Assembly (NCBI GenBank): GCA_019244185.1
Contig: JAFATB010000014.1
Coordinates: 576,001-640,000 of the forward strand
Source: Acidobacteriota bacterium
GTDB taxonomy: Bacteria; Acidobacteriota; Thermoanaerobaculia; Gp7-AA8
Reading direction: 5' to 3'
Length of the DNA stretch: 64,000 nucleotides
Part shown: positions 1-64,000 of the stretch, piece after piece
Layout of the letters: the number at the start of each line of letters is the position of its first letter
Numbering within the stretch: position 1 is the stretch's first letter
Program-made: the position numbers and the translations under genes
Notes under the pieces: generated by a model
Seen by the model: only the letters and a program-made list of their open reading frames with translations
What the model was told of the DNA's origin: nothing
Database searches by the model: none

Positions 1-1
1 C

Positions 2-2536
2 AAGAAACTCTTCACCGCGGGACTGGGGATGGTCTGCCTGAGCAATCAGGCGCGGATATGACACAGCTCCACGGTGCCCGGTCTGGGCACCTCCTTCGGC
101 CGCGGCGGCGCAACGACCGCGCAGCAGGACCTCGCCAACGCCGATGCGATTTTGATCATGGGCTCCTCGATGGCCGAGAACCATCCGGTCGGCTTCCAGT
201 GGGTCATCGAGGCGCGCGAGAAAAACGGCGCGAAGATCATCCACGTCGATCCGCGCTTCACGCGCACGTCCGCGATGGCGGACTACTGGCTACCGCTGCG
301 CGCCGGCAGCGATCTGGTCTTCCTCGGCGCGCTGATCAACTATGTAATTAGTAGCCAGCGCGAGTTCCGCGAGTACGTCGTGCACTACACGAACGCCGCG
401 ACGATCCTGCGCGAGGACTTCCGCGACGCCGACGACCTCGGCGGCGTCTTCTCCGGCTGGGACCCGGAGACGAAGACCTACGATCCGACGACGTGGCTCT
501 ACGAGGGTGCGAAGCCGGAGCCCGCGCCGGGGATGGATCCGAAGGCGGGAGGTCACGGAAAAGACCGCGGCGGCGAATCGCAGAACGACGAGAAGCCGCG
601 ACGCGACGAAACGCTCGAGCATCCGCGCTGCGTCTTCCAGGTGCTCAAGCGCCACTTCGCGCGCTACACGCCGGAGCTCGTCGAGCAAGCGTGCGGCATT
701 CCGCGCGACGCGTTCCTCGAGATCGCCGATGTCTACACGAGCGCGTCCGGTCCCGAGAAAACGGGCGCGATTTGCTACGCCGTCGGCTGGACGCAACACT
801 CGACGGGCGTGCAGACGATTCGCGCCGCATCGATCCTGCAGTTGCTCCTCGGCAACATCGGACGTCCCGGCGGCGGCATCATGGCGCTGCGCGGACACGC
901 GTCGATCCAGGGCTCGACCGACATCCCGACGCTGTACGACATCCTGCCCGGCTATCTGCCGATGCCGGTCGCGGAAGATGCAGACCTGCACGCGTACCTG
1001 AAACGCAACCAGTCGCCGAAAGGCTGGTGGTACAACATCGACAAGTACATGATCTCGCTGCTCAAGGCCTACTACGGTGAGGCCGCGACGCGCGAGAACG
1101 ATTTCGGCTTCGCGTGGTTGCCGCGCCTCACCGGCGATCATTCGTACTTTGCGTACTCGTTCGACATGGCGGACGGCGCGCTCGAAGGGCTGATCGTCAT
1201 GGGACAGAACCCGGCGGTCGGCTCGCCGAACGCGAAGCTGCACCGCGAAGGGTTCGGCAAGCTGCAGTGGCTCGTCGTGCGCGACATGGTCGAGATCGAG
1301 ACGGCGACGTTCTGGCAGGACTCGCCCGACACGATCGGCACGGAAGTCTTCTTCTTCCCCGCGGCGTCGCACGTCGAGAAGGAAGGGACGTTCACGAACA
1401 CGCAGCGCCTGTTGCAGTGGCGCGAGAAAGCGGTCGAGCCGCCCGGCGACGCGCGCAGCGAGCTGCACTTCGTCATCGATCTCGGCCGGCGTCTGAAAGC
1501 GCGCGCGACGAACGCGGCGCGCGACGCGGGACTGCGCGCGCTGACGTGGGACTACGCGGATGAAGACGCCGACGAAGTGCTGCGCGAGATCCACGGCAGT
1601 CCGCACATCAAGCACTTCGGCGAGTTGAAGAACGACGGCTCGACGTACTGCGGCTGCTGGATTTACTCCGGCGTGTACGACGGAAAGAACCGCGCGAACG
1701 GTCGCGAGCCTCGCGGACGCTACGGCCACGGCTGGGGCTACGCCTGGCCGCTCGACCGGCGGATTCTCTACAACCGCGCGTCCGCGCGTCCCGACGGCGC
1801 GCCGTGGAGCGAGCGCAAGGCGCTCGTGTGGTGGGACGAGGCGAAGGGCGACTGGACGGGACACGACGTCGCCGACATCACGCGCGGCAAGCGTCCCGAC
1901 TACGTGCCGAACGACGAGAAAGGCGGCGACGAGGCACTGCCCGGCATCGCGCCATTCATCATGCATCCCGACGGCATGGGCTGGCTGTGGGTGCCGTCGG
2001 GCTTGAAGGACGGTCCGCTGCCGGTGCACTACGAGCCGCTGGAGTCGAACGTGCGCAATCCGCTGTATCCGGAGCGGCAGACGAATCCCGCGGCGCAGGC
2101 GTTCGAGCGCGATGACAACGTCTACGCGAGCTCGCCCGATCCGCGGTTTCCGTACGTCCTCACGACCTACCGCCTGACGGAGCACCATACGGCAGGAGGG
2201 ATGTCGCGCACGCTCTCCCACCTGGCGGAACTGCAGCCGGAGCTCTTTGCGGAACTCTCTCCGGAATTGGCGCGGGAGATCGGCGTGGCGAACGGCGACG
2301 TCGTGATCGTCTCGACGGCGCGTGCATCGATCCGCGCGCGTGCGCTGGTGACGACGCGCATGCCGTCGCTCGACGTCGCCGGACAGCGCGTGCATCAGGT
2401 CGGCCTGCCGTATCACTGGGGACCGAGCGGCCTCGCAAAAGGGGACGTCGTCAACGACCTCCTCGCGATCTCCGAGGAGCCGAACGTGAGGATCTTCGAA
2501 TCGAAGGGACTCACGTGCAAGGTCGAGCGCGCCTGA
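2..2536 (+). CDS. fdnG: Formate dehydrogenase alpha subunit (Mo/W-bisPGD), selenocysteine-containing; 5' end outside window
   Basis: Frame from nt 2 reads KKLFTAGLGMVCLSNQARI-TGA(59-61)-HSSTVPGLGTSFGRGGAT and is continuous with ORF 74..2536. This is the FdnG/FdoG-type NQAR-U-H active site; LRGHASIQG, PAASHVEKEGTFTNTQR and TTYRLTEHH motifs are also present. Confidence 0.95.
59..91 (+). promoter_or_regulatory. Sec codon plus bacterial SECIS hairpin
   Basis: TGA at 59-61, an 11-nt spacer, then stem GGTGCCC(73-79)/GGGCACC(85-91) with GGTCT loop, resembling the E. coli fdhF SECIS apex. Confidence 0.85.
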
Positions 2537-2575
2537 CCCGACGTTCCGCGCGCGCGCCGCGTATTCGTCGTTGTC

Positions 2576-4543
2576 ATGCGTGCCCCCGTGCTCCTCGTTC
2601 TCCTCGCCCTGTTCTCGTTCGTCTCCGTGCTTCACGCCGCGGAGATTCCCGTCTCGGAGACGGTGCAGTACGTTCCCGATCCCGGCGACGACGTCTCGCG
2701 ATTCGTTCCTCAGGTTGCGGCGGGGGATGGATTTCTCGTCGTCTGGGAAGACCGGGTGTTCGCCGGCTATCCGGGCGACGTGCACATTCGCGCGTATGAC
2801 GATGATGGCGCGCCGCGCACACCCGCGGCGACGGTCATCGACAGCGGCCATTCGGCACACGTCGTATGGACCGGCAGCGACTATCTCGTCGTATACGCGA
2901 AGTGGCTCCCGCCCTTCGGCAGTCCGTTTCCGCTGCCGCTCTTCGTGGCGGTGCGCGTGCGCGCGGATGGCTCCGTCGTCGAAGGCTCGCGCGTGGTGGT
3001 TCGCGAAGGTCGCGCAAACGGCGACATCGTGAGTCTGGTGTGGACGGGCGAGAACGCGATGCTGCTCACGAGCGAGCTCGATGGCGCCGGACTCTACTCG
3101 CTCGATGCGTCGGGACATCCGATCGGCGACGCCAGCGCGTCCGTGCGCACGCATCCGCCGGTGGCGATCGCCGCGGCGCCCGGCGCACCGCTCTACTACC
3201 TCGCGCCCGAACGCGGCGACGTCGCGGCGGTGCGGCCGGGCGAGATCGCGGTGCTCGACGACACGGTGCTCGGCACGATCGCGGCGCTTTACGACCTGCA
3301 GGGAGCAGTCGTCGACGCATTCCTGCTCGACGCGGTGCACGGTATGCGCTCGCTCGTGTGGGACGGCGCGGCGTGGGAGGGCGTCTACGCGACGAGCGAT
3401 TCCATCTGCACGGTGCGCTTCACGCGCGCGTCGGACGTCGCGACGCAATGCACCGCCGGCGGTGTGCATCCGCAAACGCCGTCGATCGCCGCGGGACGGA
3501 CGCGCACGTTTCGCGCGTGGACGGAAGGCGACACGCAGTACTCGATCGGCGGTGCACGCGTGATGACCGACAGCGGCATCGCGTCCGTCTCCGTCGCGAA
3601 GAAACGGTTGCCGGCGGCGACTGTCGATGCGAGCGGTCTGCTCGTGGCGTGGATCGAAGCGGAACTCGTCCACATCGGCGGCCTCGCGAACGACGGCAAC
3701 CGCCGCGCGGAGGTCGTGCTCGACGGCGACGCCTCGCTCGTCGCACCGGCGATCGCCGCGGCAGGAACGCAGTCGCTCGTCGTGTGGAGCGGTGACGGCG
3801 AGATTCATGCGGTACGCCTCGACGCGTCCGGACATCCGCTGCCGCCATACCTCGACCTCGGCAGCGGCACGAGTCCCGCCATCGCGACGGATGGCGAGCG
3901 CTGGCTCGTCGCGTGGCAGCGCGACGGCGAGATCGCGACGACGATCGTGTCGGCGAACGGCGATCCGAACGGCGTGTTCGCATTCGCCAGCGACGCGCAG
4001 CCATCGACGCCGTCGGTTACGTTCGCCGACGGGCGCTATCTCATCGTGTGGCGCGAGAACGGCGTCGAAACGACGACCATCGCGGTGGCCGCGCTCGATC
4101 GCAACGGCGCGTCGATCTCCGGAACGGTGCGGCATACCGAGGAAGGACTCACGAGTGGACATCCGCCGGCGATTGCATGCAGCGCGAACGGCTGTCTCGT
4201 CACGTGGTTCGAGCTGACGACGTCGACGCTGCTCGGCGCGGCGCTGTCGCTGGACGGCACGACGCTCGGCGAGCCGCACGCGCTCCTGCCCGGCGACGCA
4301 TTCGCACGCACGATCATCGTCGCGCAGAGCGACGGCACGTTCCGCGTGTACGAGCGCAATCGATACGCGATCGTCGGGCGTGACGCGTCAGTACTCGGCT
4401 CCGCGACGTGGATTGCTGACGATCCGAGTCTCGTGCTCGGCGCGGTGCTTCCGTTCCGCGCGAACAGCGTCGCCGTGTACGAGCGCGCCGGCCCCATTTA
4501 CGTCCGCGACTTCGCGGCACGGACGCGTGCGGTTCGTCATTGA
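2576..4543 (+). CDS. Secreted hypothetical protein with beta-propeller-like repeats; C-terminal RTRAVRH
   Basis: Sec signal (MRAPVLLVLLALFSFVSVLHA); repeated P-x-[IV]-A...LV[VA]W units; GC3-rich codon usage. Confidence 0.8.
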   Translation: MRAPVLLVLLALFSFVSVLHAAEIPVSETVQYVPDPGDDVSRFVPQVAAGDGFLVVWEDRVFAGYPGDVHIRAYDDDGAPRTPAATVIDSGHSAHVVWTGSDYLVVYAKWLPPFGSPFPLPLFVAVRVRADGSVVEGSRVVVREGRANGDIVSLVWTGENAMLLTSELDGAGLYSLDASGHPIGDASASVRTHPPVAIAAAPGAPLYYLAPERGDVAAVRPGEIAVLDDTVLGTIAALYDLQGAVVDAFLLDAVHGMRSLVWDGAAWEGVYATSDSICTVRFTRASDVATQCTAGGVHPQTPSIAAGRTRTFRAWTEGDTQYSIGGARVMTDSGIASVSVAKKRLPAATVDASGLLVAWIEAELVHIGGLANDGNRRAEVVLDGDASLVAPAIAAAGTQSLVVWSGDGEIHAVRLDASGHPLPPYLDLGSGTSPAIATDGERWLVAWQRDGEIATTIVSANGDPNGVFAFASDAQPSTPSVTFADGRYLIVWRENGVETTTIAVAALDRNGASISGTVRHTEEGLTSGHPPAIACSANGCLVTWFELTTSTLLGAALSLDGTTLGEPHALLPGDAFARTIIVAQSDGTFRVYERNRYAIVGRDASVLGSATWIADDPSLVLGAVLPFRANSVAVYERAGPIYVRDFAARTRAVRH

Positions 4544-4564
4544 CGCTGGTGTAAGCTCCGTCGC

Positions 4565-5374
4565 GTGAGCGTGACGGGGTTCTTCACCGACTCGACGCTG
4601 TGCATCGGATGCAAAGCGTGCGAGGTCGCGTGCAAGGAGTGGAACGACGTCCCCGAGGATGGGCTGAAGTTTTCGGGGAACTCGTACGACAACACCATCG
4701 CGCTCGGGCACTCGACGTGGCGGCACGTGAAGTTCGTCGAGCACGAGGCCACGATCGGCGCGGGCGGCAACGCGCCGCGGCTGATGACGTGGCAGTTCTC
4801 GTCGGACGTCTGCAAGCACTGCGAGAACGCGGGCTGCCTCGAGTCGTGTCCGACCGGCTCGATCGTGCGCACGGAGTTCGGCGGCGTCTACGTGCAGCCC
4901 GACATCTGCAACGGCTGCGGCTACTGCGTCGTGAACTGTCCGTTCGGCGTGATCGACCGCCGTCCGACGGACGGCCGCGCGTTCAAGTGCACGTTCTGCT
5001 ACGACCGGCAGCGCGCGGGCGAGCAGCCGGCGTGCGCGAAAGCGTGTCCGACGCAGTCGATTCTCTTCGGCGATCTCGAGGAGTTGCAGCTGGTCGCCGA
5101 CGCGCGCATCGCGAAGCTGCACGCGAACGGGATGACGGACGCGAAGATCTACAACCCAACGGACAGCAGCGTCGGCGGCGTGCACGCGTTCTTCCTCGTG
5201 CGCGGCGACGCGCGCGAGTACAACCTGCCCGCGAATCCGGTCGTGCCGACGGTGTACCTGCGCGACGCGTGGGGCGCGGCGGCCGCGGGCGCGGCGGCGA
5301 TCGCCGCCGGCGCGCTTGTCGTGTTTGCGCTGGGGGGTAAGAAGCGAATGAAGAACGCAGAACGCAGAACGTAG
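4565..5374 (+). CDS. fdnH: Formate dehydrogenase Fe-S beta subunit (4x[4Fe-4S], C-terminal TM helix)
   Basis: CIGCKACEVAC, CKHCENAGCLESCP, CNGCGYCVVNCP and KCTFC...PACAKACP motifs; GTG start. Confidence 0.92.
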   Translation: MSVTGFFTDSTLCIGCKACEVACKEWNDVPEDGLKFSGNSYDNTIALGHSTWRHVKFVEHEATIGAGGNAPRLMTWQFSSDVCKHCENAGCLESCPTGSIVRTEFGGVYVQPDICNGCGYCVVNCPFGVIDRRPTDGRAFKCTFCYDRQRAGEQPACAKACPTQSILFGDLEELQLVADARIAKLHANGMTDAKIYNPTDSSVGGVHAFFLVRGDAREYNLPANPVVPTVYLRDAWGAAAAGAAAIAAGALVVFALGGKKRMKNAERRT

Positions 5375-5436
5375 AATGAAGAAAGGGGCGCGATTGCGTT
5401 CTCAATTCTGCGTTCTGCGTTCTGCGTTCTTCATTC
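5346..5436. repeat. Palindromic heptamer-repeat element, copy 1 (REP/MITE-like)
   Basis: 26-bp perfect inverted arms GAATGAAGAACGCAGAACGCAGAACG / CGTTCTGCGTTCTGCGTTCTTCATTC built from AGAACGC-type heptamers; near-identical to 47104-47199 in the opposite orientation. Confidence 0.9.
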
Positions 5437-6276
5437 ATGTCTACCTATTACGACCTTCCGCTGCTCAAGCCTCCGGTGTGGACGTGGGAAGTGCCCACGT
5501 ACTTTTTCGTCGGCGGTGCGGCGGGAGCGGCGGCGGCGCTCGGCGCGATCGCGCAGGTGACAGGCGCGGATCAAACACTGGTGCGCGACGCGCGCTGGAT
5601 CGCCGCCGCGGGCGCGACGCTTTCCGCGCCGCTGCTCGTCGCGGACCTCGGCCGTCCCGAGCGTTTTCTGAACATGCTGCGCGTGTTCAAGCTGCAGTCG
5701 CCGATGTCGGTCGGCGCGTGGACGCTCACCGCGTTCGGCAGCGCGTCGAGTGCCGCCGCGTTCGCGGAGCTCGTGCAGCGCCGCACGAATCTGCCGGTGC
5801 GCGTCGTCGGCGATGCGTCCGCGGTCGTCGCCGCGGCGACAGGCCTCGTGATGGCGACTTACACCGGCGTGCTCCTCGGCGCGACGGCGATTCCGGTGTG
5901 GAACGAAAACGTCCGCCTGCTGCCCGTGCACTTCGGCGCGTCCGCTCTCGGCTCGGCAGTCTCGCTGCTGGAACTCCGTGGACATCGCGACCGCGCGCTG
6001 AACGCCCTCGGTCTCGGCACCGCGATCTTCGAGACGCTCGTCGCGGCGTCGCTCGACGCGGGTGACGATCGCGTCAACGCTCCGCTCACGCGCGGACGCA
6101 GCGGCACGCTCGTGCGCCTCGCCGGCGCGCTCTCCGGACCCGTGCCGCTCGCGTTGCGTTTGTTCGGCGCGCGCAAAGCCGCCGCGATCGCGACGCTCGC
6201 CGGCTCGTTGGCGACACGATTCGCGTGGGTCGAGGCGGGGAAGGCGAGCGCGCGCGATCCGCGGGTCGCGTTGTAA
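5437..6276 (+). CDS. nrfD: NrfD/PsrC-family membrane anchor of the formate dehydrogenase
   Basis: LKPPVWTWEVPTYFFVGG, DLGRPERFLNMLRVFK..SPMSVGAW and YTGVLL motifs; multiple TM helices. Confidence 0.9.
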   Translation: MSTYYDLPLLKPPVWTWEVPTYFFVGGAAGAAAALGAIAQVTGADQTLVRDARWIAAAGATLSAPLLVADLGRPERFLNMLRVFKLQSPMSVGAWTLTAFGSASSAAAFAELVQRRTNLPVRVVGDASAVVAAATGLVMATYTGVLLGATAIPVWNENVRLLPVHFGASALGSAVSLLELRGHRDRALNALGLGTAIFETLVAASLDAGDDRVNAPLTRGRSGTLVRLAGALSGPVPLALRLFGARKAAAIATLAGSLATRFAWVEAGKASARDPRVAL

Positions 6277-6287
6277 GTGAGCGCGCG

Positions 6288-6758
6288 CTACGCCGCGATG
6301 CAGCGCGTCGCCGACAACCGATCGGGCAGTGACTGCCGCGAAGGCAAGGCCGCGAGGAGAAAGCCGATGCCGGCCGTGAGCAGCGAGAGATACACCGCCG
6401 CCCATCGCAGCGTCGCGTTGCGCAGCGACATCGCGGAGTCCGACGCGGCGATCACGCGCACGTCGAAGATCGCGCCGCCGATGGTCTTGCCCCACAGCAG
6501 CCACGCGCCGACGAAGTAGTAGTACGAGAGCACGACTACGAAACCGGCGAGCGACGCCACGTGCCGCCAGTCGCTCGGCTCCGGCAGCAGTGGCGAGAGC
6601 GCGAGCACGAGGGCGAAGAAGAGCGAGAGATCGATGAGCAGCGCGAAGAGCCTGCGCATGCGCGGCGCGGCATCGTCGTCATTCGCTTCAGGCAGCGGCG
6701 CGGCCGTGTCGTCGACCACTCCTGGCTCGATCTCGATCTCGTCGAAACGCTGCATCAC
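6288..6758 (-). CDS. RDD family membrane protein
   Basis: RRLFALLID, GKTIGG..FDVRV, LPDRLSAT motifs; GGGAGGG RBS upstream. Confidence 0.88.
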   Translation of the reverse strand: MMQRFDEIEIEPGVVDDTAAPLPEANDDDAAPRMRRLFALLIDLSLFFALVLALSPLLPEPSDWRHVASLAGFVVVLSYYYFVGAWLLWGKTIGGAIFDVRVIAASDSAMSLRNATLRWAAVYLSLLTAGIGFLLAALPSRQSLPDRLSATRCIAA

Positions 6759-6779
6759 ACCCTCCCACGCGCTGGCGTT

Positions 6780-8981
6780 TTACGTCGGTTGCCGCAACGG
6801 CAGATATTTTACGTAGATCTGGTAGAGGAGATCCTTCGTCTCGTCCTTGTAGTGGACGGCGAGGTCGCGGCTGCGGCGCGCGAGCTCGTCGTTCGGCTCG
6901 GACTTCAGCACCTCGTCGAACTCGCGGATGGCCTCCTCGGTCTTCTCTTCCTGCAGCGCGGCCGCGCCGAGGTTGAAGTGCGCGTTCACGATCATCCGGG
7001 CGATGTTCTGGTTCTGCGGATCGGCGGCGAGCAGCGGCTGCAGCGCGGCGATGGCGTCGCCGTACTTGCGCTCGTCGAACAGCGTCTTCGCGGCGTCGAG
7101 CTTCGCCACCTGCTGCGCGGCGTTGTCGTACAGGGCCTTCACCTCGGGCGGCAGCGGATGGACTTTCTGCGCGTCGTCGAGGTCCGCCTTCGCGGCGGCG
7201 TAGTCGTGCGCGTTGAACGCGGCCTGCGCGGACGTCACCTTCTGATCGTAGTACTGGCTCGCGGGAACGCCGTCGATGAGCGACGCCGTCTTCGACTTCT
7301 TCTGCTGCAGGTCGGCGATCATGACCAGCGCGCGGTCGTGCTGCGGATCGGTCGCCGGGACGTCCTGCAGCAGCGCGATGGCTTGATCGTACTTGCCGTG
7401 GTTCGCGAGATTGGTCGCGCGCGCGAAGACCGCCTGCGTCGCCACCGGCTGCGGCTCGGCCTCGCCGTGGAAACGCGACCACGCGAACCAGCCCGCGGCG
7501 CCGAGGACGAGCACGCCCACGATCGCGGCGAGCGCGCCCATCGGCAGCTTGCGCGCGGCGGCGGGACGCGCTTTCGACGGCTCGCTCTTCTTCGCCTTCG
7601 CCGCCGCGGGCGCCGCGGCCATCGCGCCGGGATCGGGTGGAATCAGCGGCGCGTCGCCGGTCGCAGGGAGTTCGTCGTCGAACATCCCGAAGTCGAGATC
7701 GTCCGACGCGACCGACGGCGGCGGAATGGCGAGATTGCCCGCGGCGGTGGCGGGACGCCCCGCGGCAGGACGCTGGAGCGTCGCGGTCTCGATGCGGTCG
7801 AGGTAGTCGTGTGCCTGCGCGTTGTGCGGGTCGAGGCGCAGCACTTCGCCGAGCTCGTTGCGCGCGGCGTTGAAGTCGCGGCGGTCGAACGCGGCCGTGG
7901 CCGATGCGAGGCGCGTGTCGAGCTCGTCCTCGATGTCGCGGCGCTTCGACTTCGCGCGCTCGATGCGCTCCGACGCCTGCTCGTTCGTGACGTCGATGAG
8001 GAAGATGCGCGACCAGAGATCGATGGCCTGCTGGTAGTCGCCGGCGTTGTACGCGCGGTCGCCGTCGGTGAGGAACTGCGCGATCTTCTGCTGATCGTCG
8101 TCGCTCGTCGCGATCGAGGCGGTGGTGAAGTCGAACTCGTGCGGCGTACCCTCGACCGGCGCCGCGCCGCCGTCGAACGAGAAGCCGGAGAACGGCGAGT
8201 CGGATGCCGGCGTCGCGGGCGCGTCGAAGGAGAAGTTCGAGAAGTTCGAATCGTCGACCGGAGTGGCGGCGCCGGAGTCGAAGGAGAAGTTCGCGAACGA
8301 CGGCGCGTCGGCGGCCGGTTTCGCGTCTTCCTCGAACGTGAAGCCGAAGTCGGCGGCGGGCGTCGACGCGCGCCCCGTGGCCTGTTGCGTGCGGTCGTCG
8401 ACGACGAACGAAGATGACGGCGGCGGCGGCGGCGCGGGTGCATTCGCGCGCGCGGCGATCGCTTTCCCCACCCGCACGACCTCGGGATGCGTGGCGTCGA
8501 GCGCGCGCGCTTTGTCGAGCTCCATGCGCGCGCCGGCGACGTTGCCGGCGGCGAGCTGCTGATCGCACTTGCGCGCGAACTGCTCGACGAACGGCGCGGC
8601 TTCGAGCTTCTCGCGCGCCTCGTCGCCGAGGAGCCGCGCTTCCTCGTTCATGAGATCGTTCGTGAGGATCTCGCCGGTGATGTGGATGACGCGGTTGAAG
8701 TCGCGCGACGCCATCGCCTGGCGCGCGGCCTCGAGCTGCGGAAGTCCGGGCGCGGCGGCGGTGCCGAGCGAGTCGACGTCGATCGGCGCGGCCGGATTGC
8801 GCGTTTTCTCCAGCAGCTTCTTGGCCGGATCGAACATCGGATCCATCTGCAGGATGAGGTTGCATCCGGCGAGGACGTCCTCGCTGCGGCCCTGCTTGTA
8901 GAGCGCGAGCGTCTGTTGAAACGTCGACGCGACGCGGTCGCGCACGGCCGCGGCCAGCGAGGGGTTGCCAGGGTAGGTCAT
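6780..8981 (-). CDS. Single-pass membrane TPR-repeat protein with Phe/Asp-rich linker
   Basis: TPR-like helices on both sides of one TM (LAAIVGVLVLGAAGWFAW); low-complexity FSFD repeats. Confidence 0.82.
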   Translation of the reverse strand: MTYPGNPSLAAAVRDRVASTFQQTLALYKQGRSEDVLAGCNLILQMDPMFDPAKKLLEKTRNPAAPIDVDSLGTAAAPGLPQLEAARQAMASRDFNRVIHITGEILTNDLMNEEARLLGDEAREKLEAAPFVEQFARKCDQQLAAGNVAGARMELDKARALDATHPEVVRVGKAIAARANAPAPPPPPSSSFVVDDRTQQATGRASTPAADFGFTFEEDAKPAADAPSFANFSFDSGAATPVDDSNFSNFSFDAPATPASDSPFSGFSFDGGAAPVEGTPHEFDFTTASIATSDDDQQKIAQFLTDGDRAYNAGDYQQAIDLWSRIFLIDVTNEQASERIERAKSKRRDIEDELDTRLASATAAFDRRDFNAARNELGEVLRLDPHNAQAHDYLDRIETATLQRPAAGRPATAAGNLAIPPPSVASDDLDFGMFDDELPATGDAPLIPPDPGAMAAAPAAAKAKKSEPSKARPAAARKLPMGALAAIVGVLVLGAAGWFAWSRFHGEAEPQPVATQAVFARATNLANHGKYDQAIALLQDVPATDPQHDRALVMIADLQQKKSKTASLIDGVPASQYYDQKVTSAQAAFNAHDYAAAKADLDDAQKVHPLPPEVKALYDNAAQQVAKLDAAKTLFDERKYGDAIAALQPLLAADPQNQNIARMIVNAHFNLGAAALQEEKTEEAIREFDEVLKSEPNDELARRSRDLAVHYKDETKDLLYQIYVKYLPLRQPT

Positions 8982-8991
8982 CGGTCGCGCG

Positions 8992-9005
8992 ATTATAGCT
9001 ATACT
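8992..9005. promoter_or_regulatory. Closely spaced divergent -10 boxes
   Basis: TATAAT on the minus strand (8997-8992), 10 nt before the TPR-gene ATG, and TATACT on the plus strand (9000-9005) before ridA, in a 44-nt divergent gap. Confidence 0.5.
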
Positions 9006-9025
9006 GCGCCGCCAGAAAGGATTGC

Positions 9026-9406
9026 ATGCACATGGATTACGTCGCTACCGACGCCGCGCCGAAAGCGATCGGCCCGTATTCGCAGGCGGTCAAAGCGAAC
9101 GGACTCGTCTTCACGTCCGGACAGATCGCGCTCGACCCGGCGAGCGGCAACCTCATCGACGAGAGCTTCGAGGCGCAGGTCCATCGCGTGTTCCGCAATC
9201 TCGAGGCGGTGCTGCGTGAAGCGGGGAGCGACTTCAGCCGCGTACTGCGCGCGACCGTCTATCTCACCGACCTCGCGAACTTCCAGACGCTGAATACGAT
9301 TTACGCGAGCTACTTCGGCGACCACAAGCCGGCGCGCACGACGGTCGGCGTGGCGCAGTTGCCGAAGGGCGGAGCGGTGGAAATCGACCTGGTTGCTCTT
9401 ACGTAG
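9026..9406 (+). CDS. ridA: RidA/YjgF/UK114 enamine-imine deaminase
   Basis: APKAIGPYSQAV, FTSGQIALDP, PARTTVGVAQLPKGGAVEID motifs. Confidence 0.95.
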   Translation: MHMDYVATDAAPKAIGPYSQAVKANGLVFTSGQIALDPASGNLIDESFEAQVHRVFRNLEAVLREAGSDFSRVLRATVYLTDLANFQTLNTIYASYFGDHKPARTTVGVAQLPKGGAVEIDLVALT

Positions 9407-9450
9407 AGACGCGCTGACGTAGAGACGGCGACGTGGACCGCCGCCGTCTC
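9401..9450. repeat. 11-bp direct repeat plus hairpin between convergent genes (terminator or GTAG-type REP-like)
   Basis: ACGTAGAGACG at 9401 and 9417; stem GAGACGGCG(9422-9430)/CGCCGTCTC(9442-9450). Confidence 0.45.
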
Positions 9451-9461
9451 CGGAAGGATGG

Positions 9462-12400
9462 CTACTGCGCCGGGATGTAAGTCGGTGCCTGCGTCTGCAT
9501 GTCGACCACCGAGCCGTACGCGGTGACGCGGCCGTCGCCGTCGACGACGCGAACGGTGATGCGCGCGTTGTAGATGTTGTCGAGCCCGAAGCTGGTGAGG
9601 ATCGGGATCTGCGTCGACTGGAACGGCGCGAGCGGCACGGTGACGACCGGCGTGATCTTCGAGTCGGGCAGCACGACGGAGACTTCGACCGTCGCGGCGT
9701 GACCGGTGACTTCCGCGAGTCCGAGGTTCGTGCGATAGCGCACCGATTGCTCGGCCTGCAGGATCTGCAGCGTGCGCTCGCCGCTGCCGACCGCTTCGCT
9801 CGGGGTGACGGCGGGGATGAGCTGGCCGAGCGTGCCGCCGGCGGTCTCGTCGTACGTGCGGCCGGTGACGATGAGCGGCGCCGGCGCCGGCGTCGTCACA
9901 TGCACGGCGCCGCCGATGTTCGCGACGCCGAAGAAGGACTGCAGCACGTCGTCGAGCGCTTTCACTTCACCAGGATTCACGGTGAGCGTCTGCGAGGACG
10001 GCGGCGCCGCGGGATCGTTCGGGAAGAACGTGAGCGTCGCCGGCTGCGGCTGCATGCTGCTGTTGAAGATGCGCAGGTCGGTGCGCCAGTGCGCGATGCC
10101 GGTGTCGAGGTTCGCGACGCCGGGCACGATGAAGCGCGTGGCGCCGTCGCTGCCGAGGCGGACGCCGCTCGCGAGCATCGGATCGTTGCTGGCGTTGTCG
10201 ATGACGGACGCGTACGCGGTGACGAGTCCCTCGCCGTCGGTGACCTGCACTTCGACGTGGCCGTTCGCGAGTGAGAGATTGTTTGCGGCGAGGAAGCCGT
10301 TGAGTTGGCGCTGCTCGCCTGCGTTGAGCGAGACCGGAACCTCGAGCAGGCGGTTGCCGCTGCCGTCGAAGACGCTGACGAGGACGTTCGCGGGTTTGCC
10401 GGCGGATTCGACGAGGCCGAGGTTCGTGCGGTAGCTCCCGTTCTGCGCGATCTGCTGCAGCGCGAGGATCGAATGCGTCGCGGCGCCGATGAAGTCGCGG
10501 AAGGGAACCGCGGGGATGAACTGGCCGAGCGTGCCGCCGCTGGCGAGGTTGTACGTACGGCTGGAGACGATTGCGCCGAGCGCGGCGTCGGCGGACAGCG
10601 GCTCGATGACGAGCGTGCCGTTCGACGAATCGCCGAGCGAGCCGATGCCGTACCAGTTGCGCACGATGTCGTCGAGCGCCATCGTCGCGCCGGCATCGAC
10701 GGTGACGATCGTTTCGCGGACGCCGTCGGACGGATCGCCGGTGCCGCGATTGAACGAGAGCCGGAACTGCTGTGCGAGCGCGCCGGTGTTCGCGAGCCGC
10801 ACGTCGCTCTGCCAGTTCGAGTTGACGCCGGCGAGATGGCCGACCGCGGGAATCACGAGTGCGTTGCTGCCTGGAGTCGTGAGCGGCGCGGGATCGACTG
10901 GCGTGACGAGGCTGATCGAGATCGGGATCGAAAGCGTGGTCGAGCCTTGCGACGTCAGGCGGTCGTTCACGCGGACGTCTCCGTAGACGACGAAGATCGT
11001 GCCGGTCCACGTGCCGTTGGGCAGTGACGTCGGATCGGCGGAGATCGTGAGCAGGAGTCCGTCGGGCGTGATGATGCCAGACGTCGGCGTCACGGAAAGC
11101 CACGGCTTGTCGACGGTGGCGATGAACGACGTGCTGCCGGCGGGGAGGCCAGGCACGAAGACCTGGAACGTCACCGCGTGCGTGCTGCCGGCGGGCGCGA
11201 CGACGCTGTGATCGACGCCGCGCGGATCGGGCAGCGGAACGATGACGATGCTCGACGCCGCGGAGAATCCGGCGCTCTGGCCGCACGCGGCGACCCCGCG
11301 CACGCGGTAGAAGAAGCGTTTGGCCTGATCGACGTTCTTCGTGAACGCGCGCGTGTTGCCTTGGACAGTGAACGTGACTGCATCGTCGAACGAATCGCTC
11401 GTCGCTTCCTGCAGTTCGAACGTCGCGCTGCTGTCGGTCGAACTCCACGTGACGTTGTACGTCTGGCCCGTCGTCGCTTCGCCGACGACGCTGACGACCG
11501 GCTTCGGCGGCGTGTTGCAGACGACGAACGGCGACGGCGTCGACGTGATCGAGCCGCAGCCGCTGTCGCCGATCGCGGTGACGCGCGCCGTGTAGGCGCC
11601 ATTCGGCAGCGCGGCGGTGACGAACGGATCGAACGTCGTGAGTACGATCGGAGCGCCGCTGCCCTGAATCGTGACGGTGTAGCTCGTCGCGGCGGCGACG
11701 GGAGTCCAGCGGAACGTGACCGGCGACGTCACCACTGCATCGGCGGCGGGGCTGGTGAGCACCGGCACGTCGCTCGGGCACGTGACGATCTGCAGCGTGC
11801 TCGAGCGCGTGTTGTTCGATGCAACGGGATCGGCCTCGGCGCCGGACACCGTGGACGTGTCGACGATGGTCGTGGACGTCGTCGCGGAGACGAGATACGT
11901 CGTCGTGATGACGGTGCTTAGCGTGGCGTTCAACGTGCCGAGGCTGCAGGGATATGGCGTCGTACAGGCGCCGCTGTTCGAGACGAACGTGAGGCCGGCG
12001 GGCGTCGGATCGCTGACGACGACAGCGGTGGCGTTCGCGGGTCCGTTGTTCGTGACGGTGATGGTGAACGTCACGTGGTCGCCGGGCGCGGCCTGGCTTG
12101 GACCGATGCGCGCGATGGCGAGATCGGCGCTCGCCGGCGGAGGCGGCGGGCCGGTGACGGTGGTCGTCGCGGTGCTGCTGTTGTTCGCGCTGTTGGTGTC
12201 GGGCGTGGAACTGCTGACGGTGGCGGTGTTCGCAACCGAGCCGCTCGCGTAGCTCGCCGGCACGTTGTAGGTCGACGTGATCGTCGCGGTCTGACCGGCG
12301 GTGAGCGTGCCGAGGCCGCACGGATACGAGTTCGTGCAGGCGCCGCTGTTCGCAACGAACGTCACGCCGGCCGGCGTCGGATCGTCGACGAAGATGTTGT

Positions 12401-15400
12401 TCGCGGCGAGCGGCCCGTTGTTCGTCACGGTGATCGTGTACGTGACGTTCTGTCCCGCGGTGACGCTGGGCGGGCCGCTCTTGATGAGCGAGAGATCGGC
12501 GTCGTTTGCGGTGGGCGTCACGTGCGTGGTCGCGCTCGCGGAGTCGTTCGAGTTGTCGGGATCGCCGGTCGTGCTCGAGACGGTCGCGGTGTTCGTCACG
12601 TTGCCGTTCAGCGAGACGTCGGAGGAGTAGGTCGAGGTGATCGTCGCCGACTGACCGGCGGTGAGCGTGCCGAGGGTGCAGGGATAGGTGCTCGTGCACG
12701 CGCCGCTGTTCGAGACGAACGTGAGACCGGCGGGGGTCGGATCGCTGACGATGACGTTGTCAGCCGTCGACGGTCCGTTATTCGTCACGGTGATCGTGTA
12801 GGTGATGGGCTGGCCGGCGACGGCGTTCGCGGGGCCGGTCTTGCTGAGGAGCAGATCGGCTTCGGCGATGACGGTCGTGGTCACGCTGTCGGAGTCGTTG
12901 GCGTTGTTCGCGTCGTTGGCGGACGACACCGTCGCGCTATTGGAGACGTTGCCGCCGCTCGCCGGCGCGGTCATCGAAATCGTGAGCGTCGGGAACTGCG
13001 CGGCGTTCGCTATCGACGACGAGGTCGTGCACGTAATCGTGGTCGTCGCGGCGCCGCAGCTCCAGCCGCTGCCGTTCGCGCTGACGCCGGTGGCGCCGAT
13101 CGGCAGCGTGTCGACGACAGTGATCGTGCCGCTGGTCGTGTCGGGACCGTTGTTCGTGATGGTGATGTCGTAGCTGAGCGGCGCGGCGGCGGTGACCGAC
13201 GCGGGACCGCTCATGCTCATCGCGAGATCGGCGCTGCTCGGCGTCACGACGGCGGTGAGCACGAGCGACGTCGGCGTGTAGTTCGACGTGATCGAGCCGT
13301 GCCCGCTCGCGTAGGTCGGGTAGTTCCGCGTGGCGAAGTCGCCGCTGCGCGACGCGAAGGTCAACACTGTAAACGTCTGGGCGTTGGCCGGCTCGTAGCC
13401 GCCGATGAGCGTGACGTCGTGCGTGCCGTCGAGCGTGGCCGAGCCGGAGACGGCCAGCACGTCGTACGACGCCGCGGAGGCGAGCTTCGTCGTCAGCGTG
13501 CCGCCGCTTTGCTGCGTGTAGCTGCCGGTGACGTTGATCGTGCCGGTGCTGCCGGTGTCGCCCGGCGCGACGTCGCCGCCGTTGTCGACGTCGCCGTCGA
13601 TCGTGCCGCTGCCGGTGAGCGAGCCGCCGCTCATCGCGAGCGACGACGCGACTTCGATGTCGCCGCCGTCGAGCGTGGTCGTGCCGCCGGATTGATCGTA
13701 CGTCGAGAGGAAGTTCAGCGTGCCGCTCGAGGCGAGGACCGTCCCGTCGTTGGAGAACGCGGCCTCGATGTCGCTCGTGCCGCCGCCACCGCTCTTCTCG
13801 AACGTCGCGCCGCTGTTGTTGTCGATCTCGCTGGCGAACGACACGAGATCGGCGGCGAGGCCGCGGTCGTGGTGCCGCGCACGCGCGGCGGCGGACGCTT
13901 CGTTCGCGACGCGCGCGGCGATCGGCGTCACGGCGCTCGCGTGGATGGCCTGGTCGGCCTGGATGTCGAAGGTGCCGTAGTTGTCGACGAGCGCCGCGTT
14001 CGCGAACGTGAGGCTATTCGTCGTGGCCGTGTACTGCACCGTACCGTCGTTGCGGAAGTAGAGTCCGTCGAGCGTGACGTCGGCGTTCGCGGCGTCGATG
14101 ACGAACGTGGCGTTCGTGCCGACGGTGACGCTGCCGCTGCCGTCGAGCGTGCCGGCCGACCACGTGCCGCTGCCGGTGATCGTCAGCGCGTCGTTGAGCG
14201 GCACGGTCGTGCTGCCGCCGTCGAACGTGAAGACGTTCGTGCGCGCATCATCCGCGAACGTCACGCTGCCGCCGCGCACCTCGGTCGTCCCGCCGACGTC
14301 GAAGTAGCCGTTGATACTCGCCGTGCCGCGGAACGTCAGCGTGCCGTCGCCGCCGAACGAGGAGCTGTTGGTGAACGTGTCGCTGCCGGTGAAGACCAGC
14401 GCATTGCCGCTGCCGAACGCGTTGAAGGAGCCGTTGTGCGTGCCGCCGCCGTCGAACTGCAGCGTGCCGCTGAAGGTGTATGCAGTGGCGTTGTTGTCGA
14501 GCGGCGGAGCGATGGTCATCGTGCCGGAGCCGCCGCTCTTTTCGAGGACGCCATTCGGCGCGACGAGGAACTTCGCGGGCGTCGTGCCGGCGATCGTGCC
14601 GTCGGTCTCGACGTCGAACGTGCCGTAGTCGGCGAAGAGCGCGCCGTTCGCGAGCTGCAGCGGATTGGGGCTCGGCTGGTAGTCGATGACGCCGTAGTTG
14701 TTGAAGGTCTTGTTGTCGAGCACCATCGTGCCCGCGGTGCCGTAGAAATCGGCGCTGCCGGTGCCCGCGAGCTCCGCGGTGCCGCTGCCGGTGAGCGTGC
14801 CGCCGCGCCAGTCGAAGAAGTTCGTGACCGACAGAAACCCGGCGCCGGTGAGCGTGCCCGCGGTCATGTGCAGTTGATCGGGTTGCGTGACGCCGCCGGC
14901 GGAGAGCGTGCCGCCGCTGATCGAGAGCGTGCCGCTGCCGTTGATGATGCCGTTCGGCGTCGTCGTGTATGTGCCAGACGGGAAGTCGAGCGTCGCACCG
15001 TTGGCGAGGCTGAACGGGCCGTCGCCCGTGCCGCCGCCCGACAGCGACAGCTGCCCGGAGCTCACCGTGACGCTTCCCGTGCTGCCGACATTGAACGCGG
15101 CGCTGACGTTGTTCGTACCGTTCGCCTGCGCGATGCCGTTGTTCGTGACGCTGCTGCTGCCATCGATCGTGCCGCCGTTCAAATCGAGCGTCGCGCCGTT
15201 CTGGATCGTGAGGCCGGAGTTCACGGTCAGCCGGCCGCCGCTCATCGTGAGCGTGCCGCCGCTGAGGCTCTGCGCGGAGCTCAGCGTGGCGTGACCGCCG
15301 CTCTGCACGTCGATGCTGCCGCTCGTGAGGGCGAGCGTTGCGCCGCTCTGGAGGGTGAGGTTGCCGACGTTTGCGATCGTGAGCGTGCCGCCGCTGACTT

Positions 15401-15755
15401 GCAACGTGGCGCCGCTGCCGATGCTGGCACCGCCCGCCAGCGTCAGCGAGCCGCCGGGCTGCACGTCGATGACGCAGCCGGCGCAGTTCAGGTTGAGACC
15501 GATGATCGGGTTCGGGATGGAGCTGTTGACGACGATCGTCGTCGGCGAGGAAGGGACGACCTGCACGGCATCCCCCGGCGCGCAGCCCGGGAAGCCGCCG
15601 TTCGGCGTCCAGTACGTCGTGTCGGTCCAGTTCGCCGTGGGAGGTGGCGTGCCGGAGCGGCTGTAGATGGTGGGAACGCAGAACGCGGCGGCGATCGCGG
15701 CGAGCATCAACGACGCGAGGGTGATGCCGGCTGAAACGTAAACCTTCCTCGACAT
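9462..15755 (-). CDS. Large secreted surface protein: beta-helix passenger-like region, 4 DUF11 domains, Fn3/BACON-like domains, duplicated C-terminal beta domains
   Basis: Signal peptide; GGTLT-type repeats; four ADL...YTITVTNNGP units; paired W(Q/R)(S/T)D(V/L)R and YRTNLGL domains at the C-terminus. Confidence 0.85.
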   Translation of the reverse strand: MSRKVYVSAGITLASLMLAAIAAAFCVPTIYSRSGTPPPTANWTDTTYWTPNGGFPGCAPGDAVQVVPSSPTTIVVNSSIPNPIIGLNLNCAGCVIDVQPGGSLTLAGGASIGSGATLQVSGGTLTIANVGNLTLQSGATLALTSGSIDVQSGGHATLSSAQSLSGGTLTMSGGRLTVNSGLTIQNGATLDLNGGTIDGSSSVTNNGIAQANGTNNVSAAFNVGSTGSVTVSSGQLSLSGGGTGDGPFSLANGATLDFPSGTYTTTPNGIINGSGTLSISGGTLSAGGVTQPDQLHMTAGTLTGAGFLSVTNFFDWRGGTLTGSGTAELAGTGSADFYGTAGTMVLDNKTFNNYGVIDYQPSPNPLQLANGALFADYGTFDVETDGTIAGTTPAKFLVAPNGVLEKSGGSGTMTIAPPLDNNATAYTFSGTLQFDGGGTHNGSFNAFGSGNALVFTGSDTFTNSSSFGGDGTLTFRGTASINGYFDVGGTTEVRGGSVTFADDARTNVFTFDGGSTTVPLNDALTITGSGTWSAGTLDGSGSVTVGTNATFVIDAANADVTLDGLYFRNDGTVQYTATTNSLTFANAALVDNYGTFDIQADQAIHASAVTPIAARVANEASAAARARHHDRGLAADLVSFASEIDNNSGATFEKSGGGGTSDIEAAFSNDGTVLASSGTLNFLSTYDQSGGTTTLDGGDIEVASSLAMSGGSLTGSGTIDGDVDNGGDVAPGDTGSTGTINVTGSYTQQSGGTLTTKLASAASYDVLAVSGSATLDGTHDVTLIGGYEPANAQTFTVLTFASRSGDFATRNYPTYASGHGSITSNYTPTSLVLTAVVTPSSADLAMSMSGPASVTAAAPLSYDITITNNGPDTTSGTITVVDTLPIGATGVSANGSGWSCGAATTTITCTTSSSIANAAQFPTLTISMTAPASGGNVSNSATVSSANDANNANDSDSVTTTVIAEADLLLSKTGPANAVAGQPITYTITVTNNGPSTADNVIVSDPTPAGLTFVSNSGACTSTYPCTLGTLTAGQSATITSTYSSDVSLNGNVTNTATVSSTTGDPDNSNDSASATTHVTPTANDADLSLIKSGPPSVTAGQNVTYTITVTNNGPLAANNIFVDDPTPAGVTFVANSGACTNSYPCGLGTLTAGQTATITSTYNVPASYASGSVANTATVSSSTPDTNSANNSSTATTTVTGPPPPPASADLAIARIGPSQAAPGDHVTFTITVTNNGPANATAVVVSDPTPAGLTFVSNSGACTTPYPCSLGTLNATLSTVITTTYLVSATTSTTIVDTSTVSGAEADPVASNNTRSSTLQIVTCPSDVPVLTSPAADAVVTSPVTFRWTPVAAATSYTVTIQGSGAPIVLTTFDPFVTAALPNGAYTARVTAIGDSGCGSITSTPSPFVVCNTPPKPVVSVVGEATTGQTYNVTWSSTDSSATFELQEATSDSFDDAVTFTVQGNTRAFTKNVDQAKRFFYRVRGVAACGQSAGFSAASSIVIVPLPDPRGVDHSVVAPAGSTHAVTFQVFVPGLPAGSTSFIATVDKPWLSVTPTSGIITPDGLLLTISADPTSLPNGTWTGTIFVVYGDVRVNDRLTSQGSTTLSIPISISLVTPVDPAPLTTPGSNALVIPAVGHLAGVNSNWQSDVRLANTGALAQQFRLSFNRGTGDPSDGVRETIVTVDAGATMALDDIVRNWYGIGSLGDSSNGTLVIEPLSADAALGAIVSSRTYNLASGGTLGQFIPAVPFRDFIGAATHSILALQQIAQNGSYRTNLGLVESAGKPANVLVSVFDGSGNRLLEVPVSLNAGEQRQLNGFLAANNLSLANGHVEVQVTDGEGLVTAYASVIDNASNDPMLASGVRLGSDGATRFIVPGVANLDTGIAHWRTDLRIFNSSMQPQPATLTFFPNDPAAPPSSQTLTVNPGEVKALDDVLQSFFGVANIGGAVHVTTPAPAPLIVTGRTYDETAGGTLGQLIPAVTPSEAVGSGERTLQILQAEQSVRYRTNLGLAEVTGHAATVEVSVVLPDSKITPVVTVPLAPFQSTQIPILTSFGLDNIYNARITVRVVDGDGRVTAYGSVVDMQTQAPTYIPAQ

Positions 15756-15861
15756 GGCTGAGCTCCTTCCGGGTCGAATGGCGGCAACGATGTGCGGAGG
15801 GGACCGGCCGCGAATCTATCACACGCAATGTGGCAGCCCGGTTGCAGTTGAGCGACGCATC

Positions 15862-17127
15862 ATGTCCCGCTCCGCGGCCGTTGCCACTCTCGCGTTTCTC
15901 CTTGCAGTTCCGGCACTTGCGGCAACGCGGATGACCTACGACATCCACGGCACGCCGACGCCCATCGAGTGGTCGCCGACGGCCTTTCCGCTCCCGTACA
16001 CGATCGATCAGCGTGTGGTGCAGGCCGACGCCGACGCGCCGGCGATCATCGACCGCGCGTTCGCGGCGTGGGCCGCGGTTCCCGACGCGCAGCTCTCGTT
16101 CCAGTCGCGCGGGACGACCAGCGGCTCGCTCACGCGCACCGCGGGCGGCGTGACCATCTCGCTCGCCGACGATCTCTTCCGCGATCAAGGCGCGCTCGCG
16201 TTGACGACGTACACCTTCGGCGACGACGGACGCTACGTCGACGCCGCGATCCAGATCGATCCGTCGCTCTTCCACGGCAACTGGAACGCGCAAATGGCGA
16301 TCGAGCACGAAGTCGGTCACGTCCTCGGACTCGATCACTCCGGCGTGCTCTCCGCGATCATGTATCCGTACGTCGCGACGGGAGCCGGTGCGCCGGTGCT
16401 CGACAGCGACGACCGCATCGCCATCGTGACGACGTATCCGAAGAGCGATCAGGTGCGCGACGGCGCGACGCTCGAAGGCCGCGTGGTCGGTGACGGCGGC
16501 GGCATCTTCGGCGCGCAGGTCGTCGCCCTCAACACGCACGGCGAGCCGGTCGCGACGGTGCTCACGGACGCCTCGGGCGATTTCACGATCGCCGGCATTC
16601 CGGAAGGACGTTACCGCCTCTATGCGGAACCGCTCGACGGGCCGATGCTGCCCGACTCGCTCCAGGGCTCGTGGCGGCAGGCGAAGGCGAACGCGTTCCC
16701 GACGAAGTTCTTCGACGGCGGTGCGATGGACGTCCAGAACGGACGCGTTTACGGCAATCTCATGCTCGGCGCCGCCGGTGTCTCACAGCTCAACCCGCGC
16801 TGGGTCGGCTGCACGAAGCCGGACGCGAACGCGATCAGCCTCTCCAGCGCGCCGGTCAGCGTGAAGCCGGGGGATACGTTCCGGCTCGCGGTCGGCGGCG
16901 ACGGCTTCACCAGCGGCATGACGCAGTTCGAAGTGACGAACCCCGCGTTCCGCCGCACCTCGGATTTCTCGTGGCAGTCGAACTACATGACCGCGACGTT
17001 CACGGTCGATCGCGACGCGGAGCCGGGCTCGGCGGTCATCCTCGTGAGCAGCGGCAACGAGACGGCGACGCTCACGGGCGCGCTGCGGATCGAGGGTCTG
17101 ACGAAAGCGCGTTCCGTAAGGCATTGA
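15862..17127 (+). CDS. Secreted matrixin/M10-like zinc metalloprotease with carboxypeptidase-regulatory-like domain; C-terminal KARSVRH
   Basis: HEVGHVLGLDH plus Met-turn AIMYP; signal peptide from ATG 15862. Confidence 0.9.
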   Translation: MSRSAAVATLAFLLAVPALAATRMTYDIHGTPTPIEWSPTAFPLPYTIDQRVVQADADAPAIIDRAFAAWAAVPDAQLSFQSRGTTSGSLTRTAGGVTISLADDLFRDQGALALTTYTFGDDGRYVDAAIQIDPSLFHGNWNAQMAIEHEVGHVLGLDHSGVLSAIMYPYVATGAGAPVLDSDDRIAIVTTYPKSDQVRDGATLEGRVVGDGGGIFGAQVVALNTHGEPVATVLTDASGDFTIAGIPEGRYRLYAEPLDGPMLPDSLQGSWRQAKANAFPTKFFDGGAMDVQNGRVYGNLMLGAAGVSQLNPRWVGCTKPDANAISLSSAPVSVKPGDTFRLAVGGDGFTSGMTQFEVTNPAFRRTSDFSWQSNYMTATFTVDRDAEPGSAVILVSSGNETATLTGALRIEGLTKARSVRH

Positions 17128-18100
17128 TCGCGGCATCGTCGTCCGGCAGCAGCGCGAGCCCATCGATCGTCTTGCGGATGCCTGCGAGGCCGTTCGCGAC
17201 GCGCGGCGTCTTCAGCGTCACCAGCCACCGCGGCTCTTCGAGCATCGCCACCTTCAGCACGCCGCGCCGTTTCCAGTCGCGTTCGCCGCGGATCTCTTCG
17301 ACCGACGCGATCTCTTCGAGCGGAATGGCGACGCTCCAGCGCAAACCGTAACGCAGCGTGAGCGCGTGCTCGTCGAGCGTCGAACGGCGCAGACGCAACG
17401 CGTGGTAGTCGCCGATGAACCAGATCACCGCCCATAGATCGAGCGCCGTCCAGCCCCACGCCGCCTTCGTGCTCCAGCGCGCAAGGAGGAAGTGCATGCC
17501 GAGGCCTTCGAAGGCGATCATCATCAGAATGCAGGCGACGATCGTTCCCCAGCCGCTGCGCTGGTGAAACGTGAGCGTCTGTGCCGGCGTCTCGCGCGGC
17601 TGCTTCCGCCAGCAGAAGAGCGCGTAGTAGAACATCGACATCTCGGACGCGATCGCGTCTCCGATGCGTCCGCCGGCGATCGCATGTGCGGCGGTCGAGA
17701 TGCGCGCGTACGGATCGTCGGTCGCGAAATCGTTCCGGCGCAACGCGGCGACACGACGCACCAGCGCGACGATCACCACGACTTCGACCGCCGACCCGAC
17801 GAACGTGCCGAGCTGATGGAGGAACTGCTGCTCGCCGCGCGGCACGACCAGAGCCGCGATCGCGGAGCCGACGAGGAACACCGGCGCGATCGTCAGCGGC
17901 CGCGCGTGGCCGGTACGGACGACGAAGAACCAGTACAGCAGCGGCAGCGTGATCGTCAGATCGAACGTCACGCCCCACGCGGCAACGTCCGGATTGCGCG
18001 CGAAGAGCGAGGTGTGCACGAGCGTCGCGCACGTCGCAATGACGAGCAGCGCGGCGGCGTAGAAGCGGGCCGAAGGCGAGCGAAGGACCGTGGAGCTCAC
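17072..18100 (-). CDS. Hypothetical multi-pass membrane protein
   Basis: About 6 hydrophobic segments; probable GTG start at 18100 (the longer ORF overlaps the EAL gene); convergent overlap with the protease gene. Confidence 0.7.
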   Translation of the reverse strand: MSSTVLRSPSARFYAAALLVIATCATLVHTSLFARNPDVAAWGVTFDLTITLPLLYWFFVVRTGHARPLTIAPVFLVGSAIAALVVPRGEQQFLHQLGTFVGSAVEVVVIVALVRRVAALRRNDFATDDPYARISTAAHAIAGGRIGDAIASEMSMFYYALFCWRKQPRETPAQTLTFHQRSGWGTIVACILMMIAFEGLGMHFLLARWSTKAAWGWTALDLWAVIWFIGDYHALRLRRSTLDEHALTLRYGLRWSVAIPLEEIASVEEIRGERDWKRRGVLKVAMLEEPRWLVTLKTPRVANGLAGIRKTIDGLALLPDDDAAINALRNALSSDPRSAARP

Positions 18101-18138
18101 AATCAGATGATACGCGGGCGCGTGTGCGAGGTTGCGAA

Positions 18139-20835
18139 TCAGCGCAGCAGGTCGTCGAGCGGAATCTCGGCCGTGTGCGGCCGCGGCAGCGCGCGCGCCA
18201 GATAGGGGAGGATCGCCGCGGGCGGAAGCGGCCGGCTGAAGAGATATCCCTGCAGCAGATCGCACGCGTAGTGCCGCAGGAACGTGTACTGCTCTTCCGT
18301 CTCCACGCCTTCGGCGACGACCTTCAGCTGCAGCGTATGCGCGAGATTGATCACGTACGACACGATCGCGGCCGCGGTGTCGTCGAACGTCACCTCGCGC
18401 AGGAACTCCTTGTCGATCTTCACCGTGTCGATCGGGAAGTGCTTGAGATAGATGAGCGACGACTGGCCGGTGCCGAAATCGTCAACCGCGATCGACACGC
18501 CCATCGCGCGCAGCTCGCGCAGCACCGTCAGCGTCGACTCGAAGTTCTGCATCGCCGCGCTCTCGGTGATCTCGAGCTCGAGCAGATGCGGTGAAATGCC
18601 GGACTCCTCGATCGCCGAGCGCACCGTCGTCACGAGATCGCGCTGCTGTAACTGCACCGCCGAGATGTTGACGGCCATCCGCAGCGACGTCAGTCCTTCG
18701 TCGTGCCATTGCCTTAATTGCAGACAGGCGGTGCGCAGCACCCACGCGCCGATGGCGACGATCATCCCGGTCTCTTCGGCGAGCTCGATGAACTCTGACG
18801 GCGGCACGAGGCCGCGGTTCGGATCGCGCCACCGCAGCAGCGCCTCGACCGACGCGATGCGCCGGCCGGCGCGGTCGTAGATCGGCTGATATTCGAGCTC
18901 GAGCTGCTGCCGTTCGATCGCGTGATGGAGATGCTGTTCGAGCGCGAGCCGCCGCACGTAGCGCTCGTTCATGCTGGCCGTGAACAGCTGCGCCTGATTG
19001 CGGCCGAGCTCTTTCGCGCGATACATCGCCGCGTCAGCGCATTTGAGCAGCGTCTCGGCGTCGTCGCCGTCGTTCGGAAAGCAGCTGATGCCGATGCTCG
19101 CCGTGACGATGAGTTCGTGTCCTTCGACCGAGAACGGCTGTGCGAGCGAGTCGAGGATTTTCCGCGCCACGCCCGCCATCGCCTCGGTATTCACGACTTC
19201 CGGCAGCAGGATGCTGAACTCGTCGCCGCCGATGCGCGAGATCGTGTCCGACGCGCGCAGCGCGCCCTGCAGCCGCCGCGCGACCTCGGCCAGCAGCGCG
19301 TCGCCGAGCGAATGCCCGAGGCCGTCGTTGATCAGCTTGAAGTGATCGACGTCGAGATACATCACCGCCACGCCGACGCGGTTGCGTCGCGCGTGCGCGA
19401 CGGCGTTCACGAGCCGGTCGCGAAACAGCAGCCGGTTCGGCAGCGCGGTCAGCGAGTCGTAGTACGCGCGGTATTCGAGCTGCTTCTCGGTTTCCTTGCG
19501 CTGCGAAACGTCGCGGTAGTTGAGCACGACCGCGCCGACGCTCGTCTCGTGCAGCAGGTTCTGCGCGAAGCCTTCGAGCCAGACCCAGTTGCCGTCGCGG
19601 TGGCGGAAGCGCAGCTCGCCGTGGCCTTCGCCGGTTTCCGACGCCACGATCTGCGCGAAGATCGCGCGCGTGCGCTCGGCGTCGCGCGGATGCACGAAGT
19701 CGAACAGCGAGCGCCCGAGGAGCTCGTCATCGCGGTAGCCGAGAAGGTGTTGCGTCGACGAGCCCACGAAGCAGAAGCAGAGCTCCGCGTCGACCAGCGC
19801 CACGCCGCTCCAGCTCTTCTCGACGATCGTGCGGAAGCGCTGCTCGCGCATCTCCAGGCGTCGCTCCGCTTCCTTGCGCGCCGAGATGTCGTGGATGAAC
19901 GCCGTCAGCGTGAAGTCCGCGTCGCTGCCCGCCGGCGCGATCGTGACTTCCGCCGGGAACTCCTCGCCCGACGCGCGCCGTGCGCGGATCTCGAGCCGCC
20001 GCCGCAGCAGCCGGCTCGGCCGTCCCGCGCGATGCCGCTCGAACGCGACGCGCAGCAGATGCATCGTGCCCTCGGGAAAGAGCGACGGTTGCAGCGGCTG
20101 GCCGATCACGTCGCGCGCGGCGAGGCCGAACGTCGTCTCCGCCTGCCGATTCCACTCCGTCACGAGCAGCGAGCGGTCGACCGTGAGCACGGCGTCGACC
20201 GTCGTGGCGATGACCTGCCGCAGCCGCGCCTCGGAACTGCGCAGCGCGTGCTCGGTGCGGCCGCGCGTGATCGCTTCGCCGAGGATGTTCGCGGTCGAGC
20301 GGAGGAACGCCAGCTCGTATTCGGCGAATGTGCGTTCGTTGTCGGAGTAGGCGAGGAGCACGCCGAACGGACCGTACTGCGTGCGGATGACCACGCCCGC
20401 GCCGCTGCGGATGCCGTGGAAGTGCCGGAGATGCGGCGCTTCGAAGCGCGTCTCGTCTTCCAGTCGCGCGAACGAGACCGGGCCATCGGCGAGCAGCGTG
20501 AGCATTCCGATCGACTCGTCTTCCGCGCCGTCGCGGTCGCAGTGGAGGAACGTCTCGTTCGCGCCGAGCGCCGCGCGCACGCGCATGCCGCCGCCGGGTG
20601 CGAGCTCGAGCGCGCGACAGTGGCTGACCTGCAGCGTGAGCTCGACGAGCGCGCACGCCTGGCCGAGGAGCATCAGCGGATCGACGCCGGTGAGGGCGCC
20701 CTGGCCGAGCTCGGCGATGGCGGTTTCCTGCCGGTCGCGCGCCGCGAGCTCCGCGCGCAACGCCTCCAGCTCCGCGTCGCGCGCGTTGCTCCGGCCGTTC
20801 GGGAGCAGGTGGAGCGGCGTCGGCTGCTCGGGCAT
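18139..20835 (-). CDS. GAF-PAS-PAS-GGDEF-EAL diguanylate cyclase/phosphodiesterase
   Basis: YDSLTALPNR, RIGGDEF, EALLRW, DDFGTG and VAEGVET are intact; probable start MPEQP at 20835. Confidence 0.95.
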   Translation of the reverse strand: MPEQPTPLHLLPNGRSNARDAELEALRAELAARDRQETAIAELGQGALTGVDPLMLLGQACALVELTLQVSHCRALELAPGGGMRVRAALGANETFLHCDRDGAEDESIGMLTLLADGPVSFARLEDETRFEAPHLRHFHGIRSGAGVVIRTQYGPFGVLLAYSDNERTFAEYELAFLRSTANILGEAITRGRTEHALRSSEARLRQVIATTVDAVLTVDRSLLVTEWNRQAETTFGLAARDVIGQPLQPSLFPEGTMHLLRVAFERHRAGRPSRLLRRRLEIRARRASGEEFPAEVTIAPAGSDADFTLTAFIHDISARKEAERRLEMREQRFRTIVEKSWSGVALVDAELCFCFVGSSTQHLLGYRDDELLGRSLFDFVHPRDAERTRAIFAQIVASETGEGHGELRFRHRDGNWVWLEGFAQNLLHETSVGAVVLNYRDVSQRKETEKQLEYRAYYDSLTALPNRLLFRDRLVNAVAHARRNRVGVAVMYLDVDHFKLINDGLGHSLGDALLAEVARRLQGALRASDTISRIGGDEFSILLPEVVNTEAMAGVARKILDSLAQPFSVEGHELIVTASIGISCFPNDGDDAETLLKCADAAMYRAKELGRNQAQLFTASMNERYVRRLALEQHLHHAIERQQLELEYQPIYDRAGRRIASVEALLRWRDPNRGLVPPSEFIELAEETGMIVAIGAWVLRTACLQLRQWHDEGLTSLRMAVNISAVQLQQRDLVTTVRSAIEESGISPHLLELEITESAAMQNFESTLTVLRELRAMGVSIAVDDFGTGQSSLIYLKHFPIDTVKIDKEFLREVTFDDTAAAIVSYVINLAHTLQLKVVAEGVETEEQYTFLRHYACDLLQGYLFSRPLPPAAILPYLARALPRPHTAEIPLDDLLR

Positions 20836-21051
20836 GTGCGGTTGGGCGAGAGTGTACGCGAGTCGGAAGCGGGGGCCGGATCGGAAGTCGGGAAGGAGAC
20901 AACGGCGGAGGCCGTTGAAGTGCAAAATAAGTTTTTTATCCGGTGTTTTCGGAAAAGACTGCTATCATGAACTTCGTCCATTTCCCCCGGGGTGAAGTGT
21001 GTCTCTCAGGAACTCCTGAGGGGGGCACCGGTCCTAAGAAGGAATTATACA
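20836..21051. promoter_or_regulatory. AT-rich divergent promoter region with hairpin
   Basis: Sharp drop in GC (AAAATAAGTTTTTTAT); CTCAGG-AACT-CCTGAG hairpin near 21005-21020; AAGGA RBS-like sequence before ATG 21052. Confidence 0.5.
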
Positions 21052-24000
21052 ATGATGGCTCTGCGTCGTCTACGTCTCGCTTTGATCCTGAGTGCGATCG
21101 TTTGGGTACCTCTCGCACATGCCGCCACCTCGGACTATCGAGTCCTGATCGACGCGGACAACAACGCAGCCACCGGCTGCTTCGTCGGGGCCATCCCCGG
21201 CATCGATCAGGTGTTGACGACGCGCGTGACGACAACGGATACGGATGGTTCCGTGACGTTGACGCAGCGGCAGGTCTGCTCGACCGGCGTGCTCGGCGCG
21301 CCGATCACGATCAGCACGACCCCGTGGCCGGCCGGCTTTAACGCGAGCAGCGGCAGTCTCCTCATCGAGACCCGCATCCCGTACTCGGCCTTCAGCGGCG
21401 GCGTCGCGCCCGAGGTCATGCATCTCTACTTTGACGGTACGCTCGGCGTCGCGAATCAGATTGTCACGACCAAGCCGAACGGCGATCCGATCCTCTATCC
21501 GACGGCGCCCGCGGGACGGCGTCACTCGGTGCACGTCGGCGACCCGCGCATGATCACGCTCGACGGGCTCGCCACGGACTGGGGCATGATCTCGCCGCTC
21601 GTCGAAGGGCTCGCCTCGGGCGGCACGCAGGCGCTGCGCCTCATCAAGATCTACGCGTTCTCGAATCCGAACGACGGATTCATCTACTTCCGCTTCGACG
21701 CGAACATCTCCACGAACAGCCCCTTCGCGGCCGACGACACGTACTCGCGCGCGCACGGCGCCGGCCTCACCGTTCCGGCGCCGGGCGTCCTCGCGAATGA
21801 CGGCGACCCGAACGGCGCGCCGCTCACCGCGAGCCCGGTCGGTTCGCCTGCCCGCGGCACCGTCACGCTCAACCCCGACGGCAGCTTCACGTACGCGCCG
21901 GACGATCCGACCTCGAACACGGCCGACAGCTTCGACTACAAGGCCTCGAACGGCTCGAAGGACTCGAACGTCGCGCACGTCACCATCAAGGTGTCGACGT
22001 CGACCAACACCGCGCCGCATGCGAACGCCGACTCGTACAGCACCACGGAAGACGTGCCGCTCGTCGTGCCGCCTCCGGGCGTGCTCGCGAACGACCACGA
22101 CGATGAATCCGATCCGCTGACCGTGACCCTCGGCGCGAACGCGACGCACGGCGACGTCGTGCTGCAGGCGAACGGCGGCTTCACATACACGCCGGACGCG
22201 AACTACTTCGGCGCCGACAGCTTCACCTACACCGTCAGCGACGGCCACGCCACCGCGACGGCGACGGTCACGATCGCCGTGACCAGCGTCAACGATCCGC
22301 CGAAGGTGACCGACGCGGCGTTCTCGATTCCGGAGAACAGCCCGAACGGCACCGCCGTCGGCACCGTGCACGTCACCGACAACGACGTCGCCGACAGCCA
22401 CACCTTCTCCATCACGGCCGGCAACACCGGCAACGCGTTCGCGATCAACGCCACCAGCGGCGCGATCACCGTGGCGAACACGACCGCGCTCAACTTCGAG
22501 ACCACGCCGTCGTTCACGCTGACCGTGCACGTCGTCGACAACGGCGTGCCGAACAAGTCGGACAACGGAACGGTCACCATCACGCTCACCGACGTGAACG
22601 ACAAGCCGGTGGCGCAGCCGGATTCCTACACGATCGGCGAAGACGGCACGCTCACCGTGCCGGCGCCCGGCGTGCTCGCGAATGATTCCGATCAGGATGC
22701 GGGCACGACGCTCACCGCGGTCCAGAACGTCGCGCCGCTGCACGCGGCGTCGTTCGCGCTCAACGCGGACGGCTCCTTTACGTACGTCCCGGCCGCGAAC
22801 TACAACGGCACGGACTCGTTCAGCTACCACGCGCACGACGGCTCGCTCGACTCCGACGTCGTGCTCGTCACGATCACGATCACGCCGGTCAACGACACCC
22901 CGAGCTTCACGGGATCCGGCGACGTCTCGTCGCCCGAGGATGTCGCGTACAGCGCGACGTGGGCGACGGCGATCAGCAAAGGACCGAGCGACGAGAACGC
23001 GCAGACGCTGACGTTCAACGTCAGCAACGATGCGAACGCGCTCTTCAGCGTGCAGCCGGCGATCGCCGCCGACGGAACACTGACGTTCACCCCGGCCCCG
23101 AATGCGGTCGGCCTGGCGCACGTCACCGTCACGCTTTCCGATAACGGCGACGGCGCGAACACGTCCGCGCCGGTCAACTTCACGATCAACATCACGGCGG
23201 TCAACGACGCTCCGGTGCTCACGGCGGGCGGCGCATCTCCGGCGTTCACCGAAGACGGCGCGCCGGTCGCGATCGATCCGTCGATCAGCGTGAGCGACGT
23301 CGACGACGCGAACCTCGAGTCGGCGACGATCACCATCACGAACCTTCTCGACAGCGGCTCCGAGACGCTGGCGGCGAACACCGCCGGCACGTCGATCACC
23401 GCGGTCTACAGCGCGCCGACGCTGACGCTGTCCGGCAGCGACACGCTGGCGAACTACCAGCAGGTGCTTCGCAGCATCACGTACGCGAACAGCGCGCAGG
23501 ATCCGAACACGACCGCGCGCAGCATCAGCATCGTCGTCAACGACGGCGACGTGAACAGCAACACGGTCACGAAGACGATGAGCGTCACCGCGGTCAACGA
23601 CGCGCCCGTCGTGACGACGAGCGGCGGCACGACCGCGTTCGTCGAAGACTCCGCGGCCGTCGTCGTCGACAACGCGCTCACGATCACCGACGTCGACTCG
23701 ACGACGCTGACCGGCGCGACCGTCACGATCTCGAACCTCCTCGACAGCGGCGCCGAGACGCTGGCCGCGCCGACGCTCGTCGGCGGCGTGACCGCCGTGT
23801 ACGTCGCGCCGACGCTCACCTTCACCGGCACGGCCACGCTCGCGCAGTACGAGACGATGCTCCGCGCGGTGACGTACAACGACGCCGCCAACGCGCCGAA
23901 CACGACCGCGCGCATCATCTCCTTCCAGGTCAACGACGGTGCCGCGGCGAACAACCTCTCCAACGTCGCCACCAAGAACGTCTCCGTGACGCCGACCAAC

Positions 24001-27000
24001 GACGCGCCGGTGCTCGTCGCCGGCCACACGGTCGCGTACACCGAGAACGGCAGCCCCGTCACGCTCGAGCCGGCGCTCACGATCACCGATCCCGACTCCG
24101 CGACGATGCAGTCGGCGGCGGTGCTCGTCTCCGGAAATGCAGGTGCCGGCGACGTCCTCGCGTGCCCCGCGTGCGGCACGACCGTCCCGGGCATCACCGC
24201 GATCTTCAGCAGCGGGACGCTGCAGCTCTCCGGCGTCGACACGCTCGCGAATTACCAGACCGCGCTGCGCAGCGTCACGTACGCCAACGCCAGCGACGCC
24301 CCGTCCACCGCGCAGCGCGGAATCGACTGGTTCGTGACGGACGCCGGCGGCCTCCAGAGCCAGGACGACGCGCAGAACGACACGCTCGTCAACGTCACCG
24401 CCGTCAACGACGCGCCGGTCGTCACGACCAGCGGCGGCACGACCGCGTTCGTCGAAGACGCCGGCCCGGTCGCCGTCGACAGCGGCCTCACCGTCACCGA
24501 CGTCGACTCGACGACGCTCACCGGTGCGACGGTCACCATCACGAACGTTCTCGACGGCGCGGCGGAAGCCCTCGCGGCACCGTCACTCCTCGGCGGCGTC
24601 ACGGCGAGCTACAACGCCGGCGTGCTGACGCTGAGCGGCACCACGACCCTCGCCAACTACCAGGCCATGCTCCGCGCCGTCACCTACGACAACGCGTCGG
24701 ACACGCCGGCCACCACCAGCCGCACGATCGCGTTCCAGGTCAACGACGGCGGCGCGGTGAACAACCTCTCCACCGTCGCCAACCAGACCGTCTCCGTCAC
24801 GCCGACGAATGACGCGCCGGTCGTCACCACCACCGGGACGACCAGCGCCTTCACCGAAGACGGCTCGCCGGTCGCCGTCGACGGCGGCGTCACGATCAGC
24901 GACGTCGACAGCGCGAACCTCACCGGCGCGACCGTCACGATCACGAACCTCCTCGACAGCGGTGCGGAAACGCTCGCCGCGCCGACGCTGCTCGGCGGCG
25001 TCACCGCCAGCTACGTTGCGCCGACGCTCACGCTCACCGGCACCGCGACGCTTGCGCAGTATCAGACCATGCTGCGGGCGGTCACGTACACGAACTCCTC
25101 GAACGACCCGACCACGACCACGCGCGTCATCTCGTTCCAGGTGAACGACGGCGGCGCGGTGAACAACCTCTCGAACACCGCCACGAAGAACGTTTCCATC
25201 ACCGCGTCGAACGACGCGTCCGTGGTGACGACCAGCGGCGGCACGAGCGCGTTCGTCGAAGACTCGCCCGCCGTCGTCGTCGACGGTTCGGTGAGCGTCA
25301 CCGACATCGACTCGACCACGCTCACGGGCGCGACGGTCACGATCACGAACCTCCTCGACGGCAGCGCCGAATCGCTGGCCGCGCCGACGCTCCTCGGCGG
25401 TGTGACCGCGAGCTACAACGCCGGCACGCTGACCTTCAGCGGCACGACCTCGCTCGCCAACTACCAGACCATGCTCCGCGCGGTGACGTACGACAACTCG
25501 TCGAACGCGCCGAGCACCACCGCCCGCGTCATCGCCTTCCAGGTGAATGACGGCGGCGCGGTGAACAACCTCTCGAACGTCGCCAACAAGAGCGTCTCCG
25601 TCACGGCGACGAACGACGCGCCGGTGGTCACGCCGACCGGCACGACGACGCCGTTCACCGAGGATGGCGGGGCGGTGGCGGTCGACAGCGGCGTCAGCGT
25701 GAGCGACGTCGATAGCGCGAACCTCACCAGCGCTACGGTCACGATCACGAACCTCCTCGACAGCGGCGCGGAAACGCTCGCCGCGCCGACGCTGCTCGGC
25801 GGCGTCACCGCGAGCTACGTCGCGCCGACGCTGACGCTCACCGGCACCGCGACCGTCGCGCAGTACCAGACGATGCTGCGGGCGGTGACGTACAACAACT
25901 CCTCGAACAACCCCACCACGACCACGCGCGTGCTCAACTTCCAGGTGAACGACGGCGGCGCCGTCAACAACCTGTCGAACGTCGGCGCGAAGAACGTCTC
26001 GATCACCGCCGTCAACGACGCGCCGGTGGTCACGACCACCGGCGGCTCGAGCGCGTTCGTCGAAGACTCGCCCGCGGTCGCGGTCGACAACGGACTGACA
26101 ATCACCGACATCGACTCGACGAACCTCACCGGCGCGACGGTCACGATCACGAACCTCCTCGACGGCGTGGCGGAATCGCTCACGGCGACCTCGCTCGTCG
26201 GCGGCGTCACCGCGAACTACGTCGGCGGCGTGCTCACCTTCACCGGCACGACGTCGCTCGCGAACTACCAGTCGATGTTGCGCGCGGTGACGTACAACAA
26301 CACGTCCAACACGCCCAACGTCACCGCTCGCGTCATCGCCTTCCAGGTCAATGACGGCGGAGCGGCGAACAACCTCTCGAACGTCGCGACGAAGACCGTC
26401 AGCGTCACCGCGACGAACGACGCGCCGGTCGTCACCACGACTGCCGCGATCACCAGCTTCACCGAAGGCGCCGGCGCGGTCGCGATCGATTCGCTGGTCG
26501 CCGTCACCGACGTCGACTCGCCGACCCTCGGCAGCGCCGTTATCACGATCACGAACCTGCAGGACGCGGGACTGGAGACGCTGGCCGCGCCGACGCTGCT
26601 CGGCGGTGTGACCGCGAGCTACGTCGCGCCCACGCTCACGCTCACCGGCACGGCCACGGTCGCGCAGTATCAGACGATGCTGCAGGCCATCACGTACAAC
26701 AACTCCTCGAACGCGCCGAACACCACCAACCGCTCGGTCTCGTACCAGGTGAATGACGGCAGCGCCAACAGCAACGTCGCGACGAAGACGGTCAGCGTGA
26801 CGTCCGTCAACAGCGTCCCGGTCGTCACGACGTCGGCGGGCACGTCGGCGTTCGTCGAAGACGCGGCTCCGGTCGTGGTCGACGCCGGCGTCACCGTCAC
26901 CGATCCCGACACCGCGACGCTCGCCTCGGCGACCGTCACGATCGCGAACCTTCTCGACAGCGGCGCCGAAACGCTGGCCGCGCCGACGCTGCTCGGCGGC

Positions 27001-30000
27001 GTCACGGCGAGCTACGTCGCTCCGACGCTGACCCTCACCGGCACGGCCACGCTCGCGCAGTACCAGACCATGCTCCGCGCGGTCACGTACAACAACGCGT
27101 CGAACACGCCGAACGTCACCGTGCGCACGATCAACTTCCAGGTCGATGACGGCCAGAGCACGAACCACCAGAGCGCAGTCGCCTCGAAGAGCGTCAGCGT
27201 GACGCCGTCGAACGACGCGCCGGTCGTGACGACCAGCGGCGGCACGGCCGCGTTCACCGAGGATGGGGGAGCGGTGGCGGTGGACAACGGCGTGACCGTG
27301 ACGGACGTGGATTCCGGCACGCTCGCCAGCGCCACCATCACCATCACGAACCTGCTCGACAGCGGCGCGGAAACGCTCGCCGCGCCGACGCTCCTCGGCG
27401 GCGCGACTGCCAGCTACGTCGCTCCGACGCTCACCATCACCGGCGTCACGACGCTTTCCAACTACCAGACGATGCTGCGCGCGGTGACGTACAACAACAC
27501 CTCGCAGAATCCGAACGGCACCACGCGCACGATCTCGTTCACGGTCAACGACGGCGCCGCCAACAGCAACACGGCGACGCGCGGCGTGACCGTGGCGTCG
27601 GTCAACGACGCGCCGGTCGTCACGACCAGCGGCGGCACCAGCGCGTTCGTCGAAGACTCGCCGGCCATCGCCGTCGACAACGCGCTCACGGTGACCGACG
27701 TCGACTCGGCGAACCTCACCGGCGCGACGGTCACGATCACGAACCTGCTCGACGCCGGCGCGGAAACGCTGGCCGCGCCGACGCTGCTCGCCGGCGCCAC
27801 CGCGAGCTACGTCGCGCCGACGCTGACCATCAGCGGCACGGCCACGCTCGCCCAGTACCAGACCATGCTCCGCGCGGTGACGTACAACAACTCGTCGAAC
27901 ACGCCGTCGACCACGAACCGCTCCATCTCGTTCCAGGTCAACGACGGCGCGGGCGTGAACAACCTCTCCAACGTCGCCAGCAAGACCGTCTCGATCACGC
28001 CGACGAACGATCCGCCGGTGCTCACGGTCAGCGGCTCGCTCAGCTACACCGAGAACCAGGCGCCGGCTGCGCTCGGCGTCACGGCGTCCGTGACCGACGT
28101 CGACTCGACGAACATCACCTCCGCGACCGTGACGATCTCCGCCGGCTTCCAGAGCGGCGCCGACGTCCTCGGCTTCACGACGCAGAACGGCATCACCGGC
28201 AACTACGTCGCGCCGACGCTGACCCTCAGCGGCTCCGCGACGCTGGCGCAGTACGCCGCGGCGCTGCAGAGCGTCACCTACCAGAACACCTCGGACGATC
28301 CGACGACGGCCGCGCGCACGGTCACGTTCCAGGTCAACGACGGCAGCGCGAACAGCAACACGCAGACGTCGACGATCAGCGTCACCGCGACCAACGACCC
28401 GCCGGTCAACAACGTCCCGACGAATGCGCAGTCGGTGAACGAAGACACGCCGCTCACCTTCACCGGCGCGGGCAACATCGTCTCGATCACCGATCCGGAC
28501 GCGCAGTCGGGGAACATCTCCGTCGAGATCAAGACCACCAACGGCACGACCACGATCGTCACGCCGACGGGCCTCACGTTCGCCCCGCCGGCGGGCAACG
28601 GCACCGCCGACTACACGATCAGCGGCACGCTCGCCAACGTGAACGCGTCGCTGGCCACGCTGCGCTTCAACCCGACGGCCGACTTCCCGTTCGCCGCCGC
28701 CTCGGGCACCGCGTCGATTCAGCTCATCACGACCGATAACGGCAATACGCCGGCGCCGGCGAAGGGCGACGACGACACCTTCAACATCACCGTCAACCAG
28801 GTCAACGATCCGCCGACGGCGGGCAGCGACACGTTCGACACCATCGGCAACACCGAGCTGCGCGTCGACATCGGCGTGGCCGGCACGACGCCGAACGTGG
28901 TCAAGACCAGCGTCACCACCCTCAAAGGCGTTCTCGGGAACGACTCCGACAACCCGAACGAGAACAATCCGTTCACCGTCACGTCGATCGTCGGCTGCGC
29001 CGACATGAGCAACTGCACCCTCGCGTCGGGCTCGATCGTCTCGATGAACAGCAACGGCACGTTCACCTTCAAGCCGTCGCCGACGATCCCCACCGGTGCA
29101 CCGGCCTCGGACACGTTCCAGTACGTCATCACCGACCAGCCGGCCGGCGGCACGCCGCAGACGGCGACCGGCACCGTCACGATCCACATCTTTGACAAGG
29201 TGTGGTACGTGAAGGAAGGCGGCACGGGCAACGGCCGCTCCGATTCACCGCTCGGTGCCTTCACGACTCTCAACGGCGCAGGCGGCGCCGGCGACGTCGA
29301 CGCCGCGGGCGACTACATCTTCGTGCAGCGCAACTCGACCAACCCGGTCAACGGTCCGATCGAGCTCGAGGCGAATCAGCACCTGCTCGGTGAGGGCGTC
29401 GGTCTTTCGATCCCGCGCGCGCTCAACGGCAACGCCTCGCCGGTCAATCTCGTCGCGGCCGGCACGAAGCCGCCGATCGCTTCGGCGAGCGACGCCGTCC
29501 AGATCAAGGCGGCCATGCCGGTCGAAGTGCGCGGTCTCGACATCAGCGCGAGCGGCGGCAACGACGTCGATCTCACGGCCACCGGAGCGTTCAGCGGTTC
29601 GCCGACGCTGACGATCTCCGACAACGTCTTCACGACGGCGTCTGCGGAAGACGTCGACGTCAACGCCGGCGCGACCGGCACGCTGGGTCTCACGATCCAG
29701 AACAACAGCTGGGGCACAGGCGCTCACGGCAACAACGGCATCGACATCCGCACGACGGCCGCGAATACGCTGAACCTCCTCGTGGCGAACAACACCGGCA
29801 TCGGAGTGACCGGCACCGGCATCCTGATCGACGGCAGCGGTGCGACCGTCACCATCACCGACTTCTCCAGCAACACGATCACCGGCGCCACCGGCGGGAC
29901 CGGCATCTCGATCAACAACGCCAAGTTCGACCAGACCCCGACCGGCGGCTTCCAGGCCGTCTCCGGCGGCACGACGACCATCGGCGTGACCGGCAACGGC

Positions 30001-32124
30001 GTCGGCGGCGCGGGTCTCATCATGACGAACGTCACCGGTGACCTCAGCTTCAACGATCTCGACATCGTGGCCGACAACGGCACGGCGCTGCGCGCCACCA
30101 GCGGCGCCACGTTCAATTCCGGCGCCGGCGCCGGCTTCCAGATCGCGGTCACGTCCGGCGCGGGCACGATGACGTCCACGAACGGAGCCGCGGTCGACCT
30201 CACGACCGTCACGGCGTCGCTGCCGCTCGGCGTCATCAGCAGCACCACCAGCACGGGCACGGGCGTCAACCTCGACACCGTCCTCGGCACGTTCTCCGCG
30301 GCCTCCGGCAGCGCGATCAGCAACGCCACCGGCACCGACTTCAACATCAACGCCGGCAACGCCAACGTGACGTACAACGGCACGATCACCGATACCAGCG
30401 GCCGCGTCGTCGCGATTGCGAGCTCCACCGGCGGCACCAAGCAGTTCACCGGCGCGATCACGAACAACGGCGGCACCGGCATCTCGCTCACGAACAATAC
30501 CGGTACGACGATGACCTTCAACGGCGGCGTCGTCCTGTCGACCGGCTCGAGCGACGCCTTCACGGCGACGGGCGGCGGTACGGTGAGCGTCTGCGACGAG
30601 GCGGCCTGCAACGCGGCCGTGGGCGGCGCGCTGGTCAACACGTTGACCACCACGACGGGCATCGCGCTCAACGTCGCCAACACCACCATCGGCGCCGGCG
30701 GCCTCGAGTTCCGCAGCATCAACGCGGGCACGGCCGCCAGCGGTCCGGCCAGCGGCATCATCCTGAACACCACCGGCGCCACCGCGGGGCTCACCGTGCG
30801 CGCGAACGGCGGTACCTGCAGCAGCGCGGGTACGTGCACGGGCGGTGCGATTCAGCACACCACCAGTCACGGCATCTCGCTCAACAGCACGCTCTCGCCG
30901 ACGTTCGACCGCATGTTCATCGACACCACCGGCGGCAGCGGCGTCAACGGCCAGACGGTGACGAACTTCACCTTCACCAACGGCGTGATCAGCAACTCCG
31001 GCAACGCCCTCGGCGAGTCGAACATCGCGTTCAACGGCAGCGGCGCGCTGTCGGGCAACAACATCTCCGGCACGCTCACCGTCACCAACAGCACGCTGAC
31101 GAATGCGTTCGACGACGGCATCGACGTCACCAACGACGCGGGCACGATCTCCAATGCGGTGATCACCGGCAACACGCTGACCAGCACCACCAGCTCGGCC
31201 ACGTCGCAGAACGACGCGATTCACCTCATCGGCATCGGCAACGGCACCACCGCCTCCTCGCTCACCAAGGCCACCATCGACAGCAACACCATCCGCAACT
31301 TCCCCGGCGGCGGTGGCATCCAGGTGAGCTATGGCAACGCCAGCGTGACCGGACCGGGCGGCTCTGCCGGTACGGCGGGTAACGCGACGAACATCATCAA
31401 CATCACCAACAACACGGTGCAGGGTCAGAGCGCGGCCGCCCGCATGAACACCAGCGCGATCATGATCCAGATCAACGGCGGCAACTCCGGCAACCGCTCG
31501 CAGGGCAACTTCAACGTGTCGAACAACGGCACGGTTGCGAACCCGCTCGGCAACACGGACGGCACGGTCATCCTCGTCGGCAACAACGGCTACGCGACGA
31601 TGACCGGCACGATCAGCGGCAACCGCATCGTCGCCAACAACACCGTCGCGTCGAACGGCATCGGCGGCGGCAACGGCGTGAGCGTCGGTACGTCGGACAC
31701 CCCGCTGCTCACGCTGACGGTGAGCAGCAACAACATCAGCGCCACGGACGGCAACGGCATTCTGCTCGTCAGCCGCGGCGTGACCGGCCAGGCCAACCTG
31801 ACCATCACCAGCAACACCGTCGCCGCGCCGCTCAGCGGCAATCGCGAAGGCATCCGCGTGGATGCGGGCAACGCCGCTTCGGTCGACGACGCGGTCTGCC
31901 TCGACATCCGCAGCAACACCAGCGCCGGCAGCGGCGTGGCCACGGGTATCGGTCTGCGCAAGCAGGGCACGAGCAGCACCGTCAACGACTTCGGCATCGA
32001 GGGGATGGCCGCGACGGCGACTCCGGGCGTCGAGTCTTACGTCAACGGCAACAACCCCGCGGGCGGCGGCACGGAGCTCATCTCCGGCACGTCCGGCTTC
32101 GTGAGCTGCAACAGCGCTCCGTAA
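21052..32124 (+). CDS. Giant secreted adhesin A (~3690 aa): Ig-like (Big_9/tandem-95)/cadherin domains, 13 tandem repeats, C-terminal beta-helix
   Basis: Signal peptide ending AHA; DGSFTY and NDAP motifs; cadherin PENSP..AINATSG; right-handed beta-helix-like C-terminus. Confidence 0.9.
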   Translation: MMALRRLRLALILSAIVWVPLAHAATSDYRVLIDADNNAATGCFVGAIPGIDQVLTTRVTTTDTDGSVTLTQRQVCSTGVLGAPITISTTPWPAGFNASSGSLLIETRIPYSAFSGGVAPEVMHLYFDGTLGVANQIVTTKPNGDPILYPTAPAGRRHSVHVGDPRMITLDGLATDWGMISPLVEGLASGGTQALRLIKIYAFSNPNDGFIYFRFDANISTNSPFAADDTYSRAHGAGLTVPAPGVLANDGDPNGAPLTASPVGSPARGTVTLNPDGSFTYAPDDPTSNTADSFDYKASNGSKDSNVAHVTIKVSTSTNTAPHANADSYSTTEDVPLVVPPPGVLANDHDDESDPLTVTLGANATHGDVVLQANGGFTYTPDANYFGADSFTYTVSDGHATATATVTIAVTSVNDPPKVTDAAFSIPENSPNGTAVGTVHVTDNDVADSHTFSITAGNTGNAFAINATSGAITVANTTALNFETTPSFTLTVHVVDNGVPNKSDNGTVTITLTDVNDKPVAQPDSYTIGEDGTLTVPAPGVLANDSDQDAGTTLTAVQNVAPLHAASFALNADGSFTYVPAANYNGTDSFSYHAHDGSLDSDVVLVTITITPVNDTPSFTGSGDVSSPEDVAYSATWATAISKGPSDENAQTLTFNVSNDANALFSVQPAIAADGTLTFTPAPNAVGLAHVTVTLSDNGDGANTSAPVNFTINITAVNDAPVLTAGGASPAFTEDGAPVAIDPSISVSDVDDANLESATITITNLLDSGSETLAANTAGTSITAVYSAPTLTLSGSDTLANYQQVLRSITYANSAQDPNTTARSISIVVNDGDVNSNTVTKTMSVTAVNDAPVVTTSGGTTAFVEDSAAVVVDNALTITDVDSTTLTGATVTISNLLDSGAETLAAPTLVGGVTAVYVAPTLTFTGTATLAQYETMLRAVTYNDAANAPNTTARIISFQVNDGAAANNLSNVATKNVSVTPTNDAPVLVAGHTVAYTENGSPVTLEPALTITDPDSATMQSAAVLVSGNAGAGDVLACPACGTTVPGITAIFSSGTLQLSGVDTLANYQTALRSVTYANASDAPSTAQRGIDWFVTDAGGLQSQDDAQNDTLVNVTAVNDAPVVTTSGGTTAFVEDAGPVAVDSGLTVTDVDSTTLTGATVTITNVLDGAAEALAAPSLLGGVTASYNAGVLTLSGTTTLANYQAMLRAVTYDNASDTPATTSRTIAFQVNDGGAVNNLSTVANQTVSVTPTNDAPVVTTTGTTSAFTEDGSPVAVDGGVTISDVDSANLTGATVTITNLLDSGAETLAAPTLLGGVTASYVAPTLTLTGTATLAQYQTMLRAVTYTNSSNDPTTTTRVISFQVNDGGAVNNLSNTATKNVSITASNDASVVTTSGGTSAFVEDSPAVVVDGSVSVTDIDSTTLTGATVTITNLLDGSAESLAAPTLLGGVTASYNAGTLTFSGTTSLANYQTMLRAVTYDNSSNAPSTTARVIAFQVNDGGAVNNLSNVANKSVSVTATNDAPVVTPTGTTTPFTEDGGAVAVDSGVSVSDVDSANLTSATVTITNLLDSGAETLAAPTLLGGVTASYVAPTLTLTGTATVAQYQTMLRAVTYNNSSNNPTTTTRVLNFQVNDGGAVNNLSNVGAKNVSITAVNDAPVVTTTGGSSAFVEDSPAVAVDNGLTITDIDSTNLTGATVTITNLLDGVAESLTATSLVGGVTANYVGGVLTFTGTTSLANYQSMLRAVTYNNTSNTPNVTARVIAFQVNDGGAANNLSNVATKTVSVTATNDAPVVTTTAAITSFTEGAGAVAIDSLVAVTDVDSPTLGSAVITITNLQDAGLETLAAPTLLGGVTASYVAPTLTLTGTATVAQYQTMLQAITYNNSSNAPNTTNRSVSYQVNDGSANSNVATKTVSVTSVNSVPVVTTSAGTSAFVEDAAPVVVDAGVTVTDPDTATLASATVTIANLLDSGAETLAAPTLLGGVTASYVAPTLTLTGTATLAQYQTMLRAVTYNNASNTPNVTVRTINFQVDDGQSTNHQSAVASKSVSVTPSNDAPVVTTSGGTAAFTEDGGAVAVDNGVTVTDVDSGTLASATITITNLLDSGAETLAAPTLLGGATASYVAPTLTITGVTTLSNYQTMLRAVTYNNTSQNPNGTTRTISFTVNDGAANSNTATRGVTVASVNDAPVVTTSGGTSAFVEDSPAIAVDNALTVTDVDSANLTGATVTITNLLDAGAETLAAPTLLAGATASYVAPTLTISGTATLAQYQTMLRAVTYNNSSNTPSTTNRSISFQVNDGAGVNNLSNVASKTVSITPTNDPPVLTVSGSLSYTENQAPAALGVTASVTDVDSTNITSATVTISAGFQSGADVLGFTTQNGITGNYVAPTLTLSGSATLAQYAAALQSVTYQNTSDDPTTAARTVTFQVNDGSANSNTQTSTISVTATNDPPVNNVPTNAQSVNEDTPLTFTGAGNIVSITDPDAQSGNISVEIKTTNGTTTIVTPTGLTFAPPAGNGTADYTISGTLANVNASLATLRFNPTADFPFAAASGTASIQLITTDNGNTPAPAKGDDDTFNITVNQVNDPPTAGSDTFDTIGNTELRVDIGVAGTTPNVVKTSVTTLKGVLGNDSDNPNENNPFTVTSIVGCADMSNCTLASGSIVSMNSNGTFTFKPSPTIPTGAPASDTFQYVITDQPAGGTPQTATGTVTIHIFDKVWYVKEGGTGNGRSDSPLGAFTTLNGAGGAGDVDAAGDYIFVQRNSTNPVNGPIELEANQHLLGEGVGLSIPRALNGNASPVNLVAAGTKPPIASASDAVQIKAAMPVEVRGLDISASGGNDVDLTATGAFSGSPTLTISDNVFTTASAEDVDVNAGATGTLGLTIQNNSWGTGAHGNNGIDIRTTAANTLNLLVANNTGIGVTGTGILIDGSGATVTITDFSSNTITGATGGTGISINNAKFDQTPTGGFQAVSGGTTTIGVTGNGVGGAGLIMTNVTGDLSFNDLDIVADNGTALRATSGATFNSGAGAGFQIAVTSGAGTMTSTNGAAVDLTTVTASLPLGVISSTTSTGTGVNLDTVLGTFSAASGSAISNATGTDFNINAGNANVTYNGTITDTSGRVVAIASSTGGTKQFTGAITNNGGTGISLTNNTGTTMTFNGGVVLSTGSSDAFTATGGGTVSVCDEAACNAAVGGALVNTLTTTTGIALNVANTTIGAGGLEFRSINAGTAASGPASGIILNTTGATAGLTVRANGGTCSSAGTCTGGAIQHTTSHGISLNSTLSPTFDRMFIDTTGGSGVNGQTVTNFTFTNGVISNSGNALGESNIAFNGSGALSGNNISGTLTVTNSTLTNAFDDGIDVTNDAGTISNAVITGNTLTSTTSSATSQNDAIHLIGIGNGTTASSLTKATIDSNTIRNFPGGGGIQVSYGNASVTGPGGSAGTAGNATNIINITNNTVQGQSAAARMNTSAIMIQINGGNSGNRSQGNFNVSNNGTVANPLGNTDGTVILVGNNGYATMTGTISGNRIVANNTVASNGIGGGNGVSVGTSDTPLLTLTVSSNNISATDGNGILLVSRGVTGQANLTITSNTVAAPLSGNREGIRVDAGNAASVDDAVCLDIRSNTSAGSGVATGIGLRKQGTSSTVNDFGIEGMAATATPGVESYVNGNNPAGGGTELISGTSGFVSCNSAP
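23203..28392 (+). repeat. 13 intragenic tandem repeats, ~133 aa each
   Basis: NDAPVVT...F[TV]ED...DVDS...LRAVTY...FQVNDG units about 393-408 nt apart. Confidence 0.92.
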
Positions 32125-32145
32125 ATCTCTCTACTCGCTGTATCG

Positions 32146-32182
32146 AAAAGGCCCTGCGCGGATCCGCGCAGGGCCTTTTTTT
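32146..32182 (+). terminator. Intrinsic (possibly bidirectional) terminator
   Basis: Perfect palindrome AAAAGGCCCTGCGCGGATCCGCGCAGGGCCTTTT with a T7 run, 21 nt after the stop of adhesin A. Confidence 0.9.
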
Positions 32183-32386
32183 ACGTCTGCGCTGACAGCG
32201 GCAAATGAACGCTTGCGCATGGGTGGAACAGACGTTAAATTGTCTGGCGATCGTCCGAGAGAGATAACGAAGTCAACGCAGGCAAGTCGCCTTTCCGAGA
32301 CCTTTTTGCGGAACGGCGGTGCGATTCATTCACGGTCCAACGGTTACGAACAAACGTTTCCTGCAGCGATCCGGAGGGGTTTCCGT

Positions 32387-35300
32387 ATGCGTTCCCTGTC
32401 ATTGCGGCTTTTGCTCTCGTTGCTGTCTCTGATCGCCGTGCCGGTCGCATTCGCGCACGACGTGACGATCAGCGGAACCAACTCGTTCGCGGCTCTCGAC
32501 GGCTCTGCCGTCGACCACGATCACGCCGTCAACGGCGTCTTCACCGTGAACGACGGCAACCTGATCGTGAACGGCACCGTCAACTGCAATGACGACGGCG
32601 CCTCCGCCAACAGCGCGTGCGCGATGGCGTTCGTCGTCAGCGGCAACGTCACGATCAACGCGGGCGGCGCGCTCTACGCGGAGAACCGCGCAGGAAACGG
32701 CTCCGGCGGCGCGATCTCGGTCAGCGCCGGCGGGAGCCTCACGCTGAACGGCAACGCGATCATCTCCGCGTCGTCGAACGGCGGCTCCTCCACCTCGAAC
32801 GGCGGCAACGTCAGCATCACCGCGGGCGCCGTGACGCTCGGCTCGACGAGCACGATCGACGCCGGCGCGTCGGGCGGCCAGGCCGGCAGCATCACCATCG
32901 GCGCGGGCGGCGTCGTCACCATCGCCGGCAACGTCCTCTCCGGTCCGAGCCGCGCGCTCCTCGCCACGCGCCTCACCGGCGCGGTGCTGAACGGCGGCGG
33001 CGGGAACCAGAGCGGCGGCGCGATCACCATCGCCACCACGACCTTCATCGAGCCCGCGCTCGTCGTCTCCTCCACCGCAAACATCGTGTCGCAGGGTGAG
33101 AAGAACGGCGCCGGCAACGTCACCCTCGATGCGTGCGGCATCGAGATCCGAGGACTCGTCGCAGCGGTGTCGACCAAGGATCTGCCGGCGCATGTGATCG
33201 TGCGTTCCGGCAAGAGCCTCCTCGTCGATGGCCGCGACCTCGGCGCGACCGGCACGCGCATGGGCCGCGTTCGCGCGGACGCGCTCAACGACGGCGCGAC
33301 CGACGACGGCGTCGATCTCTTCGCGCGCGGCGACGTCTCCGTCTACGGCCCGCTCACCGGCTCGCTCTTCGTCGTCAGCTCCGTTCCGGGCGGCAAGGTG
33401 AAGAAGGACGGCTCCGGCACGATCCGCGTCGTCTCGCTCGAGGGCGCCGCCACCGTCTCCGGCAAGGCGTTCATCGCAGGCATCGACGGCAAGGGCACGC
33501 GCGGCGGCACGATCTCGATCGACAGCGCCGGCACGGCCACGCTCGACACCGCCACCCTCGTCGCCATCGGCGACTACACGAAACCGAAGAAGCAGAGCGC
33601 CGGCGGCCACATCGCCGTCCGCTCGTACAGCGGCGACGTCCTCTGGCGCAACGGCACCGGCGACATCCGCCCGGTCGGCTCCGATGCCGACGTGCCTCCC
33701 GCGGATCAGGGCACGATCGTCCTCACCGCATGCGGCACCGTGAACACGACCGGCTCGTCGTTCCCGACCACCGGCGTCGCCACGAGCGTCTTCCCGCAGA
33801 CGCAGACCGGCGTCTGCTCGCCGGCCGCGCCGTCGCTGCCCGCCGGCACGCCGCCGCTCGTCACGTGCAATACGCCGCCCGTCGCGAACGACACGAGCGC
33901 CTCGACGAACGAGGACAACGCCGTCACCGTGCACCTCAGCGGCAGCGACGCCGACGGCGACTCGCTCACGTTCTCCATCGTCACCCCGCCTGCGCACGGC
34001 TCCCTCGGCGCGGTCGTCTCCACCGGACCGACCACCGCCGACGTCACCTACACGCCGGCGCTCAACTACAACGGCAGCGACAGCTTCGTCTATCGCGCCA
34101 ACGACGGCAACGGCGGCACCGACGACGCGAACGCGACGATCACCATCGCGCCCGTCAACGACCCGCCGTCGTTCCTCGCCGGTCCCACCGTCACCGTGCT
34201 CGAAGACTCGGGCCCGAAGACGGTCGTGAGCTGGGCGACGTCGATCTCGCCCGGTCCCGCCGACGAGTCGGCGCAGAGCGTGACCTTCACCGTCACCAAC
34301 GACAACAACGCGCTCTTCGCCGTGCAGCCGGCCGTCGCGCCGAACGGCACGCTCACGTTCACGCCGGCCGCGAACGCGTACGGCTCCGCGACCATCACCA
34401 TCGTCGCGCACGACAACGGCGGCACCGCGAACGGCGGCAACGACACCTCCGCGCCGCAGACGAGCACGATCACCGTCACCGCCGTCAACGACCCGCCGTC
34501 GTTCACCGCCGGTCCGAACCAGACCGTGAACGAGGACTCAGGCGCGCAGAGCGTCGCGAATTGGGCGACGTCGATCTCGGCCGGTCCGAACGAATCGGGG
34601 CAGGCGCTCACGTTCCACGTCTCGAACGACAACAACGCGCTCTTCAGCGCGCAGCCGGCCGTTTCGCCGAGCGGCACGCTCACGTACACGCCTGCCGCGA
34701 ACGCGAACGGCACCGCCATCGTGACCGTCTATCTGCAGGATGACGGCGGCACCGCGAATGGCGGCGTCGACACCTCCGCGACGCAGACGTTCACCATCAC
34801 CGTCAACGCCGTCAACGACGAGCCGTCCTTCACCAGCGGCGGCAACGTCAGCGTGCTCGAAGACTCCGGCGCGTACAGCGCGCCGTGGGCGACCTCGATC
34901 AGCGCCGGCCCCGCCGACGAGAGCGGCCAGACGGTCACCTTCTCGACGTCGAACGACAACCACGCGCTCTTCAGCGTGCAGCCGTCCGTCGCGTCGAACG
35001 GCGTGCTGTCGTTCACTCCCGCCGCGAACGCCTTCGGCACCGCCACGGTCACCGTGACGCTGTCGGACAACGGCGGCACCGCGAACGGCGGCGACGACAC
35101 CTCGCCGTCGCAGACGTTCACCATCACCGTGAACGCCGTCAACGACGAGCCGTCCTTCACCAGCGGCGGCAACATCAGCGTGCTCGAAGACTCCGGCGCG
35201 TATTCGGCGCCGTGGGCCACCGGCATCAGCGCCGGTCCGAACGAGTCGGCGCAGGCGCTCACGTTCCACGCCTCGAACGACAACAACGCGCTCTTCAGCG

Positions 35301-38300
35301 TGCAGCCGAGCATCGCGCCAGACGGCACGCTCACGTTCACGCCGGCCGCGAATGCGAACGGCACCGCCACGGTAACCGTCTATCTGACGGATGACGGTGG
35401 CACCGCGAACGGCGGCGACGACACCTCGCCCTCGCAGACCTTCACCATCAACGTCACGGCCGTCAACGACGCGCCGTCGTTCACGAGCGGCGGCAACGTG
35501 ACGGTGAACGAAGACTCCGGCGCGTACAGCGCGCCGTGGGCCACGTCGATCAGCGCCGGCCCCGCCGACGAGTCGGGCCAGACGCTCACGTTCCACGTCA
35601 CGGGCAACAGCAATCCGTCGCTCTTCTCCGTGGCGCCGTCCATCGCGCCCGACGGCACGCTGACGTTCACGCCGGCCGCGAACGCGTTCGGCAGCTCCAC
35701 CATCACCGTGACGCTCTCCGACGACGGCATGACCGCCAACGGCGGCGCCGACACGAGCGCGCCGCAGTCGTTCACGATCACCGTGAACAACGTCAACGAC
35801 GAGCCGAGCTTCACCGCCGGCGGCAACGTCACCGTCAACGAAGACTCCGGTGCGTACTCCGCGGCGTGGGCGACGGGCATCAGCGCCGGTCCGAACGAGG
35901 GCTCGCAGACGCTGACGTTCCACGTCTCGAACGACAACAACGCGCTCTTCGCCGCGCAGCCCGCGATCAGCGCGAGCGGCGTGCTCACCTTCACGCCGGC
36001 GTCGAACGCGTTCGGCACCGCCACCGTAACCGTCTATCTGCAGGATGACGGTGGCACGGCGAACGGCGGCGACGACACGTCCGCCAGCGTCACGTTCCAG
36101 ATCACCATCAACCCCGTGAACGACGCGCCGTCGTTCAACTCCGGCGGCGACGTGACGGTCAACGAAGACAGCGGCGCGTACACCGCGCCGTGGGCCACGT
36201 CCGTCAGCGCCGGCCCGGCCAACGAGTCCGGCCAGACGCTCGCCTTCGTCATCACCGGCAACACCAATCCGTCGCTCTTCGCCGCCGGTCCATCCATCGC
36301 GCCCGACGGCACGCTGACGTTCACGCCGGCCGCGAACGCCTTCGGCTCCGCGGCCATCACCGTGCACCTGCAGGACGACGGCGGTACCGCAAACGGCGGC
36401 GCCGACACCTCGGGCTCCGTGACCTTCAACATCAACGTCACCTCCGTCAACGATCCGCCGTCGTTCACCGCCGGCGGCAATGTGACGGTCAACGAAGACA
36501 GCGGCCCGTACTCGGCGACGTGGGCGACGAGCATCTCCGCCGGCCCGGGCGAGTCGCAGCCGCTGACTTTCAACGTCAGCAACGACAACAACGCGCTCTT
36601 CGCCGTCCAGCCCGCGATCAGCCCGAGCGGCGTGCTGACGTTCACGCCCGCGCCGAACGCGTTCGGCTCCGCGAATGTCACCGTCACGCTCTCCGACGGC
36701 ATCGACACGACCTCGCCGGTGACCTTCGTCATCACGGTCAACGGCGTCAACGATCCGCCGACCGCGAACAACGATACGTGGGAGACGGAAGGCAACACCG
36801 AACTGCGCGTCGACGTCGGCCCGTCCGCGACGCCGCATGTCTCGGATACGACGCCCTCCGGCCGAGGCGTTGCCGACAATGACGCCGACACGGTGGAAGG
36901 CGATCCGTTCAGCGTCACCGGCATCGTCGGCTGCGCCGACACCACCGCGCCGTACGTCTGCAGCGTCGCCGGCGGTACGGTCACGATGAATGCGAACGGC
37001 AGCTTCTCCTTCATGCCGTCGCCTGGCGCGACCAGCGCTACGTTCCAGTACACCGTCACCGACCAGCCCGCGGCAGGCATCCCCGCCAGCGCCACCGGCA
37101 CGGTCACGATCACGATCCACGACATGATCTGGTACGTGAACGGCGGCGCTCCCGCGGGCGGCAACGGCACGTCCGCCTCGCCGTTCAACTCGTTCGCGCC
37201 GCTCAACGGCGGCGGCGACGCCGACGTCGCGGGCGACTACATCTTCGTGCACGCCTCCACCGTCAACGGCGGCATCGCGCTCGAGCCGAACGAGAAGCTG
37301 TGGGGCGAGGGCGTCGGTCTCATCATTCCGCGCAATCTCAACGGCAACGGCTCGCCGACGACGCTCGTCGCGCCCGGCGTGAAGCCGCTAATCGCCGCCT
37401 CGGTCGGCAACGCGGTCGACGTGAGCTCCGTGAGCGGCGTCGAGATCGCCGGTCTCGCGCTCTCCGCGCCGACCGGCAACGGCATCGACGTCACCAGCCC
37501 GATCGCCGGCGCTGCCGCGGGTGCGCGCATCTACAGCAACAGCATCACCGCCGCCGGCCAGCAGGGCATCGACATCAGCGCCTTCGGTCCGATCGGCACC
37601 GACGTGTCGATCGACAGCACCTCGATCGTGTCGACCGGCACGGGCATCGCTCTCTTCGGTTCCGACGGCACGGTGACCTTCTCGTGCACCAACACCTCGA
37701 TCCGCTCGATCGCGGGCTCCGGCATTACCGCCGATGCCAGCGCTGCCGACGCGTTCTACGTCACCGGCCTCGCCAACGTCAGCGTCGATGGCGCGACGCC
37801 TGGCGCGGGCATCTCGGTCACCGGCGCGACCTTCGATGCGAATCCGTCGACGGCGGCGTTCGACACCGTCAACACCGGCACGCTCAACATCGGCTCGAGC
37901 GTCGACCCGGTCGGCACTTCGGGTCTCACGCTCACGAATGCGAGCGGTGACGTCGCCATCGGCACGCTCAACTCGTTCGCCGCGACGCAGGCGCTCGGCG
38001 TTGCCGGCAGCGGTCTCTTCACCGGCACGACCGGCCTGCAGCTGACGTCCGGCGGCGGCTCGCTCGCGGCCACCGCGGGCGTCGGTCTCAGCGTCACCAA
38101 CACCACCATCGGCGCGGCGAACCTCTCGTTCACCAGCGTGTCCGCCGCGGGCGCGACCAACGGCATCGTGCTGAACAACACCGGCACCACGGGCGGACTC
38201 AAGGTCCTCGGCACCGGCTCCGCGAACAGCGGCGGCACGATCCAGAACACCACCAGCCACGGCGTCCTGCTGACGAACACCACCGCGCCGTCGTTCAACA

Positions 38301-39502
38301 ACGTGCGCGTGCAGAACACCGGCGGCAGCGGCGTCAAGGGCACGCAGGTGAACGGCTTCACGTTCACCAACGGCTCGATCGCGAGCTCCGGCACCGCCGG
38401 CGGTGCGGACGACAGCAACATCGCGTTCAACACCTTCACCAGCGGCAACGAGCAGAACGTCTCCGGCGTCGTCACGATCACCGGCAACACGCTGACCACC
38501 GCGCTGTGGAACGGCATTCACATTCGCAACGGGAACGGCGTGCTGGCGAACGTCATCGCCTCGAACAACACCATCACCAGCGCGACTACGACCGCCGCGT
38601 CGAAGGGCACGGGCATCAACATCGAGCTCCTCGGGAACGCTTCGACGGTGGCGAGCCTGACCAAGGCGAGCTTCGCGAACAACGTGATCTCGAACTTCCC
38701 GAGCGGCGGCGGCATCCAGATCCTCGGCGGCAATGCGAACGCCGCCGGACCGGCAGGCACCGCCGGCATCGACGGCGATCCGGCGAACGTCGTCTCGATC
38801 ACCGGCAACTCGATCAAGGGTCTGAGCCCCGCGAGCCGCATGGGTACGAACGCGATCGTCGTGTCCGTCGGCGGCAAGGGTCAGGGCAACTTCGCCGTGA
38901 ACAACAACGGCGCGGCCGGCAACCCGATCACGAACGTGCTCGGCGCCGCGATTCTCGTCGGCGTGAACGGCAACGCGCACGCGACGGTCGATACGAGCAG
39001 CAACGTCATCGTCGCGAACAACTCGCTCGGCTCAGCGGGCATCTCCGGCGGCACCGGCATCACGTTTGGCAACACCGACACGCCGATCCTGTCGTGGACC
39101 ATCAACGGCAACAGCGTCAGCGCCACGGACGGCAACGGCATTCTCGCCGTCGCGCGCGGCGCGGCGGGCCAGTTGAAGACCGCCATTACGAACAACGTCG
39201 TGGCCGCGCCGCTGACCGGTGCGCGTCCCGGCATCCGCGTCGACGCCGGCACCGCTGCCTCGACCGACGATGCGGTCTGCCTCTCGATCTCCGGCAACAC
39301 CAGCGCCGGCAGCGGCGGGCTTCAGGGCATCGGTCTGCGCAAGCAGGGGAGCAACCCGACCATCAACGATTTCGCGATCGTCGGGAACCCTGCCACCTCG
39401 TCGCCGGCGGTCGAAGCGTACGTCGACGGTCTCAATCCCGCCGGGGGCGGGACGGTGCTTCTTTCCGCAACCACGGGATTCACGAACTGCACGCTGCCCT
39501 GA
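32387..39502 (+). CDS. Giant secreted adhesin B (~2370 aa): haemagglutinin-like N-terminal beta-helix, Ig-like repeats, C-terminal beta-helix paralogous to adhesin A
   Basis: GGAGGGG RBS and ATG 32387; signal peptide ending AFA; 8 EDSG repeats; C-terminal region shared with adhesin A. Confidence 0.9.
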   Translation: MRSLSLRLLLSLLSLIAVPVAFAHDVTISGTNSFAALDGSAVDHDHAVNGVFTVNDGNLIVNGTVNCNDDGASANSACAMAFVVSGNVTINAGGALYAENRAGNGSGGAISVSAGGSLTLNGNAIISASSNGGSSTSNGGNVSITAGAVTLGSTSTIDAGASGGQAGSITIGAGGVVTIAGNVLSGPSRALLATRLTGAVLNGGGGNQSGGAITIATTTFIEPALVVSSTANIVSQGEKNGAGNVTLDACGIEIRGLVAAVSTKDLPAHVIVRSGKSLLVDGRDLGATGTRMGRVRADALNDGATDDGVDLFARGDVSVYGPLTGSLFVVSSVPGGKVKKDGSGTIRVVSLEGAATVSGKAFIAGIDGKGTRGGTISIDSAGTATLDTATLVAIGDYTKPKKQSAGGHIAVRSYSGDVLWRNGTGDIRPVGSDADVPPADQGTIVLTACGTVNTTGSSFPTTGVATSVFPQTQTGVCSPAAPSLPAGTPPLVTCNTPPVANDTSASTNEDNAVTVHLSGSDADGDSLTFSIVTPPAHGSLGAVVSTGPTTADVTYTPALNYNGSDSFVYRANDGNGGTDDANATITIAPVNDPPSFLAGPTVTVLEDSGPKTVVSWATSISPGPADESAQSVTFTVTNDNNALFAVQPAVAPNGTLTFTPAANAYGSATITIVAHDNGGTANGGNDTSAPQTSTITVTAVNDPPSFTAGPNQTVNEDSGAQSVANWATSISAGPNESGQALTFHVSNDNNALFSAQPAVSPSGTLTYTPAANANGTAIVTVYLQDDGGTANGGVDTSATQTFTITVNAVNDEPSFTSGGNVSVLEDSGAYSAPWATSISAGPADESGQTVTFSTSNDNHALFSVQPSVASNGVLSFTPAANAFGTATVTVTLSDNGGTANGGDDTSPSQTFTITVNAVNDEPSFTSGGNISVLEDSGAYSAPWATGISAGPNESAQALTFHASNDNNALFSVQPSIAPDGTLTFTPAANANGTATVTVYLTDDGGTANGGDDTSPSQTFTINVTAVNDAPSFTSGGNVTVNEDSGAYSAPWATSISAGPADESGQTLTFHVTGNSNPSLFSVAPSIAPDGTLTFTPAANAFGSSTITVTLSDDGMTANGGADTSAPQSFTITVNNVNDEPSFTAGGNVTVNEDSGAYSAAWATGISAGPNEGSQTLTFHVSNDNNALFAAQPAISASGVLTFTPASNAFGTATVTVYLQDDGGTANGGDDTSASVTFQITINPVNDAPSFNSGGDVTVNEDSGAYTAPWATSVSAGPANESGQTLAFVITGNTNPSLFAAGPSIAPDGTLTFTPAANAFGSAAITVHLQDDGGTANGGADTSGSVTFNINVTSVNDPPSFTAGGNVTVNEDSGPYSATWATSISAGPGESQPLTFNVSNDNNALFAVQPAISPSGVLTFTPAPNAFGSANVTVTLSDGIDTTSPVTFVITVNGVNDPPTANNDTWETEGNTELRVDVGPSATPHVSDTTPSGRGVADNDADTVEGDPFSVTGIVGCADTTAPYVCSVAGGTVTMNANGSFSFMPSPGATSATFQYTVTDQPAAGIPASATGTVTITIHDMIWYVNGGAPAGGNGTSASPFNSFAPLNGGGDADVAGDYIFVHASTVNGGIALEPNEKLWGEGVGLIIPRNLNGNGSPTTLVAPGVKPLIAASVGNAVDVSSVSGVEIAGLALSAPTGNGIDVTSPIAGAAAGARIYSNSITAAGQQGIDISAFGPIGTDVSIDSTSIVSTGTGIALFGSDGTVTFSCTNTSIRSIAGSGITADASAADAFYVTGLANVSVDGATPGAGISVTGATFDANPSTAAFDTVNTGTLNIGSSVDPVGTSGLTLTNASGDVAIGTLNSFAATQALGVAGSGLFTGTTGLQLTSGGGSLAATAGVGLSVTNTTIGAANLSFTSVSAAGATNGIVLNNTGTTGGLKVLGTGSANSGGTIQNTTSHGVLLTNTTAPSFNNVRVQNTGGSGVKGTQVNGFTFTNGSIASSGTAGGADDSNIAFNTFTSGNEQNVSGVVTITGNTLTTALWNGIHIRNGNGVLANVIASNNTITSATTTAASKGTGINIELLGNASTVASLTKASFANNVISNFPSGGGIQILGGNANAAGPAGTAGIDGDPANVVSITGNSIKGLSPASRMGTNAIVVSVGGKGQGNFAVNNNGAAGNPITNVLGAAILVGVNGNAHATVDTSSNVIVANNSLGSAGISGGTGITFGNTDTPILSWTINGNSVSATDGNGILAVARGAAGQLKTAITNNVVAAPLTGARPGIRVDAGTAASTDDAVCLSISGNTSAGSGGLQGIGLRKQGSNPTINDFAIVGNPATSSPAVEAYVDGLNPAGGGTVLLSATTGFTNCTLP
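34157..36748 (+). repeat. 8 intragenic tandem Ig/cadherin-like repeats, ~108 aa each
   Basis: ND[PEA]PSF..G..V.EDSG...WAT.ISAGP...LF..QP....G.LTFTPA units. Confidence 0.92.
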
Positions 39503-39551
39503 ACGGGCGGCGTGCAGTTCTCGATCGAAGTTTGTAGACAGGAGGAAATCG

Positions 39552-40061
39552 ATGGCAGAACCATTTCTCTCGGAGATCCGGATCATGAGCTTCGTGTTCG
39601 CGCCGAAAGGGTGGGCTCTGACCAATGGGCAGTTGCTGCCCATCAATCAGAACCAGCCGCTCTTCTCGCTGCTCGGCACCACGTTCGGCGGCGATGGCCG
39701 CGTGAACTTCGCGCTGCCGGATCTTCGCGGACGCGTGCCGATTCACGTCGGCAGCGGGCACACGCTGGGCGAGCGCGGCGGCGAGCAGGCGCATACGTTG
39801 TCGATCGGGGAGCTCCCGACGCACACGCACGTCCTGAACGCCACGAGCATCGACGCGACCACGAACACCGCCGCGAACAACGTGCTGCTCGCCAAGACGA
39901 CGGCGGCCAACATGTACGCGCCGGCGAGCTCGAACCTCGCCGCGATGGCGCCCGCGGCGATCGCGAGTGTCGGCGGCTCGCAGGCTCACCTGAACATGCA
40001 GCCCTTCCTCACGCTGTCGTTCTGCATCGCACTGCAGGGCATCTTCCCGTCGCAAACTTAG
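39552..40061 (+). CDS. Phage tail-collar domain protein (MdpB-like), triplet 1 subunit A
   Basis: MAEPFLSEIR, FAPKGWA, LFSLLGTTFGGDG..FALPDLRGR, HTH, NMQPF..FCIALQGIFP; AGGAGG RBS. Confidence 0.93.
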   Translation: MAEPFLSEIRIMSFVFAPKGWALTNGQLLPINQNQPLFSLLGTTFGGDGRVNFALPDLRGRVPIHVGSGHTLGERGGEQAHTLSIGELPTHTHVLNATSIDATTNTAANNVLLAKTTAANMYAPASSNLAAMAPAAIASVGGSQAHLNMQPFLTLSFCIALQGIFPSQT

Positions 40062-40076
40062 AAAGGAATCGCGATC

Positions 40077-40589
40077 ATGGCCCAGCCCTACGTTGGTGAG
40101 ATCAGAATGTTTGCGGGCAACTTCGCGCCCGCCGGCTGGATGTTCTGCGAGGGACAGCTCCTGCCGATTTCGGAGTACGAAACGCTGTTCAACCTGATTG
40201 GAACGACTTACGGAGGCGACGGACAAAGCACCTTCGCGCTGCCCGACCTCCGCGGCCGGATTCCGCTTCATCAGGGGAACGGCTTCATCCTCGCCGAGAC
40301 CGGCGGCGCCGAGGAGATCACGCTGACCGTCGCGCAGATGGCGGGGCACTCGCACGCGCTGCTCGCCACGCGCAACCCGGCCTCCAGTTCGTCACCGGGA
40401 TCGAGCGTCCTGCCCGGCATCACGGCCGCGTCGACCATCACGCCGTACGGTACCGACGCCCCGCGCGGTCCCGCGGCCCCGAGCGCCGTCAGCGCGGTCG
40501 GTGGCAGTCAGCCGCACAACAACTTCCAGCCCTATCTCTGCGTGGACTTCATCATTTCGCTGTTCGGCATCTTCCCGTCTCCGACTTGA
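40077..40589 (+). CDS. Phage tail-collar domain protein, triplet 1 subunit B
   Basis: YVGEIRMFAGNFAPAGW, YGGDGQSTFALPDLRGR, HSH, PHNNFQPY. Confidence 0.93.
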   Translation: MAQPYVGEIRMFAGNFAPAGWMFCEGQLLPISEYETLFNLIGTTYGGDGQSTFALPDLRGRIPLHQGNGFILAETGGAEEITLTVAQMAGHSHALLATRNPASSSSPGSSVLPGITAASTITPYGTDAPRGPAAPSAVSAVGGSQPHNNFQPYLCVDFIISLFGIFPSPT

Positions 40590-40634
40590 TGCCATTGGTG
40601 GAAGCGCCGCATTCGCGAAAGAGAGGAGAAAACG

Positions 40635-41153
40635 ATGGCCGATCCGTTTGTTGCTGAAATCCGCATCTTCCCCTTCAACTTCGCCCCCAAAGGGTGGGCG
40701 TGGTGCGACGGGCAGCTCCTGCCGCTGTCGCAGAACACCGCGTTGTTCTCGCTGCTCGGAACGACCTATGGCGGTGATGGCAAGTCCACCTTTGCGTTGC
40801 CCGATATGCAGGGCAACACCCCGATGCATCCGGGACAGGGACCCGGACTGTCGCTGCATGACCTCGGCGAGACCGGCGGCTCCGAAACCGTCTCGCTGCT
40901 CGAGTCCGAGATCCCGTCGCACAGCCATGGCCTGATGATCTCGTATCAGGACGGCACCGATCAGTCGCCCGTCAACGAGCAGTACTCGAGCGGCGTCGGC
41001 ATCGGACAGTGGGCCGTTCCGGGGGCGCTGGTCGCGCTCTCCGACAACGCCCTCGCCCCCGCCGGCGGCGACCAGCCGCACAACAACATGCAGCCGTACC
41101 TGACGCTGTACTTCAACATCGCGCTGCAGGGCGTTTACCCGCCGCGCACCTGA
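40635..41153 (+). CDS. Phage tail-collar domain protein, triplet 1 subunit C
   Basis: FVAEIRIFPFNFAPKGW, GQGPGLS, HSH, PHNNMQPYL. Confidence 0.93.
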   Translation: MADPFVAEIRIFPFNFAPKGWAWCDGQLLPLSQNTALFSLLGTTYGGDGKSTFALPDMQGNTPMHPGQGPGLSLHDLGETGGSETVSLLESEIPSHSHGLMISYQDGTDQSPVNEQYSSGVGIGQWAVPGALVALSDNALAPAGGDQPHNNMQPYLTLYFNIALQGVYPPRT

Positions 41154-41201
41154 TTCACGTTCACGTTCATCGAGAGAGAGACAAGACTGGAGATCCGCAT
41201 C

Positions 41202-41939
41202 ATGAACACGACCTGCCGCCCTGGTGACATTGGCAGACGTGAGTTTCTCGTGCTGTCGTCGACGTGTGCCGCCGCGACAGCGGCCTTCGGACCGAAGCTG
41301 TTCGCCGCCGAATCGCAGGCGGTGGCGAAGCGGCTTGCCGTCGGCTTCACTGATGCCGAGGAGGGAGCGGCGTTCGTTCCGGCGGCGCAGATCCCTTCGG
41401 GCGACGGCGGCTTCATCAGCCGGGGCGCACGCATCGCGGTCTCGGGCGCAAGTGGAGTGCCCGCGGCTCCGGATGCACGCCGCACCGTCGAGTTGCGTAC
41501 GCACTTTCCGTACTTCGAAGGGGCGGACCGCCGCGAGGCGTTGTATCTCGCGTGGGGTTCGAACCGCCGCACCGGCAGTCAGGGTGCGCCGGTGAGCTTC
41601 ATCGCGCCGGTCGACGTCGAGCAGAAGGTTCTGCTCAGCGTCGCCGTCGAATCGGGAGCGGTCGGCGGTGCGCCGACGCGCCGCCGCGCCGTGGGTGGCG
41701 CGGGCACGGCGTCGTCGAGCATGCTGCCGCTCACGCTCGCGCTCACGAGCGAGGCTGAAACGCTGAAGCTCGTGCGTGGCTACTACGCGGTCGTCCCGCT
41801 GTTCGAGAACGACCGCGAGCCGCGCTGGTCCGACTACACGCTCGCGCGCAAGGACGCGCGCTGGGCGCTGGTCGACCGCAACGGCGAAGTCGCACCGTTC
41901 GAGCATTTCGTTCTCCGCATCGATTACGCCACCGTCTGA
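41202..41939 (+). CDS. Hypothetical protein with twin-arginine (Tat)-like signal
   Basis: GRREFL followed by an Ala-rich h-region; GGAG RBS; lies between the collar and GNAT genes. Confidence 0.7.
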   Translation: MNTTCRPGDIGRREFLVLSSTCAAATAAFGPKLFAAESQAVAKRLAVGFTDAEEGAAFVPAAQIPSGDGGFISRGARIAVSGASGVPAAPDARRTVELRTHFPYFEGADRREALYLAWGSNRRTGSQGAPVSFIAPVDVEQKVLLSVAVESGAVGGAPTRRRAVGGAGTASSSMLPLTLALTSEAETLKLVRGYYAVVPLFENDREPRWSDYTLARKDARWALVDRNGEVAPFEHFVLRIDYATV

Positions 41940-41941
41940 TC

Positions 41942-42466
41942 GTGACCTCATCCGCTTCGGGTGACCGCGCCGCCGGCGCGGTCACCCTTCGTCCCGCCAC
42001 CGACGCCGACTACGCGTTCATGCGTTTCCTCTACGGCTCGACACGCGAAGAGGAACTGCAGCATTTCCCGTTCGACGATGCGCAGAAGTCCGCGTTCCTC
42101 GACCAGCAGTTCGCCGCGCAGTACGAGCATTACCGCGTGCATTACCCGACCTGCGAGCGCAACATCATCGAGGTTGGCGGCGAGCTCGCGGGCCGGCTCT
42201 GGCTCGACGAATGGCGCGATCAGATCCGCCTCGTCGACATCGCGCTCCTGCCGCGGTGGCGCGGCACCGGCGTCGGCACGAGCCTCGTGCGCAACGTGCT
42301 CGCGCGCGGCGCCGCGGCGGGGAAGCCGGTCACGATCCACGTCGAAGCCTACAACCCCGCGCTGCGGCTCTACCAGCGCCTCGGCTTCGAGAACGTCGAC
42401 ACCAACGGCGTCTACCTCCTCATGCGCTGGGCGCCGCCCGATCAGGCGAAGACGGCTTCGTACTGA
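41942..42466 (+). CDS. GNAT N-acetyltransferase of the tail-collar-associated type
   Basis: FLDQQFAAQ..HY, LVDIALLP.WRGTGVGT, HVEAYNPALRLYQRLGF. Confidence 0.92.
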   Translation: MTSSASGDRAAGAVTLRPATDADYAFMRFLYGSTREEELQHFPFDDAQKSAFLDQQFAAQYEHYRVHYPTCERNIIEVGGELAGRLWLDEWRDQIRLVDIALLPRWRGTGVGTSLVRNVLARGAAAGKPVTIHVEAYNPALRLYQRLGFENVDTNGVYLLMRWAPPDQAKTASY

Positions 42467-42741
42467 TAGACGTCTTTCGTCTCGCCGACCGGCACGAGGA
42501 AGATGTCCATCGGCTCCGCGGTCTCGTGCGTGACGTGATAGATGCGCTGCTGCAGCAGGTACGAGCGCGGGCCGATGAAGTAGAGCGAGAACGGATGGCG
42601 CGGCAGCTGCGCGGCCTCGCTCTCCATCACTTTTGCGGCGCGCTCGAGCCGCAGTTCCACCTTCGCACCATTCGGGAATTCGGCCCAGAAACTCGTTCCC
42701 ACGAGCGGTTCGAACGATTCGACGGTGAGCTGATCCAGCAT
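42442..42741 (-). CDS. DUF6916-like small protein
   Basis: LTVESFEPLVGTSF, PFSLYF.GP, L.QRIY...H, IFLVPVG, YEAVF pattern; typical neighbour of collar triplets. Confidence 0.75.
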   Translation of the reverse strand: MLDQLTVESFEPLVGTSFWAEFPNGAKVELRLERAAKVMESEAAQLPRHPFSLYFIGPRSYLLQQRIYHVTHETAEPMDIFLVPVGETKDVYQYEAVFA

Positions 42742-42776
42742 GCCGCGTTTTTAGCACAGTTTCGCGTTGCGCTACG

Positions 42777-43754
42777 ATGCCGGACGTGGCTGTCGATGAA
42801 CGCCTGACGCCCGCCGCGCCGCCGCAGGATGTGAACTCCGACCTCGGCTTCGGCGCCGTCGTCTCGCGCGAGAGCCGCGCGCGTCTGCTCAACCGCGACG
42901 GCAGCTTCAACGTCCGCCGCACCGGCCTGCGCGTGTGGGAGTCGCTCTCGATCTACCACTACTTCCTCACGCTGTCGTGGCCGCGCTTCCTCTCGTTCGT
43001 GATGGTCGTATACGTCGCCACGAACGCGCTCTTCGGCCTCGTCTACGTTTCGCTGGGAGACGGCGCGCTGCAGGGCGCCGAGCATCTCGACGCGATGCAT
43101 CGCTACGCGAAGTCGTTCTTCTTCAGCGTGCATACGCTGGCCACGATCGGCTACGGCAACGTCGTCCCGGCCACGCTCTCCGCCGACGTCGTGGTCACGC
43201 TCGAGTCGCTGGTCGGCATCCTCGGCTTCGCCGTCGTCGCCGGCATCGTCTTCGCGCGTTTCGCGCGGCCGGTGGCGCGCATCGTCTTCAGCCGCAACGC
43301 CGTCATCGCGCCGTATCGCGGCAGCCGCGCGTTCATGTTCCGCATCGTCAACCAGCGCTCGACGCAGCTCGTGCAGCTCGAGGCGCGCGTGCTCCTCGCG
43401 CGGCGCCGCGTGCCCGGCGCGCGCACGGCCGACCGCGAGTTCGTACAGCTCGAGCTCGAACGCGATCACGTCGTCTTCTTCCCGCTGGCGTGGACGATCG
43501 TGCATCCGATCGATGAGCGCAGTCCGCTCCGCGACTGGACAGAAGAAGACCTGCGCGAGTGCGATGCCGAGTTCCTCATCCTGCTCAATGGCTTCGACGA
43601 GACCTTCTCGCAGACCGTGCACGCGCGCTCGTCGTACAAGGTGCAGGACGTCGTGTGGGGCGCGCGCTTCGCGAGCATGTTCAATCCGACGGAAGACGGC
43701 GTGGTGAGCGTCGACATCCGCAAGCTCGACGACCTCGAACCCGCGACCGTCTGA
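42777..43754 (+). CDS. Inward-rectifier potassium channel (KirBac-like)
   Basis: FFFSVHTLATIGYG selectivity filter, 2 TMs, FARFARP.ARIVFS, WTIVHPIDERSPL. Confidence 0.95.
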   Translation: MPDVAVDERLTPAAPPQDVNSDLGFGAVVSRESRARLLNRDGSFNVRRTGLRVWESLSIYHYFLTLSWPRFLSFVMVVYVATNALFGLVYVSLGDGALQGAEHLDAMHRYAKSFFFSVHTLATIGYGNVVPATLSADVVVTLESLVGILGFAVVAGIVFARFARPVARIVFSRNAVIAPYRGSRAFMFRIVNQRSTQLVQLEARVLLARRRVPGARTADREFVQLELERDHVVFFPLAWTIVHPIDERSPLRDWTEEDLRECDAEFLILLNGFDETFSQTVHARSSYKVQDVVWGARFASMFNPTEDGVVSVDIRKLDDLEPATV

Positions 43755-43772
43755 GCTACACTGAAGGCAAGC

Positions 43773-44711
43773 ATGCAGGTCATCCTCCAGGGGAGTCTGC
43801 GGCACTTTCCGCCGGCAGAGCTCCTCTCGTTCCTGTCTCGCCGCGGGCAGCGCGGCACGCTCGATCTCGAGACCACCGGCCGCCGCGCGCGCATCGTCTT
43901 CGAGCGCGAAACGATCGTGGCCGCGGAGTCGAACAAGGCCAACGACGCACGTGACGCGGTGCTCGACGCGCTCTCCTGGCCCGGCGGCTCGTTCACGCTG
44001 CTCGACGATGCCGTATTGCCCGAGAACGCGGCCAAGCTCGCGCTGCCGCTCGATGCTCTTCTCGAAGAAGCGAAACGCCGCGCCGCCGCGGGCTCGGTCT
44101 ACGCCGACGCGACGAGCTTCCGCGTCATCGACGCGCCGTCGCTGCAGCAGCAGGTGAGTCTCACGGCCGAGGAGTTCAAGCTGTTGTTCCGCATCGCGAG
44201 CGGAAAGACGTTCGTCGAGCTCGTGACGGAGCTCGGCGTCCCGCGGCAGGAGCTCGCGGAGCGATTGCAGCGGCTCGAACAGATCGGACTCGTCGCCGCG
44301 ATGCGCGCGGAGCCGGGCACCGATCCGGGCGCGGAGAAGACGGCGCCGCAGGCCATGCTGCCGCGGCAGCGCACGCTCGTCGGCTCGCTCACGCCGGACG
44401 ACGCGCCCGACAGCGTGTGGCCGCTGCTCGACGCGGAGGCGACGATGGGCCGCGCGCCCGCGAATGCGATCGTCATTCAGGACGGCAGCGTGTCGTCGCG
44501 CCACGCGCGCATCGTGCGCGGCGCCGACGGCTTCTATCTCGAAGATCTGCAGAGCCGCAACGGCACGTTCGTGAACGGCGAGAAGGTCACCGAGAAGCGC
44601 CTCCTCGCCGACGGCGATCTCATTCGCCTCGGCAAGATCATCATGACGTTCAACGTCGCGCGCGAAGGGAAAGCGGGCGATACCACGCAGCCGGAGGTCC
44701 GGGTCGTGTAG
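43773..44711 (+). CDS. DUF4388 (PATAN-like) + FHA domain protein
   Basis: LQGSLRHFPPAELL N-terminus; C-terminal FHA GR...VSSRHA...DLQSRNGTFVNG. Confidence 0.85.
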   Translation: MQVILQGSLRHFPPAELLSFLSRRGQRGTLDLETTGRRARIVFERETIVAAESNKANDARDAVLDALSWPGGSFTLLDDAVLPENAAKLALPLDALLEEAKRRAAAGSVYADATSFRVIDAPSLQQQVSLTAEEFKLLFRIASGKTFVELVTELGVPRQELAERLQRLEQIGLVAAMRAEPGTDPGAEKTAPQAMLPRQRTLVGSLTPDDAPDSVWPLLDAEATMGRAPANAIVIQDGSVSSRHARIVRGADGFYLEDLQSRNGTFVNGEKVTEKRLLADGDLIRLGKIIMTFNVAREGKAGDTTQPEVRVV

Positions 44712-44727
44712 CCCGCCCGGCGCGCCG

Positions 44728-47106
44728 ATGACCTCCTACGATCTGCTCATCGTCGGCTCCGGTCCCGCCGGTCTTGCCACCGCCTCGCACGCGCGGGACA
44801 ACGGCCTCGCGTACGCGCTCCTCGAACGCACCGATCATCTCGCCGACACGATCGACAGCTATCAGGCGCGCAAGTTCGTCATGGCCGAGCCGGTGATGAT
44901 CCCCGCGCGCGGCGAGCTGCCGTTCGAGGCCGGCTCGCGCGAGTCGATCCTCGACGCGTGGCAGCGCCATGTCGCGGAGAAGCAGCTCAACGTCGTCTTC
45001 AATGCCGAGGTCAAGTCGCTCGAGAAAAAAACGAGCGGCTTCGTCGTGAAGACCGCGGCAGGCGCGGTTTACGAGGCGAAGAACGTCGTACTCGCGATGG
45101 GGACGCAGGGCAACCCGCGCAAGCTCGGCGTGTCCGGCGACAGTCTGCCGCACGTGCGCTACCGGCTCGTCGATCCGGCGGAACATCAGGATGAAGACAT
45201 CCTCGTCGTCGGCGCGGGCGACTCCGCGCTCGAGATCGCGATCGCGCTCTCCGACGAGAACCGCGTCGGCCTCGTCGTGCGCGGCTCGGAGATCACGCGC
45301 GCGAACGAGATCCTCACGCGCGAAGTGCTCTCGCGGCAGGCCGCGGGACGGATGACGGTCTGGTACAACGCGACCGTTCGCGAAGTCTTCGAAGGCTACG
45401 CCGATCTCACCGTGCGCGGCGACGTCACGCGCGTGCCCGCGGAGCTCATCTTCCTCAAGCTCGGCGCCGATCCGCCGCGTCGCTTCTTCGAGGCCGCGGG
45501 CATCCGCTACAGCGGCGACGCGAAAGACGCGCGGCCGATCCTCAGCCCCGTGCACGAGTCGAGCGTGCCGGGACTCTTCCTCATCGGCGCGGCCAGCGGC
45601 CGCGATCTCATCAAGCTCGGCATGAACCAGGGGTGGGAAGTCGTCGAGCATCTGATGGGACGCGAGGTCGAGCCGGCGGACGAAGCGGTGCTCAAGGAGC
45701 GGCTGCCGTTCTGGAGCGGCTCCGTGCGCGAGCGCATCGCCGCGATCCGCAGCCGTGTGCCGCTGCTCGCCGCCGCCGACGAACAACAGCTGCGCGACAC
45801 GTTTCTCGCCACGCGCGTGCGCGAGTATCGCGACGGCGAGACGATCATCCGCCAGAACGACTACACGAACGACTTCCTCATCATCGTCGCCGGGCGCGTC
45901 GCGCTCTTTCGCCAGCCCGAGCAGTCGCAGAGCGAGGTCCGCATCGCCGAGCTCACCGCCGGCAACTTCTTCGGCGAGATGAGCCTCATCTCCGGCCGCC
46001 GCCGCACCGCCACGGCGCGCGCGGTGGGGGAGACGCGGATGATCGAGATTCCGCGCAAGGCCATTCTCAAGATGCTCGCGTCCGCGCCGCGCGCGAAGGC
46101 GCTCGTCGACCAGGCGTTCCTCCTGCGCGCGTTCGGCGGCTATCTCTTCCCCGGCGTTCCCGAGGCGCTCCTCGGCGAGCTCGTGGACAAGGCGGTCGTG
46201 CAGACGTTCGGCAAGGACGCGCCGGTCTTCAAGCAGGGCGACCACGCCGACGCGTTCTATCTGATCCGCAACGGCATGGTGAAGATCGCCAAGAAGTCGG
46301 GCGACAAGGAAGTCGTGCTGTCGTATCTCGTCGCGGGAAACTTCTTCGGCGAGGCGGCGCTCTTCTCCGACGCGAATCGCACGGCCAGCGTCACCACGAT
46401 CTTTCCGTCCGATCTCATCAAGCTCTCGAAGCGCGACTTCGACGCGTTCCTCGCCGCGCATCCCGATCTGCGCGAGGCGCCGCTGCGCAAGCTCGAGGAG
46501 CGCCGCATCGCCGGCCTCATCGCCGAGGGGACGCCGGGCTCCGGCAACATCCTCGGCGATCTCATTCGCGAGGAAGTGGTGATGGGGACGCAGACGCTGC
46601 TCATCGACGAGCACCGCTGCATCCGCTGCAACAACTGCATCCGCGCGTGCGAAGGCGTGCACGACGACGGACAGGCGCGCCTCTCGCTGACCGGCATCAA
46701 GCTCTACAACCTCCTCGCGCCGAACTCCTGCTGGCAGTGCGAGAACCCGCTGTGCATGCTCGACTGCCCGCCCGACGCGATCGCGCGCGATCCGCGCGGC
46801 GAGGTGTACATCAAGAGCAACTGCATCGGCTGCGGCAACTGCGAGCGCAACTGCCCCTACGGCAACATCTTCATGGTGCACAAGGAGCCGTCGCGCTCCG
46901 TCTTCTCCTGGATCAAAGCTCTCTTCCGCAAAGAGGCCGAGCCAAGCGCCGAACAGACCGTCGCCGTGAAGTGCGATCTCTGCCGCGGCATCAGCGGCGG
47001 CCCCGCGTGCGTGCGCGGATGCCCGACCGGAGCGGCGATCCGGCTGACGCCGGAGCAGTATCGGGAGACGCTGGAGGAGATCGTGATCTCACGAGGCGAG
47101 CGATGA
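44728..47106 (+). CDS. FAD/NAD(P)H oxidoreductase fused to two cNMP-binding domains and a 4x[4Fe-4S] domain
   Basis: GSGPAG and VGAGDSA Rossmann motifs; FFGEMSL...RTAT and FFGEAAL...RTAS; CIRCNNCIRAC, CWQCENPLCMLDCP, CIGCGNCERNCP, KCDLC..PACVRGCP. Confidence 0.92.
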   Translation: MTSYDLLIVGSGPAGLATASHARDNGLAYALLERTDHLADTIDSYQARKFVMAEPVMIPARGELPFEAGSRESILDAWQRHVAEKQLNVVFNAEVKSLEKKTSGFVVKTAAGAVYEAKNVVLAMGTQGNPRKLGVSGDSLPHVRYRLVDPAEHQDEDILVVGAGDSALEIAIALSDENRVGLVVRGSEITRANEILTREVLSRQAAGRMTVWYNATVREVFEGYADLTVRGDVTRVPAELIFLKLGADPPRRFFEAAGIRYSGDAKDARPILSPVHESSVPGLFLIGAASGRDLIKLGMNQGWEVVEHLMGREVEPADEAVLKERLPFWSGSVRERIAAIRSRVPLLAAADEQQLRDTFLATRVREYRDGETIIRQNDYTNDFLIIVAGRVALFRQPEQSQSEVRIAELTAGNFFGEMSLISGRRRTATARAVGETRMIEIPRKAILKMLASAPRAKALVDQAFLLRAFGGYLFPGVPEALLGELVDKAVVQTFGKDAPVFKQGDHADAFYLIRNGMVKIAKKSGDKEVVLSYLVAGNFFGEAALFSDANRTASVTTIFPSDLIKLSKRDFDAFLAAHPDLREAPLRKLEERRIAGLIAEGTPGSGNILGDLIREEVVMGTQTLLIDEHRCIRCNNCIRACEGVHDDGQARLSLTGIKLYNLLAPNSCWQCENPLCMLDCPPDAIARDPRGEVYIKSNCIGCGNCERNCPYGNIFMVHKEPSRSVFSWIKALFRKEAEPSAEQTVAVKCDLCRGISGGPACVRGCPTGAAIRLTPEQYRETLEEIVISRGER

Positions 47107-47199
47107 ATGAAGAACGCAGAACGCAGAACGCAGAATTGAGAAAAGGGAGCCGGTTCTCCTTTCTTCATTCTTCGTTCTGCGTTCTGCGTTCTTCATTCA
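47104..47199. repeat. Palindromic heptamer-repeat element, copy 2
   Basis: 27-bp perfect inverted arms TGAATGAAGAACGCAGAACGCAGAACG / CGTTCTGCGTTCTGCGTTCTTCATTCA; central loop differs from copy 1. Confidence 0.9.
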
Positions 47200-47212
47200 A
47201 GCGGAGGCCAGC

Positions 47213-48046
47213 ATGGCCGTAGCGCGGTCAGGTCCCTTCTGGCGCCGCACCTTCGTCCTCCTCCTCATCGCGCTCACCGCGTCCTACATCAACTACGCGC
47301 GCCGTGAGTTTCCGCACGGCGGCTCGCGCTACGGCCTCGCCTACGGCATCGGCGGCTCCGCGCTGATTCTGCTGCTGGCGTTCTTCGGCATCCGCAAGCG
47401 CTGGTATCGCTCGCGTTTCGGGACGCTCGAGCAATGGCTGCAGTCGCACATCTACCTCGGCGTGCTCGCGCTGGTCGTGCTCGTGTTCCACACCGGGATG
47501 CGCTTTCACGATCGCATCGCCGTGACGACGTTCGTGCTCGTCGTGATCGTCGTCGTCAGCGGGATCTTCGGCGCGATTCTGTACGTGACGCTGCCGCGGA
47601 TGCTGACGGAAGTCGAGAGCAATCTCACCGTCGATGAGATCTCCGAGCAGCTCAACCAGCTCGCGCGTTCGATGGCGCGCATCGCCTCGGGGCGCTCCGC
47701 AGCGTTCCAGCGGATCTACGACGAGCTCCTGCGGCAGTCGATGCCGCGCGGACTCGCGGGCTGGCGCCTGCTGCTCTCGGTCGGCAGCGCGCGCCGCAAG
47801 CAGCAGGAGACCTCGGATTGGGCGCGGCTGCTCGGGCTCGTGCCGATCGACGAGCAGGAAGAGCTGCGGCAGATGCTCGTCGTCTCGCGGCAGCGCAAAG
47901 AGCTCCTGCTGCGGCTCGTCTATCGCCAGCGCTACAAGAACGCGCTCGAGGCGTGGCTCTACGTGCACGTGCCGTTCACCATCGCGCTCATCGTCTTCGC
48001 CGTCGTGCACGTCGCGGCGGTGTTTTATTACGGGAGGGTCTGGTGA
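47213..48046 (+). CDS. Membrane protein, probable di-haem cytochrome b (ferric-reductase-like TM)
   Basis: Two TM helices each carry a His pair 14 residues apart (HIYLGVLALVVLVFH; HVPFTIALIVFAVVH); GGAGG RBS. Confidence 0.75.
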   Translation: MAVARSGPFWRRTFVLLLIALTASYINYARREFPHGGSRYGLAYGIGGSALILLLAFFGIRKRWYRSRFGTLEQWLQSHIYLGVLALVVLVFHTGMRFHDRIAVTTFVLVVIVVVSGIFGAILYVTLPRMLTEVESNLTVDEISEQLNQLARSMARIASGRSAAFQRIYDELLRQSMPRGLAGWRLLLSVGSARRKQQETSDWARLLGLVPIDEQEELRQMLVVSRQRKELLLRLVYRQRYKNALEAWLYVHVPFTIALIVFAVVHVAAVFYYGRVW

Positions 48047-50331
48047 GCTTTCTCATCCAGCGGACGGCCGGCCGCGGATTGACGCTCACGCAGGTGCAGG
48101 CGCCGGTGCTGCGCATCGGCCGCGGCACGAATCAGGAGCTGCGCTCCGAGAACCCCGCGGTCGCGCTCGAGCACGCGGTCATCGAAGTCGACAGCGCCGG
48201 CTACGTCATCACCGACAAGGGCTCGATCACCGGCACGTACGTCAATCGCCGGCCCGTCGAGTCGGCGCGTCTCGCGAAAGGCGACGTCATCGAGATCGGC
48301 GACCTCCGCGTCGAAGTGCAGCTCGCCGATCCCGCGAAACCGCTCTTCCTCCGCGTCGTCACCACGCGCGTCGCGACGGCGGTCGTCGTGGATGATGAAG
48401 AAGAGCACGCGGCCGCCGCGGCGGTCGTGGCGCCGGGCGCGCGCGTCGTGCGCGCGAAAAAGATCGATTACGCCGGCGCGTACCGCCTCGCGCGTCCGTA
48501 TCTGACGAAGCTCTCGCTCACGGCGATCCTGCTCATCCTCGCGCTCGGCCTCATCGGCGCGCTCGCGCAGCCGGAGAACCAGCGCTTCTTCCGCCCGGGC
48601 GACGTCTCGTCCGCGCACGCGCGCGCGGCGGGCGGCATCGGCGATCGCTGCGACGCGTGTCATACGCCGTGGCGCAGCGTCGACAACAACAAGTGCAAGA
48701 GCTGTCACGCGCAGCAGGCGCACGCGACGCTCGAGAAAGATCCGCCCGCGTGCTCGACGTGTCACGCCGAGCATCGCGCGCAGATGAAGCTCGCGAACCT
48801 CCCGCAGTCGCGCTGCACGAGCTGTCACGCGAACCTGGGCGCACACGTCGTCGCCGCGCCCGCGCAGCTCGTCGCGTTCCGCGCCGCGGACGACCGCTAC
48901 GACTTCGACGACATCGCGCACATCGCCTCGTTCGACACGCACCCCGACTTCCGCTATCTGCCCGACCGCGACACGCTGCGCTTCAACCACAAGCTCCATC
49001 TCGCGCCGCGCGGCATCTTCAACGCATCGGGCCGGCGCGAGATCCTGCAATGCGTGGGCTGCCACGAGCAGATCACCGTCAAAGGCAAGACCGATCCCGC
49101 GCCGATCCGGTTCGAGAAGCACTGCCAGCGCTGCCACCGCCTCACGTTCGACGCGCGTTTCGGCGACGCGGAAGTGCCGCACGGCGGCGATCCCGGCATC
49201 GTCTACGGGTTCGTCGTCGGCATGTACACCGGCAACCGCGACCTCGCGAGCAAGTCACCCGAGGAAGTGCGGCGGATGCTCACGACGGGGCGCGCGACGT
49301 CGAACGATCCGGGGGCGGTGCTGCACGCCGAGCAGGTCATCAAGACGAAGTGCACGAAGTGCCACGACGTGCAGCGCGCGGGCGCGCGGCTCGCGGTGAC
49401 GAAGCCGGTCCTCGCGTCGGTGTGGCTCACGCGCTCGCGCTTCTCGCACGGGCCGCATCGCAACGTCGCGTGCGAGAGCTGTCATCGCGCGTCGAACAGC
49501 GTCGCCACGAGCGACGTGATCATGCCGCACCGCGACGACTGCGTCACCTGTCACGCGCAGAACGCGAAGACGATGCAGGCGGCGAGCACATGCCTGGGCT
49601 GTCACGAGTATCATCAACACACCCAGAGACCGGTTGTGACGGCATCGCTCGCCCAGGCAGGAATGGGCGGGCTCGGAAGCGGAGGGCGAATGCTGCAGGG
49701 GATCCTGCTCGCGGTGATCGTGGTGTTGCTGCTGGTCGTGCTCGTGCCGGTCGGCATCGCTCTGTTCCAGCGGTTGCGTCCGGAGCGTTCCGCGCCCGCG
49801 CCGCGCGAGCGAGCGACGCCCGCGCCGCCGCCACCGCCGGCGATGCTCGCGCGTCCCGACGGCGTGACGGACAAGGTGCCGCGCCAGAGCGCGCCGCCTC
49901 CGCCCGATCTCACGCCGCGCGCCGCGGAAGCGCCCGCGCCGCCGTCCACGGTCGTCACGCCGATCCGCGAAGACACGGTCGTCAACCTCGACGAGCCGAA
50001 AGCTTCGAGCACGGAGATGGTGCAGTGGTACGGCATGCTGAACTGCACGGGCGGCCCGCTCGAAGGACAGCGCTTCATCATCGACGAGGCGGGCTTCTAC
50101 ATCGGCCGCGATCCCGCGCTCGCGAAAGTCGTGGTGCCCGACACGCGCGTTTCGAAGCGCCATCTGCGCATCGTGCCGCGCGACGGAAAAGTGTGGGCGA
50201 TCGATCAGGGCTCGACGAACGGAACGTTCCTCACGTCGGCGCCGACGCAGCGGATCACCGAGGTGCAGTTGAAGCGCGGCGATACGCTGGTGCTCGGGGA
50301 TAACGCGGCCACGTTCATCTATCAGATATGA
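48043..50331 (+). CDS. FHA - TM - decahaem cytochrome c - TM - Pro-rich - FHA protein
   Basis: GTGA overlap start; 10 CxxCH (CDACH, CKSCH, CSTCH, CTSCH, CVGCH, CQRCH, CTKCH, CESCH, CVTCH, CLGCH); FHA motifs at both ends. Confidence 0.88.
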   Translation: MSFLIQRTAGRGLTLTQVQAPVLRIGRGTNQELRSENPAVALEHAVIEVDSAGYVITDKGSITGTYVNRRPVESARLAKGDVIEIGDLRVEVQLADPAKPLFLRVVTTRVATAVVVDDEEEHAAAAAVVAPGARVVRAKKIDYAGAYRLARPYLTKLSLTAILLILALGLIGALAQPENQRFFRPGDVSSAHARAAGGIGDRCDACHTPWRSVDNNKCKSCHAQQAHATLEKDPPACSTCHAEHRAQMKLANLPQSRCTSCHANLGAHVVAAPAQLVAFRAADDRYDFDDIAHIASFDTHPDFRYLPDRDTLRFNHKLHLAPRGIFNASGRREILQCVGCHEQITVKGKTDPAPIRFEKHCQRCHRLTFDARFGDAEVPHGGDPGIVYGFVVGMYTGNRDLASKSPEEVRRMLTTGRATSNDPGAVLHAEQVIKTKCTKCHDVQRAGARLAVTKPVLASVWLTRSRFSHGPHRNVACESCHRASNSVATSDVIMPHRDDCVTCHAQNAKTMQAASTCLGCHEYHQHTQRPVVTASLAQAGMGGLGSGGRMLQGILLAVIVVLLLVVLVPVGIALFQRLRPERSAPAPRERATPAPPPPPAMLARPDGVTDKVPRQSAPPPPDLTPRAAEAPAPPSTVVTPIREDTVVNLDEPKASSTEMVQWYGMLNCTGGPLEGQRFIIDEAGFYIGRDPALAKVVVPDTRVSKRHLRIVPRDGKVWAIDQGSTNGTFLTSAPTQRITEVQLKRGDTLVLGDNAATFIYQI

Positions 50332-52061
50332 GACGCCTCGCCGCGGCACTCCTCGTCGCCGGGGTGGCGTGGTCGGCGGAAGCGGCGCGCGTGCGTGCGG
50401 TGCGCACGGGCGGCACGCCCGCGCCGGTGCCGCAGGCGATTCCGGTCTATCCGGAGCCGGCGGGTTGCGCGGTGCCGCCGGTGTTTCCCGGCGCGACGTG
50501 CAGTGAAGGCTCCGCGGCGTTCGCGGCGTTGCGCGACAACGAAGTCGACGCCGTCGTGCGCGCCGCGGCGAAAGCGCTCGACGTGCCGATGACCATCGCC
50601 GTCGTCGACCGCGCGGGACGCGTCCTCGCGCTCGCGCACAAGGCGGGAGCGGGCAGCGCGACGGACGATGATCTCGCCGTCGGTGTTGCGCGCACGGCCG
50701 CGTTCTTCAGCCACGACATGGCGCCGCTCTCGTCGCGCACCGTGCGCTTCCTCAGCGGCGTGCACTTTCCGCCCGGCATCACGAACACGCCCAGCGCCGC
50801 GCTGTACGGCATCGAGAACACGAACCGCGGCTGCGACATGAACCTCGACTTCGTCGCGGGGCAGTGTCTGCCCACGGCGCGCAGCGTGAACGGTTTGCCG
50901 TGCGACTCGACGAACGCGTCCGGCTGCGGCCCGGGTATCGTCACCGGGAAGGTCTTCCCGAACGACGCCGATCCGTCGAGCGTGAACGCCGGAGGAATTC
51001 CGCTGTACCGCGTCGACGCGAACGGCGGCGTCGTGTCGAATGGAAAGCTCGTCGGCGCGATCGGCATCAGCGGCGTCGGCGGCGACTCGCAGCGCGCGGA
51101 GTTCGCGTCGGTCAGCGGCGCATTCGGCTCGCTCGTCACCGGCATCGCGCCCGTGCCGTTCTATCCGCTGCCCGATCCCGGCAACGTCTTCATCGACGGC
51201 GTGCGCCTGCCGTTCCTCGGCCCCGATCTGCGCCTCACGTTCGCGAACGACGGTCTGCCGAACGGCGTGCGCCGGCTCGACGGCACGAGCGCCGGCACCG
51301 ACGCGACGCTCGTCTACGCGATCGCACCGGGCTTCGGCGGCTGCGCGCCGAACGGCTATCTCGTCGCGCCGCGTGCGAGCAGCGTGTCCGCGTTGAGCGC
51401 GGTCGACGTCGACACCATCGTGCAGCGCGCGATCGCGACGGCGAAGAAAACGCGCGCGGTCATCCGCCTGCCGCTCAACAGCTACGCGCGCATGGTCATC
51501 GCCGTGGCCGATACCGACGGAACGATTCTCGCGCTGTACCGCATGCCCGACGCGACGGTCTTCTCCGTCGACGTCGCGGTGGCGAAGTCACGCAACGTCG
51601 TCTACTTCAGCCAGCACGGCATCGGCTCGTCGGTGCCTGCGGGAACCGCGGTCAGCAACCGGACGATTGCATTCGGGGGCCAGCCGACGTTCCCCTCCGG
51701 CATCGACTCTCACGTCTTCGATCCGCGCGAAGGGCCGTGGTATCAGTCGCTCTTCGTCCACGACCTCGCCAATCCCTGCTCGCAGGGCACGCAGCCGGCG
51801 AACCCGAATCAGAACGGAATCGTCTTCTTCGCCGGCTCGACGCCGCTCTATCGCGGCTCGACGCTCGTCGGCGGCCTCGGCGTCAGCGGCGACGGCATCG
51901 AGCAGGACGACTACGTCTCATACTACGGCGCCGGCGAGCTTCTCCCGCCGCAGTCGATCTGGGCCGATCAAATCGTCGTCGACGGCGTGCGCCTGCCGAT
52001 GTTCAAGTTCCCCCGTCACCCGGAAGGAGTCACCGAGTGCGGAGGGCAGCCGTGCAGCTGA
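50328..52061 (+). CDS. Secreted tandem GlcG/HbpS-like haem-binding protein
   Basis: Signal peptide; two units of IAV.D..G..LA ... P.Y....LVG..G.SG; ATGA overlap with the upstream gene. Confidence 0.82.
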   Translation: MRRLAAALLVAGVAWSAEAARVRAVRTGGTPAPVPQAIPVYPEPAGCAVPPVFPGATCSEGSAAFAALRDNEVDAVVRAAAKALDVPMTIAVVDRAGRVLALAHKAGAGSATDDDLAVGVARTAAFFSHDMAPLSSRTVRFLSGVHFPPGITNTPSAALYGIENTNRGCDMNLDFVAGQCLPTARSVNGLPCDSTNASGCGPGIVTGKVFPNDADPSSVNAGGIPLYRVDANGGVVSNGKLVGAIGISGVGGDSQRAEFASVSGAFGSLVTGIAPVPFYPLPDPGNVFIDGVRLPFLGPDLRLTFANDGLPNGVRRLDGTSAGTDATLVYAIAPGFGGCAPNGYLVAPRASSVSALSAVDVDTIVQRAIATAKKTRAVIRLPLNSYARMVIAVADTDGTILALYRMPDATVFSVDVAVAKSRNVVYFSQHGIGSSVPAGTAVSNRTIAFGGQPTFPSGIDSHVFDPREGPWYQSLFVHDLANPCSQGTQPANPNQNGIVFFAGSTPLYRGSTLVGGLGVSGDGIEQDDYVSYYGAGELLPPQSIWADQIVVDGVRLPMFKFPRHPEGVTECGGQPCS

Positions 52062-53974
52062 TCGCGGTCCTCGTCGCCACGCTCCTCGCGAACGGCGTCA
52101 TCTTCACCGACGAGATCCCCTTCACGCTCAACGGCACGACCGCGGCGGCGCCGGGCACGCGCGTCGTCGTGATGGTCGCCGGTGCGCGCGGCGAGACCGT
52201 CGTCGGCGCGGACGGCACGTGGTCGCTGCTCTGGACCGCTCCGCTGAAAACCGGGACGTATGACATCACGGTGGATGTCGGCGGAGCCGTCGAGACGCAA
52301 CTCCTGCGCGTGCAACTCCCCGGAATTCTGGCTCGCCAGCCGGGCATCGAGCCGTCCTTGCCGAAGTATGCCGAGCCGCCGCCGCCCGAGCCGTCGCTGC
52401 AGGAGATGACCGATCGCTGGCGGATCGTACCGCCGCCGTACGAGCTCGACGAGCACTCGCGCGGCCGTCTCGATCCGTACAACCAGAACGTCCTCAAGGG
52501 CGACTTTCCGATCAGCGGCAATGACACGTTCTTCGTGCTGACCGGCATCAGCGACACGCTCTCCGAAGCGCGCACGCTGCCGACGCCGAGCAACGTCAGC
52601 TCCGACCGGCCGGGGAGCTTCCGCTTCTTCGGACGCGACGCGCAGGGACTCTTCGTTCAGAACCTCATTCTCTCGGGCGATCTCTTCGAAGGCGACACCA
52701 CCTTTCAGCCGGTCAAGCAGCGCGTGAAGATGACGCTCGTCGCGAACGCGAACTACGTGCGCGTCGAAGAGAACGGCATCCTCAAACCCGACGTCCGCCG
52801 CGGCACCACGCGTGGCGACGGTCGTCTGTCGCTGCAGGAGCTCTTCTACGAGCGGCGCCTGCGCACGCTCTCGCCGAACTTCGACTTCGTCTCGTTCCGC
52901 GCCGGCATTCAGCCGTTCTCGAGCGACTTCCGCGGCTTCATCTTCTCCGACACGAACGCGGGCGTCCGCGGCTTCGGCAACCTGCGCGCGAATCGCATCC
53001 AGTACAACCTCGCGCTCTTCGACCGCCTCGAGAAAGACACGAACAGCGGCCTCAATCTGCTGAAGCGCCGCGACCAGCAGGTGCTCGTCGCGAACGTCTA
53101 CCTGCAGGACTTTTTCCGCCACGGCTACACGCAGTCGTTCTCGATCCACCACGTGCGCGACGGCGCGTCCGTCGCCTACGACCGCAACGGCGTGCTCGTG
53201 CGGCCGGCACCTGTCGGCGAAGCCAAGCCGCACGACGTCGAGGCGACCTACGTCGGCGAGGCGGGCCTCGGACACCTCGGCCGCTTCAACGTCGATCATG
53301 CCGCGTACTTTGTCTTCGGCCGCGACTCGCTCAATCCGATCGCCGGCGCCGATCCGCTGCTGCGCGGCCGCGACTCGGTGCGCATCGGCGCGGGGATGGC
53401 TGCGCTCGAAGTCTCCTACGATCACGACTGGCTGCGCCCGCGTCTCGGCTTCTTCTACGCGAGCGGCGACCGCAATCCGCGCGACCGCACCGCGCGCGGC
53501 TTTGATTCGATCTTCGACAACCCCGCGTTCGCCGGCGGCGGCTTCTCGTTCTTCAACCGCCTCGGCATCCGCTTCGCGTCGACCGGCGTCACGCTCGTCG
53601 ACCGCGGCAGCCTCCTGCCGTCGCTGCGCAGCAGCAAGGACGAAGGGCAGCCGAACTACGTCAACCCCGGCGTGCAGCTCGCGACGCTCGGTCTCGACGT
53701 CGACGTCACGCCGCGCCTCAAGGCCATCTTCACCGGCAACTACATCCGTTTCGATGCGACGGAGTCGCTCGAAGAGATTCTCTTCCAGGGCAACATCCGC
53801 AAAGACCTCGGCACCGATCTCAGCGCCGGCTTTCGCTACCGGCCGTTCCTCAGCAACAACATCGTCGTCGTCGGCGGGGCCGCGGTGCTGCTGCCCGGCC
53901 GCGGCTTCGCAGACATCTACGAGAAAAAAGACCCGCTGTACCACACGTTTGTGGACCTCATTCTTCAGTTCTGA
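52052..53974 (+). CDS. Outer-membrane beta-barrel protein (porin/alginate-export-like) with N-terminal Ig-like domain
   Basis: GGAGGG RBS and GTG 52052; amphipathic strands; ASGD...GFDSIF motif; C-terminal Phe (LILQF). Confidence 0.78.
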   Translation: MQLIAVLVATLLANGVIFTDEIPFTLNGTTAAAPGTRVVVMVAGARGETVVGADGTWSLLWTAPLKTGTYDITVDVGGAVETQLLRVQLPGILARQPGIEPSLPKYAEPPPPEPSLQEMTDRWRIVPPPYELDEHSRGRLDPYNQNVLKGDFPISGNDTFFVLTGISDTLSEARTLPTPSNVSSDRPGSFRFFGRDAQGLFVQNLILSGDLFEGDTTFQPVKQRVKMTLVANANYVRVEENGILKPDVRRGTTRGDGRLSLQELFYERRLRTLSPNFDFVSFRAGIQPFSSDFRGFIFSDTNAGVRGFGNLRANRIQYNLALFDRLEKDTNSGLNLLKRRDQQVLVANVYLQDFFRHGYTQSFSIHHVRDGASVAYDRNGVLVRPAPVGEAKPHDVEATYVGEAGLGHLGRFNVDHAAYFVFGRDSLNPIAGADPLLRGRDSVRIGAGMAALEVSYDHDWLRPRLGFFYASGDRNPRDRTARGFDSIFDNPAFAGGGFSFFNRLGIRFASTGVTLVDRGSLLPSLRSSKDEGQPNYVNPGVQLATLGLDVDVTPRLKAIFTGNYIRFDATESLEEILFQGNIRKDLGTDLSAGFRYRPFLSNNIVVVGGAAVLLPGRGFADIYEKKDPLYHTFVDLILQF

Positions 53975-56900
53975 TGCGAAAGACGCTCATCGCCACCGCG
54001 CTCGCGGCCGCCGCTGCAACGATCCTCGCGCAAGCGCGCGACACGTCGTCGCCGGCGCCGATGCCGTCGCTGCGAACGCAGACGCAGGCGCAGGCCGACG
54101 CCAAGTCCGCCGGCTGCCTCACGTGTCATCACGGCATCGAGCCGATGCACGCGTCGGCCGCGGTGCGTCTCGGCTGCACCGACTGCCACGGCGGCGACGC
54201 GAGCGCGCGCACGAAAGAGGCGGCGCACGTGCAGCCGCGCGATCCGTCGCTCTGGAAGACCTCCGCGAATCCGCCGCGCACCTACACCGCGCTTTTGCGC
54301 GAGTCGCCCGAGTTCGTGAAGTTCATCAACCCCGGCGACCTCCGCGTCTCGCACGAGACGTGCGGCGGCTGCCACGCGAAAGAAACCGCCGCGGTGCCGC
54401 GCAGCACGATGACGACGAGCGCCGTCTTCTGGGCCGCCGTCGGCTACGCGAACGGCCTGCTCGGCCAGAAGCCCGCCTTCCTCGGCGAGTCGTACAACCG
54501 CGCCGGCAATCCGCAGATCCTCCTGCCCGCGACGCCGCCCACGCCCGCGCAGATCGCGAAAGGCGCGCTCCCGCGGCTCCTGCCGCTGCCGCGCTGGGAA
54601 ATCTTCCAGCCCGGCGAATACCTGCGCGCGTTCGAACGCGGCGGCTCCGCGAACAACACCATTCCGCCGGAGATCGGCAACCCGAGCGCGAACGACGAAG
54701 CCGGCCGTCCCGACATTCGCCTCGGCAATCGCGGACGCGGCACCGGCTCGCGCATCTCGCCCGGCCTCATCAACCTGCAGAAGACGCGGCTCAACGATCC
54801 GCATCTCTCGTTTCTCGGCACCAACGATCATCCTGGCGACTACCGCTCGTCCGGCTGCAGCGCGTGTCACGTCGTCTACGCGAACGACCGCGATCCGCTG
54901 CACTCCGCGTCGTTCGCGTCCGCGGGAAACACCGGACTCTCGCAAACCGGCGACCCGACCATCCCGAAGAACGAGAAAGGTCATCCGATCCGCCACCAGT
55001 TCACGCGCGCCGTGCCGACGAGCCAGTGCATGAGCTGCCACATGCATCAGCCGAACTCCTTCGTGAACACGTACCTCGGCTACACGATGTGGGACTACGA
55101 GACCGACGCGGAGCTCTTCTGGCCGAAGGAGCAGCGCCATCCGACGGAAGCGGAGAAGCGCGCGTCGCTCGATCACAATCCCGAGGGCGCGGCCGTGCGC
55201 GGGCTGTGGACGAATGTCGATTTTCTGGAGCGCGTTTCCGAGCTGAACGCAAAGGCGAAGCAGACGCAGTTCGCCGACTATCACGGCCACGGCTGGAACT
55301 TCATGGCCGTCTACAAACGCGATCGCAAGGGGAACCTGCTCGACGCGAACGATCGTGTCGTCGATTTCAACGATCCCGCGAAGTTCAGAAAAGCCGTGCA
55401 CCTGCAGGACATCCATCTCGAGAAGGGGATGCACTGCGTCGACTGCCACTTCTCGCAGGACGAGCACGGGAACGGGCAGCTGTACGGCGAGTACGGCAAC
55501 AACATCGAGATCGAGTGCCAGGACTGCCACGGCACGACGAACGCGTACACGAACCTGCGCACGTCCGGTCCCGCGGCGCCCGCGAACGGAACCGATCTCG
55601 CGATGGGCACGACGCCGTTCGGACGCCGACGCTTCGCGTGGGTGAACGGCACACTCTTCCAGCGCTCGATGCTCGACCCGAACCTGCAGTGGGAAGTCGT
55701 GCAGGTGAAGGACACCATCACGCCGGGACATCCGCGCTACAACGCGCGCTCCGCGTACGCGAAGACCATCCGGAACAGCGCAGGCGGCGTCGCGCACAGC
55801 GACGCGAAGATGACGTGCTACGCGTGCCATACGTCGTGGATGACGTCGTGCTCCGGCTGCCATCTGCCGCAGGAGCAGAACGCGAAGAGCGAGACGCATC
55901 ACTACGAGGGCACCGAGACGCGCAACTACGCCTCGTACAACCCGCAGGTCATCCGCACGGACGCCTTCATGCTCGGCGTGAACGGCACGACGAAGGGACA
56001 TCGCCTCGCGCCGGTGCGCTCGTCGAGCGCGCTCGTCATCAGCTCGACCAATCAGCTGCGCGACCGCATCTACATCCAGCAGCCGCCGATCGCCGCGTCG
56101 GGCTACAGCAGCCAGGCCTTCAACGCGCACGTGCCGCACACCGTTCGCGCGCGAGAGACGCAGGGCTGCGGCAGCTGCCACCTCACGAAAGAGAACGACA
56201 ACAATGCGTGGCTCGCGCAGCTGCTGCTGCAGGGCACGAACTTCGTGAACTTCATCGGCCGCTACGCGTACGTCGCGACCGGCAAGGAAGGCTTCGAAGC
56301 CGTTGCGGTGACGGGGTGGGACGAGCCGCAGGCGGTCATCGGCTCGTCGCTGCAGCGCATCGTCTATCCCGACGACTACGCGCGTCACGAGCGCAATCAC
56401 CGCGAGCTCGAGGTCGCGCATCACCACGATGCCGGCGACGCGCGCTCGATCCAGCTGCGCGGCGAGTACGTCTACGTCGCCAGCGGCGCGGATGGCTTCG
56501 CGGTGTACGACGTCGCGAACGTCGACAACAAGGACTTCTCCGAGCACATCACCAGCGCGCCGGTCTCGCCGCTCGGCCAGCGCACGTACGTGAAGACGAA
56601 GTTCGCCAGCGCCGTCGCGTTGCCGACGACGATGCCGATGGATCCGACGCGCAAGACGCAGTTCATCCCCGAGAACGAAGAGCAGCCGATCCATCCGCTC
56701 TATCGCTACGCGTACATCGCCGACCGCGAAGAAGGGTTGATCCTGGTCGACGTCGACACGCTCACCGACGCGAACCCGTCAAACAACTTCCTTGCCCGCG
56801 CGCTGACGTTCAATCCGAACGGCGCGCTCGCCGGCGCGAACAGCATCGCCGTCGCCGGACGCTGGCTCTTCATCGGCGCGCGCGACGCGCTCGTCGTCGT

Positions 56901-57549
56901 CGACATCGACAAGCCGCTGGCGCCGCGCATCGTGGCGACGCTCCCCGAGGTCAAGAACGCCACCGGTATCGGCGTGCAGTTCCGCTATGCGTTCGTCACC
57001 GACGCGCGCGGGCTGCATTCGATCGACATCACCGATCCCGCGCATCCGCGTATCGCCGCGAGCGTGCCGATCGAAAACGCGCGCAGCGTCTACGTCGCGC
57101 GCACGTATGCGTACGTTGCCGCGGGCAAGCGCGGCGTCGTGATCGTCGACGTCGAGCGTCCGGAGAAGCCGTTCGTCGACCAGACCTTCAGCGATGGCAT
57201 TCACGACGCGCACGACGTGAAAGTCGCGTCGACGAACGCCAGCACGTTCGCGTACGTCGCCGACGGCGAGGAAGGGCTGAAAGTCCTGCAACTCACGTCG
57301 CCCGAATGGACGCCCGGCTACGCCGGCTTCAGCCCGCGTCCCGCGCCGCGCCTCATCGCCGTGCGGCACACGCACGGTCCGGCGCTGGCGATCTCGAAGG
57401 GACTCGACCGCGACCGCGCGGTCGACGAGAGCGGCGATCAGGTCTCGACGTTCAACCGCATCGGCGCGCGCCCGATGACCCTTCCCGAGATGCAGCGCCT
57501 CTACCTGCGGAACGGCGCGATCTACACCGTCAGTGAGGAACCGAAATGA
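53974..57549 (+). CDS. Secreted decahaem cytochrome c fused to an LVIVD-repeat beta-propeller
   Basis: 10 CxxCH (CLTCH, CTDCH, CGGCH, CSACH, CMSCH, CVDCH, CQDCH, CYACH, CSGCH, CGSCH); YAY[VI]A...GL.[IV][LV]D repeats; TGATG overlap. Confidence 0.9.
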   Translation: MRKTLIATALAAAAATILAQARDTSSPAPMPSLRTQTQAQADAKSAGCLTCHHGIEPMHASAAVRLGCTDCHGGDASARTKEAAHVQPRDPSLWKTSANPPRTYTALLRESPEFVKFINPGDLRVSHETCGGCHAKETAAVPRSTMTTSAVFWAAVGYANGLLGQKPAFLGESYNRAGNPQILLPATPPTPAQIAKGALPRLLPLPRWEIFQPGEYLRAFERGGSANNTIPPEIGNPSANDEAGRPDIRLGNRGRGTGSRISPGLINLQKTRLNDPHLSFLGTNDHPGDYRSSGCSACHVVYANDRDPLHSASFASAGNTGLSQTGDPTIPKNEKGHPIRHQFTRAVPTSQCMSCHMHQPNSFVNTYLGYTMWDYETDAELFWPKEQRHPTEAEKRASLDHNPEGAAVRGLWTNVDFLERVSELNAKAKQTQFADYHGHGWNFMAVYKRDRKGNLLDANDRVVDFNDPAKFRKAVHLQDIHLEKGMHCVDCHFSQDEHGNGQLYGEYGNNIEIECQDCHGTTNAYTNLRTSGPAAPANGTDLAMGTTPFGRRRFAWVNGTLFQRSMLDPNLQWEVVQVKDTITPGHPRYNARSAYAKTIRNSAGGVAHSDAKMTCYACHTSWMTSCSGCHLPQEQNAKSETHHYEGTETRNYASYNPQVIRTDAFMLGVNGTTKGHRLAPVRSSSALVISSTNQLRDRIYIQQPPIAASGYSSQAFNAHVPHTVRARETQGCGSCHLTKENDNNAWLAQLLLQGTNFVNFIGRYAYVATGKEGFEAVAVTGWDEPQAVIGSSLQRIVYPDDYARHERNHRELEVAHHHDAGDARSIQLRGEYVYVASGADGFAVYDVANVDNKDFSEHITSAPVSPLGQRTYVKTKFASAVALPTTMPMDPTRKTQFIPENEEQPIHPLYRYAYIADREEGLILVDVDTLTDANPSNNFLARALTFNPNGALAGANSIAVAGRWLFIGARDALVVVDIDKPLAPRIVATLPEVKNATGIGVQFRYAFVTDARGLHSIDITDPAHPRIAASVPIENARSVYVARTYAYVAAGKRGVVIVDVERPEKPFVDQTFSDGIHDAHDVKVASTNASTFAYVADGEEGLKVLQLTSPEWTPGYAGFSPRPAPRLIAVRHTHGPALAISKGLDRDRAVDESGDQVSTFNRIGARPMTLPEMQRLYLRNGAIYTVSEEPK

Positions 57550-58859
57550 AACGCGTGAGCCTCGCGATCGCACTCTGCGCTGTCGTCGCCGTCGCCGCAC
57601 AGCAGCCGCCCGCCGCGCCGCCCGCACCAGCGCCCGAAGCCGCCGCGCCGTCGTCGACGCCTGGCCACTACGCCGGCGTGGCGTCCTGCGCGAACTCCGG
57701 CTGCCACGGCTCGACCCAGCCGCTCAACGCGACGCGCGTGCTGCAGAACGAGTACTACACCTGGCTCAATCACGATCGCCACGCCGGCGCGTACAACGTC
57801 CTCTTCAACCAGCTCTCCGCGCGCATCGCGAAGAACATGCGCCTGCGCAAGCACGCGTACGAGGAAGCGCTCTGCCTCGACTGTCACACCACGAACGTTC
57901 CCGCGTCGCTCGTCGAAGGACGCGTCGACGTCGAAGACGGCATCCAGTGCGAGGTCTGTCACGGCCCGGCCAGCGGCTGGCGCGCCGAGCACACGGAAGA
58001 AGGGTGGACGCACGCGCAGAGCGTCGCGCGCGGCATGATCGATCTGCGACGCATCTCCGCGCGCGCGCAGGTCTGCACGGCCTGTCACGTCGGCAGCGCG
58101 CGCAAGGAAGTCGACCACGAGCTGATCGCGTCGGGACATCCGCAGACGCCGTTCGAGCTCGATAACTTCACCGAGGTCGAGCCGCCGCACTGGACGCCGG
58201 GCAGGGAGACGCATGGCGTGCCGGCGTGGGCGGTGGGGCAGGTGGTCGCGTTCCGCGAGTCGCTCGACAACCTCGCGCGTCATGCGCGCGGCGAGAAGTG
58301 GCCCGAGTTCTCGGACATGAGCTGCTACAACTGCCATCACGATCTCAAGGACAGCCAGTGGCGGCAGGAGCGTGGCTGGCCGGATCGGGCCGGACTGCCC
58401 GCGTGGAGTCCGCAGCGCTGGGCCGTGCTGCGCTTGCTCGTGGGACGCGTGTCGCCGTCGTCGCGCGACGCGCTCGATCCGCTCGTCGCGCAGCTCGCGC
58501 GCAACGTCTCGCGCATGAACGATTCCGCGGCCGTCGCGGCGACGGCGGAGAACGTGCGTCGCGTCGTCGAGCCGCTCGTCGGAAAAGTCGAAGCGGCGCG
58601 CTGGAACGAAGGCGACGTCCGCGCGCTCATGGCGTCCATCACCGATGATCGCGGTGTCCTTGCCGACGTGCATTCCGCGCAGCAGGCCGCGCTCGCGCTG
58701 CAGAGCCTCGCCAGCGTGCTCACGCGCCGCGATCCGCGTCTGTTGCGCGGCGCGCTCGTGAAGTCGATCGACGCGCTCTTCGACGACGTGCAGAAGCGCG
58801 ACGAGTACGAGCCCGCGCGTTTCGCGCAGAAGCTGGCGGCGGTGAAAGCCGCGCTGTAG
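57546..58859 (+). CDS. Secreted multihaem cytochrome c (c554-like; 4 CxxCH + 1 CX4CH)
   Basis: CANSGCH, CLDCH, CEVCHGPAS, CTACH, CYNCHH; signal peptide; ATGA overlap. Confidence 0.88.
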   Translation: MKRVSLAIALCAVVAVAAQQPPAAPPAPAPEAAAPSSTPGHYAGVASCANSGCHGSTQPLNATRVLQNEYYTWLNHDRHAGAYNVLFNQLSARIAKNMRLRKHAYEEALCLDCHTTNVPASLVEGRVDVEDGIQCEVCHGPASGWRAEHTEEGWTHAQSVARGMIDLRRISARAQVCTACHVGSARKEVDHELIASGHPQTPFELDNFTEVEPPHWTPGRETHGVPAWAVGQVVAFRESLDNLARHARGEKWPEFSDMSCYNCHHDLKDSQWRQERGWPDRAGLPAWSPQRWAVLRLLVGRVSPSSRDALDPLVAQLARNVSRMNDSAAVAATAENVRRVVEPLVGKVEAARWNEGDVRALMASITDDRGVLADVHSAQQAALALQSLASVLTRRDPRLLRGALVKSIDALFDDVQKRDEYEPARFAQKLAAVKAAL

Positions 58860-58924
58860 CGCGGCGTTCGCCTGCTATCATCGTCGCGGGTCAGATCCCC
58901 ACCACAATTCGAGCGGAGGTCGAG

Positions 58925-59422
58925 ATGGCGGAACCCTTCACCGGTGAAGTCCGGATGTTCGCGTTCGAGCTCGTGCCGGAAGGCTGGGCGCGCTGCGATG
59001 GACAGATCCTCCCCATCAGCCAGAACCAGGCGCTCTACAGTTTGTATGGGAAGACGTTCGGCGGCGACGGCATGCGGACCTTCGCGCTTCCCGATCTCCG
59101 CGGGCGCGTGGCCATTCATCCGGACCGCGAGCTGCCGCAGGGAAGCAGCGGCGGCGAAGCGGAGCATGTCCTCAACGCGTACGAGATGCCCGCGCACACG
59201 CACCGTCTGCGCGCCGCCAACGCGCCGCCCTCGACGAACGATCCTTCGCGCGGTGTGCTCGCGGGCGCGCCGATCTGGATCGCCGCGAAACATGGAAACG
59301 TCGAAGCTCTCGCGTCCGGCACGGTCGTTCCCGCGGGCATGCACAAGCCGCACGCGAACATGCAGCCGTATCTCACGGTCTCGTTCTGCGTCTCGCTCGT
59401 CGGGCATTACCCGAGGCGTTAG
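58925..59422 (+). CDS. Phage tail-collar domain protein, triplet 2 subunit A
   Basis: MAEPFTGEVR, LPISQNQALYSL, FALPDLRGR, HTH, NMQPYL..SFC; GGAGG RBS. Confidence 0.92.
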   Translation: MAEPFTGEVRMFAFELVPEGWARCDGQILPISQNQALYSLYGKTFGGDGMRTFALPDLRGRVAIHPDRELPQGSSGGEAEHVLNAYEMPAHTHRLRAANAPPSTNDPSRGVLAGAPIWIAAKHGNVEALASGTVVPAGMHKPHANMQPYLTVSFCVSLVGHYPRR

Positions 59423-59442
59423 AAGTTCCTCAGGAGGAAGCG

Positions 59443-59937
59443 ATGTACGACGCGTTCATCGGTGAGATTCGCATGTTCGCCGGCAACTACGCGCCGGAAG
59501 GATGGGCCTTCTGCGACGGCGCCGAGCTCTCCATCGGCGAACAGCCGGTGCTCTTCAGGCTGATCCAGACGAAGTACGGCGGCGACGGCCACAGCACCTT
59601 CCGGCTGCCCGACCTCCGCGGACGCGCGCCGGTGCACGCGGGCAATGGCTACGCCCTCGGGCAGAAGGGCGGCAGCGAGACCGTCACCCTCACGCTGGCC
59701 GAGCTGCCGATCCACATTCATGGGTTCAACGCCAGCACCGCTGTCGCCACCGACTCCACTCCCGAGAACAAACTCTTCGGCGAGGCCGCGAGCATGTCCA
59801 TCTACGCGGCCACGGCCAACGCGCCCGTGCCGAACGCGCTCGATGCGGCCGGCGGCGGGCAACCGCACGAGAACATGCAGCCGTTCCAGGTCGTGAACTA
59901 CATCATCTGCATGCAGGGCTACTACCCGCAGGGGTGA
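59443..59937 (+). CDS. Phage tail-collar domain protein, triplet 2 subunit B
   Basis: FIGEIRMFAGNYAPEGW, LPDLRGR, HIH, PHENMQPF. Confidence 0.92.
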   Translation: MYDAFIGEIRMFAGNYAPEGWAFCDGAELSIGEQPVLFRLIQTKYGGDGHSTFRLPDLRGRAPVHAGNGYALGQKGGSETVTLTLAELPIHIHGFNASTAVATDSTPENKLFGEAASMSIYAATANAPVPNALDAAGGGQPHENMQPFQVVNYIICMQGYYPQG

Positions 59938-59946
59938 GGAGGCGCC

Positions 59947-60456
59947 ATGGAACCGTTCATCGCGGAGATCCGCATCATGCCGTATTCGTTCGCGCCGGAT
60001 GGCTGGGCGATGTGCGAGGGGCAGTTGCTGCGCATCGCACAGCACAACGCGCTCTTCAGCATCATCGGCATGCAGTTCGGCGGTGACGGCCGCGACACGT
60101 TCGGCTTGCCCGACCTGCGCGGCGCCGTCCCGATCGGCCGCGGAGCGGCACCGGGGCTCACGAACCGCAACCTCGGCGAGAAGGGCGGCGCCGCCACCGT
60201 CACGCTGACCGAGCGCGAGATGCCGGCGCATACGCACACGCTGCTCCTCTCGTCGAGCGCGCCCAACTCGCTCCGCCCCGGCGGGAAGGTGCCGGGCGCG
60301 GCGAAGCTGTATGCGCCTCTCACGAATCCGGTCGCGGTCGCGGAACAAGTCATCGGCGTCGCCGGCCAGGGCATGCCGCACAACAACATGCAGCCGTATC
60401 TCTCCCTGAATTACTGCATTGCGTTGCGCGGCGTCTTCCCGATGCGCCCGCGCTGA
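59947..60456 (+). CDS. Phage tail-collar domain protein, triplet 2 subunit C
   Basis: FIAEIRIMPYSFAPDGW, GAAPGLT, HTH, PHNNMQPYL. Confidence 0.92.
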   Translation: MEPFIAEIRIMPYSFAPDGWAMCEGQLLRIAQHNALFSIIGMQFGGDGRDTFGLPDLRGAVPIGRGAAPGLTNRNLGEKGGAATVTLTEREMPAHTHTLLLSSSAPNSLRPGGKVPGAAKLYAPLTNPVAVAEQVIGVAGQGMPHNNMQPYLSLNYCIALRGVFPMRPR

Positions 60457-60515
60457 GCCGCGTCTGCTGAAACTGATGTAAACGCGGCGATGTGCTGCGC
60501 TGTCCAAAGCGCATC

Positions 60516-62349
60516 ATGCGAGTTCTCGCGCTTCTCGCCGCCGTCGCCGTGACGGCTCCCGCCGCGGCGCCTGTCACCACAGCCGATTGCCCGCGTGCCG
60601 TGCTCGGCAGCGCGAACGCCGCGTCCGCCGCGCTGATCCACCAGCTCTCCGTCCACGCGGAGAAGGTCGCGCCCACGCCGCCGGGAAAACACCGCGCCGT
60701 CGCGCATCCGTCGAACGCCGCGCTGCCGGTCGCGAACTACATCGACACGTGGATCGCCGCGAAGCAGACCGCGGATCACGTCGTGCCGACCTCGCTCGCC
60801 GGCGACGAGGAGTTCCTCCGCCGCGTCTCGCTCGATCTCACCGGACAGATCCCGACGTCCGCGCAAGTCACCGCGTTCGTCGCCGATCCATCGCCGGCGA
60901 AGCGCGCGCACGAGATCGACGCGCTGCTCGCCTCCGACGCGTTCGTCGACCGCTGGACGATGTGGTTCGGCGATCTCGTGCAGAACGTGCAGGTCTCGAC
61001 GAACGCGCGCGAGTTCTACGTCGGCCGCAACATGTACTACGGATGGATCCGCGACTCGATCCGCGCCGGCAAGCCGTACGACGTCATGGTGCGCGAGCTC
61101 CTCGCCGGCAAGGGCGATTCCTTCGTGACGGGGACGCCGAACTATGTCGTGCGGCAACTGCAGAACAACGGACCTCCGCAGGACACCTACGACAACCTCG
61201 CCGCGCATTCCGCCGAGAAGTTCCTCGGCATCCCGATGCTCTGCATCTCCTGCCACGACGGCACGGGGCATCTCGAGCTCGTGAACTGGTATCTCCGCGG
61301 GAAGAAGCGCTACGACTTCTGGCGCATGGCCGCGTTCTTCGCGCGCGTCACCGCGAAGTCGAGCCCGTACACCGATCCCGCGAATCCGAACGTCAACCTG
61401 CCGCAAGTTCGACGTCGAGGAAAATCCCAACGGCCGCTACCTGCTGAACACCGACTCCGGCAACAAGACGCCGCGCGCGCCCGCCGCCGGAGCGACGACG
61501 AACGTCGTCACGCCGGCGTTCCTCCTCACCGGCGAAGAGCCGCGCGCGGGCGAGCCGTATCGCGACGCGTACGGCCGCATGCTCACGGCCGACCGCCAGT
61601 TCGCGCGCGCGGCGGTGAACTATCTCTGGAAGGAGATGTTCGGACTCGGACTCGTCGAGCCGGTGAACGCGTTCGATCTCACGAAGCTCACCACGCAGCC
61701 GACGCATCCCGAGCTGCTCGAAGCGCTCGCCGGCGACTTCATCGCCAAGAACTACGATCTGCGCGCGCTGCTGCGCACGATCGCGAATTCGAGCACGTAT
61801 CAGCTCTCCGCGAAGTACACGCCGGCGACGTGGCAGGAAGCGTGGGTGCCGGACTACGCGCGGCGTTATCCGCAGCGGTTGCCGGCCGAGGCGCTGCTCG
61901 ATGCGATTGCGACGGCGACGGCGCTGCCGCCGGACATCAACGTGAACGGCGCCGCGACGGTGCATCGCGCGATGCAGCTGCCCGACACGACGGAATCGCG
62001 TCGCACCGCGAACGGGCGCTTTCTCGACGCCTTCGGACGCGGCGATCGCGACGAGAACAAACGCACGAACGACGCGTCGATCTCGCAGGCGCTGTCGATG
62101 CTCAACGATCCGATCGTCACGACGCGCGTGCGCCGCGCGACGAAAGGCTCGACGGTGTCGGCGGTGCTCGCGTCGACGAACGATCCCGGAACGATCGCGG
62201 ACAAGCTGTACCTCGCGACGCTGTCGCGCAATCCGACGGCGAGCGAACGGCAGCTCGCGATCGACTATCTGCGAAGCGGCAACCTCGGCGATCGTGCCGA
62301 GGATCTGCAGTTCGCGCTCATCAACAGCCTCGAGTTTCTCTTCAACTGA
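60516..62349 (+). pseudogene. DUF1549/DUF1553 (Planctomycete PSD1-type) protein split by a +1 frameshift near 61401 (pseudogene or sequencing error)
   Basis: DEEFLRRVSLDLTG, KPYDVMVRELL and CISCHD lie in one frame; VNYLWKEMFGLGLVEP, THPELLEALA and NSLEFLFN lie in the next. Removing one C at CTG-C-CGC joins them. Confidence 0.82.
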
Positions 62350-62351
62350 TC

Positions 62352-63734
62352 ATGTGCGACCGCGACGGATCGTTCTCTCTCCACGGTGACGGCTTCTCGC
62401 GTCGGCGCTTTATCAAAGTCGCCGGCACCGGCCTCGTCGCCTCGTACTTTGCCGACGTGCTCGAGCCGCGGCTGCTGCTCGCGGATACCACGACCGCGAA
62501 CGTGCATCTGCAGAACAGCGCCAAGAGCTGCATCTTCATCTTCCTTGCGGGCGCACCGAGTCAGACCGACTTGTGGGATCTGAAAGAGGGGAGCTGGACG
62601 CCGGCCGACTTCGCGCCAACGTCGCATGGCGACGTGCGCTGGCCGCAGGGACTCCTCGGCAAGACCAGCGATCATCTCGCGCGCCTCAGCATCATCCGCT
62701 GCTCGCTGGCGTGGGCGGCGGTGCATTCGCTCGGGCAGGCGTGGGCGCAGATCGCGCGCAATCCCGGCGGCGCGACCGGCTCGATCGCGCCGCACATCGG
62801 CGCCGTCGTCTCGCTCGAGTCGCAAGCCGCGCGCACGCCGAGCGAAGTGCTGCCCGGCTTCATCGCGCTCAACGCCGGCTCGATCCCGACGTCGGGTTAT
62901 CTGCCGGCGAAGTACGCGCCGTTCGGCGTCACGACGGCGTCGACGGGACTCTCCGCGCTGCAGCATCCCGACGGCGCCGCGCGCTTCGCCTCGCGCTGGG
63001 ATTTTCTGCATCGCCTCGACGCCGCGCGCAGCAGCGACTCGCTGGGCAAGCGCGCCAGCGACATGGACGATTTCTACGACGCGGGCAAGCAGCTGATGGA
63101 CACGCCCGCCGTCAACGCGCTGTTCTCGTTCAGCGATGCCGAGCACGCCCGCTACGGCGCGTCCGACTTCGGCGACTCGCTCGTCGTCGCGCGCAACCTC
63201 GTCTCGTCCGGACTCGGCGCGCGCTTCGTGCAGGCCACGCTCGGCGGCTGGGACCATCACTCCGACATCTACGACAACAGCGCCACGAGTTCGCTGTACT
63301 CGCAATGCGCGCAGTTCGATCCCGCGTTCGCCGCGCTGCTCGCCGATCTCTCGTCGATGCCGGGACTCTCCGCCGGCAAGACCATGCTCGACGACACGCT
63401 CATCGTCGTCGTCGGCGAGTTCGGCCGCACCGTCGGACCGCTGAACAATCAGGGCGGACGCGATCACTACCTGCGCAACTCGGTCGTCCTGGCCGGCGGC
63501 GGCACGCGCGGCGGCAAAGTCGTCGGACAGACCGACAGCGTCGGCGACAAGGTGACGGACTACCAGTGGTCCGGCAATCGCGACGTGCGTCCCGAAGACA
63601 TCACGTGCACGATGTACTCCGCGCTCGGCATCGACTACACGAAGGTGCGCACCGACGATCCGCTCGGCCGCGGCTTCGAGTACGTGCCCGGCGCGGGCAT
63701 CGGCGAGTACGTTCCACTCGACGAGCTGTTCTGA
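62352..63734 (+). CDS. DUF1501 family protein with Tat signal
   Basis: SRRRFIK; IFIFLAGAPSQTDLWDLK, GGWDHH, GEFGRT, GRDH; usual partner of DUF1549/1553. Confidence 0.9.
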   Translation: MCDRDGSFSLHGDGFSRRRFIKVAGTGLVASYFADVLEPRLLLADTTTANVHLQNSAKSCIFIFLAGAPSQTDLWDLKEGSWTPADFAPTSHGDVRWPQGLLGKTSDHLARLSIIRCSLAWAAVHSLGQAWAQIARNPGGATGSIAPHIGAVVSLESQAARTPSEVLPGFIALNAGSIPTSGYLPAKYAPFGVTTASTGLSALQHPDGAARFASRWDFLHRLDAARSSDSLGKRASDMDDFYDAGKQLMDTPAVNALFSFSDAEHARYGASDFGDSLVVARNLVSSGLGARFVQATLGGWDHHSDIYDNSATSSLYSQCAQFDPAFAALLADLSSMPGLSAGKTMLDDTLIVVVGEFGRTVGPLNNQGGRDHYLRNSVVLAGGGTRGGKVVGQTDSVGDKVTDYQWSGNRDVRPEDITCTMYSALGIDYTKVRTDDPLGRGFEYVPGAGIGEYVPLDELF

Positions 63735-63805
63735 CGTCGAGCTGTTCTGACGCGCGCCTCCGCATCGGTGGCGCCGCGCGCGGCAGCGACGTATGCTCGC
63801 CGCGC

Positions 63806-64000
63806 GTGACCATCGCCGAGTTTCTGCTCGCGCTCATCGCGATCTTCGTGGCCGCGAAAGTCTTCGGGACGCTCGCGGAGCGCGTCGGCCAGCCCGCGGT
63901 GCTCGGCGAGCTCGCGGGCGGCGTGGTGGTCGGCGTCTCCGGCCTGCAGCTCGTCGATCCGCACGACATCACCGTCCGCCTGCTCTCCGAGCTCGGCGTC
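63806..64000 (+). CDS. Cation:proton antiporter (CPA2/Kef-type), N-terminus only
   Basis: GTG 63806 gives MTIAEFLLALIAIFVAAKVFGTLAERVGQPAVLGELAGGVVVG...LSELGV; runs off the window. Confidence 0.85.
   Translation, partial: MTIAEFLLALIAIFVAAKVFGTLAERVGQPAVLGELAGGVVVGVSGLQLVDPHDITVRLLSELGV

Follow-up and report, generated by a model that had tools for sequence, protein, structure and literature searches.

The window, the 64,000-nucleotide stretch of DNA analyzed here, comes from a soil bacterium and contains a set of genes that is widespread, and sequence comparison indicates that this locus is one copy of a conserved, nonviral cellular cassette. As we read it, with moderate confidence and as the best overall explanation, the cassette consists of a giant secreted Ig-repeat/beta-helix protein, three collar paralogues, a dedicated GNAT acetyltransferase, a DUF6916 barrel, and a lineage-variable gene, which in this genus is a predicted Tat-signal protein. 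We found no paper describing the cassette in the published literature. The features in the window are as follows.

21052-32124, plus strand: adhesin 1 (giant surface protein 1), 3690 aa, cadherin-like/Big_9 repeats, C-terminal beta-helix domain of ~490 aa
32145-32187, plus strand: intrinsic-terminator-like hairpin plus U7, immediately 3' of adhesin 1
32387-39502, plus strand: adhesin 2 (giant surface protein 2), ~2371 aa from the Met preceding the signal peptide, Big_9/Cadherin_5 repeats
38060-39499, plus strand: C-terminal right-handed beta-helix domain of adhesin 2, ~480 aa
39552-40061, plus strand: collar protein A, 169 aa, N-terminus MAEPFLSE, HxH at residues 91-93, PF07484 at 3.2e-25
40077-40589, plus strand: collar protein B, 170 aa, N-terminus MAQPYVGE, HxH, PF07484 at 6.5e-30
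40635-41153, plus strand: collar protein C, 172 aa, N-terminus MADPFVAE, HxH, PF07484 at 5.5e-27 and Gp10_C weakly
41202-41939, plus strand: Tat-signal protein (Tat-245), 245 aa, GRREFLV followed by a hydrophobic helix
41942-42466, plus strand: GNAT acetyltransferase, Acetyltransf_1 at 6e-12, start 2 nt past the Tat-245 stop
42442-42741, minus strand: DUF6916 protein, 99 aa, no signal, PF21880 at 7e-26
53974-57549, plus strand: LVIVD-repeat multihaem cytochrome (Pfam), 1191 aa, 10 CxxCH motifs, signal-like N-terminus
57546-58859, plus strand: cytochrome c554-like protein (Pfam), 437 aa, 4 CxxCH motifs, signal-like N-terminus
58925-59422, 59443-59937, and 59947-60456, plus strand: A', B', and C' of a second collar triplet (58925-60456), PF07484 at 3e-26, 1e-26, and 5e-24

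Adhesin 1 starts with MMALRRLRLALILSAIVWVPLAHA, a Sec-like signal as judged by eye, and matches Cadherin_4 (4e-66) and Big_9 (2e-49) in Pfam; adhesin 2 starts with MRSLSLRLLLSLLSLIAVPVAFA and matches Cadherin_5 and Big_9 at 1e-36 and Beta_helix weakly. Their C-terminal beta-helix domains are paralogous (51% identity over 492 aa), and the Atlas neighbours of the adhesin 2 domain carry Beta_helix/NosD. The hairpin after adhesin 1 has a 16-bp stem (dG, -35.6 kcal/mol; z, -6.2), and none of 200 shuffles folded as well, although a scan for the terminator consensus did not list it. As this terminator-like hairpin directly follows adhesin 1, the operon probably comprises adhesin 2-A-B-C-Tat-GNAT, with intergenic gaps of 15 to 50 bp, and adhesin 1 is probably transcribed alone. 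The DUF6916 and GNAT genes converge, with a 25-bp overlap of their 3' ends. Every gene of the set listed in the first-pass annotation is thus present in its place, with the amendments that DUF6916 lies on the minus strand and that adhesin 1 has a terminator of its own.

For linkage statistics, we used 51 well-flanked loci (at least 4 kb on both sides; 8 phyla) from 80 kept loci, which were the most query-similar of at least 598 and include kin that are not independent. Exactly three collar genes were present in 46 of the 51 loci, a GNAT gene was found near the triplet in 47, and DUF6916 was found in 44, which supports the assignment of GNAT and DUF6916 as cassette components. GNAT, DUF6916, and an open reading frame (ORF) of ≥900 aa occurred together in 41/51 loci, the 900-aa threshold having a background of 45% in the high-GC source genome. 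With the stricter definition of a same-strand ORF of ≥1400 aa within 3 kb, 42/51 loci had a giant neighbor, compared to a background of ~9% in the genome of the window; the linkage of the triplets to giant surface proteins is therefore borne out in other genomes. Five of the 51 loci lacked a nearby giant ORF, and two Eremiobacterota loci lacked GNAT, DUF6916, and the giant alike. The giant gene precedes the triplet in Pseudomonadota and Actinomycetota but follows it in Acidobacteriota, Bacteroidota, and Chloroflexota, which shows that the linkage survives rearrangement. As the gene set recurs across phyla, its presence in the window is not due to chance.

All six collar proteins in the window belong to family PF07484. 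None of the N-termini of A, B, and C is hydrophobic or resembles a signal peptide, and each protein opens with the collar domain, lacking any shaft or baseplate-attachment region ahead of it. The HxH motif and a later His are invariant in the aligned collar proteins. Across phyla, column conservation is 0.8 to 0.97 at residues 1 to 95 and 141 to 170 (a scaffold of ~90% overall), while residues ~96 to 140 are hypervariable in all three chains (0.33 to 0.5). C carries a 5-residue insert that is typical of C-types and is also found in the C of triplet 2. The B-type profile matches the long tail fibre 8KEC (1.7e-10), with the HxH motifs aligned, and also T4 gp12 chains 1OCY, 1PDI, and 5IV5. The T4 gp12/gp37 and 8KEC fibres share with the window proteins the collar domain and a conserved strand at the C-terminus leading back to the collar. 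They are, however, long homotrimers anchored to a baseplate through an N-terminal shaft, whereas the window collars are 165 to 172 aa long, start with the collar, come as three fixed paralogue types, and are encoded outside any phage. A cellular nonphage collar protein, RhiB, is known from the quorum-sensing-controlled Rhizobium rhiABC(D) operon, but its available descriptions present one collar gene together with the unrelated RhiA and RhiC rather than an A/B/C triplet and mention no giant protein, GNAT, or DUF6916 (PMC13133039, PMC6969944). Proteins of COG4675, "microcystin-dependent protein," are reported among those detected in soil metaproteomes (PMC5579227).

Of the helper proteins, Tat-245 matched no Pfam family and had 217 homologues, those named being from Thermoanaerobaculia or Acidobacteriota. 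Across 30 homologues, R12, R13, and F15 do not vary, and the mature part is a predicted beta-sandwich (AF2 pLDDT, 79) that resembles C2-like folds at only Z ≤5.6. In relatives, 18/19 matches lie at most 2.6 kb from a collar gene, and by these comparisons, Tat-245 is a genus-restricted family associated with collar triplets. The GNAT orthologues comprise 77 ORFs across the 80 loci (33 to 53% identity). DUF6916, single copy in the genome, is predicted to form a small split beta-barrel (AF2 pLDDT, 91). In G027, a related genome, two DUF6916 genes occur in the absence of any Collar match. The slot after C varies: a Tat-signal DUF6916 paralogue is also present in 19/66 DUF6916-bearing loci, the unrelated Tat-245 fills the same place in the window, and an Aminobacter plasmid has there a 494-aa Lys/Ala-rich protein without a Tat motif. 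Most Pseudomonadota and Actinomycetota cassettes have no Tat-signal gene nearby, and Tat piggy-backing therefore cannot be the general export route.

We propose that a single gp12/gp37-like trimer would form in the cytoplasm from A, B, and C at 1:1:1 and would be clamped by metal bound to the three HxH pairs. The conserved part of the collar would serve as the docking and trimerization scaffold, and the hypervariable 45-residue distal part would form a ligand-binding head, probably for glycans. In Tat "hitch-hiker" export, for example, of hydrogenase-2 HybO/HybC, a pre-folded, cofactor-holding complex has no signal of its own, and only its partner carries a twin-arginine signal. By analogy, the window encodes a signal-less candidate complex beside a twin-arginine-signal partner, and the pre-folded trimer might be carried piggy-back through the inner membrane by the Tat-signal protein; unlike in the hitch-hiker case, the cassette partner is not universal and comes from two or more unrelated families (Tat-245 in the window and Tat-DUF6916 at other loci), and we regard this export step as possible but rather doubtful. 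Once outside, the trimer would associate with the giant protein at the beta-helix domain that is specific to the cassette. If each monomeric giant bore a single asymmetric trimer, the retention of three different chains would be explained. Helper roles for GNAT, DUF6916, and Tat-245 are tentative; these single-copy proteins would serve all triplets of the genome in trans, including triplet 2. If this model is correct, surface proteins would probably gain a swappable binding head.

The tip may instead never be displayed, with the collar proteins, GNAT, and DUF6916 all acting inside the cell, for example, as a sensor or as machinery that assembles, checks, or modifies the giant before export. 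Consistent with this, none of the five proteins has a signal peptide, most cassettes outside Acidobacteriota, Chloroflexota, and Verrucomicrobiota lack a Tat-signal gene, and the best fold matches of DUF6916 are cytoplasmic YcgR-N/PilZ-type barrels (Z, 7.3 to 8.7). However, a giant with a Sec-type signal would cross the membrane unfolded, so that a folded, lectin-like trimeric tip would have little work in the cytoplasm; the combination of a conserved scaffold with a hypervariable distal region is the one seen in outward-facing binding surfaces; and Tat-motif ORFs are enriched at the cassette (22 near versus 3 far). We therefore consider a purely cytoplasmic function fairly unlikely.

The earlier proposal of a heterotrimeric collar tip gains comparative support from the composition of the triplets. 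By profile typing, 86/86 three-gene clusters had one A, one B, and one C type (gene order ABC in 76, BCA in 5, BAC in 4, and CBA in 1), although this test is partly circular, as the profiles were built on position-labelled rows from 44 of the same loci plus the window, and its independent part is the 10 permuted clusters. On a tree of 213 collar sequences, the position labels required 12 changes, compared to 101 when shuffled, and none of 200 shuffles scored as low. Each type is ~70 to 75% conserved across phyla. These patterns indicate that the A, B, and C types are paralogues of ancient origin that have been retained at 1:1:1. The strict composition argues for a 1:1:1 heterotrimer, which we consider likely also because it fits a viral precedent: in the DSLV2 virophage (Aquatic Virophage 1 lineage), three collar proteins are reported to copurify as a heterotrimer in which a variable head binds a surface glycan (LPS) and the conserved collar is predicted to dock on the capsomer (J Virol 2025, PMC12724248). 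Like the window, DSLV2 is described as having three consecutive small PF07484 genes conserved as a set, but that set is viral and, as described, is not accompanied by a giant Ig/beta-helix protein, GNAT, DUF6916, or Tat protein (PMC12724248). The window triplet is chromosomal, and its closest counterparts in viral collections reach no more than 53% identity.

Alternatively, each chain could form its own homotrimer, giving three separate tips and no mixed trimer. Phage relatives with solved structures, T4 gp12 and gp37 among them, are homotrimers, and the variable-region lengths of A, B, and C showed no covariation (r, -0.07 to 0.30). Against this reading, all 86 clusters hold strictly one of each type, those with permuted order included; single or paired collar genes were seen at contig ends (L022, L023, L031, and L107) and at L085, where the A-versus-B call is ambiguous. 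Together with the age of the three types and with DSLV2, the sole three-gene collar set tested (PMC12724248), this makes homotrimers unlikely.

The triplet could also be an independent secreted lectin- or bacteriocin-like module that lands in giant-rich accessory islands and has no joint function with its neighbors. The cassette looks horizontally mobile from its distribution: the nearest relatives of A, B, and C in the tree are from other phyla (~80% identity; collar A, A-type by profile, shares up to 81% identity with its A-type counterparts there), 83 plasmid or chromid records carry triplets, and triplet 2 adjoins unrelated cytochromes. Against independence stand the excess of same-strand giants over background and the short intra-operon gaps described above. 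In addition, the giants at 38/80 related loci share the specific beta-helix domain (46 to 57% identity in 7 loci from 5 phyla), and giant plus ABC duplicates as one unit, with [giant-ABC][giant-ABC]-Tat-GNAT arrangements and one helper set in relatives G010, G015, G023, and G024. An independent module is thus decidedly unlikely, and functional coupling of the triplet to the giant protein is reasonably probable on these genomic grounds.

The locus had been described as phage-free, and this holds for the scanned ORFs of the window, which had no matches to capsid, sheath, tube, or baseplate families, and for the sampled flanks elsewhere, as the 25 families most common in 130 flank ORFs (18 loci) included no phage structural family. 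The best identity to phage was 39% (all 728 matching records were below 60%), and the best in IMG/VR was 53% (next, ≤45%). The genome does, however, carry an eCIS-like cluster on another contig (G000:C10), with sheath, gp19 tube, CIS tube, GPD hub, Baseplate_J, and Tail_P2_I but no capsid. Some eCIS tail fibres of the Pvc13 type are reported to use a collar domain for target binding outside a replicating phage; as described, these fibres are long and encoded within the eCIS cluster (Nat Commun 2026, PMC12923769), whereas the window triplets are encoded well away from the cluster, and in relatives the presence of triplets does not follow that of the cluster. A sheath match was found in 20/23 collar-positive relatives, the exceptions being G015, G016, and G038 (100%, 90%, and 99% complete), and three genomes were sheath positive and collar negative; within the genus, the overlap of 19 genomes compared to 17.6 expected indicates no association. 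That the triplets are fibre tips used in trans by this contractile-tail particle is highly improbable despite the capsid-less cluster, the Pvc13 collar domain, and the frequent co-occurrence, given these discordant genomes, the chance-level overlap, the missing shaft and baseplate-attachment part, and neighbors that are giants, GNAT, and DUF6916 rather than tail genes, and we judge the cluster to be unrelated to the triplets.

Triplet 2, which was absent from the first-pass annotation, is divergent (long branches; ≤51% identity to other triplets) but retains HxH and the ABC composition. It is not accompanied by its own GNAT, DUF6916, or Tat gene. Both cytochromes upstream of it are predicted to be secreted, and relatives keep the synteny with the collar slot downstream. 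The location of triplet 2 beside cytochromes rather than adhesins shows that a triplet can have a partner of another kind; here, secreted multihaem cytochromes may take the place of the giant.

The first-pass annotation had listed two giant adhesins, three tail-collar proteins, a twin-arginine protein, a GNAT acetyltransferase, and a DUF6916-like gene between positions 21052 and 42741. Calling genes by third-position G+C (the window has a G+C content of 66 to 70%) and then checking the calls against Pfam recovered every one of them in this interval. With a second collar set farther along, they are laid out as follows.

21052-32124, plus strand: adhesin 1, 3690 aa, cadherin-like/Big_9
32387-39502, plus strand: adhesin 2, ~2371 aa, Big_9/beta-helix
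39552-41153, plus strand: collar proteins A, B, and C, 169, 170, and 172 aa, PF07484
41202-41939, plus strand: Tat-245, 245 aa, twin-arginine motif, without a Pfam family
41942-42466, plus strand: GNAT, acetyltransferase
42442-42741, minus strand: DUF6916, convergent with GNAT
58925-60456, plus strand: triplet 2, the second collar set, after two secreted-type proteins (an LVIVD protein and a c554-like cytochrome)

Both giants start with Sec-like signals; A, B, and C carry no such signals. From adhesin 2 to GNAT, the genes are separated by 50, 15, 45, and 48 bp and then 2 nt, and GNAT and DUF6916 overlap by 25 bp. As a strong hairpin followed by U7 lies directly 3′ of adhesin 1 and the subsequent gaps span 2 to 50 nt, adhesin 2 through GNAT looks like one operon, with adhesin 1 separate. 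A sigma-70 consensus scan of 31.9 to 43.1 kb returned 0 promoter-like sites, and the same scan also missed the adhesin 1 hairpin. Divergently upstream of adhesin 1 is a 928-aa PAS-GGDEF-EAL protein (18139-20925, minus strand), a neighbor that is kept in the related genome G003 (L108; 71% identity). Control of the adhesins by c-di-GMP is possible.

To find the cassette elsewhere, we ran a pattern scan anchored on the collar alignment, with one genome per species, and, of the 598 or more collar relatives, kept the 80 most similar. Triplets turn up in nine or more phyla: the kept loci, a sample biased toward close relatives of the query in which kin are not independent, come from Acidobacteriota, Chloroflexota, Pseudomonadota, Verrucomicrobiota, Bacteroidota, Actinomycetota, Eremiobacterota, Gemmatimonadota, and Bacillota. 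Among the 51 loci flanked by 4 kb or more on each side (8 phyla), exactly three collar genes were present in 46, a GNAT orthologue in 47, and DUF6916 in 44. A same-strand stop-to-stop open reading frame (ORF) of at least 900 aa lay within 3 kb in 46/51 loci, and 41/51 had GNAT, DUF6916, and such an ORF, although this threshold is weak in high-G+C DNA (background of 0.45 in a control on G000, the genome carrying the window). At 1400 aa, the background falls to 0.09 and the ORF is still found in 42/51 loci, so the neighborhood statistics support the proposed link between the triplet and giant surface proteins. The largest neighboring ORF has a median length of 2125 aa, a value bounded by the 10-kb flanks. 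The giant gene is upstream of the triplet in Pseudomonadota and Actinomycetota and downstream in Acidobacteriota, Bacteroidota, and Chloroflexota, which indicates that the linkage has survived rearrangement. A cultured, annotated copy of the cassette is found on Aminobacter niigataensis plasmid p2 (NZ_CP132960.1, 53970-78470; L196). There, a hypothetical protein of >4000 aa comes first, then three genes annotated as "tail fiber protein," a 494-aa protein, GNAT, and lastly, on the other strand, a 91-aa hypothetical protein.

The giants are themselves related at one end. Adhesins 1 and 2 have a common C-terminal domain of ~490 aa (51% identity), and the same domain, at ~480 aa, occurs in the cassette giant ORF at 38 of the 80 loci (E < 1e-6). 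In seven loci from five phyla, its identity is 46 to 57% over ~480 aa. By its Atlas neighbors, the domain is a right-handed beta-helix. It is without a solved relative by sequence, the sole match among PDB sequences being the AlgE4 epimerase (E = 0.79).

All six collar proteins of the window match PF07484 at 84 to 103 bits (cutoff of 24). They are 165 to 172 aa long, and the collar domain begins at residue 7 or 8; they thus lack a shaft, whereas in T4 gp12/gp37, a long, trimeric, baseplate-anchored shaft carries the tip at its C terminus. H91 and H93 (the HxH motif) are invariant across the six, as is a later His. The B-type profile matches the long tail fiber 8KEC (1.7e-10) as well as T4 gp12 chains, and the collar HxH, a putative metal-binding motif, aligns with that of 8KEC. 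Across phyla, the A, B, and C types are each 69 to 75% conserved column by column, unevenly along the chain: in all three, conservation is 0.8 to 0.97 at residues 1 to 95 and 141 to 170 and 0.33 to 0.5 at residues ~96 to 140. This pattern is that of a conserved scaffold bearing a fast-changing distal surface. Positive selection among the collar paralogues of Solibacter has been reported (PMC3174227). Of 186 collar proteins, 140 have Ala and 20 have Ser as the second residue; that GNAT acetylates the N termini, which begin with a conserved Met-Ala, is only a lead.

The three collar genes are fixed paralogues. When the collar proteins of complete triplets (213 sequences) were placed on a tree, their position labels required 12 changes, compared with 101 after shuffling. 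With type-specific profiles, each of 86 three-gene clusters contained one A, one B, and one C, in the order ABC in 76 and permuted in 10; as the profiles were trained on position-labeled rows, the independent weight rests on the permuted clusters. This 1:1:1 composition argues for a heterotrimer, which the first-pass annotation had proposed, rather than a T4-type homotrimer. Covariation of the variable-region lengths among A, B, and C was weak and uninformative. A predicted complex of A, B, and C with DUF6916 gave a median score of 0.57, against 0.00 and 0.00 in partner-replaced controls but 0.51 with an unrelated protein in place of chain C, a pattern that speaks neither for nor against such a complex. 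Among tested systems, the closest analogue is the virophage DSLV2, in which three consecutive collar proteins copurify as a heterotrimer and bind Synechococcus lipopolysaccharide (PMC12724248). Three consecutive collar genes likewise occur at 69/80 of our loci (46/51 when well flanked). The DSLV2-type heterotrimer, shown biochemically, belongs to a virus particle; the triplet described here has no virus context.

The module had also been called phage free. This stands for the window, where no tail genes were found; elsewhere in the genome, an eCIS-like tail cluster (sheath, gp19 tube, CIS tube, GPD hub, Baseplate_J, and Tail_P2_I) is encoded on G000 contig C10; the triplets are on contig C4. 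No HK97-type capsid was found with the C10 cluster. The cluster (C10, 44000-64000; L190) is followed by three unassigned proteins (457, 415, and 396 aa; the third has a TIG domain), which may be its own fibers. Across 41 genomes, G000 included, collar and sheath genes were both present in 20, collar alone in 3 (G015, G016, and G038), sheath alone in 3, and neither in 15; within the genus, the overlap was 19 observed versus 17.6 expected. From these distributions, we judged the triplets and the eCIS-like cluster to be independent. The triplets were rejected as eCIS tail fibers, as they are not encoded in the C10 cluster and G015, G016, and G038 have triplets but no sheath match.

A collar relative was present in 728 of 50,697 phage records, all below 60% identity (best, 39%), and the best collar identity in IMG/VR was 53%, with the next at ≤45%. 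The IMG/VR loci had a single collar ORF in 58/80 cases, and the few viral loci with GNAT or DUF6916 look like cellular fragments. Of the Pfam families in 130 ORFs flanking 18 loci, the 25 most frequent were housekeeping ones; another 87 families had a single member each.

Tat-245 has the twin-arginine motif GRREFLVLSSTCAAATAAFG followed by a hydrophobic stretch; all of 30 homologues keep R12, R13, and F15, and residues 12 to 34 are helical in the model (pLDDT of 79). It occurs only in this genus (19 matches in 18 genomes), and a collar gene lies within 500 bp of 17 matches and within 2.6 kb of 18. The model shows a C2-like sandwich (VIA-align Z ≤ 5.6), possibly a common arrangement; Foldseek returned no PDB match at E ≤ 0.001, and Atlas gave no usable match. 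Outside the genus, 19 of 66 DUF6916-bearing loci carry a second DUF6916 with a canonical Tat signal. Tat-245 was rejected as a diverged DUF6916 (BLASTP E = 15; hhalign probability of 0.5%), and in an hhalign comparison with the 19 Tat-signal DUF6916 paralogues, the signal peptide alone aligned. Given this lack of detectable relation, two unrelated Tat-signal proteins appear to occupy the same niche. With a stricter pattern, 22 Tat-motif ORFs were near a cassette and 3 far from one. A Tat-signal gene was not seen in most Pseudomonadota and Actinomycetota cassettes, and on the Aminobacter plasmid, the Tat-245 slot is filled by the 494-aa protein, a Lys/Ala-rich hypothetical protein without a Tat motif.

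DUF6916, which marks the cassette, matches PF21880 at 90.6 bits (cutoff of 27), and the family is large, with 9575 clusters at 50% identity (E up to 0.001) among 1.84 billion library representatives. Its model (pLDDT of 91) is a small split barrel that best matches YcgR-N/PilZ-type domains at Z of 7.3 to 8.7 (5ejl, 8.7; 3kyf, 7.9; 5y6f, 7.6), near the level of common arrangements. By eye, neither the RxxxR nor the DxSxxG c-di-GMP motif was seen in the alignment, and Foldseek gave no match at E ≤ 0.001 in PDB or BFVD. A phage neck/stopper fold (TM of 0.53 to 0.54) was not borne out, as VIA-align ranked the YcgR-N/PilZ-type barrels first. The nearest solved relatives of GNAT are weak and mixed (E of 1e-4 and weaker), including N-terminal and spermidine acetyltransferases and others.

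Among the 41 relatives, a set that includes the unpublished genomes G002 and G024 here and in the counts below, DUF6916 was found in 24 and at least three Collar matches in 23. The collar genes form 38 clusters, mostly triplets, with ~520-bp spacing. DUF6916 lay within 5.4 kb of a collar gene in 22 of 27 matches (one, in G013, beside a collar fragment); of the other five, three are on contigs of <5 kb and two are in G027. As G027 (95% complete) has these two DUF6916 genes and 0 Collar matches, DUF6916 is not strictly tied to the triplets. The named homologues of Tat-245 and DUF6916 are from Thermoanaerobaculia (Acidobacteriota) metagenome bins. Two successive giant-ABC units followed by Tat-245 and GNAT occur in G010, G015, and G023, a giant-ABC-giant order occurs in G024, and G003 is syntenic with the window. 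The duplicating unit is the giant plus ABC; Tat-245, GNAT, and DUF6916 stay single.

G000 (5.3 Mb, 26 contigs, 98.9% complete) has six Collar matches, all inside the window, and a single copy of DUF6916. Triplet 2 is also A-B-C in composition, sits on long branches, and has ≤51% identity to any other triplet; no relatives of GNAT, DUF6916, or Tat-245 were found within 6 kb of it. Its upstream neighbors are an LVIVD protein of 1191 aa, secreted and carrying 10 CxxCH motifs, and then the 437-aa c554-like cytochrome, whose gene is single copy in 21 genomes of the genus, G000 counted. The operon ahead of this variable collar slot is conserved (window 52172-60456, slot included; L192 to L195 and L103 in relatives), with the order HbpS-like protein, 624-aa protein, LVIVD decaheme protein, and c554-like cytochrome. 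A full-length triplet directly follows the c554-like gene in G000 and G015. G004, G012, G017, and G023 instead have, at this place, sets of three or six "headless" collar proteins of ~105 to 110 aa, which keep the collar and last strand without the HxH motif and variable part; in other genomes of the genus, nothing was seen in the slot on the same contig. Collar sets, full length or headless, are thus found next to large secreted proteins other than adhesins as well.

In the library searched, the literature on the tail collar domain, microcystin-dependent protein, COG4675, or PF07484 was limited to phage work, a virophage paper, and RhiB, and no paper mentioned DUF6916. One reading, which we regard as rather improbable, is that collar heterotrimers are a general cellular "plug-in head" for giant extracellular proteins. 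An asymmetric, metal-clamped, three-chain tip would fold in the cytoplasm and be exported prefolded, by riding on the Tat partner where one exists. The tip would then dock on monomeric giants of various kinds, adhesins here and multiheme cytochromes for triplet 2, and supply a fast-evolving target-binding surface; the headless mini-collar sets of relatives would be docking rings without a head. On this reading, cells would own an equivalent of phage receptor-binding proteins, and a single, shared GNAT/DUF6916 set would serve it. More generally, if a collar heterotrimer does act as a binding head for the giant proteins, many bacteria of soil, water, and the rhizosphere would equip their largest surface proteins with a phage-style head that varies rapidly, which would bear on attachment, aggregation, and possibly mineral contact through surface cytochromes. 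It would also bear on module exchange between phage receptor-binding parts and cellular adhesins and on the role of the long-puzzling "microcystin-dependent protein"/RhiB family. Several cultured carriers would make the model testable, among them Chiayiivirga flava DSM 24163, Flavobacterium phragmitis, Mesorhizobium huakuii NBRC 15243, Aminobacter niigataensis, and Paenibacillus eucommiae.

The surroundings of the two collar modules hold further genes of note. On the minus strand within 9462-17127 is another giant surface protein (2097 aa, DUF11 repeats), adjoined by a matrixin-like metalloprotease, also secreted, that has a CarboxypepD_reg domain. Starting 35 bp from the DUF6916 start, on the opposite strand, is a homologue of inward-rectifier-type K+ channels (IRK_C, 1e-26; 42777-43754, plus strand), a neighbor kept in G003 and G023. 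Between the modules, 43773-50331 looks like a signaling-redox cluster, with two FHA-domain proteins (one with DUF4388 and the other with multiheme cytochrome motifs) around a 792-aa FAD/cNMP-binding/4Fe-4S protein and a cytochrome b-like protein. After triplet 2, a DUF1549 (PSCyt2) part and a DUF1501 part, the latter with a twin-arginine motif of its own inside, share a single 1080-aa open frame (60492-63734, plus strand); this ORF probably represents two genes or a frame problem.

What the first reader, a model, noticed from the sequence alone, without database searches (positions are those of the whole stretch)
44728..58859. Candidate signal-gated trans-envelope electron conduit (NAD(P)H to outer membrane) in one operon
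Seen: seven co-directional genes, the last six with overlapping start/stop codons. They encode FAD/NAD(P)H + 2 cNMP + 4x[4Fe-4S], a membrane protein with two His pairs, a membrane-anchored decahaem, a haem-binding protein, a beta-barrel, a decahaem-propeller and a pentahaem (25 c-haem motifs in total). Known: porin-cytochrome conduits (MtrCAB, Pcc) are fed from the quinone pool, and these proteins do not resemble MtrA/B/C by motif. Inference: a self-contained wire from cytoplasmic pyridine nucleotide to the periplasm or cell surface, controlled by cyclic nucleotides and phosphothreonine. I know of no characterised function for it.
Basis: partly seen in the sequence, partly recalled or inferred. 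Interest (0 to 1): 0.85.

Follow-up and report, generated by a model that had tools for sequence, protein, structure and literature searches.

The report
NAD(P)H-linked multihaem envelope electron operon
This is a real, widely conserved but biochemically untested operon that appears to pass electrons from cytoplasmic NAD(P)H across the inner membrane to periplasmic multihaem cytochromes encoded beside a narrow outer-membrane channel, under cyclic-nucleotide control.

Summary
Seven co-directional genes lie at 44728-58859, the last six overlapping, with the stated domains and 25 conserved c-haem motifs. An eighth gene (DUF4388-FHA, 43773-44711) belongs with them in this class.

Comparison of 80 loci splits the set into two modules.
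- **Inner trio:** g1 (flavoprotein, 2 cNMP, 4 [4Fe-4S]), g2 (5-TM protein) and g3 (anchored decahaem). Four His in g2 are invariant. Elsewhere g1's Fe-S part is fused to g2. The flavoprotein is replaced by an unrelated NuoEF/NuoG-type NADH module.
- **Core pair:** barrel g5 followed by decahaem-propeller g6, present in 37 of 37 fully flanked loci. HbpS-like g4 (32 of 37) and pentahaem g7 (16 of 37) usually accompany them.

The barrel models as an 18-20-strand AlgE-like channel, not an Mtr-type sheath. A route from NAD(P)H to the periplasm is therefore well supported by inference. A wire through the outer membrane is not.

The function is untested. Preprints describe related clusters (ptdABCDEFG; a Ferrigenium FHA-nonahaem trio) as unknown. 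This scan had already noted the cluster on other genomes.

The parts
42777..43754 (+). Kir-like K+ channel gene, co-directional, 18 nt before g0. Membership of the unit is doubtful.
   Evidence: Pfam IRK_C 1e-26, Ion_trans_2, IRK. No homologue found in any of the 80 related loci.
43773..44711 (+). g0: cytoplasmic DUF4388 + FHA protein, ends 16 nt before g1.
   Evidence: Pfam FHA 5e-21, DUF4388 3e-14. Its cluster occurs in 8 of 80 loci, next to g1 in the Thermoanaerobaculia-type loci.
44728..47106 (+). g1: YpdA/TrxR-like FAD/NAD(P)H domain (no CXXC) + 2 cNMP-binding domains + HycB-like 4x[4Fe-4S] polyferredoxin.
   Evidence: Only the cNMP + Fe-S part (about residues 360-790) is kept in distant homologues.
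47107..47212 (+). Intergenic hairpin. It is a copy of a dispersed REP-like palindrome built from a GAACGCA heptad, not an operon-specific signal.
   Evidence: RNA fold -67.4 kcal/mol, z -10.7, 0 of 200 shuffles as stable. The 24-nt arm matches 117 + 117 times in the genome at up to 2 mismatches, against 0 for the reversed control.
47213..48046 (+). g2: 5-TM membrane protein, putative dihaem cytochrome b (His79/His252 on the cytoplasmic side, His93/His266 on the periplasmic side), with a roughly 120-aa cytoplasmic insert.
   Evidence: Four His invariant in 29 of 29. Sub-threshold Pfam Ni_hydr_CYTB in 15 of 29, DUF4405 in 9 of 29, Ferric_reduct in 7 of 29. Atlas neighbours are auto-named ferric-reductase-like.
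48043..50331 (+). g3: FHA, TM, periplasmic decahaem domain, TM, FHA.
   Evidence: Pfam FHA 8e-29 (2 stretches), Cytochrome_C7. TM segments at 157-175 and 554-572. 10 CXXCH conserved in 26-28 of 28.
50328..52061 (+). g4: secreted tandem HbpS/GlcG-like protein.
   Evidence: Pfam HbpS-like 8e-23, 2 stretches. Present in 32 of 37 fully flanked loci, often divergent from g5.
52037..53974 (+). g5: outer-membrane protein with an N-terminal Ig-like domain and an 18-20-strand AlgE-like beta-barrel. It has a conserved non-regular loop at 476-545 and a C-terminal Phe.
   Evidence: AlphaFold2 pLDDT 86.9, pTM 0.80. Foldseek best hit AlgE 3rbh, E 3.5e-16. 1630 representatives at 50% clustering.
53974..57549 (+). 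g6: secreted decahaem cytochrome (about 24-760) fused to an LVIVD beta-propeller (about 760-1145) and a conserved tail.
   Evidence: NCBIfam ExtM 2.5e-22, below cut-off. Immediately downstream of g5 in 34 of 37 fully flanked loci.
57546..58859 (+). g7: secreted pentahaem cytochrome (CX4CH + 4 CXXCH), c554-like, with a C-terminal domain free of haem motifs.
   Evidence: Pfam Cytochrome_C554 1.4e-9. All five motifs in 27 of 27. Present in 16 of 37 fully flanked loci.

Best explanation
This is a two-module, signal-gated system that delivers cytoplasmic reducing power to a dedicated redox enzyme in the outer cell envelope.

Module 1 (g1-g2-g3, with g0) is a transmembrane NAD(P)H:cytochrome c oxidoreductase that bypasses the quinone pool. 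NAD(P)H reduces the FAD of g1's YpdA/TrxR-like domain. Electrons run along four [4Fe-4S] clusters, cross the membrane through two stacked b haems held by the four invariant His of g2, and enter the ten c haems of membrane-anchored g3 in the periplasm.

Module 2 (g4-g5-g6-g7) is the evolutionary core. Pentahaem g7 and g3 feed the decahaem-propeller protein g6, which is the likely terminal enzyme. g6 works next to g5, a narrow AlgE-like outer-membrane channel. That channel more probably passes a small or anionic substrate or product than sheathes a cytochrome. g4 is a periplasmic HbpS/GlcG-type accessory.

Binding of cAMP or cGMP to g1, and FHA-mediated docking (g3, g0), switch the drain of NAD(P)H on and off.

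Shown here: gene order, domains, conserved ligands, co-conservation, fusions and the module swap. Inferred: cofactor binding, complex formation, outward direction, gating, and the location and substrate of g6 (unknown).
For: - Domains and haem motifs.
- g2: four His invariant in 29 of 29 homologues at 20-78% identity, spaced 14 residues apart on TM3 and TM5. By the alternation of five TM segments these helices have the same orientation. There are consistent sub-threshold hits to three dihaem cytochrome b families.
- Rosetta-stone fusion: the cNMP + Fe-S part of g1 and g2 lie in one reading frame in 7 loci (L045, L051, L057, L065, L072, L078, L089).
- Input-module swap: 34 loci have a g1 homologue that reaches the Fe-S domain. 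Of these, 13 carry the fused TrxR-like flavoprotein, and 2 more are cut or frameshifted versions of it. Another 8 instead carry a NuoG-N-terminal-like Fe-S domain, and 7 of those 8 have a fused NuoE-NuoF (FMN/NADH) gene next door. Two unrelated NAD(P)H-oxidising modules feeding the same Fe-S/5-TM/decahaem trio point to NAD(P)H as the cytoplasmic partner.
- Co-localisation: in 37 loci with at least 8.5 kb on both sides, g6 is present in 37 of 37 (34 immediately downstream), g4 in 32, the trio in 18, g7 in 16 and all seven genes in 11. In 4 of 5 genomes whose locus lacked the trio, a g2 homologue exists. By contig number and coordinates, three of those four appear to lie 1-9 kb beyond the locus end (the contig identity is my inference).
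- CHASE2-adenylate/guanylate cyclase genes occur in 6 of the 80 loci, alongside both types of input module.
- g5 is an 18-20-strand barrel closest to AlgE.
- g6 is about 50% identical across phyla, with many invariant non-haem residues. This looks more like an enzyme than a simple wire.
- Energetics (general knowledge): transfer from NAD(P)H to c haems, from the negative to the positive side of the membrane, is downhill. That makes tight gating sensible.
Against: - No experiment exists for any component.
- g2 reaches no curated Pfam cut-off and matches no solved structure by sequence.
- 11 of the 34 g1 homologues have neither NAD(P)H module fused nor a NuoEF gene adjacent. NAD(P)H coupling may therefore be lineage-specific, and ferredoxin could be the general partner.
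- 19 of the 37 fully flanked loci lack the trio within 10 kb. One of the five genomes checked (Pirellula, G043) has no g2 homologue at all. The g4-g6 core can therefore work with other electron sources.
- The haem domain of g6 modelled poorly (pLDDT below 50 over most of 206-363 and 611-726). No active site can be named.
- The propeller matches generic 7-8-bladed propellers. Cytochrome cd1 nitrite reductase is the first hit but at low TM.
- The location of g6 (periplasm or cell surface) is unknown.
- The first FHA domain of g3 lacks, by eye, some of the residues I recall as canonical for phosphothreonine binding.
Confidence: 0.45

Rival explanations
1. This is a true trans-outer-membrane porin-cytochrome conduit. 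g5 would hold or anchor g6 (or g7), so that electrons from NAD(P)H reach extracellular acceptors such as Fe(III), Mn(IV) or humic matter.
For: - g5-g6 adjacency is nearly universal (34 of 37).
- LVIVD propellers, and the 'choice-of-anchor B' domain hit in g6, are typical of surface proteins by family description.
- g6 has a highly conserved C-terminal tail that is disordered in the monomer model and could be a docking element.
- Two preprints read related clusters as possible porin-cytochrome complexes.
- From memory, smaller barrels of about 20 strands have been proposed for Geobacter Pcc complexes.
Against: - The barrel's best structural matches are 18-strand AlgE and OccD/OprD-type substrate channels. 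MtrB is not among the 50 matches listed.
- The most conserved part of the g5 family is an internal loop without regular structure, which suggests a plugged or selective pore.
- No lipoprotein signal was seen on g6 or g7.
- g6 has 10 haems in about 740 residues, far sparser than MtrA-type wires.
- The cluster is common in lineages labelled Pyrinomonadaceae, Terriglobia, Nitrospira and Planctomycetota. From general knowledge these are mostly aerobes.
Confidence: 0.2
2. Electrons flow inward. The outer module oxidises a periplasmic or extracellular donor (Fe(II), a nitrogen or sulfur compound, reduced humics). The trio then carries the electrons into cytoplasmic Fe-S proteins and NAD(P)+.
For: - The cluster occurs in genomes labelled Nitrospira/Nitrospirae (L029, L050).
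- A preprint on the Fe(II) oxidiser Ferrigenium describes a like trio and proposes inward flow.
- The NuoEF-type modules are reversible in other enzymes (general knowledge).
Against: - Moving electrons from c haems to NAD(P)+ and against the membrane potential is strongly uphill, and no energy-coupling subunit is present in the cluster.
- TrxR/YpdA-like flavoproteins normally oxidise NAD(P)H (general knowledge).
Confidence: 0.1
3. The unit is a redox-sensing signalling device, not a bulk electron path. The cytochromes would report periplasmic redox state across the membrane to FHA and cNMP domains, which in turn control other targets.
For: - The cluster has an unusual load of signalling domains: two cNMP, three FHA and a DUF4388.
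- HbpS, which gives g4's family its name, is an accessory of a redox-sensing two-component system in Streptomyces (recalled).
Against: - No output domain (kinase, cyclase, DNA-binding) is fused to any of the seven proteins.
- FHA domains are absent from many g3 homologues. Only 17 of 28 align through the N-terminal FHA and 12 of 28 through the C-terminal one.
- A four-cluster polyferredoxin plus an NAD(P)H module, swapped for another NADH module in other lineages, argues for throughput of electrons.
Confidence: 0.1
4. The seven genes are not one functional unit. The inner trio and the barrel/decahaem core would be independent systems that merely lie side by side in this lineage.
For: - The trio is missing within 10 kb of the core in 19 of 37 fully flanked loci.
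- A related trio occurs without this core in Ferrigenium, as described.
- A REP-like hairpin separates g1 from g2 here.
Against: - The two modules are neighbours, in different orders and orientations, in loci labelled Acidobacteriota and Nitrospirota. A g2 homologue also lies close to the core in a Verrucomicrobiia genome.
- In 3 of 5 apparent absences, a g2 homologue lay just outside the fetched stretch.
- Start and stop codons overlap from g2 to g7 in this window.
Confidence: 0.05

Closest known systems
ptdABCDEFG operon of marine Alphaproteobacteria UBA11136, Nitrospirales and others (bioRxiv 10.1101/2023.11.21.568154; I read passages only)
   Same: As described there, PtdE is a cNMP-binding protein with 4Fe-4S clusters, PtdF a ferric-reductase-like membrane protein and PtdG a periplasmic decahaem. 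That is the same architecture and order as g1 (C-terminal part), g2 and g3. The operon also has a porin (PtdB), an FAD/NAD(P) oxidoreductase (PtdC) and a 'tetrahaem' counted by CXXCH only (PtdD). g7 also has 4 CXXCH. The authors call the function completely unknown.
   Different: PtdA is a pentahaem NrfA-COG protein with a beta-sandwich, not a decahaem-propeller. The passages mention no HbpS-like gene and no FHA domains. The flavoprotein is a separate gene there and is fused here. Sequence homology to the Ptd proteins could not be tested, because their sequences and Tables S7/S8 were not available to me.
FHA-nonahaem cytochrome + 5-TM protein + [4Fe-4S] protein trio of Ferrigenium straubiae (bioRxiv 10.64898/2026.01.22.701106, section 6.3.2 read)
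   Same: A membrane-anchored multihaem cytochrome with a cytoplasmic FHA domain is encoded next to a five-helix membrane protein and a cytoplasmic 4Fe-4S protein. It is expressed under all conditions tested there and its function is unknown.
   Different: It has nine haems and one TM helix. No barrel, propeller or HbpS core is described. The authors found no redox motif in the membrane protein, whereas here four invariant His are shown. They propose inward flow from Fe(II) oxidases. Homology was not tested.
MtrCAB / MtoAB / PioAB and Geobacter Pcc/Ext porin-cytochrome complexes
   Same: An outer-membrane barrel gene lies next to decahaem cytochrome genes. Part of g6 (472-674) resembles Geobacter ExtM (NCBIfam NF040943, E 2.5e-22).
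   Different: The barrel is AlgE-like with 18-20 strands, not 26. There is no MtrA/DmsE-type compact decahaem (best 18.9 bits against a cut-off of 192). There is no lipoprotein cytochrome. The input comes from NAD(P)H/Fe-S/cytochrome b rather than from a quinol dehydrogenase.
NADPH oxidase / ferric reductase (FRD) superfamily and the split MsrQ-Fre system of E. coli (recalled, not fetched)
   Same: The working principle is the same: a cytoplasmic NAD(P)H flavoprotein feeds two stacked bis-His b haems that carry electrons outward across the membrane to a periplasmic or external acceptor. The His pairs lie on two helices.
   Different: g2 has five helices, not six, with a 120-aa cytoplasmic insert, and falls below every family cut-off. 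A four-cluster polyferredoxin and cNMP domains sit between the flavin and the haem. The acceptor is a multihaem cytochrome c.
Tmc/Hmc-type transmembrane redox complexes of sulfate reducers (recalled)
   Same: A periplasmic multihaem cytochrome c, a membrane cytochrome b and a cytoplasmic Fe-S protein link periplasmic and cytoplasmic redox pools without quinones.
   Different: The protein families are different: there is no HdrD-like CCG domain and no c3-type TmcA. The direction there is inward. No pyridine-nucleotide, cNMP or FHA domains are present.
AlgE alginate export channel (PDB 3rbh)
   Same: It is the best structural match of g5 (Foldseek E 3.5e-16, TM 0.66 on the AlgE length). It is an 18-strand barrel with loops folded into the pore.
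   Different: Sequence identity is only 12-14%. g5 has an extra N-terminal Ig-like domain. There is no alginate or other polysaccharide gene nearby. The gene context is cytochromes.

Membership tests
Mtr/Pcc porin-cytochrome conduit | Outer-membrane barrel wide enough to sheathe a cytochrome (MtrB: 26 strands) | tested here: not met
   The g5 model has 18-20 strands. Its best matches are AlgE, then OccD/OprD and chitoporin. MtrB is not among the 50 matches listed.
Mtr/Pcc porin-cytochrome conduit | Compact MtrA/DmsE-type periplasmic decahaem | tested here: not met
   The NCBIfam DmsE-family decahaem model (TIGR03508) hits only g7, at 18.9 bits against a cut-off of 192.2. g3 and g6 give no hit.
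Mtr/Pcc porin-cytochrome conduit | Surface lipoprotein multihaem cytochrome (MtrC/OmcA type) | tested here: not met
   The Mtrc-MtrF_II-IV domain is only sub-threshold in g3 (21.7 bits) and g7 (28.7 bits) against a cut-off of 30. No Cys lies at a lipobox position in the N-termini of g6 or g7 (by eye).
Mtr/Pcc porin-cytochrome conduit | Fed from the quinone pool by a quinol dehydrogenase (CymA, ImcH, CbcL) | tested here: not met
   No NapC/NirT-type or CbcL-type protein is in the cluster. The input genes are a flavoprotein-polyferredoxin and a His-rich 5-TM protein. Quinone binding by g2 itself cannot be excluded.
Dihaem transmembrane cytochrome b (Ni_hydr_CYTB / DUF4405 / Ferric_reduct families) | Four His ligands, two per helix about 13-14 residues apart, on two helices of the same orientation | tested here: met
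   His79/His93 and His252/His266 are invariant in 29 of 29 homologues. The other His residues are not conserved. Orientation is inferred from the hydropathy profile.
Dihaem transmembrane cytochrome b (Ni_hydr_CYTB / DUF4405 / Ferric_reduct families) | Sequence membership above the curated cut-off | tested here: not met
   For g2: Ni_hydr_CYTB 23.3 bits against 30.1, DUF4405 17.7 against 26.7, Ferric_reduct 15.4 against 28. The hits recur in 15, 9 and 7 of 29 members. The profile finds nothing among PDB sequences.
Dihaem transmembrane cytochrome b (Ni_hydr_CYTB / DUF4405 / Ferric_reduct families) | Haem b actually bound | not testable with these tools
   This needs spectroscopy of the purified protein.
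ptd-type cluster (bioRxiv 10.1101/2023.11.21.568154) | Adjacent genes for a cNMP/4Fe-4S protein, a ferric-reductase-like membrane protein and a periplasmic decahaem | tested here: met
   g1, g2 and g3 have this architecture and order, matched against the description read. Homology to the Ptd sequences was not tested.
ptd-type cluster (bioRxiv 10.1101/2023.11.21.568154) | [quoted passage not shown] | tested here: not met
   The gene next to the barrel is a decahaem-propeller. Only a short stretch (491-543) resembles NrfA or octahaem nitrite reductase, E 2e-5.
cNMP-regulated proteins (PKA-R/PKG/CRP type) | Cyclic-nucleotide-binding fold with an intact phosphate-binding cassette | tested here: met
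   Two cNMP_binding domains, E 3e-42. The best PDB relatives are PKG and PKA-R. An FGE...R-T-A motif is seen in both domains (by eye; the motif itself is recalled). Ligand identity is untested.
AlgE-like outer-membrane channels | 18-strand barrel fold | tested here: met
   Foldseek E 3.5e-16, probability 1.00, TM 0.66 normalised to AlgE. The model has pLDDT 86.9. No Pfam Alginate_exp hit at E up to 0.01, so common ancestry remains open.

The most novel reading that the evidence does not exclude
This is a bacterial counterpart of eukaryotic NADPH oxidase or ferric reductase, built from separate parts and switched by cyclic nucleotides. Cytoplasmic NAD(P)H would be spent, bypassing the respiratory chain, to drive a dedicated and extremely conserved decahaem-propeller enzyme at a private outer-membrane channel. 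The system is widespread in the Acidobacteriota, Nitrospirota, Verrucomicrobiota and Planctomycetota loci sampled. Its job would be something other than respiration, for example regulated production or removal of reactive oxygen or nitrogen species, or reductive mobilisation of iron or other metals at the cell surface.
Probability: 0.3. Interest if true: 0.85.

Novelty: new variant of a known kind. Interest (0 to 1): 0.6.

Why it matters
The g5 family alone has 1630 representatives at 50% clustering. The g5-g6 pair is found in MAGs labelled as six or more phyla, and no member has been studied biochemically.

If the inner trio is an NAD(P)H-driven, quinone-independent electron exporter, it would be a new way for bacteria to power chemistry in the periplasm or at the cell surface. 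Its gating by second messengers would be a rare case of direct signal control over an electron-transfer chain. It would also give a handle on what abundant soil Acidobacteria do with their many multihaem cytochromes.

The comparative results here yield concrete hypotheses that can be tested by mutation: the four His, the fusion proteins and the swapped NADH modules.

Tried and rejected
- **Complex prediction, barrel with propeller.** g5 (100-645) with the propeller and tail of g6 (760-1191): no verdict. Run scores were 0.42, 0.00 and 0.00, and the controls were not run. This is evidence neither for nor against binding.
- **RNA evidence for co-transcription.** No RNA holder was listed for window 46900-56800.
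- **Promoter and terminator scan of 41000-60500.** 0 promoter-like and 11 terminator-like sites, against 0.9 and 10.8 in shuffles. Uninformative.
- **The g1-g2 hairpin as an operon-specific attenuator.** Rejected, because it is a dispersed repeat (117 + 117 genome matches).
- **g2 profile against PDB sequences.** No meaningful hit (best E 0.16).
- **AlphaFold2 of g6.** Only the propeller is confident (mean pLDDT 60). The Foldseek result therefore speaks only for a generic 7-8-bladed propeller and gives no function.
- **g6 single sequence against PDB.** No hit.
- **The search for related loci with the 75-sequence alignment A1.** It failed because there was no conserved stretch. I repeated it with the closer 16-sequence alignment A2.
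- **Literature searches that gave nothing useful.**
  - 'LVIVD' + 'multiheme': 1 paper, unrelated LVIVD protein.
  - 'multiheme cytochrome' + 'beta-propeller' + 'Acidobacteria' + 'outer membrane': 0 papers.
  - 'DUF336' + 'multiheme': 1 paper, seen in the listing only.
- **Peat preprint 10.64898/2026.05.27.727921.** It names an acidobacterial 'porin-scaffold-cytochrome' cluster, EET1. Its text does not contain 'propeller', 'decaheme', 'NADH', 'FHA' or 'AlgE'. Whether EET1 is this cluster rests on figures and supplements I could not see.
- **CHASE2 cyclase in the window's own genome.** One copy, on another contig, so it is not linked here.
- **The search of earlier findings.** The look-up by place returned nothing. 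One look-up by words was mis-sent.

Full report
**What is there**

The window is G000:C4:576001-640000, about 68% G+C. The closest database relatives of its proteins are labelled Thermoanaerobaculia, phylum Acidobacteriota.

Between 44728 and 58859 lie seven + strand ORFs:

| Gene | Coordinates | Length |
|---|---|---|
| g1 | 44728-47106 | 792 aa |
| g2 | 47213-48046 | 277 aa |
| g3 | 48043-50331 | 762 aa |
| g4 | 50328-52061 | 577 aa |
| g5 | 52037-53974 | 645 aa |
| g6 | 53974-57549 | 1191 aa |
| g7 | 57546-58859 | 437 aa |

From g2 to g7 every start overlaps the previous stop. The g1-g2 gap is 106 nt. Upstream and co-directional are a DUF4388-FHA gene (43773-44711, 16 nt before g1) and a Kir-like K+ channel gene (42777-43754).

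**Domains**

*g1* has three parts:
- A YpdA/TrxR-like FAD/NAD(P)H domain (Pyr_redox_3, E 9e-37; PDB Bdr 7a7b, E 2.7e-18). It has no Cys in the first 320 residues, so it is not a disulfide reductase.
- Two cNMP-binding domains (E 3e-42). The nearest solved relatives are PKG and PKA regulatory subunits.
- A HycB/HydN-like polyferredoxin with 16 Cys in four cluster motifs.

*g2* has five hydrophobic segments and a roughly 120-residue insert before the last one.

*g3* is FHA, TM, ten CXXCH, TM, FHA. Both FHA domains must therefore be cytoplasmic and the haem domain periplasmic.

*g4* has a signal-peptide-like N-terminus and two HbpS/GlcG-like stretches.

*g5* has no Pfam family.

*g6* has ten CXXCH in about 740 residues, then LVIVD repeats. 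Its residues 472-674 resemble Geobacter ExtM (E 2.5e-22, far below the family cut-off).

*g7* has a CX4CH and four CXXCH and is c554-like.

The motifs are conserved in homologues.

**The barrel**

With 75 diverse homologues (A1), AlphaFold2 gives a confident model: pLDDT 86.9, pTM 0.80. It has these features:
- An N-terminal Ig-like domain.
- A proline-rich linker.
- A barrel of 18-20 long strands.
- A well-predicted loop without regular structure at 476-545, which carries the family's most conserved motifs.
- A C-terminal Phe.

Foldseek ranks the 18-strand alginate exporter AlgE first (E 3.5e-16, TM 0.66 on the AlgE length), then OccD/OprD-type channels and chitoporin. MtrB is not among the 50 matches listed.

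This is a narrow, probably selective channel. It is not an Mtr-type sheath.

**The membrane protein**

In 29 homologues at 20-78% identity (A3), His79, His93, His252 and His266 are invariant. His35 and His99 are not conserved. The two pairs are each 14 residues apart. They lie on helices 3 and 5, which have the same orientation by the alternation of five segments. This geometry would place one bis-His haem near each face of the membrane.

Pfam hits are all below cut-off but consistent: Ni_hydr_CYTB in 15 of 29 members, DUF4405 in 9 of 29 and Ferric_reduct in 7 of 29. Two Atlas neighbour clusters are auto-named ferric-reductase-like. A profile search of PDB sequences finds nothing.

I conclude that g2 is very probably a distant dihaem cytochrome b. 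This is inference, and haem binding is untested.

**Conservation**

g6 occurs in 20 of 24 other genomes of the genus. Two of those 20 are unpublished genomes, G002 and G024. It also occurs at 66% identity in two genomes of the same order.

The g5 family is large:
- 7585 hits among the 8000 candidates scored, and none of the 120 listed carries a functional name.
- 1630 representatives at 50% clustering with E up to 1e-3, of which 415 are below 1e-30.

A scan of one genome per species gave at least 592 confirmed loci. I examined the best 80. Their labels are Thermoanaerobaculia, Holophagae, Blastocatellia/Pyrinomonadaceae, Terriglobia, Nitrospirae/Nitrospira, Verrucomicrobiia, Planctomycetota, Binatus and Omnitrophota.

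Many of these loci are truncated. Of the 80, homologues were found as follows:

| Gene | Loci of 80 |
|---|---|
| g6 | 69 |
| g4 | 58 |
| g3 | 36 |
| g1/g2 | 35 |
| g7 | 24 |
| g0 | 8 |

Among the 37 loci with at least 8.5 kb on both sides:

| Feature | Loci of 37 |
|---|---|
| g6 present | 37 |
| g6 immediately downstream of g5 | 34 |
| g4 | 32 (9 on the same strand) |
| Trio g1-g2-g3 | 18 |
| g7 | 16 |
| All seven genes | 11 |

The trio appears in several orders and orientations relative to the core.

I checked five genomes whose locus lacked the trio. Four have a g2 homologue. By contig number and coordinates, three of these seem to lie only 1-9 kb beyond the stretch fetched. The Pirellula genome has none.

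**Evidence on the electron path**

1. Distant g1 homologues keep only the cNMP + polyferredoxin part.
2. In 7 loci (Pyrinomonadaceae and Chloracidobacterium labels), that part and g2 are one reading frame. This is a Rosetta-stone fusion linking the Fe-S wire to the membrane protein.
3. 34 loci have a g1 homologue that reaches the Fe-S domain.
   - 13 carry the fused TrxR-like flavoprotein, and 2 more are cut or frameshifted copies of it.
   - 8 carry instead a NuoG-N-terminal-like 2Fe-2S/4Fe-4S domain. Of these, 7 have an adjacent fused NuoE-NuoF gene (thioredoxin-like 2Fe-2S, FMN-binding 51K and NADH_4Fe-4S domains).
   - 11 have neither, and 3 of those have a class-I flavoprotein elsewhere in the locus.

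   Two unrelated pyridine-nucleotide modules attached to the same trio are the strongest argument here that NAD(P)H is the cytoplasmic redox partner. The 11 loci without one show that this is not universal.
4. CHASE2-adenylate/guanylate cyclase genes lie in 6 of the 80 loci, with both module types. The window's own genome has one, but on another contig.

**The terminal proteins**

g6 is unusually conserved. Mean column identity is 52% over 42 sequences from several phyla. All ten CXXCH, nine further His and many other residues are invariant, as is a C-terminal tail.

Its profile touches octahaem nitrite reductase (E 2e-5, residues 491-543), NrfB, NrfA and the YncE propeller only weakly.

AlphaFold2 models the propeller well but the haem domain poorly (mean pLDDT 60). 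Foldseek then returns generic 7-8-bladed propellers. Cytochrome cd1 nitrite reductase is first, but at low TM.

The sparse haem spacing and the strong conservation suggest an enzyme rather than a wire. Neither an active site nor a substrate can be named.

**Mechanism proposed**

NAD(P)H passes electrons to the FAD of g1, then along four [4Fe-4S] clusters, then through two b haems in g2, across the membrane to the decahaem domain of g3. From there they reach g7 and g6 in the periplasm. g5 supplies or removes a small substrate, and g4 acts as a periplasmic accessory.

Outward flow is downhill both chemically and with respect to the membrane potential (general knowledge). That would explain the heavy regulatory load: two cNMP domains with apparently intact phosphate-binding cassettes, and FHA domains in g3 and g0.

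All of this is inference from sequence and comparison. The rival explanations are a true trans-outer-membrane conduit, inward flow, a sensor, and two independent modules.

**Comparison with what is known**

The logic resembles NOX/ferric reductases and MsrQ-Fre (NAD(P)H flavoprotein, then dihaem b, then outside). It also resembles the Tmc/Hmc complexes (cytoplasmic Fe-S, cytochrome b, periplasmic multihaem c). Both comparisons are recalled, not tested. The defining features of the Mtr/Pcc family were tested and are not met.

Related clusters are already in print, all with unknown function:
- *ptdABCDEFG (passages read).* It has a matching cNMP/4Fe-4S, ferric-reductase-like and decahaem trio, plus a porin, a flavoprotein and a 'tetrahaem'. 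Its porin partner is a pentahaem NrfA-COG protein instead of the decahaem-propeller.
- *Ferrigenium straubiae (section read).* An FHA-nonahaem, a 5-TM protein and a 4Fe-4S protein are described. The authors state that they know of no earlier report of FHA combined with a multihaem cytochrome.
- *Peat preprint.* Its cluster EET1 might overlap with this one, but that depends on figures and supplements I could not see.

Earlier notes of this scan on other genomes describe the same g5-g6 pair and a cluster of six to eight genes, with similar conclusions. This is therefore a repeat sighting on new DNA. The note that named the ptd operon led me to read a paper already in my listing.

**Verdict**

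- The inner half (NAD(P)H to periplasm, under cNMP control) is well supported by inference.
- The outer half (a wire through the barrel) is not supported.

I class this as a new variant of a known kind. It is a regulated, quinone-independent transmembrane redox module joined to a very widespread, uncharacterised barrel/decahaem-propeller core.

Noticed in passing
window 47107-47212; also about 5346-5436, and many places in G000: A dispersed REP-like palindromic repeat built from GAACGCA heptads. It forms hairpins of about -67 kcal/mol. The 24-nt arm matches 117 times on each strand of the 5.3-Mb genome at up to 2 mismatches, against 0 for the reversed control. Copies are often paired head to head.
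   Followed up: partly
window 40077-40589, 40635-41153, 58925-59422, 59443-59937, 59947-60456: Five paralogous genes of about 170 aa with a phage tail collar domain (Pfam Collar, E 1e-24 to 1e-30) flank the block on both sides. The block of about 18 kb (GNAT, Kir channel, g0-g7) looks as if it sits inside a tandem array of them.
   Followed up: no
window 20992-32124 (+), 32213-39502 (+), 9462-15755 (-): Three giant ORFs of 3710, 2429 and 2096 aa. The first two carry bacterial cadherin-like and Ig (Big_9) repeats, and the third carries DUF11/DUF7507 repeats. They are probably surface adhesins.
   Followed up: no
window 42777-43754: A Kir-type (inward-rectifier-like) K+ channel gene with an IRK_C domain lies directly upstream of the FHA gene g0. 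It was not found in any of the 80 related loci.
   Followed up: partly
window 60492-63734: A single 1080-aa ORF combines PSCyt2 (DUF1549) and DUF1501. From memory, these are usually two adjacent genes in Planctomycetota-type genomes.
   Followed up: no
L045, L051, L057, L065, L072, L078, L089: In Pyrinomonadaceae and Chloracidobacterium-labelled MAGs, the cNMP-polyferredoxin and the 5-TM His-rich protein are one polypeptide of about 825-885 aa (stop-to-stop length). The same neighbourhoods hold extra c7-type multihaem cytochrome genes with 4-9 CXXCH.
   Followed up: partly
L028 2175-4973: In this acidobacterial MAG the g1 homologue is split between two frames: residues 4-248 in one ORF and 263-792 in another. 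This is a frameshift or an assembly error.
   Followed up: no
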